NCBI GenBank assembly: GCA_001643675.2
Contig: LSRY02000032.1
Coordinates: 744,001 to 808,000, forward strand
DNA length: 64,000 nucleotides
Origin: Monocercomonoides exilis PA203
Lineage: Eukaryota; Protista; Preaxostyla
Direction of reading: 5' to 3'
Shown: positions 1 to 64,000 of the stretch, piece by piece
Position numbering within the stretch: position 1 is the first letter of the stretch
Layout: each line of letters starts with the position of its first letter
Position numbers and translations under genes: made by a program
The notes under the pieces: generated by a model
Database searches by the model: none
The model's input: only the letters and a program-made list of their open reading frames with translations
What the model was told of the DNA's origin: nothing

Positions 1-16
1 TAGGATCAAGGGATGC

Positions 17-3000
17 ATGATTCTGATGAACTCGTCAGTTATATTGAGTGAGTTTGTGATGATTTCTGAAAAGGAAAGGTGTGCAATCGGAGTTTGCAAA
101 GGGAGCAGTGTTGTTGTGGATGAGTGTGAAGTGGCAATGGAGAGTGGAATTTCACCATTGGAGTTGCAGGGAGGTTGTGCAATATTGGCTAATATTTCTC
201 TCGGTTCGACAACTCGATTTTCATCTTTTAATTTTCCGCCTCTTTTTGGATCAAAACAGTCTGAACACAAAGTTGCGGGTTTCGGACGTGTTTGCGTGTA
301 TTTGTCATGTTTCTCTTCTTTTTGTGTATCTTCAGCTCCATTCCTCTCGGCTTCATTCATTTCCCTAATATCACTCTCCCAACTGATCTTCTTTAACATT
401 TCCACTAGTCCATCGAAAACAGCATATATGGCTGAAGGGCTGAGCCAAACCTCGTTTCTGATGAGTGGGTGTGAGTTTGTATCAGTGTGGGATGTTTATG
501 ATGGGGGCATTGTCCCGTCACTCAACAGCCCCTCATCATCCTTGGCTGCCTCAAACACCTCATTTGTCAGGTGCTATCGATCACAGAATGTTGCAGTCAG
601 CGGGAGTGAGGGGAATCCATCGAAACAAGTGAGACAGCAGATTACAGAAAATGGGGCGAATTCATTCACTTGGTGTGAGTGGAATGGGTCAAAAACAACA
701 GGAGAAAATCGTTCATATGAAGATAGCGCTTCAAATGGAGGGGCAATATACATGCATAACATGGTATCGGGAACACTTTCGGTACAATATTGTTCATTCA
801 ATGACTGCTATGCGCATTATGCTGGAGGAGCAATCATGTGTCATACTCTAAAATCTGTTCAAATCGAAAATAATTCATTCAATTCTTGCATTGCAAAAAA
901 TATGGGTGGAGGGGGAATGCTTGCTTATTCTATTTCAACATTTGTCAAGATCAGTGGGTGTGAGCTCCAAAAATGTGAGGCTAGCTTTGATGGAGGTGGC
1001 ATTCATCTTAATTTTTTCCCGAACATAGAAATAGAATCTTTTGGAACAGAAAATGATGTTGGCGAGAACTCGTACGTGTTTGAGTGCTCATTCTCTTCGT
1101 GCTATCTAACACATTCAAATGGCGGAGGCATGTATTGTTCAAATATTCCGGCTAAATTTAAAATGAGGAACATCCTGTTCATTTCGTGCAACGCGTCAAC
1201 AAATGGCGGAGGACTGTATCTCAATCCATATCAAACAATTGAGCCAAGTGATCATTATTATTGTGTTTTTTTATACTTTCAGTTGTGTACAGTCACAAGT
1301 TATTCGTCATGTGGAGGCTTCAACGTTTGCTATATAGATCACTTCAATCAATATTTGGATACAGGAAGCCCATTCAATGAATGCTATACAACGAGTTCAA
1401 ATAATAGAAGATTGTATTATGAATATACAAATGGGACTTCTAACAAATTTCAGGAAACAGAAAAGCAAGATTGGTTGAAATTTGGAATAAGAGATCTTTT
1501 TGTTGATGCACTTGAATACAGAAACCTTGAGTATTGCGGAGCAAAAAAAACTTCCCCATGCAAAACATTTGCAACTGCAATTAAAAATAGCATGAAACAA
1601 ATGAATTGCACAATTACTGTTCTAAGCCGGAATCATGGGGTGGATAATGCAACAATTGTTATTGGAGAGAGAAACTTTGTTATTGTCGGAGGTGGCAGTT
1701 CTGTGAGTTTTATTGGAATGAATTCACTTTCTTCGCTTTCGACAACGCTATTTAGTGTGTCAACGGGCCATTTAAAAGTGATGCATCTGGGAATCGATCA
1801 GAATTCAACAAATATTCCTTCGCCTAATGTATTTATGGTATCAGGAGGGAATGGAATACTTTCGTTGGAAGATATTCTGATAAGTTCATGTTTAGGTGGA
1901 AATGCATTCTCCTCCTTTGTACTTGTTGAGCATTTTTCACAGCTATTAATTAATGGAGTTGAGATCAGAAACATGAATTTTTCACAGTCGCTATTATCAG
2001 AGTTGCAATCATCATCATTTTCTACTATTGGAGAAAGTTTAATATCGAATATGACAGTTCGGAATGTGAAGAGATTAGAAGGAGATGGAATAGTGGAGAA
2101 AGAAGTGAAGGAGGGAGAATCGTTTTCTGTGAGGAATATTTCAATGGAAGGATGCGAATGCATTGAAGGGAATGGAGGAGGAATGAAAATTCATTTGATA
2201 GGTGGAGAATCTGAATTGAAGGTAAATGAATGCGTATTTTGCTTGTGCACATGCTCAATACTGAATGGAAAAGGTGGAGGATTGATGATTGATGCCACTG
2301 AATCAAATGGGACAAATGTTGAACCTACAATATTCCCGCTTAGAATGCTCATTGAGAATATCACATTCTCGATGAACGATGCGTTTGTGGGGAAAGATGT
2401 ATTTATCAATTGCCATTCAATTGAACATCAGATCAATGAATCATTCTTTGTTCTTGATTTCAGCCAAGGTGCTCTGAAATTGAACAACTCTATCTGTGGG
2501 AGCGATTTGGTTGGGAATGAGAACGTTGACTTAATTCCTTTAATCACTTTTTTCAAAGCGACACAGGTGTTTATGAGTGGAAATGGAATGAATGGAAGGC
2601 AGTGTGGATCACAGAACAATTCATGTTTGAGCCTTGAGTGCGCATTGCAGCACATTCAAAAGGATGTGATGAATGTTGTTCTAATTGATGGAGAAGGGAT
2701 GATTGGAGGAGAATGTGTGATTGGGGATCTTGAAGTGAAACCAATGAAGAAGATACGAGCAACGATTCATTTGACAGTGAAGATCGAAAAAACTGATAAT
2801 GAGAAAAGCATTGTTGAGTTTGTGAATGAAAGTGTCGTTGAGAGGTGTGTGTTTGAGTTTGGTGGTTTGTTTGAAACAGAGCACACAAGTATCATGAAAG
2901 TGAAGAATGGATCATTAGGAATGAGTGAGTGTTTGTGGAAGAGTGTTGGAATGATGATGCGATTAAACAGCACAGTTGTTGAAGTGGAAGGCGGAGAACT

Positions 3001-5458
3001 GGAAATGATGAAATGTTCATTTACAAGCATGAACGTATCAAAAGCAATTTTTTTAGCGTATTTGGATTGTGATATTGAAATGTATCAGATCTCAATTAGC
3101 AACATTGAGAGCAGGAATAAGGGAGTGGTTTGTTTTGGGAAGAAAGTTAAAGTGCAGATGAAAGAGATGATCGTTGAAAATGCAACACTATTGTCAGAAG
3201 GGTGTGCGATTTCGATGGATTACATTGAGCAAGAAGTGAGTGTGCTGAACAACTCGTTTGGAAAATGCTCAAATTTGGAGGATAAGGGAAGCGTGATGCA
3301 GATCAGTGGGTGCAAGAATGTGAGTATTGAGGCATGTGTATTTGATGGAGAAAAGAATGGTGAAGTGAGAAGGAAAAGAAATGACAAAATGAACAGGAAA
3401 GAGATCTGTGGATGGAATGGATCATTGATTGATGCTGAAAACAGCTATGTGAAAATGAGGGAAACAGCAATCAGAAATAGCAAAGCAGGTGGGTTGTGGG
3501 TGAGTGGAGGAAGTGTGAAGATTGAGAAAGGAGAATTTGAGAACAACAACCCGTCAATTGAGGGATATCCATCAGCTCGAAGGAATGTGATCTGCGCAGG
3601 GAATGGGGAATTGAATGTTGTGAGTGTGAAAGGGGGAGATGGATCGAAGGATAATTCATCGATATGGATTCTGGACCAAGGATGCAAACTGAAGGGGATT
3701 GCGGAAGGAAGACCTTCTGCTTTGTTCATTCCAATTTTGGAGTCAGTAAAAGCGAGTGAAGAAGGAAGAATGATAAAATTAATTATGAGGGGAGATCTTC
3801 TTCTTCCGTGTAACCTCTCGACACAGATCACATTTACCGAAGGAGTTGTTCATGAAGTTGTGAAGGAACTTCATGGTGACGAGAGTTTTATTGATGAGAA
3901 TGAAGTTCATTGTGTCATAGAACAATCTGGATCTAGATGGAAGGATGATGAGACAAAAGTTGAAGTAAGGATTCTGTTTGGTAAAATGAATGCACCATCA
4001 TCCACTGAATCACTAATTGTGAAGAACAGAAGCGAATCAAAAAGCAATGGAAATGAGTTACTGGTTAAAGGAGGGAATGGAACAAAATCATCATGGGCCA
4101 TAATAATTGCAGTCATATTTATTGTACTGTTTTTGTTTGTTCTGATCGGATTTATTGTTGCATCTGTGAGATGGAGAAAGCAAAAGAGAAGAACAGAAGA
4201 ATTGGAAGAAATTGTGGAAGACACAACGAGGAAGGATCAGAAGGCATTTGAGATGGTGACGATGGAGATGTCACCCGAGGAGCAGTGGAGGAGAGCTGAG
4301 AAGGAGGCAGAGAAGAAGAACGATGAGAGGATTAAGAAGAGGGTGTATGCGAAAAGTCTGCAGCATTCAGAGTCATCAGAGCATTTGTTGAGTGAGAGTG
4401 GATCGACTGAATACATTTTGGGAAGAGACTCTGACAAGATTCCAGAATGGATGCTGGAGAAGGTTGAAGAAGAAGAGACAAGAAAGCGAGCACCTTCACT
4501 TTCCATTTCATCAACTTCAACAACTGATTCAGATTCCACATTTGTTCGGGGAGAAGATCTGTGCCCAACCACATCATCCATGTCCAATCTGGTGGATGCA
4601 ATGGCCTGCTCCTCGCCGCACGAGAAGCTGATTGTGGACTTGAGGGATTCGCTGTTCATGCTGCTTCACGGGAGGAACGAGAAGAAGGAGATGGCAATAG
4701 GAACTCTGAAGGAGAGGGAGCAAACAGCTGCTCAGATCCTGTTCTGGGTGGCTAATCTCGCACTCCACTCATTTGATGAGATGGAAAACCCACTTCAGTC
4801 ACTTGCCAATCTGAGCCCTCACATGGTGCTGTTCTCAGAACATATGGTCATTTGCATTATGATGCACTCTGACTTATCTTCTGATGATGATTCAGATTCC
4901 TCATCCATCTCTTCATCAACTGTTGTCACATCTGTAAGCGACGACGATGGTGATGATGATAGAGACTCTCTTCCTTCATCAGCATTTGAGGATGAAGATG
5001 ACAACATTGATGAGTATCTGAGGTGGAAGGCTCCAGAGCTGTTGATGAACAAAAATATTGGAGCAACAAAAAAGTCAGTGGTGTTCTCTATTGGAATGAT
5101 ATTGTGGGAGTGCTTGACACTGGAGATACCGTTTGGGGAGTATGAGGCGGTGATTGCTGGACAGAAGATCAAGAACGGAGAGAGACCGGGAACAAAAGCA
5201 CTTGAAGGGAGTGAATTGAAAGAGATGGTTGAGATGGCACTTTCTCATGATGAAGCGAAAAGGCCGGAACTGAATTCAATAAAGAGACAGTTTGTTACGG
5301 GGTTTATGGGAAATGCAATACGGTTTACAATATCGGATGCGATTGATTTGACAAACGAAATATGTGAAGAATGTGAAGATGGCAAGGGAGGGAATAAAGG
5401 AGAGAATGAAGAGGGGATTGAAAGAATTTCAAACTCAATAAAAACATCCATGTATTAA
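17..5458 (+). CDS. Receptor-like membrane protein: parallel beta-helix (pectin lyase-like/Pmp-type) ectodomain, one TM helix, C-terminal degenerate TKL-type kinase domain; probably 5'-partial
   Basis: 1813-aa ORF, frame open back to base 2. Repeated GGAI/GGGI..F..C motifs; hydrophobic WAIIIAVIFIVLFLFVLIGFIVASV followed by RWRKQKRR; kinase C-lobe motifs LRWKAPEL, VFSIGMILWECLTLEIPF, RP. No HRD or DFG. Confidence 0.8.
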   Translation: MILMNSSVILSEFVMISEKERCAIGVCKGSSVVVDECEVAMESGISPLELQGGCAILANISLGSTTRFSSFNFPPLFGSKQSEHKVAGFGRVCVYLSCFSSFCVSSAPFLSASFISLISLSQLIFFNISTSPSKTAYMAEGLSQTSFLMSGCEFVSVWDVYDGGIVPSLNSPSSSLAASNTSFVRCYRSQNVAVSGSEGNPSKQVRQQITENGANSFTWCEWNGSKTTGENRSYEDSASNGGAIYMHNMVSGTLSVQYCSFNDCYAHYAGGAIMCHTLKSVQIENNSFNSCIAKNMGGGGMLAYSISTFVKISGCELQKCEASFDGGGIHLNFFPNIEIESFGTENDVGENSYVFECSFSSCYLTHSNGGGMYCSNIPAKFKMRNILFISCNASTNGGGLYLNPYQTIEPSDHYYCVFLYFQLCTVTSYSSCGGFNVCYIDHFNQYLDTGSPFNECYTTSSNNRRLYYEYTNGTSNKFQETEKQDWLKFGIRDLFVDALEYRNLEYCGAKKTSPCKTFATAIKNSMKQMNCTITVLSRNHGVDNATIVIGERNFVIVGGGSSVSFIGMNSLSSLSTTLFSVSTGHLKVMHLGIDQNSTNIPSPNVFMVSGGNGILSLEDILISSCLGGNAFSSFVLVEHFSQLLINGVEIRNMNFSQSLLSELQSSSFSTIGESLISNMTVRNVKRLEGDGIVEKEVKEGESFSVRNISMEGCECIEGNGGGMKIHLIGGESELKVNECVFCLCTCSILNGKGGGLMIDATESNGTNVEPTIFPLRMLIENITFSMNDAFVGKDVFINCHSIEHQINESFFVLDFSQGALKLNNSICGSDLVGNENVDLIPLITFFKATQVFMSGNGMNGRQCGSQNNSCLSLECALQHIQKDVMNVVLIDGEGMIGGECVIGDLEVKPMKKIRATIHLTVKIEKTDNEKSIVEFVNESVVERCVFEFGGLFETEHTSIMKVKNGSLGMSECLWKSVGMMMRLNSTVVEVEGGELEMMKCSFTSMNVSKAIFLAYLDCDIEMYQISISNIESRNKGVVCFGKKVKVQMKEMIVENATLLSEGCAISMDYIEQEVSVLNNSFGKCSNLEDKGSVMQISGCKNVSIEACVFDGEKNGEVRRKRNDKMNRKEICGWNGSLIDAENSYVKMRETAIRNSKAGGLWVSGGSVKIEKGEFENNNPSIEGYPSARRNVICAGNGELNVVSVKGGDGSKDNSSIWILDQGCKLKGIAEGRPSALFIPILESVKASEEGRMIKLIMRGDLLLPCNLSTQITFTEGVVHEVVKELHGDESFIDENEVHCVIEQSGSRWKDDETKVEVRILFGKMNAPSSTESLIVKNRSESKSNGNELLVKGGNGTKSSWAIIIAVIFIVLFLFVLIGFIVASVRWRKQKRRTEELEEIVEDTTRKDQKAFEMVTMEMSPEEQWRRAEKEAEKKNDERIKKRVYAKSLQHSESSEHLLSESGSTEYILGRDSDKIPEWMLEKVEEEETRKRAPSLSISSTSTTDSDSTFVRGEDLCPTTSSMSNLVDAMACSSPHEKLIVDLRDSLFMLLHGRNEKKEMAIGTLKEREQTAAQILFWVANLALHSFDEMENPLQSLANLSPHMVLFSEHMVICIMMHSDLSSDDDSDSSSISSSTVVTSVSDDDGDDDRDSLPSSAFEDEDDNIDEYLRWKAPELLMNKNIGATKKSVVFSIGMILWECLTLEIPFGEYEAVIAGQKIKNGERPGTKALEGSELKEMVEMALSHDEAKRPELNSIKRQFVTGFMGNAIRFTISDAIDLTNEICEECEDGKGGNKGENEEGIERISNSIKTSMY

Positions 5459-5894
5459 TTTTGAATGTTGGCATTATTTAAGGATAATGGAGGAAGATGA
5501 AATTAATATCTGATATGAAATTATTTGGAAAAAAGGAAATGCTTAAAAAATGATGAAATTAGTTGTGTTATTTTGTAATTGTCGAGCCAGCTGGATGGAT
5601 GCCGCTGGCTTCAAGTGAAAATGTTAATTTGAGAAGGAACCCTATATATGTTTATATTGTTGTTATTTATGCATATTCAATGAGATTTATACATGTTTAA
5701 TTGGTTATGTGGGTTAATAATTATGTTATGTGTTTTCTTGAAATGGAAATTGTGATTTGTTTCATTGTATGTTTTAAGACATATTTTCTCTGTATTGTAT
5801 ATGTATTAATAATTGGCCATAATGAAATCTATTCTTGAATTTTTCATCAATCAATGTAATAAATATTTTTTGCACAGGAATCTTTTTTTTTCCA

Positions 5895-6582
5895 ATATGT
5901 GTGATTCCACCAAAAATTATTCAAGATCGAAAAAGTTATGTTTGAAATCGAAATTATTTAATTCAATATCGAAAATTCATTGATCATCATAAGTTTTGAG
6001 AAATCTTCAAAATTCAAACTCGTATCAGTTGCTTTTCATTTTGAGAATGATCTGAGAAATCTAATATTTTCAATCAAAAAAATATTTTTTTAATGTTTTT
6101 TGATGTATTTGATTGTGTGAAATAGTGAAAATAGGATAAAACTGAATTATAATTGAACTCTTCACATGTATTCAGGAGATAATAAGGAATTTGAGAAAAA
6201 AATGAAAGTGATAAAATAGTTCATGATCTTGTTTTGTGCACAAAAAGACAGAAATTTATTTCATTTATCGAAAACGAAATGTTTTCGATTTCATAAACTG
6301 CATTTTTAACTGATAAAATAGAACATTATCATTATTCTTATTGAGTTAAAGATCAATTCATATCTGTCTTCATCATGGAAAACATTTGAAAAAAATGGAA
6401 AAAAAACATTTTTAATAAATCAACATTTGTGATTATCAATATTTGTGAGAATAAAATTTCCTTGGTTTTGATTTGAATTGAAATTTAGAACTGATTAACT
6501 TCTTTTTCGATTTTGAATTGAAGTTTTCAGATTTCGAATAATAATTTTCGTTTTTGAATAATTTTTGGTGAATAACTCAAGA
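5895..6582. mobile_element. MITE-like foldback element A (ATAT-G terminus family)
   Basis: Starts ATATGTGTGATT. Perfect 17-bp inverted match 5908-5924 (CACCAAAAATTATTCAA) / 6554-6570, extending imperfectly for ~80 bp. Right end degenerate. Confidence 0.55.
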
Positions 6583-6604
6583 CTAAATATATTAATCAGA
6601 ACTC

Positions 6605-6879
6605 ATTTGGGTAAAAATACGGACTTTCAAGCTTTTTATGCACAAAGCATGAAAAAATTGCTTCGCTCATAACTTTATTTCCCTTTCTCAGATTTCAAAA
6701 TAAATTTGATTTTCAAATCCGCAAACAGGCCTTGTTGAAATCATAACATAAAGCTCTCCAGCATTTTGCGAATGTCAAAAAATAGAATTATTTTTATTGT
6801 GTTTTTTGTTCTCTAAAAGTCATGAAAAGTGTATAATTTTTCTATGAAAATGCTTGAATCAAAATATTTTGCCCCATAT
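6605..6879. mobile_element. MITE-like element B (ATAT-G terminus family)
   Basis: Left end ATTTGGGTAAAAATAC..TTCAAGCTTTTTAT matches the reverse complement of the right end ATATGGGGCAAAATAT..TTCAAGCATTTTCAT (~35 bp, imperfect). Confidence 0.5.
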
Positions 6880-7140
6880 GGTTAATAATTTTTCAAATCA
6901 TATCTATTCTTTCAAATTTTTCGGTTTGAAAATTTCTTTTGAATATCAACAAAAGAACACTGAAAAGTGAACAGGCATATTCAAGACTTCTTAATTTTTA
7001 TTTCAGATCATGCATTTGTTTTTGAAAAAGTTGTGATAATTTTAGCATTTGAATACAAAATCTTCTCCCAAAGGCAAACAATCTTTGAAAAATCAACACC
7101 CCGAAAAAAGTTATGATTTCAAAAATAATGACACACATAT
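6876..7140. mobile_element. MITE-like element C (ATAT-G terminus family); shares ATAT 6876-6879 with element B
   Basis: Left end ATATGGTTAATAATTTTTCAAATCATA versus reverse complement of right end ATATGTGTGTCATTATTTTTGAAATCATA. Confidence 0.5.
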
Positions 7141-7666
7141 ATATTCACGTTCTAATGAACAAAATTGAAAAGTTGAAGAAAATTCATGGGCTGATCCTTC
7201 TTGATATCATTCTTTTGCTCGAGTTTTGATAAAAAATCTATAGAGAAAGTGGATTATTTAATAAAAAAATTTAAAAAATAAAAAAAATTTTTTTGTCTTC
7301 AAGACATAAATAAAATTTTTTCAAAATAATCTCCATTTTGCAACTCATTTTTTCATAATCCCGTTTGGATAAAAATTTTGTTCAAAATTCGAACGAATGT
7401 TTAATATCTAAAAGGATTATCCATATTTCTAATTACTTTTTATTTTTTGAGATTTCCATTTGTTATTTTTGTTTTTAAGTTCGCATTGATAATTCAGAAC
7501 TTGATTAAATATTTATGTATTACATTTTTTTAACATTTGAAAATGATACAAAATTGGTAATAAAGTAACAGAGCTTGCAATTTCTATGAAATCCTTTAAT
7601 TATTTTCTTTGTTTTCAATCAATTTATGAAATGGTTGAAAGATATAAACAAGAAATGCAATCGAGT

Positions 7667-10600
7667 TTATGTGGGCGAAACAGGAGGTATTAATATTTCA
7701 GGTGACATATTCTGTGCAGCTGTTGTTGCTGAATTTGAATGATTTTTGTCTTTTGAAGAAGAAGAAGGATCAGAAATAGTTTGAGGAGGAGCAATGTTAG
7801 TCGTGCTTGGAGCATTGGAATGAGCAGGCGCCTGATGTGAATTGATCGAAGCCTGCTTCGGAGAGAATGTGGGGAAGATAGACTGATAGGAAGGCGACTG
7901 AGCAGAAGGTTGTGCTTGAGGCTGAGTTGATAACACAGGAAATACACGAGGTGAATGTGAATGCAGCATGGAAGGAGAAAAGGAAGGGCTTGTTGGGGCA
8001 AACTGCGAGGAATTCATTTGCGAGTTGAGTCTCCCAGAAAACTGCTGCTTTGTCTGAGAGCCCTCAGCTGCTGGCATCAGCCCCAGCGGCTGGTCAAGAG
8101 GCGCCGGAGGAACAATCGAGAGAAGCGCCGGAGCAAAACGGGTGTATTGCGGTGAATGAGCTGCGTCTGGCTGTGATGGATCGAAGGAGGCAGAAGGCGA
8201 TTGCTGAGGTTGTTGTTGTTGTTGCTGTTGGAGTTGAAACGCAGCCTCGTTGTGAGAAGCAGAAGAGAAGTTGTTCAAGGAATTGTGAGTGGACAAGGGG
8301 CGAGAGAATGTTGGAGATAAAGTGTATGACAGCTGCAGTGGAATAGCTGAGGAAGAGGTTGATGTCACCTGAGGCTGCTGCATCTGAGGGAGAGTGTTGA
8401 ATGAAGATGTCATGTTTGCTCCAACAGAAGCAGCAGAAGAAGCAGAAGGAAGATACGAATAGCTCAAAGGAGTGCCAACAGGCAGGCCAGTTGTCAGCGG
8501 CTGCGAGGCGATTGAGTTGCTTCCAGAAAGAGCTGTGCCGTCACTCGCATCCACACTGGGGAAAGGCTGTGAAGGGAACATCTTCGGAGAAAAGACCGGA
8601 GAAATAGTGGATGGAGGGAGAGAAGAGGTGTACACAGAATAGCGCGACGGAGCAGGGGAGAAGATGGTGATGGGCGGAACACGCTGTGGATGGAGCGAAG
8701 GAGAAGAGAAAGGCGAAAGTTCACCAGCTGGAGAGAACGGCTGGGAAATGCTGCCGCCAGAGACAGCGTGGCGCCCCATGAGTGGAGACTCGACAAATGC
8801 TATCTTCTGGTCAGTTGAGTGTGAAAATCCAGGGGAAGTGGTAGATAATATGTTTGTTGGAGAAGAAGAAGAAGAAGGTGATGATGATGATGATGATGAT
8901 GAAGAGGAGGAAGAGGAGGGAGAGGAGGAAGAAGAAGAAGATGATACGACAGATGAAGGCAGCTGTGGTGTGGAGTGTGTGTTGTTCTGCCTGTACATCT
9001 TCTTCGCCTCCTGCTTGATAAACCTCGGGTGCATCACAAACCCGCCATCCAGCGTCTCCTCAAACGCTTTCTCTCTCTCATAGTCCCGCGCCCTGGTTGT
9101 GCTGTCTACAGGCTGCTCGCCTTTCGCTTTCGCTTTCGCCTTCGCCCGCTCAATCAGCTTCTGCGTCTGCTCCAGCATCTGCCGCCGCTTCTCTGCTGCA
9201 CTCAGCTGGCTTCCCTTTTCGCGCTGTGACGTGCGCTCCTTCGACACTTTCTCTCCGCTTTTTGCTTCTTCCTGTTTCTCCTCTTTGGTTGTGGGGTTAT
9301 TGACAGCGTCTTTCTCAGAAGGTGTTGATGATTCTGCTCCATTTCTGAGCTGAGAACGAAGTGGCTCGTTTGAAGCTTGTTTTTGTTGAGACGGAGGAGG
9401 AGCAGAAGTTTCGATGGCTGGTGAAATGGATGTGGATGGTGGGAGTGTTGGAGATGTGGTTGATGTTGATGTTGATGCTGATGCTGAAGAAGAAGAGGAA
9501 GAAGAGGATGCTGAAGAAGAAGATGATGAAGAATCTGAAGACGATGAAGTGAAAGAGGCAAAGGCAGAGGCAGAGGCAGAAGCAGCCTGCTCGCTCGTAT
9601 TCACATTGGGCGAGGCAGCATTTGTGTGAAGTTCTGCTTCGTTTGTTTTTTGGTTCTGTTTTGAATTTGCATTCGCAGCAGCACTTGTTTCAGAGGGATG
9701 CTTCATTTCTTGACTGGGGTTATTCCTCGAGCCAGATGAAGCTGATGCATTTGGATGGATATTTGCAGTGGCTGTGTTGCGTGTCGACGCCCTGCCGCTG
9801 AATGGAGGGATCACCAGCCCAAGCGCCTTCACTTTCTCTCGCCTTCGCTTCTCTTCCTGCTCTTTCGCCCTTTCAGCTTCTTTGTCTTGCGCCAGCCTCT
9901 GAACGATATTGGCTTTCTCAGCATTTCCAGCTGCTCTTTCTATTCCTTTGTCTTTGGGCACTTCTTTGCCCTTTTCAATTTCCCTCTTTCTTTCTTTCTC
10001 TTTTTCCTTTTCTTTTAATTTGTCATCTCTGCCACCAGGCGCTGATGCGATGGCAGCAGCAGACCCGTTCACACCTTTATTCGATGAAGTGGCAGAAGAA
10101 GAGGAAGAGGAAGAAGAAGAGGAGGAAGAAGAAGTTGATAAAACCTGCCAATCAAACGGGCCGTTCAGATCAATCCCGTTTGTCGAGGCAGCTTTCTTGA
10201 AGAAGTTGATGATGAGGGAGTAGTCAGGTATTTTCGAGTAGTCGAGCGTGAGGAGATAAAGACGAAACTGATCGAATTCATATGGCAGCGGTGCAACAAG
10301 ATCCTCTCCAAGGTATTTTTCTTTGAGGTGCTGCACTTGATCCTGTGAGTGTATTTGATTCATAAGGAATGAAGCAAACATAGGAAAAATAAAAATAAAA
10401 ATGAATAAAATTGCATTTGCAATAAGAAGCAATAAGGAAAAAGCGAACGATACATGCTGCATTATAATTATTTCTCTCACATCATTCAACACACTCAACA
10501 CAGTCATTATTCATACCTTGTCTGAGAGAGAACTCCAAGGAAGTTTTCCCGTGTATAGTTCAATCAAAACATATAAAAGTGAGAACAAATCGTCTGCCAT

Positions 10601-11530
10601 TCCCAATTCCTTTCCATAATGGGCATTAAGAGTAGCATAACGAAGGGTCCCTCGAAAACTACCGCAGTAAGGCGGCTGAATTAATATAAAAACGATATTC
10701 ATAAAGTCATTAAAGATAATTTTGTTTTTTTTTTTCAAACATAGACGAATTATTTGTTACAAATTGTAATACAAGAAACTTAATAAGAAAAAAGCACACA
10801 AGCGTTGGCATTCCATCTACGTAATTTATGCCTTTGCATAAACCAAAGTCAATTAAGTATATAATACCAGAACCTTCAGAAGTTCTGCCAATTATAAAAT
10901 TTCCCTGAACATCACAATCCGACAGTAAAAGGTAAAACAATCAATTCAAAGCTTTTTTGAATTATAAAAAAATATCTTTACCGGTTTTATATCGCGATGA
11001 ACTAAACCGACCCCATGAAGTGTCTGAAGAGCTTCAACTGCCTGAATACCAATTTTTAGAATTGTTCTCAATGAAAATCTGTATGGAGGTTTAATATTTA
11101 TAAGATCTCTATTTATCAAAAATCGATTTTTCAAATAAAAATTCATAAAAAGTAAATAATCTTCAAAAAAAATTGCCAACATTAAGCTTGGCCCCAGTAA
11201 TTCCATAGCAACAAATCTATAGTCTCCATAGGATCCAAAACTATAAAATTTTGCGAAGTGAGGCTTTCCTAAAAACAAAAATAAAAATGTTTACAATAAG
11301 AAATCATTTCAATAACCTGCAACAGCTCTCAAAGTTTTAACTTCTGTTGCCAACAATATACGCTGAGATTTAACTTTCTCAAATTTTAATGCAATTTCTT
11401 TTGAAAAAGAATCTTTTTGAAATACGCCTTGAAATATTTCTCCAAAAGATCCTTCCCCAAGCTTTTTTATCAACGTATAATGTTGCTTAATTACAGTTCC
11501 GATCGCAAGCGGATTGAGGGGTTGTGACAT
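7667..11530 (-). CDS. Casein kinase 1 family, tau-tubulin kinase-like, with long Ser/Pro/Gln-rich C-tail; multi-exon
   Basis: Exons in successive ORFs carry [56 protein letters not shown] and LPW. GT-AG introns separate them; the last exon starts ~10343 (cag|GATCAA). Confidence 0.9.
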
Positions 11531-11606
11531 TCTGGACTAAACAAAGATCCAGAGTCTGTACCAAGCCACCTAATATTTGTATTTGATCTGAACCATATTC
11601 CCATTT

Positions 11607-14087
11607 TCAAGTCATATGCTGATCATCTTCCATCTCATTATCTTCTGCACTTTCTTCATCCACATAGAATTGTGAAGTTATAGCTGCTGCAAAATCAGCA
11701 ATATTGTCGTTATCATGCTTTTGGAGCACCATAACATTCTCCAGAATTTCAGAATCTTCAACCTTTTGAAGGATAAATGATAATTTTGCTTCGTCTTCAG
11801 CAGCTGCTTGCTTTGATTTTTGTAAAAGACTGTTGAGTAGCATCAGTGCCATTCCCAACACATCAACCGATTTCTCTCCTTTGATCGGTACAGAAAGAGC
11901 AGAAAAGATTGATCCCCCATTGAACATAGCAATGGCATAAGCTGTTTGAGGGGGTTCCAATTTCACAATGTTGCTGATGACATACAGCGCCTCCAGCTTC
12001 ACTTCAGACAGGTCGCTTCTGATTGTCGTGATGGCTGTGGAGAGAACGCCTGCTGTCAGCAGAAATTTCCTGTCTCCGTTTTTCGTGGCAGCAATGTTGG
12101 ACAAGATGATCAGGCTCTTCCTTCGCACAACAGAATCTGCGGAGAGCACAGAGGAGAGCGTGAGCGGAATTACGCCATTTTCAATCAGGCGATGGATGTG
12201 GCAGTCAGAAGAGGCAGACAGATTGGCAAAGAAGGAAACAAGCTTGTATTCATCACATAAGTTGGGTATGCTAATTTAAAGTCAGTAAATAAATACAAAA
12301 AGAACCAGAAAAATAAAATGAACATTTTTATGATAAGAAATCATCAAAGACAAAAAACTTTCATGTCGTCATTGATAACAAATAGCCCAAACATTAACAG
12401 AATTACAAAAATTTATTTGTTGGATTCTAATTCCAATGAACATCTTCTTGTTCAGAGAGCAACAAACCTCCATAGTTTTATCAGAAACGTGTCAGCTTTC
12501 ACCAAAAAAGACTCTTCAATTCCTTCTTCTTCGTGTGTCAGGCTGAAAAAGGCAGTAAGAATATCCCGAATTGCTATCACTGCTTCTTTTTCAATTATAA
12601 GCTTCATTGAATTAGTTGATGCTGAATCAGATGGAGAAGGAGAGGAAGAGGAAGAGGAAGAGGAAGAAGAGGAAGAAGAAGAGAAAGATGTTGCTGCAGA
12701 TGATGAGGATGAAGCAGAAGCAGAAGCAGAAGCCGAAAAAGAGAACATAATGTCAATTTCCCTTTGCAGAATAGAACATAAGGAATAAGCAACGAGGTGA
12801 TAAAGCGGAGACAAAGAAAAAATGTTTGCCGGCAATGAAGGAGCTGCAATTGATGACTGGAGTGAAGTGCTTGAAGGAAAAGGTGAAATGGGAGCTGATG
12901 TCTTGAAAGGAGAATCTGAGTCAGATAAACTGCCTGATGGCTGAACTTGAGAGAAGATTCCAGCTGAAGGCTGTGCTGAACTCAAAGGAAATGGTGCTGT
13001 ACTTTTCTCTTGTGTGTTTGTAGTGCTTATGGAAGACGATGTGCATTCAGCCATTCCGAGTCCGTGCGCACCTGCTGACATTTGAGTCATGGCCTCCTTT
13101 ATCGCTCGGTAAATGCCTGATGATTCCCATCTGCTTCTCTCTTCTTCTGTTAAGTGAAACTCTCTTATCATCTTTCTAGACTGAAGGCTACTTAGACAGT
13201 TATTCAGGAAAAAGGCAATGTCTCGACCTTCGCTTTTTTGAATGGGTGCTGTGCCATTTGAAGTTGCTTCCATTAGTCCATGAAATATTGAGTGTAGCAC
13301 ATTTTCGGTGATAACATATGATTTTCCAACAGCATCTCCACAGCAATTTGCAAGAATATACCAAACGTTTCCTCTGATTTCTGAACTTGAAGAAAAAAGT
13401 GGAAGAAGCGCTGCCAAAAGCCCTTGATCCAAAAAAAGAAGAGACTGACTTGTGCTTCCGGATGACAAGTTAGAAAAAATGATTAGAGTCGACAGCTGAA
13501 TCGAAGGAACAGAACTGAAGTTCAGAAATTTTATCAAAGAAGGAACAACTCCAGAAGTTGAAATCTTGGAAAATGGAGCAAATTCTAATGAAAAGGATAA
13601 ATAATACGAAAAATTTTGATAAAAAAGGGCTAAAACCTTGAATAACAATGGATTTCAGTTTATCTAAAAATTGTTGAATTCCAGAAACATCATTTGAATT
13701 TAGCAAATCCACAGCAAAAGGAAGATTTTTAATCTAGATTATATAACAACAATAATAAAACAAAAGAAATAATAAACGTTATCAAAAAACTTGGAAAAAT
13801 TTTTATACAAATAATTGATCATCTGATGAAAGCATTTCGCAAGAATCTTGTTTTGTTTCTTTTCTAAACTTGGATATTGTGTCATCCCTCTTTTCTTCTC
13901 GTAGATGAACCACTACATTAGATCCATTGCGCTTGAGATGTTCTTCAAACGTTTCAACTTTAAAATATTTAATGTTTACGAATAAAAATCTTTATAAATT
14001 TAAAAATTCATTCAAAATTAATGACTTACTATTTTCAAATTCTTTTTTCCTTAAATTTGCTCTGTCTTCAATTGTCCAAGGAAACAT
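11607..14087 (-). CDS. Importin-alpha-like armadillo-repeat protein; multi-exon
   Basis: ATG at 14087. IBB-like segment VVVHLREEKRDD; ARM repeats GVVPSLIKFL, IFSNLSSG, WYILANCCGD, ILSNIAA, EALYVISN; ends LQKHDNDNI plus acidic tail. Confidence 0.75.
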
Positions 14088-14269
14088 TTAAGCCTTTTTA
14101 ATCTGCAGATTTTTTTTTAATATGGTATAACATTTCATTCAATTCCTTCTTTTCTTGAATTACAAAGCTTTAATCGCAAATCATGATCATATTTTTGTAT
14201 TTTTTCAAATATGTTCATACCCTCTTTTTTTAAAGGGGGAATATATTGATCAATAAAAAAGATTTTCCA

Positions 14270-16738
14270 ATGATATTCGAATTATTGCTCATAGGATTGT
14301 CATTGGCAGGCAAACAAGAGTTTTCTATAGATGTTAATGTGCACATGACGAAAGTTGGGAGCTTGTACGCTTCTCCTGATGGAACTGTGTGCACAAAGCT
14401 TAACTTCATTTTTTAATGATTTTCTTCCTTCTTTAGAAAGTTGCCTTTACAGCAAAAGTTTTAGATGACAATACACAAAAGAGAAATTCAAAATTATATC
14501 TTCAATATTTGTCAGGAGGGGATCCTGTTTGCCTGATGGAAAATGAAGCTTTCAGTGTTACAGATTTTGCTTGGGGTCCCGACAGCGAAACCATTGCATT
14601 TTTGAGTTCTGCTGATGCAAAGTCAATCTTTCTTTATTCGATAAAATCAAAGACCTTTGAAACAGTTGCGAGTTTTCCTGTTTCAATCGGAAATCTTCGC
14701 TGGAGCAAAAGAGGTGGAATTATGACATTTTCTGCCCTAGTTTACCCAGGCATGACAATGCAAGAATCTGCTGATTTTGCTATACAAAGAGCAAAATATG
14801 GCTCAGATGCAATTGCTTATGATAGAGCGCCTGTGTATTTTTGGGATCACTTTGTAACTGTTTGCATTCTTTTGACAAAACAAGTTTTATGCTATACTTT
14901 TTTCCAAATTTCAAGGGTGATGCTAATCATTTATTCTTCATTAAAGTTAATTTGGAAACAAAGAAATTCGGACCGGATGCCACAGATATCATGAATAAAT
15001 TTGAAGGTGATTGCCCCGAAAGGACTTTTGGCTCTAAATTATCATACGATATTTCTGAAAACGATAAGTTTATCACATATTCTGCTCAGCCCGAAGCTGT
15101 GGAACCGTGGTCGGTAAGAAAACATGTTTATGTTTACTCAATTCCTGAAAATGATGATCCAAAAAGAGAAGCTATGTGCTTGACTTGCGGAAAATCAGGA
15201 ATGCACACAAGCCCAATATTTTCACCAACTGGACGTTTTGTTGCGATGCTGAAGTCAAAAGATGACTATGATGAGTCAGAATACTCGAAGCTTCTTTTGT
15301 ATGATTTGCTAACGAAAGAGGAGAAGACTTATCTGGAAAACTGGGATGAGCTTCCATCAAGCATTCATTGGAGCGCACATCTACCGGATAAAATTATTAT
15401 TACAACGAGCTCGAAGGGAAGAGGTGTGATTCAAAAATTGTGGTTAATTTTCTAACATTTTGTTTTTAAAAATTTCTGTAATATTAAAATTGTTTTCACA
15501 TGAAATGAACACATCCATAATTAAATTTTCTCTCTACGAATCTCAAATATTTCTGAAATTTGATGTTGATAGGCCGTGTGGTTTCATTGGATGTGGGAAC
15601 AGGGAAGATTGATTCAAGCAATGATGCCTATTCCGTCAGCAGCTGCCAGATGGTCAGCAAAAAGCGGATGGTTTATCTGAAGTCAACATACACCCACCCA
15701 GTTGACGTGTGGGCAGGAAACTTGGTGAAAGGAGAGGAAGGATTGGAAGAGGTGCAACTGACAAACATGAACAAAGAAGTGATGGAAAACTTGGCAACAC
15801 CTTTGATTGAGCCAATTGAAGTGTTTTTCGATGGAGCACTGAAAGAGAAAGGGCAAGTGCAGGGCTGGTACTTCCCACCAAAGGATCGCAAGGAAGGAGA
15901 CGGGAAGAAATATCCACTGTTGGTGTGGATTCATGGCGGTCCAGAGAGCTCATGGGAGGCATCGTGGTCAGACAGATGGAATCCTGAGTGCATGTTGATG
16001 CAGTCAAACTTTGGCATGTTTTTGCCGAACATTCACGGCTCGACTGGTTTTGGTGAGGAGTTTACGAAGGCTGTGAGAGACAATTGGTCAACACACCCGC
16101 TGGATGATGTGGTTGCTGGAAGAAAAGCTATTCTCGCCAAGTTCGATTATCTCGATCCGAAAAAGACTGCTGCAATGGGAGGCTCATTTGGAGGGTACAT
16201 GGTGAATCTTATCCAGTCACAGGACTCCACAAACAACAAAGAGGAGAGCAAAAACCCATTCGCTGCCTTGGTGTGCCACGATGGAACATACGACTCTCCA
16301 CAGCACATGTACGAGTCTGATGTGTTCTTCTTTGGAACAACCGAGTTTGGGAAGCCCGCGTGGGAGGATCGTGCAGTGTATGAGAAGCATTCACCGTCAC
16401 ATGCTGATGGTGCTGGAAAATGGTCGACGCCTCAGCTGACGTTCCACGGACTGAAGGACTACAGATGCGCAAGAGGACAAGGCATTGGAATATTCACTGT
16501 GCTGCAAAGAGTTGGGTGCCCGTCACGTCTTGTGATGTTCCCAGATGAGAATCATTGGGTTCTTAACCCCTACAACTCTATTGAGTGGTATCATGACTCA
16601 TTGAATTGGCTGAAGAAATACTTGAGCGATGCAGAGGTTGAAGCAACATTGGCCAGAAACGCAGCTATGAAGAGTAAGAGCACTGAGGTTGCATCACAGA
16701 AAAAAGTGTCAAATGACTGGCTTCCAGATGAATTGTGA
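14270..16738 (+). CDS. Secreted S9C prolyl oligopeptidase family (dipeptidyl-peptidase V / acylaminoacyl-peptidase-like); 3 introns
   Basis: Signal-like N-terminus MIFELLLIGLSLAG; beta-propeller repeats (SPDG, WGPDS, FSPTG); IHGGPE; catalytic GGSFGG (Ser), DYRC (Asp), ENHW (His). Confidence 0.9.
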
Positions 16739-17296
16739 TGGAACCTTAAAGTCAAATGAACATTAGCTTTTTGTTTTATTAATGCATTTAACACTTAGAG
16801 AGTTTCTTATTTTATTGCTTAGGAGCATTTTGGTTTCTTGACTTTTGAACAGTTTTCTGACAATCTGACTTTTTTAATAACTTCTCACACACATCACAAG
16901 AGGAATATTACCCTTCAATTCATCATGATCATTCTACAGACTTATTTCTATAAAGGTACTTTATTCACTTACTTCAGTTTTTTTTTACAGAGGCTGAAAT
17001 AAAAGATGAAGATACAAGAGAGAGAAATACAAGAGTATATTTGGTTATATAACTCATTGTTTACTATAACACGCAAAAATTGCCTATTATGTAGAAAGTG
17101 TGGTGAAGATGAAAACGAACAATCAGACAAACAACAACAAAAGTTAGAAGACAAAAAGATGAACAGAGAAAAATAACATTTTTGCAGATTAACTTTGGGG
17201 TGGTACAGAAAACGACAAAAGAAGAAATTTTATTTTTTAAAAAGAGAAAATAAGACAGAAGCAATCAAAGAAATTCACTTGTAACCTCAAGCCTTT

Positions 17297-20200
17297 CTAA
17301 TGACATGCTCCCTGTTTCGTGCACATTTCCTCCTCTTCCTCTCCGTCTTCCCTTTGCGACATGTACGAAACAGGCCTCTTTTGCTGTGCACCGTCACGTC
17401 TCGATTTTGGTGTAGTCTTATGAACGGTCTTATGCACAGTGGACTTTGCTGATTTCGGATGCTTGCTGTTTCCCTTTTCGTTTTCATTGTTGTTTTTGTC
17501 ATTGTTTTTGCTTGTCTGTTGCTTGTTCGCATTCGCATTCACATTCACCTTCTTTGCAACATTCCAAGTTTTGCGTTTGTTCTCCGCCAACTCCATGAAA
17601 GCGATCGCATATTCCTTTGCTTTTTCCCAGAAAGAAATGTTCATACGCCAAATCTTCGTCAGAACATTGCTGTACACATGCATCACCTCCTTCCGCACTC
17701 TCATCAGAAACTGCCACGGCTGCACAAACACCGTATTAATCATCTGCTTTGCACCAAACGATAAGTGGATGTTGTCTTTTAGCATTTGATACTTCTCCTT
17801 CACAAAGTTTGTCATCGGGGCATATGCATTCCTATTCACAATATCATAATAAGCATGCACTTTTGAGTAAAACTCACCAACTGGCTCTTTGATGTGTGGA
17901 GGCAGCTTCCCGTATTCAGTCACTACAATCGTCTTCGCATCTTCGTGGAAGGCAAACAGCACAATCGCCCAAAACGCAAAACTGAAAGTCATCTTTAACA
18001 CACTACCAATAAACCCGCAGAATCCATTTCCTCCTTTTTTCGATTTTGATCTGCCACTCTTCTCATCAGCCTTCCTTTTGTCTGCTTTGTGTGAGTGTGC
18101 TCCGTTGGCATCTGACTCATCGTCGCTCTCATCAGCAAACAGGTCATCGTAGTCGTCTTCGTCGTCATAGTCAGACCACTCTGCATCATAGTCTTCAAAG
18201 GCCTCATCCTCCTCATCGTGCTCTTTGAAGTCTCCCTTTCCTGTCAGCTGCTTCTGCTTCTTCGCATCTGCTTGCTCCATCTTCTTCGTCACAACAGCAT
18301 AATCTTCAGTAAGCTCAACAACTTTGCTGGCTGCACGCATTGCAAGCAGAGCTGCCTCCACTTCGACAGTAACAGAGACTTCAATCTCTTTCTTGTGGAT
18401 GTCCACACCTTTTGCCTCTTCCTCTTCATCTGCCACTGCTTTTGCCCCCTTTTTGCCCTTTGCCGGATTCTTTGCTTTTGTCTTTTCTTCTTCTGCGTTC
18501 TTTCTCTTGAGAAACTCTGGTCTGTACACTTTCCTCAGGATGTGGTGCATCCTCCGCCCAAACTCGTGCCAGTCTGCTCCGTTGTTGTCCAGAAACTCTG
18601 CGACTTCAGACTCCGCTGGAAGATCATCTTCTGAACCAGCTTCTGAAGAAGGCTCAGCAGAATCAGAAGAGTCAGAAGAAGACTGCTTAGGCTTTGGTAC
18701 TGGTGCTGGTGCTGGTGCTTCGTCGTTCATTTCCTGCAGAATGAACGGGAAGAAGTTCAAAATCCAGAGGAGCGTGTGAAGCAACGGTGTGCAGATGGTT
18801 GGCTCAGTTGTGTCTACAAGCGAAAGAGGGAATGTTTCGCCTGTCTTTTTCGATGCGTTCGAAGAAGTTGAACGAGCCTGAAGCTTCAGCTGAGCGGTTG
18901 TTCGAGGCAGAGCTCTCTCGATCTCATTTGCAAGCACCTGAAGAGGCGTCTCCTGATCCTCGTCTTCTGGCAGGCACGTCGCAAAGGACATGATCCACTC
19001 CATCAGAAGCCGCTGCATGTGCCCGCCAACAGCCACACGCTGCTGTTCAATCAGAGAAGCAGACAAAGCAACTGTGTGGATTAAACAGCGCGTCGCAACA
19101 TCTGCTCGCTGGCTGTCTGAAATGAACTGGTGGCAGCTGTGCAGGATGGCCAGCACAGACATCGTGACTGCATTTGGGTTGTCCAAATTCATCGCAACGT
19201 CGCAGAACGAGTAAGGCATCACAAACACATGCTTTGATGATGGCTCAGCGACTGGGGGGTGATATTCGTGGTGTTTGAGGTAGAAAGCAGTGATCACATC
19301 AGCGCGTCTGGGGATGTCGAACGTGAGCTGCTCGTGCATGTGCCTCTTCCGCGTCTTCGCACAGAGCCTCTTCCACTGTGTGACTAGGCTGTCTTTGTGG
19401 TCCTTCCCGGTGTCTCCAGACAGCGCAATAACCGCATCGAGCCAGTCTTTGTCGGTTGCTTCTGCGCCAGCATCACGTGCAGAGCAGAAGTGTGCCTCGA
19501 CCATCCGGTAGCACAGGCGGAGACGAGGGGGCGAGTGCGGAGAGGCAGCAAGCGGGAAGAGATAGCGGAAGAACAGCGGGAGACTGTGGTTTAAGGGTTG
19601 ATTGCTTGTTTTTGCTGTAGAGGAGGAGGATGAATTAGCAGATGGCAGCGCTGATGGACAATTCAGCTGCCCTGCAATAAAAAATGCCATTTTTTCGTCG
19701 TACGTTAGGTACTGGTCGAACTCAACTTTGTCTTTTTCGTCATTTGAAGAAGAGCTGGATGACTTTGCAGCTTTCTTAGATTTTGCATTTCCTGACTCGT
19801 TCGATGCCAATTCAGCAACAAAATAATCTTTTCCCAACATTTTTGTTTTTCCATTGACCGAAAACGGAAGTGTTTGATTCGGATTTAATGAGAAAATATC
19901 TTCGAAATATTTTTCAAAGTAGGCTAATGCACAACTTGGGCGAGCTCGAACAATTACTTGAATCATCGTTTCAGATACAGCTTTATCAATCTTCTCCAAA
20001 GAATTCTTCCTTATCAGCTTATTCATTTCTGTAATTAGCTTGCGTATAAACGATATGATTTCTTGTTCAGAATCTATTGATGAAATGAATCTGGCTAAAG
20101 GTGCCAGAGAATCATTAGGAAACATTTCCATTGAACCACCGATAAAACGATTATACTTAGAAAGTGAGGTAATTGGGGATGCTTCCTTGAACTGAGGTGA

Positions 20201-20688
20201 CTTTAGCGTGGTTGCAATCTTTTCAGTTATAACCTCAAGTCTTCGTGTTGTTTGATCTGGATAGGCTTCCTTCACCTGGTTGACGATATTCTGACATTGC
20301 GCTTGACTAAATATAACTGAACCCTGTTTTGATGTCTTTTTTGGCTTTGCTTGGCTTTTTGGTTCTTTCTTTTTGATAGTGGTTGAAAAATCGAGTGCTT
20401 TAAACACTCCAAATTGTCCTTCTTCAAATTCTGGTAAGTTTCGAATTTTTCTTCTTTGCATGTATCTTTCTCTTTCAATCTCTGTAAAAAGCAATAGAAT
20501 ATCAAAATATTTGAAAAGAAGATCTGTAACAAACTTGCAGCAGCTTTTCGTTGAAGATAAGCTCTTGCAGACGGTTTAGTTACAACAACAGGCGCAATCG
20601 GAGCAATTACTCTTGGTTTTGCAGCCTTTTGGGGCCTGTTTTTTGGCTGGCGAGAGCGAGCAACTTTCCATCCTTCGTCACTATCCAT
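17297..20688 (-). CDS. Membrane protein of unknown function, possibly TMEM214-like; one 5' intron
   Basis: N-terminal GWKVARSR in the 20272-20688 ORF, spliced near 20483-20537 to the 1065-aa ORF. Acidic block, then TM segment near the C-terminus. The TMEM214 resemblance rests on the N-terminal motif and layout only. Confidence 0.55.
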
Positions 20689-20884
20689 TCCAAATCAATG
20701 TCGGTGTAATAATCCTTATATAATGGTATAATTATGATCAATTTTCTGAACTGTTTTCATTATGAATAGCATATTCAAATGCCTTTTCTCCAACAAATAA
20801 GCATTTTTTAAAAATGAAATTTTAAATATTAAAACAGTCAGGGGATGGATCAATTGCAGTTCATTCATTTCCTTTTTATTGGAA

Positions 20885-23800
20885 ATGTCTGGCCTTAATC
20901 AAATTCAGCACAGAGACAAAAAGATCTCTTTTATGGCTCAGCCTTTTAGACAACAAAAAATAGGAGATGAAACATCCATAATGCTGAGTCAGTCGCCTGA
21001 ACATTTTTCACCTTCTATTCCTTCACCCTCCACATTACTAATAAAATCTCTTGTTTCAAAGCATTCAGAATTTCCTTTTACGTCCAATGCAACTTTTGAT
21101 GCCTCGAAAATTCCTTTAGTTTCTAGCAAGCAACTTCATTCTTCATTTCAGCATGAAACTTCGAAAACTAATTCAGAAAATGGTTTATCTTTCGTTCAGA
21201 CTATGGATCAAAATGTCCAATACCAAAAACAAAAAAAGCTTTACGAAGGATCGTCCTCTTCCTCAATAACGTTGCGTTCTCCTCTCAATAATTCATTTGA
21301 TAAAAATTCAAAGATTCAAATACAAATGAATGATTCTTCCGATAAAACCACTACCAGTAGCAGTCAATATTCAGACGGCTTTCAATATTCTGTTAAAGTT
21401 CCACTTTCGCCGTTATTTCAAATTAATCATCATTTTTTCTTGTTCTTTTTATCACTACAAGATACTTATTCTCCTCTTTTTCCACTTTCACTTGACCCCA
21501 CAATTTCTTCAAACTCAGATATCGTTTCACAAGTAAAACATTCCAGAACGGCGTCAGGAGATGGACTCTCGAAGTCAAAATTGAAGTCTCGTCTTCTACC
21601 AATGTTGATCGACGAACACAGCGAAGCAGAAGGAACAGAAACCGAAGAAGACATAGAATTGGATTTCCCTTTCGAATCTGGTTTTTTCTCGCACCCGTGG
21701 CTGAAAAGTGCAAATGGAGTGTACGACTACATTGATCCATTTCAAATCACCAGCGATCCTAATCATCCTGGACAACCAATAGTATCTCTTGTGCCTGCTG
21801 CATTCGATTCACAAATTCCAACAGCAGTTGCCAAAAAAATCGTAAAAGAAGACATGGATGTGCTGAATCCTGTGCAGTTCTCGCCAATGTGGAGACGGGA
21901 GCTGATGAGGAAGTCGTATCCTTCTCTTTCAAAGGAATCAGCATCAGACAGCAAAGTTGCCCCTCTGCCGGCCAACACATCTTCCACAACAAATACTTTC
22001 AATCCATCCTCAAATGCACTTCATCCTTTCACCCCCTCCCTCGCTTCGCCAAGTGTGTCTCTTCTCCCTCAACTTGTCTACAACGAGTCTGTTCAGAACA
22101 GGCTGGCTCTTTTGACAGGCGAGCGCCGCATCAGAGAAGAGCTGCTGTCTGTCGAGATCAACAACTACATCCGCTTCATCTCTCTCACCAAAGCCGACTG
22201 CCTCGCCCGTTTCTTCCTCGTCGACCGCGTTTCTGAGTGTGTGCATGCTGTGGATCGCATCATCCAGCAGGAGAGGAAGTTGGCTGGATTGCACTCATCT
22301 TCTGCATCTGCAAGCGATGCTGAGTACGGAGAAGCCAGCGGAGACATCAGCAGCTTTGAGAGCGACGAAGAGGAATCCACCTCAAATGCTCATTCAGCAC
22401 AAAAGCAGCAGCAGCCGCGGAGGAGGAAGAGGAAGAAGAAAGATGCCGTGTGTCTGTTTGTGTATGGCTCGTTCTCATCTTATCTGTCTCTTCCTCGCAG
22501 CGATGTGGACTTCACCATTGTGTCTGCAGAGCAGGCGAGGTACATCCGCCGCACACAGCGTCTCATCCGCGGGCTGTTTGAGTGCTGGTACGGAGAGCAG
22601 TTCACAAAGGGGCTGCAGAAGCAGAAGCAGATGCTGAGCAAGCAAATAAAGGGGAAGAAAAAAGAAGGGAAAAATGGAGCTAAGAGCAAGAATAAGCTGA
22701 CGGATGAAGAAGTTAAAGAGAAAGAGAAAGACAACAAGGACAACAAAGATAGTAAAGACGATAGGGGTGACCAAGATTCTCTGTTTATCCCACCTGAATA
22801 TGTTGTGTGGAAGAGCCAGCTAGATCAGCTGACAGCACAAGGCGTGGCCATGTTAAGAACAGCCCATGCTTCCATCTGTCCAATCTGCGGGCGAGTGCTG
22901 TTTGGAGAGTTATGCGACTGTGAGACAGACGTGGCGCTTCGTGTTGACCAGCTGCCTGTCTCCTCTTCACCTTCCAAGACTCCCTCTCCTTTTGCTTCAT
23001 CAACACTCTCATCATCAGCATCCTCATTGAATGATAGAATCTCCTTCTGTGATGCAGACGATGTCATCAACACGCGGCAGCTGCTCAGCCAGCCGCTGTC
23101 TGCCGATCTGCAGCACATGTTGGACTTCGGCCTGCCCATCGTGCGGAGCGAGAAAGTGCTCAAGACGCCTGCCCATCTGATGAACCCGACTTCAAATGAT
23201 CTGATACACTTCGTGAACCCTTCAGAGACAGAGGCAATCAACAGGCTTGTCTGCTCTTCGCAGGCTCTTCATAGTCATTTGAAAACAGACACGAAATCTG
23301 CAGTCACTTCAAATACATCAAACACCCCCACTTCATCTCCCACGTCAGTCAACGTGCATTCCTCTGAACTCGCCAATGCTTCTTCTGGCTCTTCCAGCTC
23401 CACTTCAGTCGATCCACCACCATCATCATCTTCTTCTTCTTCCTCTTCCTCTTCCTCTTCTACTTCTTCGTCCTCATCTCATTTCACTCCGCTGGCCAAT
23501 CATTCACCAACCCAGCCTCCTCCATCTCCCCACCCATCATTCCTCTCCTCCTTGTCCACACACCACTTCTTCCTCCCCGCCGGCCCTGCGCCTTCCCATT
23601 CAGACACCCTCACCTTCTTAGAGAAGCTGTACAAGGAGCTTCTAAAGACGTCCCTCGGCTCAGCCGCCAAGTTCATCTCGACAGCGCGTGTGCCCATCAT
23701 CAAGATCGACGACCCCACCACCACTGTCCACGCAGACATCGGCTACGGCTCTCTCTCTGGCATTGTCAACACAGACTTCCTCCGCTGCATCCTCATCGTG

Positions 23801-26386
23801 TATCCACGGGCAAAACCTTTGATTCTTGTCTTGAAGGCGTTCTTGTCCATTCACAAGATGAATGAGCCCTTCCACGGTGGAATGAGCGGGTACCCTCTTT
23901 CGCTGCTGGTCGTGTCGCATCTCCAGCAGTTCCGTCGCAACTTCGGCGAAGACCCAAACAAAGTGCCGCTCGGGCGCCTGCTCCTCACATTCTTCCAGCT
24001 CTATGGAGAATCCCCTGATTTGCCTCAGCCACCCTACGGCATCCCCCCCTTTTCCTCTCAGCGCTTTGCGATTTCTGTGCGGGGAAAGGGCAGGTATCTT
24101 GAATTGGATGAGCTGAAGAGCTCGCGAAGACTGCTGGTGGAGCGGATGGAGTATGCAGAGACGCCGCTGGTGGTGGAGGACCCGCTGGACCCGAACAACA
24201 ACACGTCGAGGTCGTGCTATTTGTATGCATACATCAAAGAGCTCTTTCTGAATGCATATCAGCAGCTCCTGTCTCCTCTTCCACCACCACTGTCTGCACA
24301 TGCACTGCAGCTAAGTGACAAGATAGTCAAAGAGAGGCTGAAGGCAAAGGGGATTGATGTGGAGAAAATGGCTGAGATGCAAATGAAAGAAGACAAACAG
24401 AAGGAGGCGATGATTGCTGTATTGTTTAACAAACAGATGGAGAAGCAGATGGCTGCAAGTGCAACTGCTCATACAGACTCAAAACCAGTGGTGCTTCATT
24501 TCCCTCCTCCATTCCACTACCCAAACGCCATTGTTCCTCATCTTTCTCATTCAGACTCTCATTCTTCTTCTCATTCTTCTCCTTCTTCTTCCTCTCTCTT
24601 AGTCTCTCTCACCAGCGAAGCCAACGAGCTGGCTGAAGCCGACGAAGAGTGGTGTGCTGCCTCTATTCTGGGGAAGATCATCAAAGTGTCACCTGGCTTC
24701 TCCAAGCGGCGCGTGGCGATGAACCAGTTCTTCAGCACTTCCTCCTTCTTTGTCGATCCACGCACACTCGCCCAGCTCTTCTCTTCTGGCTCTGCTGCTA
24801 CTGCTGCTACTGCTAATGCTGACCCTTCCAAACAGCTGCTGCCTCCTTCTCTTTCTTCTCCTTCCTCTCCTTCTCCTTCTCCTTCAGTGCTCTCTCAGAA
24901 CGCAACCACCCCTTCGTTTTCTGTGCTTGGCTCTTCAAACACTCCGAAGATTCCCGCTCCTCTTTCGTTCTCTTCGCAGTCAGTTGCTCGATTGCAGTCG
25001 CCAATCCAGCTGGCTCCTGCACACACCCCACAAAATATGGCACAGGGCAAGTATTCTTCCTCTTCCTCTCTCAAACAGACAGACTTCGCATATCACGCAG
25101 CAGGATCAGCCATTTCACGCGCCAGGAAGTTTGATCCATCCATTGCTCAGTCGATGAACCTGGCAAATGTGTCCACTTCAGGAATTATGTCTTCTTCTTC
25201 ATCTTCTTCCTCTCCATCCTCTTCCTCTTCCTCTTCTTCTTCACTTCAGTCCTCTTCCTCTCCATCAGCATCTACACAGTATCTGTCACCCTCAGCCTCA
25301 TCACCAATCCCTGGACTTGTCTCGGCCTCTTCGTCCACCAGGTGGAAAGAGCGGAGAGAGTATCAGCTGCGCCAGCGGTCACGCAGACTCGGGCAGCAGT
25401 TCGGAGAAGAGGCATTTGGGATGGAGGAGATGATGGAAGGGGACTCAGGATATGAGCAGCAGCAGTTGGAGTATGCGAATTCACTGATGGGAGGAGGAGG
25501 AGGAGGAGTGGGAAGTGGAGGAGGTGCTGGAGGAGGAGGAGGAGGTACAATGGGGGTGAGGGTGGGTGTAGGTGTGGGTGTGGCAGGAGGAATGGGAAGT
25601 ACAATGGGAGGAGGAATGGGAGGAGGGATGGGGCTGCAGATGTCGATGAGCGAGACCGAAGGGCAGATGGAGGACATCTACCCAGGCTCTGAGTATTCAA
25701 TGGGCGAAGACAGCGCAGTGGAGGACTCCTACATGGCTCCTATGCTGAAGGAGCAGCTGCAGTTCACAGGACAGTCTCCTGTTGCTCAAACAGCGGGTTA
25801 TCCTGACCGCTGGGCAGGGCTGCCTATCTCATCGTCTGCAGCATATTCTTCTCAGTCACAGGCTGCCTCTTCTTTGCTTCAGAAGTCCCACGCCAAGCTG
25901 TCCTCGCAGTCACCCGCGTTTTACCCGAACCAGTCTGCGTTTGGGGTGAGAGGAGGGCAGACGCCCACGTTTATGATGCCACAGCACACGTTCATCTCTT
26001 CTCATCAGCAGGGCTCTGGCTCACTCTCACTGGGCACATCGCCATCATTGGGTACACCGCAGACACTCACTCCACAGCCATACATGTCATCGCCCTTGTC
26101 TGCCTCCTCCACGTCGCTTGTTGCCTCGTCGCCTTCCTCGTCGATGTCTCCCCCGCTGACACTGGCAGGGACTGAGCAAGGATTCACTGCTGTTCCCTTT
26201 GCCTCGCTGCTGTCTGGCCATCAGATGCAGCACGGAATGATGTTTGCGGCCCATCAGCCACAGGGCGGGGAGCAGGCTGTGATGGAGCAGCAGTATGCGG
26301 GGGGTGGGCATATGAGGCATATGCGTGCGAATCAGAGTAACGACTTGTATGACATCAAGCAGCAGAACTTTTATGCGAAACGTTGA
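20885..26386 (+). CDS. Non-canonical poly(A) polymerase, Trf4/PAPD5 (TENT4)-like
   Basis: Nucleotidyltransferase motif YGSFSSYLSLPRSDVD; ARVPIIK; HADI (third Asp); LVLKAFL..NEPFHGGMSGY; PAP-associated LVVEDPLDPNNNTSRSCY. Confidence 0.9.
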   Translation: MSGLNQIQHRDKKISFMAQPFRQQKIGDETSIMLSQSPEHFSPSIPSPSTLLIKSLVSKHSEFPFTSNATFDASKIPLVSSKQLHSSFQHETSKTNSENGLSFVQTMDQNVQYQKQKKLYEGSSSSSITLRSPLNNSFDKNSKIQIQMNDSSDKTTTSSSQYSDGFQYSVKVPLSPLFQINHHFFLFFLSLQDTYSPLFPLSLDPTISSNSDIVSQVKHSRTASGDGLSKSKLKSRLLPMLIDEHSEAEGTETEEDIELDFPFESGFFSHPWLKSANGVYDYIDPFQITSDPNHPGQPIVSLVPAAFDSQIPTAVAKKIVKEDMDVLNPVQFSPMWRRELMRKSYPSLSKESASDSKVAPLPANTSSTTNTFNPSSNALHPFTPSLASPSVSLLPQLVYNESVQNRLALLTGERRIREELLSVEINNYIRFISLTKADCLARFFLVDRVSECVHAVDRIIQQERKLAGLHSSSASASDAEYGEASGDISSFESDEEESTSNAHSAQKQQQPRRRKRKKKDAVCLFVYGSFSSYLSLPRSDVDFTIVSAEQARYIRRTQRLIRGLFECWYGEQFTKGLQKQKQMLSKQIKGKKKEGKNGAKSKNKLTDEEVKEKEKDNKDNKDSKDDRGDQDSLFIPPEYVVWKSQLDQLTAQGVAMLRTAHASICPICGRVLFGELCDCETDVALRVDQLPVSSSPSKTPSPFASSTLSSSASSLNDRISFCDADDVINTRQLLSQPLSADLQHMLDFGLPIVRSEKVLKTPAHLMNPTSNDLIHFVNPSETEAINRLVCSSQALHSHLKTDTKSAVTSNTSNTPTSSPTSVNVHSSELANASSGSSSSTSVDPPPSSSSSSSSSSSSSTSSSSSHFTPLANHSPTQPPPSPHPSFLSSLSTHHFFLPAGPAPSHSDTLTFLEKLYKELLKTSLGSAAKFISTARVPIIKIDDPTTTVHADIGYGSLSGIVNTDFLRCILIVYPRAKPLILVLKAFLSIHKMNEPFHGGMSGYPLSLLVVSHLQQFRRNFGEDPNKVPLGRLLLTFFQLYGESPDLPQPPYGIPPFSSQRFAISVRGKGRYLELDELKSSRRLLVERMEYAETPLVVEDPLDPNNNTSRSCYLYAYIKELFLNAYQQLLSPLPPPLSAHALQLSDKIVKERLKAKGIDVEKMAEMQMKEDKQKEAMIAVLFNKQMEKQMAASATAHTDSKPVVLHFPPPFHYPNAIVPHLSHSDSHSSSHSSPSSSSLLVSLTSEANELAEADEEWCAASILGKIIKVSPGFSKRRVAMNQFFSTSSFFVDPRTLAQLFSSGSAATAATANADPSKQLLPPSLSSPSSPSPSPSVLSQNATTPSFSVLGSSNTPKIPAPLSFSSQSVARLQSPIQLAPAHTPQNMAQGKYSSSSSLKQTDFAYHAAGSAISRARKFDPSIAQSMNLANVSTSGIMSSSSSSSSPSSSSSSSSSLQSSSSPSASTQYLSPSASSPIPGLVSASSSTRWKERREYQLRQRSRRLGQQFGEEAFGMEEMMEGDSGYEQQQLEYANSLMGGGGGGVGSGGGAGGGGGGTMGVRVGVGVGVAGGMGSTMGGGMGGGMGLQMSMSETEGQMEDIYPGSEYSMGEDSAVEDSYMAPMLKEQLQFTGQSPVAQTAGYPDRWAGLPISSSAAYSSQSQAASSLLQKSHAKLSSQSPAFYPNQSAFGVRGGQTPTFMMPQHTFISSHQQGSGSLSLGTSPSLGTPQTLTPQPYMSSPLSASSTSLVASSPSSSMSPPLTLAGTEQGFTAVPFASLLSGHQMQHGMMFAAHQPQGGEQAVMEQQYAGGGHMRHMRANQSNDLYDIKQQNFYAKR

Positions 26387-26903
26387 GAGAGAAAGTAAGG
26401 AAAGAGGACAAGAGAAGCCAGATTTGCGTTATGAATTGTTTTATCATATTGTTTATTGCTTTGTTGCATTTATTCTATTTTATATTTTATATTTTATATT
26501 GTTGGATTATTATTATTATGTGTATTATTCAAAAGAATATCTCACTTATTTTTGAAATTTCTTTTAACTTTTCAGTTTTTGTGAAAATAGAAAATAATAG
26601 AATTTTCTCTAATTTATTTTTCATTTTAACTTTATCATTTATTTGTTTTGTTCAAGTAGTTTGCATGTAATTCTTAGTTATAATTTTTTGTTCTTCTTTT
26701 CACTTATTTGATTATGTTGATTTTCTCTTTTTTCTTTTTTTTTTTTTTTTAATGAAACACAAAAGAAATACATGATGACTTTCTTCATCAAAAGAATGAA
26801 TTCAAATTAATTTAATTAATGTTATGTAAAGAATGAAATGCTTGCTTTCCTATTCTTGATGAATCAAACCATTATATCACCCATCAGAAATTAAAACAAG
26901 CTT

Positions 26904-27866
26904 ATGTCAAAAAATGTCACTGTTGCAAAAGGTTTGACTCGTACATTGTTCATCTATAAATTAATGTTGATGCGGCATATAAATATTGTAAATATGAAGG
27001 GTCGATAAAAGCATTGCTTCAAGCGAATTTACCATCTGGGATACGATTTTCTCAAGATGCAGAATCAATTCTTGCAAAAGCAATTACCGGTTTGCATTAG
27101 AAATTTTTGTCTGATTAATTTAATTTTTTTGATGTATTTTTATGCTGGTTAAGTATTTGTGAGCAGTATTTCAAATCTTGCAAATACCACTTCCTCCGAA
27201 CAAAGTCGAAAGACAATAATACCCGAAGACATATCAGATGCTTGCAATGTATGATTTATATTTGTTCTAAAAAATATTATGTCCTGCTTTCTGTAGAAAT
27301 TGGGGTTTTCATCATTTTTAAAAGATACCCGCGTTATGCAGATGGAATCAGCTGAAAAGCAATCTGTTTGCAATTCATTGTTTATCTTATATAGCTTTTC
27401 ATTTTTTTCCAAAAATATAAAAGAAAACAAAACTTGCTTCTAAAAGAATGGGGAAAAAGCAATATTCAGCTGAGATGATTCAAGAACAAAAAGCACTCCT
27501 CGCAAAGGTTTTTTGACTTTTGTATTTTTCATTATTATGCATATTTTTATCAAGGCAAAAGCTGATTTTAAAAACTCAACGCCTCTACAAACTTCTATTT
27601 CTCTTTCAGACTCATCTCCATCTTCATCTTCATCATTGATTCCTTCATTTCCTGGTGTAGAAAGTTCTGTTCGCACCCAACAAACGATATTGTCAGGCGG
27701 AATTGCTTCTCCATCTCTTCAAAAATCAAATCTCAATTCATCTCAAAATCCAATTTCACCAGCAAATACATCTGAGTCATTGCCTCAGATTCAACAAATC
27801 CCTGAATCAGAAATCGATAGTTTACCAACGATACCCTCATTTACTGAATTTTTACAAACGCAATAA
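26904..27866 (+). CDS. DR1: NC2 beta subunit (Dr1/NCB2), H2B-type histone fold; 6 exons
   Basis: Hand-spliced at GT-AG introns: MSKNVTVAKGSIKALLQANLPSGIRFSQDAESILAKAITVFVSSISNLANTTSSEQSRKTIIPEDISDACNKLGFSSFL...KTKLASKRMGKKQYSAEMIQEQKALLAKAK. The last helix parallels Dr1 EELLRQQQELFAKAR. Confidence 0.72.
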
Positions 27867-27917
27867 TTTTATTTTTTATTTTTTTTGAAAAAAATCAATA
27901 AAAAATATTCAAAAAAA

Positions 27918-27999
27918 CGCACTGAGCAGGATTTGAACCTACGCGGGATAAACCCAGCAGATTTCGAGTCTGCCGCCTTAACCACTCGGCCATCAGTGC
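27918..27999 (-). tRNA. tRNA-Ser(CGA)
   Basis: Minus strand GCACTGATGGCCGAGTGGTTAAGGCGGCAGACTCGAAATCTGCTGGGTTTATCCCGCGTAGGTTCAAATCCTGCTCAGTGCG. Anticodon stem GCAGA/TCTGC with CGA, long variable arm, TTCAAAT T-loop, followed by T7 Pol III terminator (27911-27917). Confidence 0.95.
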
Positions 28000-28201
28000 T
28001 CTGAGAAAAAAGGCTTTTTCTTTAGCAATTAAAAGCCTAACAATAAAAAATTTCAATTTTTGTTTAAATTTGAGTGAAATTAAATCCATTCTGGAAAAAA
28101 TATTTCAATTTTGTTTTGAAAAAAACATTTTCAACTTTTTATTTTTTTGTTTTGAACTATTTCAAATATTTTGTGTTTGAGGGATATTTTTTCATGTTAT
28201 A

Positions 28202-28858
28202 ATGGATTTCGATCTTTCAAATAAAAATCTCTCTTTTGTTAGATATTGCATTTGAAACATATAAATGGTCTTCATAGCATTTTATATTTTATATCACATA
28301 AAAACGTTTTTCTTTTGAATGTACAATATTTATGTATCCGATATTTTTATTGATTTTTATGAAATGCAATAAATAATTTTTTGTAAATGTAGTTGGAAGA
28401 AGAACTTGATGCAGATTTGCAGCGTGAAGCTCCATCTAAAAATAAAGCGAAATCAACTATTTTTCCTGAGCCAAGGATTAAACGAATTATGCTTGAAAAT
28501 GAAGAAATCGGAAGGATTAGTGCTCAATCCGTAACTTTGCTTTGTGTGTTCAAGATTGAATAGCTCGCGTATATAAATTATTCGTGTTATTTTATTGTAG
28601 CTAAATTATGTGAGGTATTTGGTGAAGAATTGATCCAAAAATGCGTTCAAAAAGCGAAGTCAGAAGACAAATCTGTCATTAAACAAGATGATCTGTATGC
28701 GATTTATTTTATGAGATATTGAACAATCTGATTTCTTTTGTGATATGTTTAAATCTGTGATTTGTTTTGATTTCTTGTTGAATAGAAATTCAATCTTGAA
28801 GGAAAATCCAGAATATGCATTCCTTAAAGACAAATTAGATGAAATCGATGCATCTTGA
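28202..28858 (+). CDS. DRAP1: NC2 alpha subunit (DRAP1/Bur6), H2A-type histone fold; 4 exons
   Basis: Exons 28202-28237, 28393-28543, 28601-28694, 28786-28858 splice in frame to ...IFPEPRIKRIMLENEEIGRISAQSVTLLSKLCEVF...KQDDLNSILKENPEYAFLKD. Compare DRAP1 FPPARIKKIMQTDEEIGKV...FDFLKD. Confidence 0.72.
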
Positions 28859-29119
28859 ACATTTCATATCCTCTATGCAGTTTTCAGAATTATTTATCCT
28901 GTTGGATCCCAGCCTTTACAACAAAATTTTTCAATTAAAGTTTATTTTTTCGTTGAAATCAAAAGTCAATTGACGATTTATTGGCTCAAAATTATTATTT
29001 CAGTATTAACAATTGTTGCATCAGACGTTTTATGTATTTTGAATATTTAAAACTATTGGAGAAATCCCCTTATTCTTATATTTTTGTTGAAAGTCAAATT
29101 TAAAAATATTAATTTTGCT

Positions 29120-31193
29120 ATGAACAGACCGTCAACCTCAATAACTTCTTCTCGCTCTTCAACTAGTATGAAATTATTGTGTATATGTTTGTTTGTTATA
29201 AAGTTTTGTCAATTTGTTTATTGTAGTTCCTCTTCAACCGAAAACCGCTATTATACGAGCTTCTACAAAAGATAAGTCATTATTTATAACACCCAGAGGT
29301 GCATCAGCATTTCGCTATCATGTCCCACAATCGATAGAATACGACCCCACGCCAAAAACATATCCTTCTGGTTTTATTCTTCCTGAAGAGCATCGCTCAA
29401 CTGAAGGATTGATTCCAGAGATGCTTTTTGAACAAGTTGACGGAGAAACAAACAAATTTATACCTCAAGAAGGCAATATATTTGAATCAGAATTAAAGCC
29501 TTTACCTCAGATTATTTCTTCTGAAAGTGGACCAACATATTATTCTGATTCCAGACCAAATACAGATGCTTCCGTTCGACAAACAAAACGCTCTTCTTTG
29601 AGAGGTTCTAATTCTGCGTTTTCAACATCAATAAGAGCGTCTGCAGCCAAATACGTGCCACGTGATCTATTTCAAGATTTGAGAAAAGAAAGTGAGAATG
29701 TTGGAATTGATCCGGATAAAGCGTCTCAGTGGCTTTCTGTTAATCGCTACAACGATGTGTTGAATGAAAAAATGGAAAAAGAATTTGAATCAGACACGTT
29801 TGGCGCTGATGAAGTTGTGATTGGTGGACCTTCTGTGTTATCTCGAAGGCCAATCACAGCAAGATCCACAGCTTCGAGACATATTCGACCTATTTCTGCA
29901 TCCACCAGTTCACTAGCTACACGTCGCTCGGTCACATCTCCTTCTTCTGTAACAACTTCACCTACTTCACTTTTTACTTCAGCTAATTCTGCAAACTCTG
30001 GCATTTCACCTTCATCATCTGAATTTCCGCTGAAATCATCCACTCCATCTGCATCTGCATCTTCATCTTCTTTGCCTTCTTCATCATCCATTTCACAGCC
30101 TCTTCGCAACTCCACTGCGAGCAATGCTCATCTTCCAGCTGCATCTGCTGCTTCACGCTCAACATTTTCCACTTTATTTTCATTCGATCGGCCTTCAACA
30201 GCTGGCTTCATTCATCACAACCCAACAAAGCCAGAAGAATCGTCGATTGACATGGCTGCACAGAAGCGTCAAAGCCTTTCGCGTGTTTCACAGAGGCGGA
30301 TGCTGAACGTGGAGCAGGCAAGGACTGCTTGGACGGCACATACTGCCAGACAGCAGGAGTTCTCGGCGTGGAGGTCAGAGGTGAGGGTAAGAGGCACAGC
30401 CGAGGGAATTTGCACTCGCCCTACTACTACTGCAGCAGGCATTCAGCAGGCACCAACAGACTCATTTAGCAACGTTAGCAGCAGAAGAGGCTCATCACGC
30501 CAAACAGGAACTGCAGCTTCGTCGGCTGGAGGCAGACAGAAAGTGTCGCTTCAAGCTTATTCTCCACTGAAATATCGCACATCAGAAGAGGTTCTCTCAT
30601 CTATTTATCAGCCTTCTTCAGGAACTTCTGCGCCGACCGGACAAATTGAAGCGGAGCAGCTGCTTTCTTCCATGTCATATGCTAATACGCGGAACCGAGG
30701 CTCGACACAATCTTCATTTGGCACAAGTCTTGCACTTCGACGAGATGGCACGCCAGCCTCTCCTCTTCTGCGCCCCATTCCTCCAGCACGCCCTGCAGAC
30801 TTGCTGGGAAGCCGGACGCTGCTGCACAATCCACAGGCGATTATCGATCCAAAAGGTGATGCGCAGCCGCGGCTGTCATCTCCGCTGTTTGGGATGAGCA
30901 GAAGACTGTCCATTCCACAGACCATCCACCAGAGGGCATCAGAGGTGGAGCCAACTCCATTTGGAGAAAGAGAGATCAGAGAGTTCACTCAGACACGGCG
31001 ATCGAATGCGAACAGTCGCTTGGGAAGAGGAACTGCTGGTGAAGGAATGGAGCAAAGAGACTCTTCTGAATTAGGGGGATCTTTTGCGAGAGAGAGGAGT
31101 GATGATACGGCGAGTGTTGATTCTGATTGGACTGTGCTTACTGGGCAAGAGAAGGAAGTCAAGAACGATGAAATTTTGCCTTTTGATTTGTGA
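29120..31193 (+). CDS. Hypothetical Ser/Arg-rich, likely disordered protein
   Basis: Short first exon MNRPSTSITSSRSST, intron ~29166-29226, then the 659-aa ORF; recurring RP(S/I/T)T motifs; no recognised domain. Confidence 0.6.
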
Positions 31194-31980
31194 GGTTGCA
31201 AGCAAACAAAAGGGAATTGTAATATTTTAAAAGCGCTTTATTCCTTTGAAGAATGAAAGCCACAAAAGGGTCTTTTTACAACATTCTCTTCCTTTCTGTA
31301 GATTTATTAAAAGGCTCATCATTTTTCATTTTTTTAAAATTTTCTTCAGCTTTTATTTTTAATTATCTCGAATATTTATAACCTTTCTTTTCAGTCATTT
31401 CGAAGTATGTTTTTGCTGCCATAGCTAATGGAACAGGGAATGAAATAAATGTGTGTTTTGATTGCAACATTTTCTTTTGAGGATACAAAAACACAAGTTC
31501 TGTGATTATTACGTGTTGTTCAGGAGATGGTTGAGGCAAAAGGATGAGAATCCAGTTGCTCAACAAAAGAAAAAGAAATGCATATACAATACAAACAGAA
31601 ATACAAATAGAAATACAAAAAACATAAACAAAAGGGATAATATAGTTCTTGATACATACACACAAACGAGCAAAAAATGTATGGTTCAATCATCAAGCAA
31701 AACAATGTGCACATTCAAAAGAGAACAACAACAACAACAAAACAAAATCAAACAGGATGCACATTACAAACATATCAAGCGAATGGATTGGAAAGGAAAT
31801 CAATCAAAATGAAATGATATTCTTTATTCTTTGATTTCTCCATTTTGGAATGGAAAATCAACAGCTTCATCAGCCATTCATTCATTTTTGTCTCTTTTTC
31901 CCCCAACAAAATGAAGAATGGCTGAGCCAAATGAAATGAAATAGAATATTTAGTTCCTTTTTATTTTGCACCTTTTTTTC

Positions 31981-34900
31981 CTAATCACCATTCAAGCTCT
32001 GGATGAGGGCGTTGAAGGCAGAGTTCGGGTTGGCGAGGAGGCGTGCCGGCGTGTCCATCTCCTCCACCTGCCCTTGGCTCATCACCATGATCCGGTCGCT
32101 GTGCATGATCGTGTTCAGCCGGTGCGCAATCACAATCACCGTCTGCTCCACAAACACCCGCCGGATCGTGTTCTGGATTTTGGCGTCTGTCTCCACATCC
32201 ACATTCGCGGTCGCCTCGTCCATAATCACAATCTTGCACTTGTTCAGCATCGCCCGCCCGAAGCAGATCAGCTGCCGCTGCCCGGCGCTGAAGTTCGATC
32301 CGCCCTCTGCCATCTGCGTGTCCAGCCCATACTCCAGCCCCGCCACAATCTCCTTCATCTCAATCAGCTCCAGCACCTCCCAGATCTCGTCGTCGCTGCA
32401 CCTGCCCCCGATGTCCAGGTTGTATCTGAGTGTCCCCGTGAACAGAGTGGGATCTTGTGGAATGATCGCAATCGACCGCCGCACTCTCCCCAGACTCACT
32501 TTCGAGATGTCCACCCCGTCGATCAGCACCCGCCCGCTGTTCGGCTCCTCGTTCGGGTCTGCCTCAATCGGAAACCCTGTGCTCACATCAATCATCGTCG
32601 GCTGCAGCGATGGATCCAGCTCCACCAGCCGGAACAGCGCAAACAGCAAAGAAGATTTTCCAGCACCTGTCCGCCCACACACCCCGATCTTCTCCCCTGC
32701 CCGCAGCGAGAACGACACATCCCGCAGCACAAACTGCAGCCCCGGCCGATATCTGAAAGTGACATGCTCATACTCCACTTTCCCTTCTGCCGGCCACTCT
32801 TTCGGCGGCTCAATTGCTCCTCCTTTCTTTGTGTGATCTTTCTCCTGCGGCAGCTGCGTCGAGTAGAACTTGATCCGCTGGTACCCCGTCATCCGCGAGT
32901 CCAGCTCCACATTCTGCTGCACAATCTGCTGCCCCAGCATGCAGAACGTGATCGCCGACGAGATCGCCACCCCCAGCTTCGCCGGCTCCATGTAGAACCA
33001 CCCCAGCACAATCACCCCCACCATCAGCACCGTCGACACCAACGACGACAGCACCGTCGCCCACTTCTGCCCTTCCCGGAACAGCACAAACCGCACATTC
33101 CACTCGTCGTTCAGCCCGTAGAACCGCTCCCTCCACCGCTCCTCCAGGTGGTACGACCGGATCGTCGACAGCCCCGCCCCGCTCACCGTCTCGCTGAACA
33201 CCGACAGCACCGGCGACCGCGACATCGACTCCAGCCGCTGCAGATTCCGCGACGCACGCGAGTAGATGCTCAGGATGACGTAATACACAACAAGCGCCGG
33301 AAGCCCAATCGCCAGGAAGAACACCGTGTCCACCGCCACAATCACCACCTGCCCCACCAGCCCCAGCCACATCGACACCACCTGCAGCAGCTGCGACAGC
33401 AACTGCTGGTCCACCTGCGGCACATCCCCCGTAAACCGGTTCAGGATCCGCCCCATCGGCGTCGTGTCAAAGAACGACGACGGGCAGTGCATCACACTCT
33501 CCAGCAGCTCCTTGTGGATCTTCCTGTTCGACCTGCCCGACATCGGCCGCACAACAGCAGCCCGGATCAGCAGCAGCACCAGCACCCCCGCTGCCAGCAG
33601 CCCGTAGATCCCGATCTTCCACTCGTACGACACAGATGGGTATTGAGACGCCGTCCCAATCACCCCCACCCAGTACGACCCCATCGTTATCGCCCCGTCT
33701 GCCGCCACCATCAGCACCACAAACGGCACAATCCCCCACCCCGGCAGCAGCGACACCAGATACTCCCAGTAGACCTTCAGCGGCACCGACCCTGTCTCCT
33801 GCTCCTCCTCTGTCATCATGTGCTTCCCTGCCTCTGACCCCTCCTCCTCGCTCTCCTCTCCTCCTTTGCTGCTCCCTGCCTTTCCCCGCGCCATCTCCTC
33901 TCTCCTCTTCCTCGACTTCATCCCTGCCGATTTCCCTCCCTTTTTGTGATGATGGCTGCGGTGGTGGTGATGATGATGCTCATCTTTGCCTTCACCACTA
34001 TTTCCCTCCTCTTCATCATTATCGTCCTCGCCATCGTCATCCTCGTCGTTGTCGCTGTGGCTCGATCGGATGATGTACTCGCTGAAGTCGATCCCCCGCT
34101 CCCGCAGCTCCTTCTCCGTCCCTTGCGCTGCAATCCTTCCTCCACCCAGCAGGATGATGTTGTCTGCCCGGTCCAGATACTGCAGCTGGTTCGTCATCAG
34201 CAGCACCGTCTTCCCTCTGCTCTTCAGCGTCCCCACAATGCACTCCTCAAACAGATACCGCCCCACATGCGCATCCACCGCCGACAGCGGGTCGTCCAGG
34301 ATGTAGATGTCTCTGTCCGAGTACACTGCCCGCGCCAGCTGAATGCGCGCCTTCTGCCCGCCACTCAGATTCACCCCTTTCTCCCCAATCTCTGTCTGGT
34401 CCCCTGCCGCAAACAGCTTCAGGTCGCTCTCCAGCGCACACACACGGATCGCCTCCCTGTACTTCTCCTCCTCAAACGCACACCCAAACGTGATGTTCCC
34501 CCGCACCGTGTTGTTGTTGATCCACGCTGTCTGCGCACAGTACGACACCTCCCCATCCACCTCCACCTTCCCGCTCACTTTCTCCGCATCTGCAATGATC
34601 GCCGCCCCCAGCGACGACTTCCCAGACCCCACACCCCCAACCACCATCGTCAGCGTCCCTTTCTTCAGCACCACATTCACATCCCGCAGAACAGGCTCGT
34701 TCTTTCTCCCTTCCGAAGGCGACACAGAAGGCGTGGGTGTTGGGCTGGGCGATGCCGACGAAAACGGTGTGCTGGAGAAGATCGGTGTGGGTGCAAGCGC
34801 AGGAGTAGAAAACACAGAGTGCGGAAGCCCTGGCGTGGCTGCCGGCGACGAAACCCCGTCGCACGAGGCAGTCGTCGGCGTCGGCACAAACACAGACACT

Positions 34901-37249
34901 GCTGCTTTCTCGTTTGAGACACCCATTGAAGCGCCTGCTGGTGCAATTGGAGCGAGCCTCGGCGTTGTCTCTTCCGGCGGAGGCGCATCTGCTGAAGTGC
35001 CAGCAGCTGTCTCAGCAAAGACCGGCGCATACGCAGAATCAGCATCAAACCGAACAACAGACGGCATCTGCGAATTGGATGAAGCCAGCTGTGTCTCCAC
35101 TTCAGCCTCCGAGGCATAAGTCGACTGAGAATATGTTGGCACAGAATATGAAGGCGCGGAGTAAGAAGGCGCAGCAAACGATGGAGACGACGAAGAAGAC
35201 GACGATGATGAAGCAGAAGATGATGCTAACGAGACAACTGCTGTTTGCATCTGCTGCTGGGCTTGTGCCACATCGCTCGCGTTGTTGTTCTCTTCCCTCA
35301 GCCTCTGTGCTGCTTCCTTCTTTTTTTCTGCCATCTTCTTCTTAAGCGCTGCCTGCTCCGACATGGAAAGCGGGATTTCCGGCGGCTCGCCCCATTTGAA
35401 CGTGCCGTTCTCAATCATCAAAGCAACCGTCGGATCGCTTGGTTTGTCCCTCTTCTCGATTTTCAGTTCAGGCAGAACAAGAAAGTCCCGAATTCTCGTT
35501 ATGGACACGTTGATCAGTCCAATCCCCTGGAAAATCATGGGCAGCATTGTCGTCGGCTGCGTCATCAACGTCAAAAACCCCAAATTAGCCATCACATACA
35601 CCGCAAACATGTCTTGCGTAATGTTGTTTGTGAAGATGTACACTGAGAACGTCGCAAGATTCACCAGCTGCGGCGTCACACGCATTATCGCATTCATAAT
35701 CTGCATAATCGTGATCATTGACTTTGCCGAATCTATCTGCTTTCCCCTCGGCTCGTTGATTTTTGCGACAAACGCTTCTTCCAGCCCGGTGTATTTCACT
35801 ACTCTCATCCCTTGGAGTGTTTCGTTCGTAATCTTCGTGCGTGCATCGTTAAGATTAAGATAGCTCTTCATTCTGGCCATCATGATCGTCACACATACAA
35901 TCTATTTAAAATGCAAAAATAAAAAAATGCAAATGTTCGAAAAATTCAAGAAACGTTCAAGAAACATTCGAATAATCATGATTATTACTTCAGAAGAAAG
36001 ATAAGTTTAAAAATTCAAACCTCAACAGGGAGGAGTATGACAATAACAGCCACAGCAACAAGTGTCGAAGCTCCGAAGTCTGCAATCAAGAAGCCGAATG
36101 GCACAAGGATCTGAATTGGAATCCAAAGCATCATCAAAAACATCGGAATCATCTCTGCCACATTCCGCGCATCCGTGGAAATAAGCGTAAGAAGTCTCCC
36201 TGTATCGATGTTGCTCTGCGCTGTGATGTTCAAAAGGAGTGTCTTGCTGTAGATGGCCCCAGTAAATGCTGCACGAATTTGCGCCGCAAAATGGTAAAGC
36301 AGCCGATATCCGCATCCGTCAAGCAGCGCATTCAGAATGGGGCACAGCATCAGTATGATTCCTGTTGCATATGGAAATGTGTTGGATCCAGCCATTCCGT
36401 TTGTTGAGTCATAGATTCCCTTGGATGTCACTGCTTTCAAAACCTCTTTCATCATGATTGGCTGCACCAAATTGAATCCGGTTCTAAAATTACATGTTGA
36501 GGCCCCGTGAAAATAGCAGCGAGTGATTTTCGAAAGGATGAAGGAGAAAAGGAAAATATTCGAAAAAACAAAGATAATTATGGTAATTTTGATTTAAAAA
36601 TGCCTTTAAAAAAAAGACGGCATACGCCAGTAACTGCAGAAAGAGACCAAATACTATTTCTGGAGTGATTAAAGATTTTATGACAGTCCCTGCAAGCGGT
36701 GGAGGCTTTATTTTTTTCATTGTATATCTAGAAAAAAGTTAGTTTGAAAATAAAGGAATTGAAAGCTTACAAGGTTTTAAAGCGAAGCAAACTCTGGATT
36801 TTCAGCTTTCTTTTGCTCTTCTTCAGCCTTCTCTTGCACATATTTTGCGTAAAGAGGCCCCCAGGCAGCAATAAACTTTTTGGAAACATTTGCTGTGTTG
36901 TCCTTTTGATGCACTTCATAAATGTCATCGTCGGAGAGGGGCTTCCGCCGGCACACAAAGGGGAAGAAGAAGCAGAAGAAGAAGTTCCAAAGGCAGAATG
37001 AATTTTCTTCACGATTTTTTAATCTTGTGTATTCCTTTGGCTTTTCTTCGGCAAGGGTGACTTCTCCTTGCAGTTTTTTATCGGCAACGTTCGACTCCAT
37101 TACCGCGTATTTTTCAAGCTCGATGTTCTTTTCCGCTGCTTCGTTTTTTCTTCAAAATTCGGATTTGAATCAGGCTTGTCATTTATATGGTTCAAATCGG
37201 ACCGTAGCTTATAGCTAAGTATCTTAGATATTGTATTGGTATCTGACAT
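31981..37249 (-). CDS. ABCC/MRP-type ABC transporter, left copy; 1-nt deletion near the 5' end relative to the right copy
   Basis: NBD1 GGVGSGKSS / LSGGQKAR / IYILDD; TMD2 FFDTTPMGRILNRF; NBD2 GRTGAGKSS / FSAGQRQL / IMDEAT; three GT-AG introns. T6 at 37144-37149 versus A7 in the right copy shifts the frame before ATG 37100. Confidence 0.92.
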
Positions 37250-37351
37250 ATCGTGTGTTGATTGCTCGATGAAATGAAAATTAATTTGGCCCATATTTTT
37301 GGACTCTTCGGAAATGGCCCATCGGAAAAATGGAAAATTAGTATTATATTA

Positions 37352-37493
37352 ATATGGGTTTAGAATTTTTTTTTTTTTTTTTCGTGGAAAAACATATGTT
37401 TATTCAGAATTAAGACAATGTGAGTATGCACGTGCACATATCTGTGTGATCATCACTTTCGTTAGCTTTTATAAAATAATTATTGCCCCATAT
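37352..37493. mobile_element. Mini ATAT-GGG...CCC-ATAT element containing a T17 tract, upstream of left ABCC copy
   Basis: Termini ATATGGGT and GCCCCATAT. The right end AAAATAATTATTGCCCCATAT resembles the element B end AAAATATTTTGCCCCATAT (6861-6879). Confidence 0.45.
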
Positions 37494-38377
37494 ATAAAAT
37501 TTACAAAAGAATTAAATAGGTGATAATTTTTTTTAAAAAAGAAAATTCAAAATGAAAAAATGGAGCAAAACTGGCTCCGCAAAGAAGTAAAATAGAAAAA
37601 TAAAGCTTGACGAAGAGCAAAATTAACGCAACGCGAGCGAGGATGACAAAGGAACCCAAAGGCGTTAATTATTTCTGAAAAGATGTCAAATATCGCAATG
37701 TGGTCTCCGTGCTGATGAACAAGAAGACACCAGACTGAAATGGGACAAGGAAGAAAAGCAGAAAGAGTTCAATCGGTCTTTGACGAATGCACAGATGATG
37801 ATACAGGCAGAAGATGAAGCAATGAGATTTTTTAGATTTGCATGCTTGTTCGTGCAGAGTCAGTCTTGTTCAGCCAATGACGATAACGAGGGGGATGCTT
37901 CGAAGCGATCCGGCATGCTGATTTTCAGTCTGCGTGGTTGGTTTTTGGGGAGAACGAGTAAAATGGGTTGTATGCTCTGCTGACAAAGAGGCCATCGAAG
38001 CAATTGAATCGGAAAAGTGCGCAGAAACGGAAGTTAGTGTGTTTGACCCAGCAGCAAATAAAATGCGAATATTCGAGGAAGATAAAGGAAGATAGGAGGA
38101 ACGAATGCGGAAAAGATGTTCTGATACCAAGAAGAAAAAGGCAAAGAATCCAAAATGAACAAAGAAGAAGGTGATGAAAATTGGAAGGAGATGACAACTG
38201 CTAATTGGAGAAAGTGAGAGCGGTAAAAGGGAAAATGACGCCATTTGCGCTGAATATGAAATTAAATGTGCAATCAAAACGCAAGCATTTTGATTTACAA
38301 GAAAACATTCATTCACTTTCTTCTCTTCGATCTGAGAGTATCACTTAAGGGTCAGTTACGGCGAATCTGAAGATAGA

Positions 38378-39000
38378 ATGCTCACAAGCTCCCCACTCAG
38401 CACTGGACCCACGTTGAATTCTGCCACATTTTTGATGTCAGATGGAACTCCGGGAGAGATGTTTTCGAGGATGATTTCTCATTCCAGTTCTGAATTTTCC
38501 CAACAGATTCCGGGAGCTTCAGAAGTAAAAGAAAGCCATGACGAGGATAGTTTGCTGTTAGAAAAAAGCTATAAAACAATATTTCTCAGAGATCCGGATT
38601 GCAACTTATGTGATATGGATTTACCAGAAAGATATTTGGTAGATCTTATTATTGACCTGAAGAAAGATGATTTAAGTCCTTTTCTGCCAAAGGCTCCTCC
38701 TGCAGCTTCGAGAACAGATAATTGGATGAACGACACATTGGAAAAGGCAGGCGAGCGAACTGAAGCATTTCTATATCAAGCCATTAAAATTCTGCTTTTC
38801 ACACATGCGAAATTAAAAGAAAAAGATGACGAAAAATGATCAATTGCAGATGCAATTTTATTAGTTTCAGAATCGCTGAAGGAAGCAAGATCAGTATGAA
38901 CTCAAGGAAGATTCGGCTATAGGGCTGCTGCACATATGAAGGAGAGCTCAGCTACCAGTCTTCTTTCTCAAAGGCAATCAGAATTTCTTCAAGAATGGTG
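38378..39000 (+). pseudogene. DIRS gag-like ORF with in-frame stops
   Basis: Frame reads through TGA at 38837 and 38897 (EK*SIADAILL..RSV*TQGRFG); assigned by position upstream of pol. Confidence 0.5.
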
Positions 39001-39369
39001 AAAAACAGAAAAGAGTCAACAATTCAAGCTGCAAACAACGAGCTGGCCTATGAGAAGAAGTTCGATAAGATCCAGAACAATTCCAAACAGAAGATCAGTA
39101 AGCCACAGATTTTTTCAAGAAGCTCCCCGGTTGTCAAGACAACAAGACCAAATCAGGCTGCGACCAAGAGCTTCAGGTTTCGCTTCAAGAAGACAATCAG
39201 GGGAGTGAAAATTCCAATAGAGAAAACGAACAGCATTCAACAGCCCGCAGAAGTCCGACAAGAGAAAATGGTTGGAGGAAGAACTTGTTAATTTCGAGAA
39301 GAATGGGAAAAAATTGGAGGAGCATGAATTATTGGGAAAGGAGTAATCCTTGTATGGAGGAGCAAAGCC

Positions 39370-41150
39370 GTGAAGGAATCACTCAAGAAAACAGGAGTTT
39401 TCAACCCTTTGGAGCATCAGAGTCAAGAAGCCCAACAAGCCTTTTCAGAGATGATCAAGAAGCAGCTGGAAACAAATATCATCAAGCCAATTCACAAGAA
39501 GGATGTGAAGCATTTGAACCCAGTGTTTGTTATCAGAAAGAAAGACGGTGGCTGGAGGCAAATCGTGGATTGTCGAAGACTGAACAATGCAATCAAGACG
39601 ATTTGTTACAAGCAAGAAGACCACAGAACAGTGGAGAAAATTATACAAGAAAAGGATTACGCAGTCACATTGGACTTGAGCCAAGCTTATTATCTAATAA
39701 ACGTCAGCGAAGAATTATCTCCATTCCTTTCGTTCGTTTTCAAAGGAAAATACTACGCTTTCCACGGAATGCCTTTCGGATACAAAGATGCGCCTCGAAC
39801 GTTCACAAAAGTGATAAGAAAAGTTCTGAAATACATGAGGGAGAAATGGAATGAAAGAACAATTGCAAACCTGGACGATATTGTTCTTCTTCATCAAGAC
39901 CAACAGGAACTCAATATGATTGTGGAGAAAACTCTTTCGATGTTCAACAAATTGAGACTATTGGTCAATTCAGAAAAATGTCATTTAATTCCAAGTTAGC
40001 AGTTCAAATTTTTGGGTTTCCAATGGGATACAAATCAGTTTGTTGTACAGATAGAGGAATCGAAGAAAACCGAGCTGATGAAAGAGTGCAAGAAATGGAG
40101 GAGGATTGTCCAGAACAACAGAGTTGTTTTGATAAAGAAGTTTGCCTCGTTGATAGGGAAACTGAATGCAACCAGATTCGTGTCATAAGAAGCCTCCCTG
40201 AATTTGTCACAACTGTTCAAACTCCTAAACAAAGCTTTGAGTCTGAATGGATGGCAAGGAAAAATGCGCGTGAATGCGTCGATTACAAATTGCCTCAGGA
40301 AGTGGAGCGAAAGGCTGAAAGTGAACCAACCAAGGAGATTGAATCCAGTGTTTCGACCAGAAGCAATTCCAACGACAGATGCATCAGGGTTTGCCATTAG
40401 CGCAACACAAAAAGTCAACAATCAAATGCTGGACTTTCACAAACCTCTTCCACCTCCATTCAGAAACCAAAGTTCAAATTACAGAGAGCTATTCGCTATA
40501 AATCAAGCCATCGCGCATTTCCCAAATTCCATTCGAAATCAAGAAATAAGAAATCTGCTTATTTGATCAGACAACACAACAGCAGTTAACAATCTGAATC
40601 AACGGGGAGCGGGTCCGAATCTCAGAACCCTTCTGAAGAAAATATGGAATCAAATCCAAGTGCTGAAAGTTGTTGTGAAAGCTCAACATATTCCCGGAGA
40701 GAGAAACGTCAGAGCTGATGGCCTATCGAGATTGGCAAAAGGAGGAGATTACGAAGTCGAAAAAGAAGAACTCGAAGAGATCACCAATCAGCTTCAGATG
40801 CACATCACACTCGATGCCTTCGCAACAAAAGAAAACACAAAATCAACGAGATGGTGCAGACCAGGAAGCAATTTAAGTCAAGACGGGTTACATATTTTTT
40901 GGAGAAACGAGACAGTTCTTGCGCATCCCCTGATTTCTTTGATTCCAGCAGTTATCCGAAAAGCCATGACGGAGGATGCTAAAGTTATTCTTCTTCTTCC
41001 CGATTGAAAGGGTCAGATATGGGAACCTCTCCCGAACAACACAAATCACATTTCCTTGACATGGAGGAGATCTGTGGTGATTATCAAGGAACGAATATGG
41101 ATGAAGTTAATGAATGAAACTCTCACTTGGGAGATCGAAAATATGTTGAA
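39370..41150 (+). pseudogene. DIRS pol: reverse transcriptase - RNase H - DNA N6-adenine methylase-like, one frame with three in-frame stops
   Basis: RT motifs PVFVIRKKDGGWRQIVDCRRLN, TLDLSQAY, MPFGYKDAPRTF, NLDD (for YLDD), FKFLG; RNase H TTDAS, SSNYREL, *SDNTTA, HIPGERNVRADGLSR; MT LDAFAT..N, AHP, LPD*KGQIW. Stops at 39997, 40564, 41005. Confidence 0.9.
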
Positions 41151-42090
41151 TTAATCTATATGTGTGATTTTTAATGAGATCATAAAATCGTTGCATCGTT
41201 GATCTTTCATGAGTAATTTTTTTTGTTGTTAAAAATTTTCAATTAAAAAATATATTTGAAAATCTGAAGAAAGATCGTTGAAAAACTTGAAAACATGCAA
41301 TTTATCGATGACATTTAATAAAAAAAGTGATTGAAAAAATGTTGTGGTATGCTTGATAATTTAATTTTCTTTTTTCCGTGAAAGTTTATGTATCGGATAA
41401 GAAAAAAGAAAATGAACATTTTCTGCGGAATAGAAAATATTATTTTTCTCAGTTACAAGGTCAGTGACCGCGGGAATTGATGATGGAATTAGGCAAGATG
41501 ATTTTTAAGAAAAGCATCTGGGAAGGAGATGCAGCAATTTGATTGTCGAAAAAATATTTAGATGTTTGTATTTTTTATTGTTCTTGTTTATCTTAAAGAT
41601 GTTTCCATCCATGGACTTCTCAGAGTGCAAGAATCTGATAAATACTGTAAATAGTCATTCCTTTGCTTTTCTGAGGAGAACATCAGAAGGAAGGTGGATT
41701 CCGAGATACAACCAGCAAATGAGAATTGAAGATTTTCTGTATTCAATTGGGAGAGGGGATGAAAATAAATTCAATTTAAAAGCATTTGGAAGAGAGGGGA
41801 AATTGAAGAAGAATGCCAACAATTGGACAGTTATTGGAAAGAATAAAATTTGGAGATATTTTTCAGAAAAGAAGTTGATGAAAACATCAAAAGCAGAATA
41901 TTTATGAGGGAATAAAGAAAGATGGAGAAAGGAACGCTGGGAAACAATGGAAAAGGAGAATGGCAGCATCAGTGATTGGGCAATCTTCTGCTTATGCAAT
42001 AGGGAGGGTGTATGTGTTCTTTTGAGGAATTTTTATAATCAATGCAACACTAATTATTTTTAATTATATATTTTTATTTCCATTACAATC

Positions 42091-44973
42091 GACAGTTTTG
42101 ATTTCGAAGAGCGCCATTCCCAGGGACAATCCATTTTAAACGGAATTTTTTCAAATCATGTGATTTCTTCTCCTTCTCCTTCTCCTTCTCCTTCTCCTTC
42201 TCCTTCTCCTTCTTTCTTCTTCTTCTACTACTACTACTTCTTCTTCTGCTTCTGTTGCTTCTGCTTCTTCTTCTTCAGATGACCAATCAGCACAGCGAAA
42301 GCTCGCCCAATCACAGAAATCGCCAAGGGCACTCAACAACAACTGCACACCACAAACACAAATAACTCCATCTCGTGCCCGTATCTCTTATCTCCCACGC
42401 TCAGCTGTCTATCAACCCAATTTAGAAGGCTTTCTGGTTGTTTCCTTCAGCAACACGTCAGAACTGACCCAGCACTGCATATCTTTGCTGAACATGTTCT
42501 TCTGCAAAGAGCAGCCGAAGCGAGGCCTGCTGTACCTGAAGATTGAGCCGATTTCTTTCGCTCAAGCAAAAGAATACCAATTAGTGGACTCTTAGGGCTG
42601 CACAATGAATCTTTTGGGAAGGATAGCGTGGATCTTGCAGAAGGAGGGGATGGAGACTGTTAATGGGACAGAAATAGATTCATTGGTTGATCGGATGCAC
42701 AAGACAACAAGGCTGGTCATCAACATCAACAAGGAAGACTGCACACGCATATACAGCCAGCTGTCGCTGTTCAGACGTGAAGCGAATGTGATCTGCACAC
42801 AGCAGATGAACCAGGAGATCCTCACTCAGATTTCGTCGAACTTGCTCAACCCGTTTTTCTCGATGATCATCCCCACACTTGTTCAGGAGGATGCGATACA
42901 CCAACTAGCAACTTCGGCATCTGCACAGGCAAATGGCACAGACAGCGAAAAAGGCAGCAGCAGCAGCATAAGTTGCAGCGGAAACAGTGGAGGAGGAGGT
43001 GGTGGGTATGGCACAACTGTCTTGCCGGCCTCTTCTCCGCTTCTATCTTCATTTGGACAAACTTTTCCGTTTTCCAGTGCAGCTGGGCAGATAAATGTGC
43101 CGGATCACCTCGCCTCTTCTGGTTCAATGCCTGATTCTGTGCAGGTTCAATGTGCAAAGACGAAATCGATCAGGCAGGTGATTGTGAACACGCTGACACA
43201 CATCTACCGACAAGCAGTGAACTTGTCACAGACACACAGTTCAAAGAGTACGACGTGGGGGTTCACAGGGAGAGACACGATATCTGGCTCGTACTTCATA
43301 GAGAACTATTCACACTCAGAGTTTGTGGAGTTTGTGGACTACTACTGCAAGGCGTTGATGCACAGCATCCGGGCGATGCAACAGCAGATTGTGTCGTGTA
43401 AGTCGACAATTTTGATCATTGAGCATCTCCAGACACACACAAACCTCCTCCAGCAGCGCATGTCACAGACACAGACTTTACTGCAGAACCAGAATGCGAT
43501 TGATCTCTTGGAGCAGAGAGATTCGTTGATCAGAAGGACGATTGATACAACACAGAGGCAGATGGATGTACTGAGTGCAGAACTGGAGAGGATCGAGGAG
43601 ATGTTACATTTAGAGTCACCTGGGCAGCCGTCAATGGAGGAACAGCTGCTAATAGGCGCTGTGAAGCAGTCGATGGACACCATCCAGCCTGTCATCCCCA
43701 CCATCACCACCACTTTCCGTGCGTCGGTTTCACTCAACGTGTATGTGGAGCGGCTGAGCAACCTGTGCATCCTGTTTGTGATACGCGACGGCATCCTCAT
43801 TGAGCAGTTTCGGGACATTCAAACAGTTGAGATGATCCACATGACGTCGAATGTGGATTTTCTCTCTGTTTCCCTGGAGACGGTGAAAGAGGTGAACATG
43901 CGGCTGGATACTTAAGTGTGCTATCACGAACTCCCCGTGCTGCCATCAACCGCGTGCGGCTGCTGTTCCGCTGGCTGAAGAACCTGTACTTCTTGGTGAT
44001 CCAATCAGGGACGTTTGACGAGGTGGATAGGAGGCAGTATCAGCTGTCGTATACACTTGTGATCAAAGAGAGCAGGAGGGAGAAGTGTCCCGATCTGATT
44101 GCGCAGATGGAGAACGAAAGGGCCCAGATCCGGAGGCACATCGCAACCATCACGAAGAGCAAGTTTGCGACAGAAGAGACAGTGCAGAGGGGAAAGACGC
44201 TGCTCATTCGTACCGAAGAGCTGTCTTATTCTCTGAACAAGCTTCTTGAGAGCCTTTTTGCTGGCTTGTCTTCGCTCAATCATCAGATGCGCACAGTTCT
44301 TGGGGATGTTATGTTCACGTGTTGTGTGTATGTGCTCACTAACAGATTCAATTTGCAGATAAAGTCGCTGTTTTTGAGGGACAATGTTATCCACGAGATC
44401 AGAAAGAACCACACCCCACTCTCAAGACACCCGGACTCCCTCACATTTATCGTCACTTCTTCATTCAACCGCATGTACTCCATCAAAAGTGACTCATTCG
44501 CGAACCCAATGGCAGAAAGACACAGAATGTCGACGATGAGGCTGATCCCAGAGCTGGAGAGAGAATATGAGGTGGATGCCATCAGCGAGAAAAGCTTCGA
44601 AATCGATGCAGAAACTGCACTGCGCCTGGAAAGCATGTCGTCTGCGAAGCAGCTGTCAGATACAGCGTCAGTCTCAATATCAGCATCATCTGCAGTGGCA
44701 GCGGAAGCGGAAGTGGAAACAACAGCTTCTATACAGCTGGCTTCTTCTTCTCATTCTCCAGCCATCACCTGCTCTCCAAGCATCACCACCACTAGCAGCC
44801 AGACATCTGAAATTGTTATCCCTCCACAGTCATACTCATCTTCCTCCTCTTCTTCTTCCTCTTCTTCCTCTTCTGCCTCATCTTCCTCCTTTTCCTCTTC
44901 TTCTTCTGCTCTCTATCATGCATATTGCACTATAATATGCAAAAAAAAAAAGATTATGCATTATCAAGATTAG
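42091..44973 (+). pseudogene. Divergent dynein heavy chain-like fragment (AAA4 end to stalk coiled coils), disrupted
   Basis: YSHSEFVEFVDYYCKAL..LQQRMSQTQ resembles the AAA4/CC1 junction, LLFRWLKNLY the MTBD/CC2 start, and QMRTVLGDVMFTCCVYVLTNRF the GD..Y.G.F motif after CC2. In-frame TAG at 42593, frameshift ~43912, poly-Ser tracts at both ends. The family call is by recalled motif similarity. Confidence 0.55.
42166..42278 (+). repeat. (CTTCTC)n/(TCT)n microsatellite
   Basis: Directly visible tandem hexamer and trimer run. Confidence 0.9.
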
Positions 44974-45743
44974 TAAAGCATTTGCTCCTTTTAAAAAATT
45001 CTTTGAAAGAAAACGAGTGTAATTAGAAAAAGATGAACAAAAAAGAAAAAGGAAAATAACCTCAACAAAAAGATGCGATTCATGATTTGATTCAAAAAAT
45101 GATATTTATCATTTTGAGTTTTTGATTTCAAACCTTTTGATGTTTTAATTGCAGATAATATTTGTTTTTAAATAAAATATATGTAATCAATTAATTTGTT
45201 CGAATATTTGATAATAGTTTTTCATTCATACGTATCATTGCTTCTATATTTTCATAACTATTAACTTTCAAAAAATTATACAGGATTAACGATTTTTCAC
45301 CTTTTCGTATTTTCAACTCATTGAAATGTTGAAATGTTTATAATTATTCAAAAATTCAAAATTTCTATTCAAATTAATGAAACAAAAAAGGTCAATATTT
45401 ATGAAAATAATTGTTTGACACAAATTACAACTGAAAGATAATTTTTTAAAACAAAAATGAAAAGTTAGTTAATAGTTTATGTAATAACGATCTTATTGAA
45501 ACTTAAAATTCGTTGATATGTGAAATAAACACAAATGTGGAATTAACAAAAATGAATGATGGAAACAAAATGATCAATTTTGATTTTTTGTGGGACAAAA
45601 TTTTTGTTGTGGAGTTTTTCAAAAAAAACACACATTTGTTATTCAAAATATAATTATATTTCAATAAATAACTTTTTTTTACCAATTCCATCTATCATAT
45701 TTGAAGAGTCGATTTTAATGATCCCATAAAAAATCACCCATAT

Positions 45744-46960
45744 CTGAATAGGAAGATTTGTGGTGGAACGAGATTTTGTCCTCAAGACACATATGACATG
45801 AACTGGCCGAAGAGTGCAAAAACAGCATTGCAAGTGCCACATGGATGGGATACACTTATGGTTTCGCACATTTCAAAGACCGATGGGATAAGTTGAAATA
45901 CAAAGACATCCCTTCAAAATTTCAAATTTGGCAAAAAAGATACTTGGATGTGTTTGTCGCTTTAAAAAACAACGGAATGAAAGCTTCTTCATTGAGAATT
46001 GTCAGATCTGCCATTTCTTTCCTAACATCAGTATTATACGGAAAATCACTTGGAGAGAACACCTTGATCTCAATCCTGTTTTGATCATTCAGGAGATCGG
46101 AATGCAGAAAGAAAAAGAGACAAGATGATATGTGGAACCCTCATCAACTCTTCACATATATAGAAACGATTGGAAAGAACGAAAATATGACATTCTCACA
46201 GCTAACGAGGAAAACAAATTGTTTGTGTATGATGTTTTTTGCTTGCCGCTATTCGGTGCTGGAAAGAATCGGTCTCAAGGAATCAGAAATAGATAAGCAA
46301 TCAATAAACCTGAATCCATCACTGAAAACTGGACTTGAAAGAAGCAATATTGTCATCCCATTTCTCAGCAAGGAAAGTTTAATATATCCAGCAACAGCCG
46401 TTAAAGATCTATGGGATCGAGTGAAAATTCACAATCCTGCTTCTAAAAAACAATTTCTGAGCTCTTCAATATATGATCCAATGAAGGCCCGAGCAATTCG
46501 AAAAGATGCAAGCGAAATGATGAAAGATGCAAGAATCCCTTCGAACTTCAGCTCATACACCTTGAAACATACCACTATATCAGCCTTAACAATGGCGGGA
46601 ACTCCAGTCGAACAGGTGGCAAAATTCGCAAGATAATCCCCCAGAAGCAACACAGTGATTAAACATTATTTCAAATCCAACATATCAAACAAGATGGCAC
46701 AGATTATATCGTCCAATCAGGAGACAAAGAAAGCAACTCAACAGCCTTCCACGGTTCCTCCATCCACAACTGCACCAGACAATAATGATTCCATTATTCC
46801 CATAAATCAACAATCACATTTGCCAGAAGGATATGAAACAGAGAAAGCAAGAGAAGAGATTTCACAACCAGACCGTATCGAAGAACCAGATGATAGTGAG
46901 TATCAATCTATCCACGAAAAGCAATCATATACCACAAACATTGAAAACGAGAAAGACTAA
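45744..46960 (+). pseudogene. DIRS tyrosine recombinase, one frame with in-frame stops
   Basis: SIASATWMGY (N-domain), ACRYS (Arg), SLKTG (Lys), YPATAV, YTLKH (box II), FAR*SPRSNTVIKHY (Tyr). ORFs at 45845, 46130 and 46655 share a frame; stops at 45749, 45794, 46082, 46634. Confidence 0.85.
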
Positions 46961-47924
46961 AATGAAATCATCTAAGAAAAATGCATCCAGTTTATTATTC
47001 GAACAAGATCACATAGACGAAAAGAAATGATGTAAAGAAAAAATTCAGAAAGAAATCCATAACGCCCAATTCCTCCAAACTCTCAGATCAAAGAGAAGAA
47101 AGTGAATGAATGTTTTCTTGTAAATCAAAATGCTTGCGTTTTGATTGCACATTTAATTTCATATTCAGCGCAAATGGCGTCATTTTCCCTTTTACCGCTC
47201 TCACTTTCTCCAATTAGCAGTTGTCATCTCCTTCCAATTTTCATCACCTTCTTCTTTGTTCATTTTGGATTCTTTGCCTTTTTCTTCTTGGTATCAGAAC
47301 ATCTTTTCCGCATTCGTTCCTCCTATCTTCCTTTATCTTCCTCGAATATTCGCATTTTATTTGCTGCTGGGTCAAACACACTAACTTCCGTTTCTGCGCA
47401 CTTTTCCGATTCAATTGCTTCGATGGCCTCTTTGTCAGCAGAGCATACAACCCATTTTACTCGTTCTCCCCAAAAACCAACCACGCAGACTGAAAATCAG
47501 CATGCCGGATCGCTTCGAAGCATCCCCCTCGTTATCGTCATTGGCTGAACAAGACTGACTCTGCACGAACAAGCATGCAAATCTAAAAAATCTCATTGCT
47601 TCATCTTCTGCCTGTATCATCATCTGTGCATTCGTCAAAGACCGATTGAACTCTTTCTGCTTTTCTTCCTTGTCCCATTTCAGTCTGGTGTCTTCTTGTT
47701 CATCAGCACGGAGACCACATTGCGATATTTGACATCTTTTCAGAAATAATTAACGCCTTTGGGTTCCTTTGTCATCCTCGCTCGCGTTGCGTTAATTTTG
47801 CTCTTCGTCAAGCTTTATTTTTCTATTTTACTTCTTTGCGGAGCCAGTTTTGCTCCATTTTTTCATTTTGAATTTTCTTTTTTAAAAAAAATTATCACCT
47901 ATTTAATTCTTTTGTAAATTTTAT

Positions 47925-48033
47925 ATATGGGGCAATAATTATTTTATAAAAGCTAACGAAAGTGATGATCACACAGATATGTGCACGTGCATACTCACAT
48001 TGTCTTAATTCTGAATAAACATATGTTTTTCCA

Positions 48034-48098
<65 letters not shown>

Positions 48099-48110
48099 CT
48101 AAACCCATAT
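47925..48110. mobile_element. Mirror copy of the mini ATAT element, containing A62 (48035-48096)
   Basis: Termini ATATGGGGC and ACCCATAT around the poly(A) run. Confidence 0.45.
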
Positions 48111-48212
48111 TAATATAATACTAATTTTCCATTTTTCCGATGGGCCATTTCCGAAGAGTCCAAAAATATGGGCCAAATTAATTTTCATTTCATCGAGCAA
48201 TCAACACACGAT

Positions 48213-51200
48213 ATGTCAGATACCAATACAATATCTAAGATACTTAGCTATAAGCTACGGTCCGATTTGAACCATATAAATGACAAGCCTGATTCAAATC
48301 CGAATTTTGAAGAAAAAAACGAAGCAGCGGAAAAGAACATCGAGCTTGAAAAATACGCGGTAATGGAGTCGAACGTTGCCGATAAAAAACTGCAAGGAGA
48401 AGTCACCCTTGCCGAAGAAAAGCCAAAGGAATACACAAGATTAAAAAATCGTGAAGAAAATTCATTCTGCCTTTGGAACTTCTTCTTCTGCTTCTTCTTC
48501 CCCTTTGTGTGCCGGCGGAAGCCCCTCTCCGACGATGACATTTATGAAGTGCATCAAAAGGACAACACAGCAAATGTTTCCAAAAAGTTTATTGCTGCCT
48601 GGGGGCCTCTTTACGCAAAATATGTGCAAGAGAAGGCTGAAGAAGAGCAAAAGAAAGCTGAAAATCCAGAGTTTGCTTCGCTTTAAAACCTTGTAAGCTT
48701 TCAATTCCTTTATTTTCAAACTAACTTTTTTCTAGATATACAATGAAAAAAATAAAGCCTCCACCGCTTGCAGGGACTGTCATAAAATCTTTAATCACTC
48801 CAGAAATAGTATTTGGTCTCTTTCTGCAGTTACTGGCGTATGCCGTCTTTTTTTTAAAGGCATTTTTAAATCAAAATTACCATAATTATCTTTGTTTTTT
48901 CGAATATTTTCCTTTTCTCCTTCATCCTTTCGAAAATCACTCGCTGCTATTTTCACGGGGCCTCAACATGTAATTTTAGAACCGGATTCAATTTGGTGCA
49001 GCCAATCATGATGAAAGAGGTTTTGAAAGCAGTGACATCCAAGGGAATCTATGACTCAACAAACGGAATGGCTGGATCCAACACATTTCCATATGCAACA
49101 GGAATCATACTGATGCTGTGCCCCATTCTGAATGCGCTGCTTGACGGATGCGGATATCGGCTGCTTTACCATTTTGCGGCGCAAATTCGTGCAGCATTTA
49201 CTGGGGCCATCTACAGCAAGACACTCCTTTTGAACATCACAGCGCAGAGCAACATCGATACAGGGAGACTTCTTACGCTTATTTCCACGGATGCGCGGAA
49301 TGTGGCAGAGATGATTCCGATGTTTTTGATGATGCTTTGGATTCCAATTCAGATCCTTGTGCCATTCGGCTTCTTGATTGCAGACTTCGGAGCTTCGACA
49401 CTTGTTGCTGTGGCTGTTATTGTCATACTCCTCCCTGTTGAGGTTTGAATTTTTAAACTTATCTTTCTTCTGAAGTAATAATCATGATTATTCGAATGTT
49501 TCTTGAACGTTTCTTGAATTTTTCGAACATTTGCATTTTTTTATTTTTGCATTTTAAATAGATTGTATGTGTGACGATCATGATGGCCAGAATGAAGAGC
49601 TATCTTAATCTTAACGATGCACGCACGAAGATTACGAACGAAACACTCCAAGGGATGAGAGTAGTGAAATACACCGGGCTGGAAGAAGCGTTTGTCGCAA
49701 AAATCAACGAGCCGAGGGGAAAGCAGATAGATTCGGCAAAGTCAATGATCACGATTATGCAGATTATGAATGCGATAATGCGTGTGACGCCGCAGCTGGT
49801 GAATCTTGCGACGTTCTCAGTGTACATCTTCACAAACAACATTACGCAAGACATGTTTGCGGTGTATGTGATGGCTAATTTGGGGTTTTTGACGTTGATG
49901 ACGCAGCCGACGACAATGCTGCCCATGATTTTCCAGGGGATTGGACTGATCAACGTGTCCATAACGAGAATTCGGGACTTTCTTGTTCTGCCTGAACTGA
50001 AAATCGAGAAGAGGGACAAACCAAGCGATCCGACGGTTGCTTTGATGATTGAGAACGGCACGTTCAAATGGGGCGAGCCGCCGGAAATCCCGCTTTCCAT
50101 GTCGGAGCAGGCAGCGCTTAAGAAGAAGATGGCAGAAAAAAAGAAGGAAGCAGCACAGAGGCTGAGGGAAGAGAACAACAACGCGAGCGATGTGGCACAA
50201 GCCCAGCAGCAGATGCAAACAGCAGTTGTCTCGTTAGCATCATCTTCTGCTTCATCATCGTCGTCTTCTTCGTCGTCTCCATCGTTTGCTGCGCCTTCTT
50301 ACTCCGCGCCTTCATATTCTGTGCCAACATATTCTCAGTCGACTTATGCCTCGGAGGCTGAAGTGGAGACACAGCTGGCTTCATCCAATTCGCAGATGCC
50401 GTCTGTTGTTCGGTTTGATGCTGATTCTGCGTATGCGCCGGTCTTTGCTGAGACAGCTGCTGGCACTTCAGCAGATGCGCCTCCGCCGGAAGAGACAACG
50501 CCGAGGCTCGCTCCAATTGCACCAGCAGGCGCTTCAATGGGTGTCTCAAACGAGAAAGCAGCAGTGTCTGTGTTTGTGCCGACGCCGACGACTGCCTCGT
50601 GCGACGGGGTTTCGTCGCCGGCAGCCACGCCAGGGCTTCCGCACTCTGTGTTTTCTACTCCTGCGCTTGCACCCACACCGATCTTCTCCAGCACACCGTT
50701 TTCGTCGGCATCGCCCAGCCCAACACCCACGCCTTCTGTGTCGCCTTCGGAAGGGAGAAAGAACGAGCCTGTTCTGCGGGATGTGAATGTGGTGCTGAAG
50801 AAAGGGACGCTGACGATGGTGGTTGGGGGTGTGGGGTCTGGGAAGTCGTCGCTGGGGGCGGCGATCATTGCAGATGCGGAGAAAGTGAGCGGGAAGGTGG
50901 AGGTGGATGGGGAGGTGTCGTACTGTGCGCAGACAGCGTGGATCAACAACAACACGGTGCGGGGGAACATCACGTTTGGGTGTGCGTTTGAGGAGGAGAA
51001 GTACAGGGAGGCGATCCGTGTGTGTGCGCTGGAGAGCGACCTGAAGCTGTTTGCGGCAGGGGACCAGACAGAGATTGGGGAGAAAGGGGTGAATCTGAGT
51101 GGCGGGCAGAAGGCGCGCATTCAGCTGGCGCGGGCAGTGTACTCGGACAGAGACATCTACATCCTGGACGACCCGCTGTCGGCGGTGGATGCGCATGTGG

Positions 51201-53482
51201 GGCGGTATCTGTTTGAGGAGTGCATTGTGGGGACGCTGAAGAGCAGAGGGAAGACGGTGCTGCTGATGACGAACCAGCTGCAGTATCTGGACCGGGCAGA
51301 CAACATCATCCTGCTGGGTGGAGGAAGGATTGCAGCGCAAGGGACGGAGAAGGAGCTGCGGGAGCGGGGGATCGACTTCAGCGAGTACATCATCCGATCG
51401 AGCCACAGCGACAACGACGAGGATGACGATGGCGAGGACGATAATGATGAAGAGGAGGGAAATAGTGGTGAAGGCAAAGATGAGCATCATCATCACCACC
51501 ACCGCAGCCATCATCACAAAAAGGGAGGGAAATCGGCAGGGATGAAGTCGAGGAAGAGGAGAGAGGAGATGGCGCGGGGAAAGGCAGGGAGCAGCAAAGG
51601 AGGAGAGGAGAGCGAGGAGGAGGGGTCAGAGGCAGGGAAGCACATGATGACAGAGGAGGAGCAGGAGACAGGGTCGGTGCCGCTGAAGGTCTACTGGGAG
51701 TATCTGGTGTCGCTGCTGCCGGGGTGGGGGATTGTGCCGTTTGTGGTGCTGATGGTGGCGGCAGACGGGGCGATAACGATGGGGTCGTACTGGGTGGGGG
51801 TGATTGGGACGGCGTCTCAATACCCATCTGTGTCGTACGAGTGGAAGATCGGGATCTACGGGCTGCTGGCAGCGGGGGTGCTGGTGCTGCTGCTGATCCG
51901 GGCTGCTGTTGTGCGGCCGATGTCGGGCAGGTCGAACAGGAAGATCCACAAGGAGCTGCTGGAGAGTGTGATGCACTGCCCGTCGTCGTTCTTTGACACG
52001 ACGCCGATGGGGCGGATCCTGAACCGGTTTACGGGGGATGTGCCGCAGGTGGACCAGCAGTTGCTGTCGCAGCTGCTGCAGGTGGTGTCGATGTGGCTGG
52101 GGCTGGTGGGGCAGGTGGTGATTGTGGCGGTGGACACGGTGTTCTTCCTGGCGATTGGGCTTCCGGCGCTTGTTGTGTATTACGTCATCCTGAGCATCTA
52201 CTCGCGTGCGTCGCGGAATCTGCAGCGGCTGGAGTCGATGTCGCGGTCGCCGGTGCTGTCGGTGTTCAGCGAGACGGTGAGCGGGGCGGGGCTGTCGACG
52301 ATCCGGTCGTACCACCTGGAGGAGCGGTGGAGGGAGCGGTTCTACGGGCTGAACGACGAGTGGAATGTGCGGTTTGTGCTGTTCCGGGAAGGGCAGAAGT
52401 GGGCGACGGTGCTGTCGTCGTTGGTGTCGACGGTGCTGATGGTGGGGGTGATTGTGCTGGGGTGGTTCTACATGGAGCCGGCGAAGCTGGGGGTGGCGAT
52501 CTCGTCGGCGATCACGTTCTGCATGCTGGGGCAGCAGATTGTGCAGCAGAATGTGGAGCTGGACTCGCGGATGACAGGCTATCAGCGGATCAAGTTCTAC
52601 TCGACGCAGCTGCCGCAGGAGAAAGATCACACAAAGAAAGAAGGAGCAATTGAGCCGCCGAAAGAGTGGCCGGCAGAAGGGAAGGTGGAGTATGAGCATG
52701 TCACTTTCAGATATCGGCCGGGGCTGCCGTTTGTGCTGCGGGATGTGTCGTTCTCGCTGCGGGCAGGGGAGAAGATCGGGGTGTGTGGGCGGACAGGTGC
52801 TGGGAAATCTTCTTTGCTGTTTGCGCTGTTCCGGCTGGTGGAGCTGGATCCGTCGCTGCAGCCGACGATGATTGATGTGAGCACAGGGTTTCCGATTGAG
52901 GCAGACCCGAACGAGGAGCCGAACAGCGGGCGGGTGCTGATCGACGGGGTGGACATCTCGAAAGTGAGTCTGGGGAGAGTGCGGCGGTCGATTGCGATCA
53001 TTCCACAAGATCCCACTCTGTTCACGGGGACACTCAGATACAACCTGGACATCGGGGGCAGGTGCAGCGACGACGAGATCTGGGAGGTGCTGGTGCTGAT
53101 TGAGATGAAGGAGATTGTGGCGGGGCTGGAGTATGGGCTGGACACGCAGATGGCAGAGGGCGGGTCGAACTTCAGCGCCGGGCAGCGGCAGCTGATCTGC
53201 TTCGGGCGGGCGATGCTGAACAAGTGCAAGATTGTGATTATGGACGAGGCGACCGCGAATGTGGATGTGGAGACAGACGCCAAAATCCAGAACACGATCC
53301 GGCGGGTGTTTGTGGAGCAGACGGTGATTGTGATTGCGCACCGGCTGAACACGATCATGCACAGCGACCGGATCATGGTGATGAGCCAAGGGCAGGTGGA
53401 GGAGATGGACACGCCGGCACGCCTCCTCGCCAACCCGAACTCTGCCTTCAACGCCCTCATCCAGAGCTTGAATGGTGATTAG
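48213..53482 (+). CDS. ABCC/MRP-type ABC transporter (TMD1-NBD1-TMD2-NBD2, no TMD0), right copy, intact
   Basis: Same motifs as the left copy; lasso-like EENSFCLWNFFFCFF..RKPLSDDDIY; introns ~48671-48735, ~48838-48978, ~49444-49561. Start could be 48168 or 48213. Confidence 0.94.
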
Positions 53483-54295
53483 GAAAAAAAGGTGCAAAAT
53501 AAAAAGGAACTAAATATTCTATTTCATTTCATTTGGCTCAGCCATTCTTCATTTTGTTGGGGGAAAAAGAGACAAAAATGAATGAATGGCTGATGAAGCT
53601 GTTGATTTTCCATTCCAAAATGGAGAAATCAAAGAATAAAGAATATCATTTCATTTTGATTGATTTCCTTTCCAATCCATTCGCTTGATATGTTTGTAAT
53701 GTGCATCCTGTTTGATTTTGTTTTGTTGTTGTTGTTGTTCTCTTTTGAATGTGCACATTGTTTTGCTTGATGATTGAACCATACATTTTTTGCTCGTTTG
53801 TGTGTATGTATCAAGAACTATATTATCCCTTTTGTTTATGTTTTTTGTATTTCTATTTGTATTTCTGTTTGTATTGTATATGCATTTCTTTTTCTTTTGT
53901 TGAGCAACTGGATTCTCATCCTTTTGCCTCAACCATCTCCTGAACAACACGTAATAATCACAGAACTTGTGTTTTTGTATCCTCAAAAGAAAATGTTGCA
54001 ATCAAAACACACATTTATTTCATTCCCTGTTCCATTAGCTATGGCAGCCAAAACATACTTCGAAATGACTGAAAAGAAAGGTTATAAATATTCGAGATAA
54101 GAAACTGAATTAAAGTGAAGTGGTAAATAATAATGAAATGTTTTCATCAATTTAATATTGTTATGCTCTAATATTATGCAGTTAAATGAAAAAGCAAATC
54201 TTGCTTTTTTTTTAGTTTTTCTAAGAATCAAAAATTGTTTTTTATTTCCATAAAATGTACGGAACAATTGCAAAACTTTAAAATGCACCATTTCT

Positions 54296-57200
54296 TCAAA
54301 ATTCACTTCCGATAAATTGATCACAATTATTTGCTTTGGTAGTGGAATACTCGCATTGATTAGTATGCTTTACAGAGTTTTCAATCAATTTAATCCAAAT
54401 TCTTGCGTTTTCCTTCCCTCGAGCACGAAGAACGAACACATTGCTTGCTTTGTTGCTCTTTGCTTTGTCGTTTCTCCAAGAGAGAGTCCAAGATTGGGGT
54501 GAATCCAACGGAGCAGTCAAGCTAAACTCGTACAACTCATTCACACCTATCCGTGTTAAGTTGTGCAAAGAAGCCCCGTACAGAGAAATAATCCGTGCAG
54601 GCTCAGAGGAAATGGGATAGAACTTGAAAAATGAAAAAGGGAAATATTTGAAAAATTAGCGATTTGATGAAATTATTTTAATTAATTGAACATCAGATGA
54701 TATAAATAATAATAATAATAATAATTGAACACAGTCAATGAAACAGAAGATTCATCAAACCTTTTTGTCAACCTCCTTCACAGGGACATATCTCAGTTGG
54801 TGATAGAAGAGCTGGAACCAGCGTGGCCGAAACAATGGAAGCAGCTGCCCTCTTGAGAGAAGCATGCCTTCATAAAGAGGATGCTCCATTCTGCAGCATT
54901 CCGGAGGTGTAGGCAAGTTAGTGAGAAACAAGCTCTTCAGCGAATTGCGAGATGAAGAAGAGGAACAAAATGTTCCAGAACGGGATGAAACGGAAGAAGT
55001 TGATGACGAAGAAGAAGAAGAAGATGATGAACTTGATATTGTTCGAAATGGAAGAGGAGAGGCATCACTAGAGCGAGGAGTAAGAGAACTCACAGAAACA
55101 AATCCAGACGGAAATGAAGAAAGCGACAAAGAAGAAGATGAGCACATTGCAGAACGAGAAGGAGAAGTCTGTTGAAAAGCAGCGGATATTCTGGAATTTG
55201 GTCGTTGAGGCTGGCTTTTCTGTGAATTGGATGTTTGAGTGACTGTTGGAATGTGCAGGTGCTTCTGCTTGTTTGACAGATGAAATGAAGACTGGCCAAC
55301 AGACAAAGACCGCTGGCGCATCGCAGAGTTATTGGACGATGAATGCGAAATGGTGGAAATCGATACAAAGCTCGGAAGAGATGAAGAGCTCGAAGAACTC
55401 GAAGAAACAGGAGTTGGCGAAGGAGACGGAAGCTGAGAAGATGCTAAAGCAGAAGAGCCAGAAGAGCCAGAAGATGAAGAAGAATGTGCAAGAGGTGCAG
55501 GAGAAGGATTTGATGATTGCATATTTGACGGTGAGGTTATAAGCTTTTCAGTTTTTCTGTGGACAATGCCTTTATCTCTGTATTGATGACTCTGCTGCCC
55601 AGCCTGAATTGTGGATGGAGAGCATGCTGTGATGCCAACAGCAGGCGAAACAACGCGAAACGGAGTAAGGGGCGTTCCTCCAGAAACAATTCGTGAAGGC
55701 AACTTTGAAAACATATCAAAAGAAGGAAGAGAATGAAGTGAGATTGAAGCAATATCTGAATGCACAGCAGAAGAAGATGATGAAATATGCTTTTTTGTAT
55801 GTTCATCAGCGTTGAACAGGGAAGCTGGTGAAGATAATGACAAAGGGGACACTTCTGGCTCATCCTCATCAGATGACTCATTTTGTGTATGGACAGAATC
55901 ACTTGAATGTTCACGCTCTCCAAATTGAGGAGGAGGTGGCAAAGGAGGAGGAGGAGGAGGAGGAAATGGAGGAGGAAGCGATGGAAGTGCAACGCATTCT
56001 GAAGAGCCAAAGGAAGAGAATCGCAGGTGATGAGATGGAGGTGGTGGAGGAGGAAGAAAATGAACAGATGTGAATGTCATTGGAGGTGGAGGTGGAGGTG
56101 GAGGAAGAGCCGGCAGAGCAGACATAGCAGGCATAGCAGGTGATGCAGGGACATGAACTGTTGGTATTTCTTTATTGTTCTGATGTAAGGAAGATGTGCA
56201 AGTAACAGCGTTTTCTTGCAATAAAGGTAGATCGTTTTGCTCACTTTGAATGGAGCTTAAGGATGATCCGAATGTAGCAGTCACAGAAAGATTCATGGAA
56301 TTCATCAGTGTTGATTCAGACGATGAATGAGACATCGAATGATATGGCGTCTGGTCAGCTGTGAAGCTTATTGGTGTCTTTTGTGAAAACTGCTGAGAAC
56401 AACAATACGCAGACGGAGGAAGAGGCGGTGGAGGCAGAGGCAATTGAAACTGCAATGGCTGGATGATTAGAGGCTTCTGTGGAATTGAAGGTGATACAGC
56501 CAATGAGATATGCTCGTTCATTGCTTCTGCATTTGCTTGTGCCAGAACAGAGGAAGGGCAGGGAGTGACTGATGATGAAGAGGAGGTAGAGCAAGGAGAG
56601 CTGACAGACGGACTGACAGACAGAGAAAGGGCTGTGGTAACAGCAGCAGAAGATGATGATGAGCGAGGGGTGGCTGATAGCAGTGTTAGAGTCGATGGAG
56701 TGTGAGTGAAAGAATTAGGCAGTTTTGTGCTGAGAACAACGGTTGATGGCATCTTCTGCTCGAGCGATGGAGAAAATAGAGGGACAAAGCGAGACGAAGA
56801 ACGCTGATGCGAAATTTGCATCTGATCTATTTTGTTTTCAGAGGGTTGTGCTTTGTGTTCTTTGATGTTGGATGATTGTTGGTTATCGATAGCATTTGAG
56901 AAAGATGCATCTTGTAAAGCATTACTTTTTATAAATTGTGAAGCACATTCAAAAGATGTCCCAGAAGACTGTGACGAAGATCTCATATGTTTAAAGTTGA
57001 TTGCATTTTGAGACTGAAATTGAGATTGATCGAATTTTGCTTTTGGCAAACTCGGAAATTCATGAAATTCTTCGCTCCCATCTATTTCAATCAATTCAAT
57101 AGCATCATCAAAAAATGCAGTTCCATCTTCAAACGCTTGAAGCGAATATAGCGATGAGTGAGATTTGCACTGCGAACACGAGGGATCAAAGGCCGTAGAT

Positions 57201-57879
57201 GATAAGCACATTCTAGGCAATGGAGAATCAAATAGCAATGAATGAAGTGAAGAAGGAGTATTTTCTGCCTGATCCGTCGTTATCTCTGACAACGGTCGTA
57301 GTAATTCTTCAAAGCTCCGAGTTTGATCCACAGAAAATGCAAGAGGAGAAACGTTTGCTTTAGAATAATCCCTTAAATTCTGTTCAACGCTTTCATCATT
57401 ATTTGTTATTAAACTGGATTCTCTCACATGAAAATGTTCGCATTTGCCTTTTGTCATTATCTCTTCAATAGCACTTTCGCATTGATTAAAACGATTTCTA
57501 GCTTCTTTTGAAGAAAATATTTTCTTTTTGAATATTGAATGAATGATTAAAAATTACAAAATGGAAATTTTAAAAGAGAATATCTGCACCTTCAGCAAAT
57601 GAACCCAACAGAACGATTCGACTAAGTTTTGTATTTGCTCAATAACCTTATCTAGTTCATTTAAAAAAGTGACTTCACAATTTTCGCAAATATTAAGTTC
57701 TTAAGCAAAAATATGATAGATATGCAAATACAATCCAAAATAAAAAGCTAAAAACAACCTTTCAAATTTTGTTGAAGTGGCACTAGTTTTTCGAGCAGAT
57801 GAAACGATTTCTTTCGATGATGAGGAGATTCTCTAAGTTTTAAACAAATATCATTAAGAAGGTCAACTCTTTGTTCCAT
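54296..57879 (-). CDS. Protein with poly-proline tracts and a C-terminal PH domain; multi-exon
   Basis: YEGMLLSRGQLLPLFRPRWFQLFYHQLRY spliced to ..IISLYGASL..FSL..FVLRARGKENARIWIKLIEN (PH signature Trp helix); PPPPP runs; 5' exons from ATG 57879 (MEQRVDLL). Confidence 0.75.
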
Positions 57880-58215
57880 TCACAAGAAATTCAAAGAAAA
57901 GAAATTTTTTAATTGTTTGGTATTGCAACCGCATTGAGAATGGAAAATAAGAAAGCAGGAAATGCATTAAGTTAGTTTTACTAATGAGTAAAAAATGATG
58001 GGAACAAAAAATAGAAACTAATTAGATGCTTTGACTTACAAAAACAAGTTGATGTGCCAATAAAAATACAAACGTGAAATGAGAAACAGATCGCGTCCAA
58101 TAACATAAAAAAAATATTATGACAAAAATTCTGACAGCAATAAACACCCAGAATGGGGAGGAAAGAAGAAATAAACATATATGAACTCAAATAAAAATAA
58201 ACTTAATAAAAGGAA

Positions 58216-61200
58216 TCAATTTTCACTCTGTTGAAGCGACGGCGCGTACAACGCGAGGTTCGACTTCTCTTCAACGATGGCTGTAAGCTCGACCAGTTTG
58301 CCCTCAAGCAGGCTTTGCAGTGAAAGAGATTGTTGTGGGCAGACAGTCTTATGCACTTCGAGTGCCTGCTTAGAGAGCACACACTGCACACGCATCTCTT
58401 TCATCAGCAGCGCCAGCTGAGACAAATAGTCAGGGTCTTCTTTGATGAACTCTGGGTCGCAGAAGTTCTCCATGTACTTCTTCAGCCCACCGCCGACGCC
58501 TGGCTCAATGGCACCTTGGAGGAGCATAGTGAACTGACCCACGTTTGACGGCCTTTCATCGGGTGGGAGGGAGAACTGGTGCATCATCTTGCGCAGCTCG
58601 AAGTTCTTCTCGCGCACTTTCATCCGCGCAGACTGGATTGGAGAGAAGACGATTTCCTCGCTCCGCTTGATCATCAGCCGGTGGGTGACTGAAGGGAAGC
58701 ATTCTTCGAGGAAGAAGAAGGTCTTGTGGTCCCACATCACACGCAGCTCTTTCTCTTTGTTTTTGCCACGGGGGACAGTGCGTGTCCATTGGAAGACATC
58801 CACATTGTAGTTCTTGCGGTACTCGACGACATATTTGGGGAGATAGAGGAAAGAGAGCTGGTCAGAGGTTGAGTCAGATTTGGAGGAGGAGGAAGGAGAG
58901 GAAGAAGAAGAAGGAGATTGTGAAGAAGAGGAAGAAGAGGAGGAAGAAGCAGAAGTAGACGATGGAGAAGGAGAAGGAGAATGGGCAGACAAGCCTGCCG
59001 AAGGAGCAGGCGATGGCGATGCATCAGGAGAGCTGATAGAAGATGTTCTTACAGAAATGCCAGAGGGAGAAGAACCAGAAGAAGAAGAAGAAGAAGACAA
59101 AGCAGAGGAAGAAGAAGAAGAAGCAGTCTTCGCAGCATCAGGAGAAAGAAGCTGCTGATTGTCTGTTCCTTCAAATGGAGACGGGTTCGAAGTCGACAAA
59201 GTTCGTGAGGGTGTTGGCATCGAAACAGACTGGTGTGACAGAGCAAGCTCATTGAGCGAGCTGAGATCTCCCTTTTCAGCCAGAAACTTCGCATTTTCCG
59301 CGTACTCGTCGTGAGAAGAGACCAAAATGCCACCAGCAATGAGGATGATGGCTGTGTTCTCTGAATTCTCTGCGCCTTCAGGCACTTTGTCTGTGGCGCT
59401 GGTCACTTTTGCCTCAGGAAACTTGATCTTCATCGAGCTGTAGAAGCCGTCCAGCTTCGTCTCTGCGCGTGTTCGGAAGATGTACTCGGTGTTGCAGAGG
59501 TATCTGTTCTTGAATCCTTTCCCAACAAAACGGACATAATAGTAGTGGGGCCAGAGGACACGGGGCGTGCTTGCGATGGTTTGATAGAGGTTTGTTTGGG
59601 TTTGCTGGAAGGAGATTGAAGATAAAAATGTATTTGAATAAATAAATAAGAATAAATAAATAAGAACATGTTAATAAATAAAGCATTAAAAAAAGTATTC
59701 GTTGCTTGTTGATTAATATATAAATAACAATTAAAAGCATATTCCCTTTCTATTTTCATTCATTTCCCTTCCAACATTAATTCAAACACTTTCTTTCTCT
59801 CTTTCTCCTATCTTTCTCCAATCCTTCTTCATTCGCATACCATGTGTGTAGCCACCAAGTCATAGTGTGGATACTCTCTCTTCAGATGGTCCAGCACGAT
59901 GTCCAGCAGCTCAATGCCCTTCTCCCAATTCTGCCCCTTCGAGAAGAACCCAACAGCCTTCGAATACAGCCCTATCTTCCTGTCTCTCGCTGTCTGCGCT
60001 GGGAATATCTTTGAGAGTGGGATGAGAGCATCAGAGAACGTGTAGTTGTTGCCCATCCGCACCAGCGCCTCTCCTGCCTCTTCATAATTCTGCAGCGTCT
60101 CGTGCATTCTAAACAGCTCGTACTGATACTCCAACATCAGATCTTTCCTTCCTGACTGCCTCAAATACTCAATCAGCTCCAGATAACAATGTGTCATTTC
60201 ATCTTCCGTCACCTGTGGTCTGTTCAGCTGCTTGTAGCTCCGCAGATCTTTCATGTGATCAATCAGCAGACGCACATCTGCTATGTACTTTGTTGCTTTT
60301 GTCTTGTCAATCACCACATTTGCTGTCTGCCTCAGTGAAGGGCAGCTGAAAAGGGGAAGGTCGAGTGTGAGTGTGGCAGCGGGTGATTGGGTGACAAATG
60401 GAGAGGAAGAAGAGGGGACAAGAGCAGGGGAGTTTAGAGAGGGTGAGAGGATACCAGACTTGAGGGGTGTGGAAGAGGAAGGAGAAGGAGATGAGGAATG
60501 AGGGGATGTTGAGGAGATATTGAGTGCTGTTGGGTTGCTGATCATTGAGCGCGTTGAGGATGATGACGAAGAAGAAGATGCAGAACTTCCACCTCTTGCT
60601 GAAATTGATGCGTTTTCGAGATCCAACTGTGACTGAGGTGTGATCAGCATCTGAATGAGCTGGTCGTCAAACAGAGTCAGCAGCTGCTCTTCGACGTAGT
60701 TGCTTTTGCAGAGCATGTTCACCACTTCGAATGTCTTCGTCTCCACATTCGTGATGGAACCATCGTGGTTGAGGGCATCTGTCTTGAGGAGGTCAGCATA
60801 GAGCGCCTTGCACATCTCTCTAATCTCTCCTCGCGAATGGATGGTCAGCTTCAACAAGGGCAGGATCATGTCATTCATCAGATCGTTCTCCAGATGAGAA
60901 GTGCATAAAACATCCCAAATAGACAGAAACAGATACAAAACACGCGATTGCGCCATATGGAAGAGGGAAGACGACAAAAGCAGATGAGATTTCACAAGCT
61001 CGTTGGCTGTGTCTGTCAGCGCAAAGACGGTGGGGATGTAAGCGTTGTCTGTGCACTTGCAGAGAGAAGAGAGGAAGGTTGGATAGAGCATGTTCTGTGA
61101 CTGAGACTGTAACTGCAGCTGTGAAAGAGAAGAATTGTGTTGAAGCACAATGGATTGAGAAGAAGATGATGATGAAGATGACGATGTTCCATTTGCATTC

Positions 61201-64000
61201 CCTTCTTCAGAGCTCCCACTTTCATTCTGCTCACTGCCTTGTGTCTTTCTCGGGTAGAATTTGAATGGAAATGTGGCACTTGTGCACAAAGCCAACGGAT
61301 GCTTCAGATAAGTCTTGAATATCCTCATTGGCAGCATCGCATTCTTCCTCACCTGAGACGAAGGCACAGAAGATGATGATGCAATGTTCGAATCATCATC
61401 TTCTGCACCTGTGATGCCTGTGCTAGAACCTTCTGTTTTATTCTCCTGGTTTGCATCGAGTGGAATGGGCTTCATCGATCTCTCGTCAATTGAGCTGTCT
61501 TCGATTGTTGTGCTTTGCATTCCGTTTGTGTTATTCATTCCATTCGTATCTGCCATCATCATTTTCTTCTTCTTCTTCAATTTATCATCTCCTGCCTCTC
61601 CCTTCCTCAAGCACTTTTCTGGATCAACATGTTCAGCATGCGCAATCACACTCTCATCCACCGTTGCCCACAGTGGTGTCTTCATCCCTTGTGTCACTGC
61701 TGTGTTCTGGAACGCCTCCAACAGTGCAGCCACCTCCTCATTGCACGATGGAGGGAACACTCTCATCTTCGCCAGCCCCACCAGTGCGTGTAATATCCTC
61801 CCCAGATCGAATGCCTGGTGCCGTGAGCCGAGCAGCTGCAGCGTCAGCTTCTGGCTCTCAGGGGACGAGGCAGTCTGTTGTAGGAGGTGGTACGAGTGGC
61901 GGGAGGAGACAGAGGAAGAAGAGGAGGAAGAGAGAGAGACAGAAAGAGGGCGCTTTTTGATGGTGGTGAAGGCGGGTGGGACGTTCTCTGTGTTTAGAAT
62001 GAATGAGCCAGAGCGGAGCATCACTTGAAGTTCGGGTTCTAACCGCCAGGTTGGCTTCTTCACGTTCTCTTTGTTGCGGAGGGTGGCATAGTTAGATGGG
62101 GAAGCAGTATGAGAAGAGGAGGAAGAGGAAGAAGAAGATGATGATGACGACGACGACGATGCTGATGCAGAAGATGACCCAGTAGGTGTAGAAGCATTGT
62201 TGTTATTTGGTGATGAGTTGTTCATAGGCGATGTTGACTGAGCCACTTGGCGTGAGGGAGAGGCTGTTGATGAGGTTGGGATGGGCGAGAGAGCAGGAGA
62301 GCCACTGGCAGACGAGGCGCGATGAGGATTTGTGCTGTCACTCCGCTGGGAAGGAGTGTTTGTGGGGGTGTTGGCAGTTCTCAGGTCGCTTGGGGTTGTT
62401 CTGGCTGTTGAGGAAGAGGAAGAGGAAGAGGGGGAAGAGGAAGAAGATGATGATGATGTAGACAAGGGAGATGATGATGAAACAGATAAAGAAGAAGAGG
62501 AGGTGGACAGCATAGAAGAGCCCTGCGGAGAGTCAGAGATTGACAAGACAGGCTTGACGCTTTTTGGCCTTGTGAACACGATTGTCTTCAAGCGAGTGGT
62601 GGAGGCGCCGCCAGGTCGCAGAGTGGAAGCGGGTGGAAGAGAGAAGGAAGAGCGAGAGGCAGAAGAGGGGGAGTCTAAAATGGCAGATGATTGACTGCGG
62701 GTGAGGGGAGAGGACAGAGAAGAAGAGGGGGAAGATAATAAAGATGATGATGATGCAGTTGTTGTTGTTGGCAATACTGCTGTAGAAGAAGAGGAAGATA
62801 ACGAGGAAGGAGTAGATGAAGTTGATGATGATGACGAAGAAGATGGAGAAGATACTTCATTCTGTGATGCAACAGTATGAGATGCACTAGGCGTCGATTG
62901 CAGCTGCCCTGTCTGTCCAATCTTGTTCTGTGGAGGCTGATTGGCTGGCGTGGGTGGTTTGGATGTTGGCGGTGGATGCAGCGGAGGTGCTGGGTGTTTT
63001 GGAGGGGCAGGAGGAGGAGGGACAGAAGGACGATTGAGGGCAGCTTGGGGTTTGAGAGGGGAAGAAGAAGGCTGGTTGGATGAGGATGAGGAAGAAGAAG
63101 AAGAAGAAGGTGAAGATGAAGAGGAGGTTGTATTTGGAGCAGAAGAATGTGGATGAGAAGGAGAGGCAGTTGAAGAAGAAAGGGAAGGATTCTGTGCAGT
63201 TTTTGTGCTTGAAGAAGGTGAATTGGGTGTTGATGAAGAGACTGGTGTCTTTCTGTCAGACGATGCAGAAGATGATTCAGATGGAGAATTCGAAGAAGAA
63301 GCAGATGATGAGGAAGAAGAAGAAGAAGAAGAAGAAGCAGTCAATGAAGAAGGCGAAGTGGAAGATGCGTCTGATGGCATCTGCAGGGCCAGTGGAGTAG
63401 ACAGCTGAGAAGACAAAGCCGATCGGCTGTATTGTTCGATGGCCTCAACGACATTGTGGAGGAGGGGGAATTTCTCGTCGAGATAAGGCACGCTGTAGCA
63501 GATGAAGAAAGGGCGGTCAAAGGAAGCGACGCGGATGATGTTGGAGACGACGATGGAGAGGCAGCGGAAGAAGACGCGGAGCATCTGTGTGTGCATGAGG
63601 GTCCATTCGGCAGGGAAGAAGTAGACTTTGCTGGCAGATTCGACCAGAATGAGGAAAGCATCCACCGCCAGCTGCGGAAGGGCAGGCAGCACAGCCTGTT
63701 CGCAGGTGACTTGGTATGTTTGTTGCACTCGCTGAAGAGAAGTGGTCATCTGCTCAGTCATCGAGGCAGACGCAGATGATGACATTGTGGCTGAAGAGGA
63801 GGCTGATGAGGAAGAGGAAGAAGAGGAAGAACCACTTGTGTTCTCCTTTCCAGGATACACCAGTGCCAACTTCTCTCTGTCCATCAGGATTTCCAACAGG
63901 ACATGCTGAGGGAGTAAATCAAGAATTGACAGAAGTGCTGTCATCAGCTCTGTCTTCAGCAGAGCATGGTGCTGGAAGTGGTCAGCAGCTGGTGTAGGCG
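58216..64000 (-). CDS. DOCK-family Rho/Rac GEF with C-terminal DHR-2 domain; 5'-partial
   Basis: NYEEAG, FSKGQNWEKGI, YYYVRFVGKGF..EYIFR, FPSVTHR..SPIQSA, LQGAIEPGVGGGLKKY (nucleotide-sensor Val). Intron 59605-59840; frame runs off the window end. Confidence 0.9.

What the first reader, a model, noticed from the sequence alone, without database searches (positions are those of the whole stretch)
31363..54100. 22.7-kb palindrome: two ABCC transporter genes mirrored around a dead DIRS retrotransposon
Seen: arms 31363-38339 and 47079-54100 are reverse complements, with only about a dozen substitutions and two homopolymer length differences found by eye. Their inner ends abut the DIRS coding core closely on both sides, and there is no target-site duplication at the outer ends. 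Known: DIRS elements have inverted terminal repeats and make no TSD, but their ITRs are normally hundreds of bp, not 7 kb. Inference: either the ITRs were extended outward to copy a whole flanking host gene (template switch or conversion primed in the ITR), or a transporter became ITR cargo. The core is heavily decayed while the arms are near-identical, so the duplication post-dates the element's death or is kept uniform by arm-to-arm conversion. This would be a retroelement-seeded route to efflux-pump amplification.
Basis: partly seen in the sequence, partly recalled or inferred. Interest (0 to 1): 0.85.

Follow-up and report, generated by a model that had tools for sequence, protein, structure and literature searches.

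The report
Retrotransposon-primed mirror duplication of a transporter gene
A real 22.7-kb mirror-image duplication in the protist Monocercomonoides exilis carries two complete ABCC efflux-pump genes, and its junctions suggest that a short inverted repeat inside a dead DIRS retrotransposon primed the copying of the neighbouring host gene.

Summary
Arms 31363-38339 and 47079-54100 are reverse complements with 13 substitutions and 2 homopolymer indels. Each arm holds a complete four-exon ABCC (MRP-type) gene, and both genes are transcribed outward.

More than 20 other genomic copies define a 4572-bp DIRS1-like family with 88-nt ITRs and an internal complementary region (ICR). Only the inner 68 nt of each arm is DIRS sequence. 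On the left it is the true left terminus. On the right it is the left half of the ICR, not the right ITR.

The window copy stops exactly at the ICR midpoint and lacks its last 276 bp. The left arm is therefore the original and the right arm is the copy.

The best reading is that a 3' end in the ICR annealed to the element's own left terminus. Synthesis then ran 6.9 kb into host DNA and rejoined at 54100|54101.

Short-read contigs support two copies: a graph branch exactly at 54100, about 2x depth there, and both arm variants present. Ten of the 13 substitutions cluster in 589 bp, which suggests arm-to-arm gene conversion elsewhere.

This is a new variant of inverted-repeat-primed palindrome formation. 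I verified a second ABCC palindrome centred on a transposon (a MITE on contig C10). Other first-stage notes of this scan report further transposon-centred palindromes in the same genome, some centred on DIRS elements; I did not check those.

The parts
31363..38271 (.). Left arm, host part (the original copy). It holds 618 bp of 3' flank, the whole ABCC gene and 1171 bp of 5' flank.
   Evidence: It is contiguous with unique left flank and joins the DIRS at the element's canonical first base.
31981..37100 (-). ABCC (MRP-type) gene, left copy. Four coding exons: 37100-36789, 36729-36625, 36482-36018, 35901-31981. 1597 aa, equal to KAH7820854.1.
   Evidence: tblastn of P0001. Pfam finds 2x ABC_membrane and 2x ABC_tran. 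Best PDB matches are ABCC3, ABCC2 and MRP1. Cluster look-up.
38272..38339 (+). DIRS left terminus: the first 68 nt of the 88-nt left ITR. It forms the inner end of the left arm.
   Evidence: More than 20 family copies start at this base. It is complementary to 47079-47146 with 1 mismatch.
38272..41160 (+). DIRS1-like element, 5' part (gag, RT, RNase H, methyltransferase-like). Family positions 1-2891, 92% identical to other copies, with many premature stops.
   Evidence: Pfam RVT_1.
41161..45737 (.). Nested 4.6-kb insertion with imperfect terminal inverted repeats of about 20 nt and a 4-5-nt target duplication. It is absent from all other DIRS copies.
   Evidence: Also noted by another first-stage reader (s1-464480).
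45738..47147 (+). DIRS1-like element, 3' part (tyrosine recombinase), family positions 2887-4296. It ends at the midpoint of the ICR, so the last 276 bp (right ICR half and right ITR) are missing.
   Evidence: Pfam Phage_integrase.
47079..47147 (+). Left half of the internal complementary region (lICR), the inner end of the right arm. Junction J1 (47147|47148) joins it directly to inverted host DNA.
   Evidence: Four-way alignment A1. Other copies continue with rICR and tail, while the window switches to the reverse complement of the left host flank.
47148..54100 (.). Right arm, host part (the derived inverted copy).
   Evidence: It is joined to an internal DIRS position rather than to a terminus.
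48363..53482 (+). ABCC gene, right copy (KAH7820859.1). It is intact and differs by 3 amino acids in the large exon.
54100..54101 (.). Outer novel junction J2, between the right arm and unique right flank.
   Evidence: In one search, an X1 contig of depth 209 ends exactly at 54100. A contig of depth 99 runs from 54071 into the flank.
52576..53164 (.). 589-bp patch holding 10 of the 13 arm differences (equal to 32299-32887 on the left arm).
   Evidence: Both variants are seen in short-read contigs.

Best explanation
This is a genuine chromosomal inverted duplication in Monocercomonoides exilis (contig C28). A DIRS1-like retrotransposon had inserted 1.17 kb upstream of an ABCC gene. Like all DIRS1-type elements it carries, near its 3' end, an internal complementary region whose left half is the exact reverse complement of the element's first 68 nt. 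After a break or stalled fork at or beyond the element's 3' end, a 3' DNA end lying in that left ICR half annealed to the left terminus, either by fold-back on the same strand or by invasion of the sister chromatid. The new strand was rejoined to the right-hand chromosome at 54100|54101, which removed the element's last 276 bp. Since then the two arms have been kept almost identical by arm-to-arm gene conversion, except for one 589-bp patch. Shown: the structure, the junction positions, the existence of two copies and the intact coding capacity of both genes. Inferred: the priming event, its direction, the second joining step and the conversion.
For: (1) The family has a 4572-bp structure: ITR-L 1-88, ITR-R 4501-4572, lICR 4228-4295 as the reverse complement of 1-68, and rICR 4294-4330 as the reverse complement of 4532-4568. 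The two ICR halves overlap by 2-3 nt, like the 'circular junction' described for DIRS1-like elements (PMC3266345, PMC7192593).
(2) The window copy begins at family position 1 and ends at 4296. It then continues without a gap as the reverse complement of the left host flank.
(3) It was the only copy found that ends at that position.
(4) The arm sequence exists only twice in the genome, so it is not mobile cargo.
(5) Short-read contigs show a two-copy boundary. In run X1 a contig of depth 209 ends exactly at 54100, and a contig of depth 99 starts 30 nt (k-1) inside the arm and continues into the flank. Left-arm and right-arm letters at the variant sites both occur across runs.
(6) The differences are 7 synonymous and 3 non-synonymous, with derived states in both arms. 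Ten of the 13 differences lie in 589 bp (scan permutation p<5e-6), and a 4495-bp run has none.
(7) A second ABCC palindrome on C10 (about 6.3-kb arms) is centred on a foldback MITE of about 1.08 kb that occurs as ordinary separate copies elsewhere.
(8) Fold-back priming at short inverted repeats near a break is an established route to inverted duplications (PMC10622511).
Against: J1 (47147|47148) rests on the ONT/Canu assembly alone. The 68-nt repeat is longer than the 31-mers of the available contigs, so short-read contigs cannot phase it, and no raw long reads were available. The contig across J2 has 30 letters on the arm side, one short of the tool's own bridging criterion. Contig depth over the GC-rich coding part of the arm is only about 1-1.4x that of the flank. 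I attribute this to base composition but could not calibrate it. No pre-duplication allele is available, so the original right flank, the size of the deletion and any microhomology at J2 are unknown. An interstitial outcome needs a second switch or end-joining step for which there is no direct evidence. The substitution cluster could have another cause than escape from conversion.
Confidence: 0.7

Rival explanations
1. The join was made by the element's tyrosine recombinase, not by homology-primed synthesis. The ICR is an inverted copy of the circle junction, the presumed recombination site. Site-specific recombination between it and the host/left-terminus junction on the sister chromatid would join ICR position 4295/6 to inverted host flank. 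A second break and rejoining would then make the duplication interstitial.
For: The breakpoint coincides with the lICR/rICR boundary, the 'circular junction' (PMC3266345). Another copy (C12:312439-313363) has the segment between rICR and the right ITR end flipped, as inversion between such sites would give.
Against: The same sequence results from any crossover or priming within the 68-nt homology, so the breakpoint does not discriminate between the two routes. This copy's own recombinase frame has 14 stops, so the enzyme would have to act in trans. The route produces a dicentric or acentric intermediate and needs an extra unrelated event to end after 6.9 kb. The C10 palindrome has the same geometry around a MITE that has no recombinase.
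Confidence: 0.12
2. Assembly artefact. Only one ABCC copy exists, and Canu mis-joined haplotypes or chimeric (fold-back) ONT reads into a false palindrome.
For: The inner junction J1 is supported only by the ONT assembly. Arm divergence of about 0.2% is in the range of allelic variation. The authors note that multi-copy regions were polished less well (PMC8767320). Depth over the coding part of the arm is under 2x.
Against: Fold-back chimeric reads give spacer-less perfect palindromes, not an 8.7-kb asymmetric spacer with a junction inside a 68-nt natural repeat. Illumina-derived contigs show a branch exactly at the outer arm boundary, with 2.1x depth on the arm side. They also carry both variant sets. 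Alleles of one locus could not have two different outer flanks. The differences show a purifying-selection pattern of 7 synonymous to 3 non-synonymous. ONT coverage was about 150x with N50 8.9 kb. Both genes are in the public annotation.
Confidence: 0.05
3. A head-to-head ABCC palindrome already existed. The DIRS later inserted at its centre and lost its 3' end by deletion.
For: The genome is rich in palindromes (unchecked notes), and palindrome centres might attract insertions.
Against: This needs an insertion exactly on the symmetry axis, followed by a deletion that removes exactly family positions 4297-4572 and not one host base. The arm homology runs seamlessly through the 68-nt DIRS repeat, which this scenario leaves as coincidence.
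Confidence: 0.04
4. The ABCC gene is cargo of a giant DIRS derivative with 7-kb ITRs that transposes as a unit.
For: The inverted arms flank a retroelement core, and there is no target-site duplication at the outer ends, as expected for DIRS.
Against: The arm occurs only at this locus. All other family copies end at 38272-equivalent positions with 88-nt ITRs. The right ITR and half of the ICR, which is essential for DIRS-1 retrotransposition (PMC7192593), are missing. Both arms keep the introns of the ABCC gene.
Confidence: 0.01

Closest known systems
Short-inverted-repeat / fold-back-primed palindrome formation after a double-strand break. Described in Tetrahymena rDNA, yeast and mammalian amplicons; yeast genetics in Al-Zain et al. 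2023 (PMC10622511). The Tetrahymena and mammalian cases are cited from my own knowledge.
   Same: A short pre-existing inverted repeat (here 68 nt) lies at the centre, and the segment between the repeats survives as the non-palindromic spacer. The arms start exactly at the repeat, and sequence distal to the repeat on one side is lost.
   Different: The seeding repeat is the functional terminus/ICR pair of a DIRS retrotransposon. The loop is very long, 4.2 kb or 8.7 kb with the nested insertion. The product is a 6.9-kb interstitial duplication rather than a hairpin-capped or dicentric chromosome, so a second switch or end-joining must be assumed.
DUP-TRP/INV-DUP and related replication-based rearrangements in human genomic disorders. 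These involve two template switches, the first through inverted repeats and the second by microhomology or end joining. Cited from my own knowledge.
   Same: Both give an interstitial inverted duplication with one junction inside an inverted repeat pair and a second junction without obvious homology.
   Different: There is no triplicated segment here. The repeat is a 68-nt transposon feature rather than low-copy repeats of kilobase size.
Leishmania amplification of the ABCC gene MRPA on linear amplicons, formed at inverted repeats that are largely SIDER retroposon-derived (Ubeda et al. 2014, PMC4028189).
   Same: In both, retroelement-derived inverted repeats mediate inverted duplication of an ABCC/MRP efflux gene in a protist.
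   Different: The Leishmania products are extrachromosomal, stochastic and selected by drug. Here the duplication is fixed in the chromosome with continuity to both flanks and exists as two copies. No link to drug selection is known.
Sex-chromosome palindromes of primates maintained by arm-to-arm gene conversion. Cited from my own knowledge.
   Same: Both have near-identical multi-kb arms around a unique spacer, carry intact genes and have very unevenly distributed differences.
   Different: The scale is smaller (7 kb against tens of kb to Mb) and the organism is different. Conversion is only inferred from one genome. The origin is traceable to a transposon repeat, which is generally not the case for the sex-chromosome palindromes.
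Canonical DIRS1-like retrotransposons (Dictyostelium DIRS-1; Piednoel et al. 2011, PMC3266345; Malicki et al. 2020, PMC7192593).
   Same: The M. exilis family has a gag-like ORF, an RT-RNaseH-methyltransferase-like ORF, an overlapping tyrosine-recombinase ORF, short ITRs, and adjacent left and right ICRs complementary to the two termini.
   Different: The window copy is a truncated, stop-riddled remnant. In the life cycle the ICR-terminus annealing is proposed to act on cDNA to rebuild the element's ends. Here the same complementarity appears to have acted on chromosomal DNA and copied host sequence.

Membership tests
DIRS1-like tyrosine-recombinase retrotransposon (family level, tested on copy L031) | RT, RNase H and methyltransferase-like domains in that order in one ORF | tested here: met
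   RVT_1 scores E 1e-30. RT_RNaseH_2 (3e-6) and Dam-like (1.4e-3) are weak and below Pfam cut-offs, but lie in the expected order.
DIRS1-like tyrosine-recombinase retrotransposon (family level, tested on copy L031) | Tyrosine recombinase encoded by the 3' part of an ORF that overlaps pol, plus a gag-like first ORF | tested here: met
   A 1065-aa ORF has Phage_integrase at residues 776-922 (E 9e-6, just under the Pfam cut-off). A 280-aa first ORF has no Pfam match.
DIRS1-like tyrosine-recombinase retrotransposon (family level, tested on copy L031) | [quoted passage not shown] | tested here: met
   1-68 pairs with 4295-4228 (100%), 4532-4568 pairs with 4330-4294 (100%) and 28-88 pairs with 4562-4501 (93.5%). 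The definition is taken from PMC3266345.
DIRS1-like retrotransposon (the window copy itself) | Complete element with both ITRs and a full ICR | tested here: not met
   The copy ends at family position 4296, so rICR and the right ITR are absent. Searches find 23 premature stops and a nested insertion. It is a truncated remnant of the family, not a functional member.
ABCC (MRP/CFTR/SUR) subfamily of ABC transporters | Full transporter with two transmembrane domains and two nucleotide-binding domains | tested here: met
   ABC_membrane x2 and ABC_tran x2 (three stretches reported).
ABCC (MRP/CFTR/SUR) subfamily of ABC transporters | Closest characterised relatives are ABCC proteins rather than ABCB or ABCG | tested here: met
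   the best PDB matches are ABCC3, ABCC2, MRP1, ABCC4 and YCF1 (E 1e-180 to 4e-203); relatives are named MRP/ABCC. The substrate and direction of transport were not tested.
Inverted-repeat-primed (fold-back) palindromic duplication | A pre-existing short inverted repeat at the centre, with arms beginning exactly at it | tested here: met
   The 68-nt pair is a standard feature of every intact family copy, and host arms follow with no intervening base.
Inverted-repeat-primed (fold-back) palindromic duplication | Loss of the sequence distal to the repeat on the side of the break | tested here: met
   The terminal 276 bp of the element are missing, and no remnant lies beyond J2.
Inverted-repeat-primed (fold-back) palindromic duplication | Break, hairpin or template-switch intermediate | not testable with these tools
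   This needs experiments or population data. No pre-duplication allele was available.
Palindrome maintained by arm-to-arm gene conversion | Arm divergence far below that expected from age, with heterogeneous tracts | tested here: inconclusive
   1.7% divergence in a 589-bp patch against 0.047% elsewhere (p<5e-6); derived states occur in both arms. The age of the duplication is not known independently.

The most novel reading that the evidence does not exclude
In Monocercomonoides exilis, inverted repeats carried by transposons act as general seeds of fold-back duplication. Candidates are DIRS terminus/ICR pairs, foldback MITEs and the long TIRs of DNA transposons. The result would be a genome-wide population of giant palindromes that serve as a principal route of gene-family expansion, including ABCC pumps and receptor families. 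These palindromes would then be homogenised by arm-to-arm conversion. The DIRS ICR, a device for rebuilding the element's own ends, would then double as a built-in primer for host gene duplication.
Probability: 0.45. Interest if true: 0.75.

Novelty: new variant of a known kind. Interest (0 to 1): 0.6.

Why it matters
The junctions preserve an unusually readable record of how a natural palindrome arose. The copy is joined to an internal transposon position that is complementary to the element's own end, and the element's 3' end is gone. That assigns a direction (left arm original, right arm copy) and a priming site, which is rarely possible for natural palindromes.

It also shows a cost or side-effect of the DIRS replication design: the ICR can act on chromosomal DNA. 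It gives a concrete route by which a complete, expressed efflux-pump gene was doubled. I found two further near-identical inverted ABCC pairs in the same genome, one of them centred on a MITE.

The published genome paper mentions neither palindromes nor DIRS elements, so this feature of the amitochondriate model protist appears undescribed. In 2011 the presence of structurally complete DIRS1-like elements in excavates was still considered uncertain.

Tried and rejected
1. Testing J1 with reads. All available runs are Logan k=31 contigs, and the 68-nt repeat exceeds k, so J1 cannot be phased.

2. Depth as copy number. Contig depth is about 2.1x in the AT-rich outer arm (X1) and about 2x overall in X2. 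It is only 1-1.4x over the GC-rich exon in X1 and X4. I treat it as compatible with two copies but not decisive.

3. Source of the 10 clustered differences in a paralogue. The closest paralogues (C26, 86-89% identical in this part) would introduce far more differences. Only the three non-synonymous sites could be polarised.

4. Remnants of the DIRS tail beyond J2. A word-size-7 BLAST found nothing significant.

5. Other copies of this DIRS family ending at the ICR midpoint. None was found among the scored matches. Copies ending at 4268-4281 look like ICR-less deletion derivatives, which is a different thing.

6. The C17 inverted DIRS pair. The fetched pieces did not cover comparable parts, so there is no result.

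7. RNA-mediated origin. A read-in transcript, reverse transcription and ICR fold-back would leave the host part as an unpaired 3' tail that cannot prime. It would also need re-integration at the same site, and both arms keep introns and promoter. Rejected on reasoning.

8. The mirror scenario, with the right arm original and the left arm the copy. It needs a prior truncation of the DIRS at exactly position 4296. Rejected as unparsimonious.
Full report
OBSERVATION. The inverted repeat is real and sits at the stated coordinates. The repeat finder reports three collinear inverted blocks that cover 31363-38339 and 47079-54100. BLAST and MAFFT of the arms give 99.8% identity with 13 substitutions. 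There is one 1-nt indel and one 44-nt difference in a homopolymer, about 17-18 T on the left against 62 A at 48035-48096. Homology stops abruptly at both outer ends. The arm occurs only twice in the 82.3-Mb assembly.

ORGANISM AND GENES. The large ORF in each arm is 100% or 99.8% identical to a 1597-aa 'putative MRP' of Monocercomonoides exilis. The assembly statistics, 101 contigs and 82.3 Mb, match the ONT assembly of strain PA203 (PMC8767320). The window is C28:744001-808000.

The gene has four coding exons, at 37100-36789, 36729-36625, 36482-36018 and 35901-31981 on the minus strand, mirrored at 48363-53482. It has two ABC_membrane and two ABC_tran domains. Its best solved relatives are ABCC3, ABCC2, MRP1, ABCC4 and YCF1.

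The two genes lie head to head and are transcribed outward. Each arm also holds 1171 bp upstream and 618 bp downstream of the gene, so a complete transcription unit was duplicated. Both copies are in the public annotation, as KAH7820854.1 and KAH7820859.1. The old 454 assembly had a single partial model.

THE CENTRAL ELEMENT. A search of the own genome with 36000-39500 found more than 20 loci, 85-92% identical, that all begin at window 38272. Eight fetched copies define a 4572-bp family.

Self-comparison of one copy (L031) gives the canonical DIRS1-type layout:
- left ITR at 1-88 and right ITR at 4501-4572;
- a left ICR (4228-4295) that is the perfect reverse complement of positions 1-68;
- immediately next to it, with a 2-3-nt overlap, a right ICR (4294-4330) that is the reverse complement of the right end (4532-4568).

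This is the 'lITR-lICR-rICR-rITR' arrangement with a circular junction described by Piednoel et al. (PMC3266345) and by Malicki et al. (PMC7192593). Malicki et al. showed experimentally that the ICR is essential for DIRS-1 retrotransposition.

That copy has a 280-aa first ORF. It also has an ORF with RT, RNase H-like and Dam-like methyltransferase matches, and an overlapping 1065-aa ORF with a tyrosine-recombinase domain.

The window copy corresponds to family positions 1-2891 (38272-41160) and 2887-4296 (45738-47147). The two parts are separated by a 4.6-kb nested insertion with short imperfect TIRs and a 4-5-nt target duplication. It is 92% identical to L031, with almost no indels. It carries 4, 14 and 5 premature stops in the gag, recombinase and RT frames.

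THE KEY ANATOMY. The window copy ends at family position 4296, exactly between the left and right ICR halves. It lacks the last 276 bp: the right ICR, the interval and the right ITR.

The four-way alignment shows the following. Upstream of the 68-nt block, the right junction follows the DIRS recombinase/ICR sequence like every other copy. After the block, the other copies continue with the right ICR. The window instead continues, base for base, as the reverse complement of the host DNA left of the element.

So the inner 68 nt of the two arms are the element's left terminus and its left ICR. These form a natural inverted repeat present in every intact copy, and the remaining 6909 nt of each arm is host DNA. 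The left junction (host|position 1) is the ordinary insertion boundary shared with all copies. The right junction (position 4296|inverted host) is abnormal. The left arm is therefore the original and the right arm the copy.

MECHANISM (inferred). The simplest route is a single sequence of events:
- a break or collapsed fork occurred at or beyond the element's 3' end;
- a 3' end lying in the left ICR was exposed;
- that end annealed to the complementary left terminus, on the same strand (fold-back) or on the sister chromatid;
- the non-homologous tail was trimmed;
- the new strand was released and joined to the other side at 54100|54101.

This is the established inverted-repeat-primed route to inverted duplications (for yeast, PMC10622511). 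It differs in that the primer is a DIRS cis-element and that the product is interstitial, which needs a second switch or an end-joining step. Because homology ends where the element ends, any event within the 68 nt gives the same product. A recombinase-catalysed exchange at the circle-junction mimic therefore cannot be excluded from sequence alone.

IS IT AN ASSEMBLY ARTEFACT? All public runs were available only as Logan contigs. I laid four runs on 51100-57000.

In run X1 a 781-nt contig of depth 209 ends exactly at 54100. A 4841-nt contig of depth 99 begins at 54071 and continues into the right flank. That is the signature of a de Bruijn branch at the boundary of a two-copy repeat, with a 2.1:1 depth ratio. 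The overlap is 30 nt, which is k-1 and one letter short of the tool's bridging rule, so I report it as such.

At the variant sites, X1 carries left-arm letters and X2 carries right-arm letters. X4 and the RNA run X5 carry mixtures. The differences are therefore real and both versions exist in the culture.

Depth over the GC-rich exon is only 1-1.4x the flank in X1 and X4 and about 2x in X2. I could not calibrate composition bias, so depth is compatible with two copies but not decisive. J1 cannot be phased with 31-mers.

A fold-back-read artefact would give a spacer-less perfect palindrome, not an 8.7-kb asymmetric spacer with a junction in a natural 68-nt repeat. ONT coverage was about 150x with N50 8.9 kb.

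ARM DIFFERENCES. Ten of the 13 substitutions lie in 589 bp of the last exon, at 32299-32887 on the left and 52576-53164 on the right. The next 4495 bp, which include introns and promoter, have none. A scan permutation test gives p<5e-6, with divergence of 1.7% inside the patch against 0.047% outside.

Inside the patch, 7 changes are synonymous and 3 are not. At sites conserved in paralogues, the left arm is derived at residue 1053 and the right arm at residue 1175. Both copies have therefore diverged under purifying selection.

The pattern fits an older duplication whose arms are homogenised by arm-to-arm conversion except for one patch. A mutational cluster laid down during the copying synthesis fits less well, because derived states occur in both arms.

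The 68-nt pair differs at only one position. This is fewer than expected if the element's 8% divergence arose after insertion. However, a defective lineage with conserved cis-signals would look the same, so the relative timing of element death and duplication stays open.

CONTEXT. The same own-genome searches revealed other near-identical inverted ABCC pairs.

On C10, 959865-972616 is a 12.75-kb near-perfect palindrome with about 6.3-kb arms and a loop of about 120 nt. Its centre is a foldback MITE of about 1.08 kb. The MITE's ends match dozens of separate copies elsewhere at 88-97% identity, and these appear as ordinary inverted-repeat pairs. This is the same geometry as in the window, with a different transposon.

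On C43, arms 568374-578774 and 595429-605820 flank a 16.6-kb spacer.

First-stage notes of this scan list 310 'palindrome' entries for this genome. They include axes that are MITEs, a Merlin transposon and DIRS elements. These notes are unchecked leads, not evidence. The genome paper mentions neither palindromes nor DIRS.

VERDICT. The feature is a new variant of a known kind, an inverted-repeat-primed palindromic duplication seeded by the terminus/ICR pair of a DIRS retrotransposon. It doubled a complete ABCC gene.

The main open points are direct long-read support for J1, the pre-duplication allele, and whether this is a general mechanism in the genome.

Noticed in passing
G000:C10:959865-972616 (loci L039, L044): A 12.75-kb near-perfect palindrome with about 6.3-kb arms, 2 substitutions and 2 indels, and a loop of about 120 nt. 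The arms carry an ABCC paralogue tail to tail. Its centre (about 965699-966782) is a foldback MITE of about 1.08 kb that occurs as many separate copies elsewhere in the genome.
   Followed up: partly
G000:C43:568374-578774 and 595429-605820 (loci L040, L041, L045-L048): A third inverted ABCC pair. The arms are at least 10.4 kb and 99.8% identical, but the innermost 570 nt or so are only 90% identical, around a 16.6-kb non-palindromic spacer. This may be a layered or mosaic palindrome.
   Followed up: partly
G000:C17:761499-765382 (-) and 811923-815806 (+): Two DIRS copies in inverted orientation about 46 kb apart give identical bit scores in two searches. They may lie in the arms of another large inverted duplication.
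   Followed up: no
G000:C12:312439-313363: [quoted passage not shown] This is an inversion between the 37-nt inverted repeats, so the element's short repeats recombine in other ways too.
   Followed up: no
G000: C91:1471464, C91:1042306, C17 (two copies), C37:192560, C27:865340, C48:556922, C37:824844: About eight DIRS copies whose match stops at family position 4268-4281. They look like ICR-less deletion derivatives formed between the direct repeats 4228-4268 and 4521-4562.
   Followed up: no
window 41161-45737: A nested 4.6-kb insertion inside the DIRS methyltransferase-like region. It has imperfect TIRs of about 20 nt, a 4-5-nt target duplication, and two long ORFs (42605-43915 and 43918-44973) without Pfam matches. 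Its terminal motif resembles the ends of the C10 foldback MITE, which suggests one DNA-transposon family.
   Followed up: partly
L031:2250-6821 and more than 20 other loci: A structurally complete DIRS1-like family (ITRs, left and right ICR, gag, RT-RH-MT, YR) in a metamonad. The 2011 overview of DIRS1-like elements still regarded their presence in Excavata as uncertain (PMC3266345), and the M. exilis genome paper lists no DIRS.
   Followed up: partly
window 37366-37382 and 48035-48096: The homopolymer in the ABCC 5' flank is about 17-18 T in the left arm and 62 A in the right arm. This could be a real length difference or an ONT homopolymer error, and it lies in the presumed promoter region.
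   Followed up: no
window 54950-55040: A GAA/GAG-rich stretch inside the 900-aa ORF of the right flank attracts contigs from many loci. Depth there reaches 3000 in X1, with many false joints. It is a low-complexity coding repeat, not a rearrangement.
   Followed up: no
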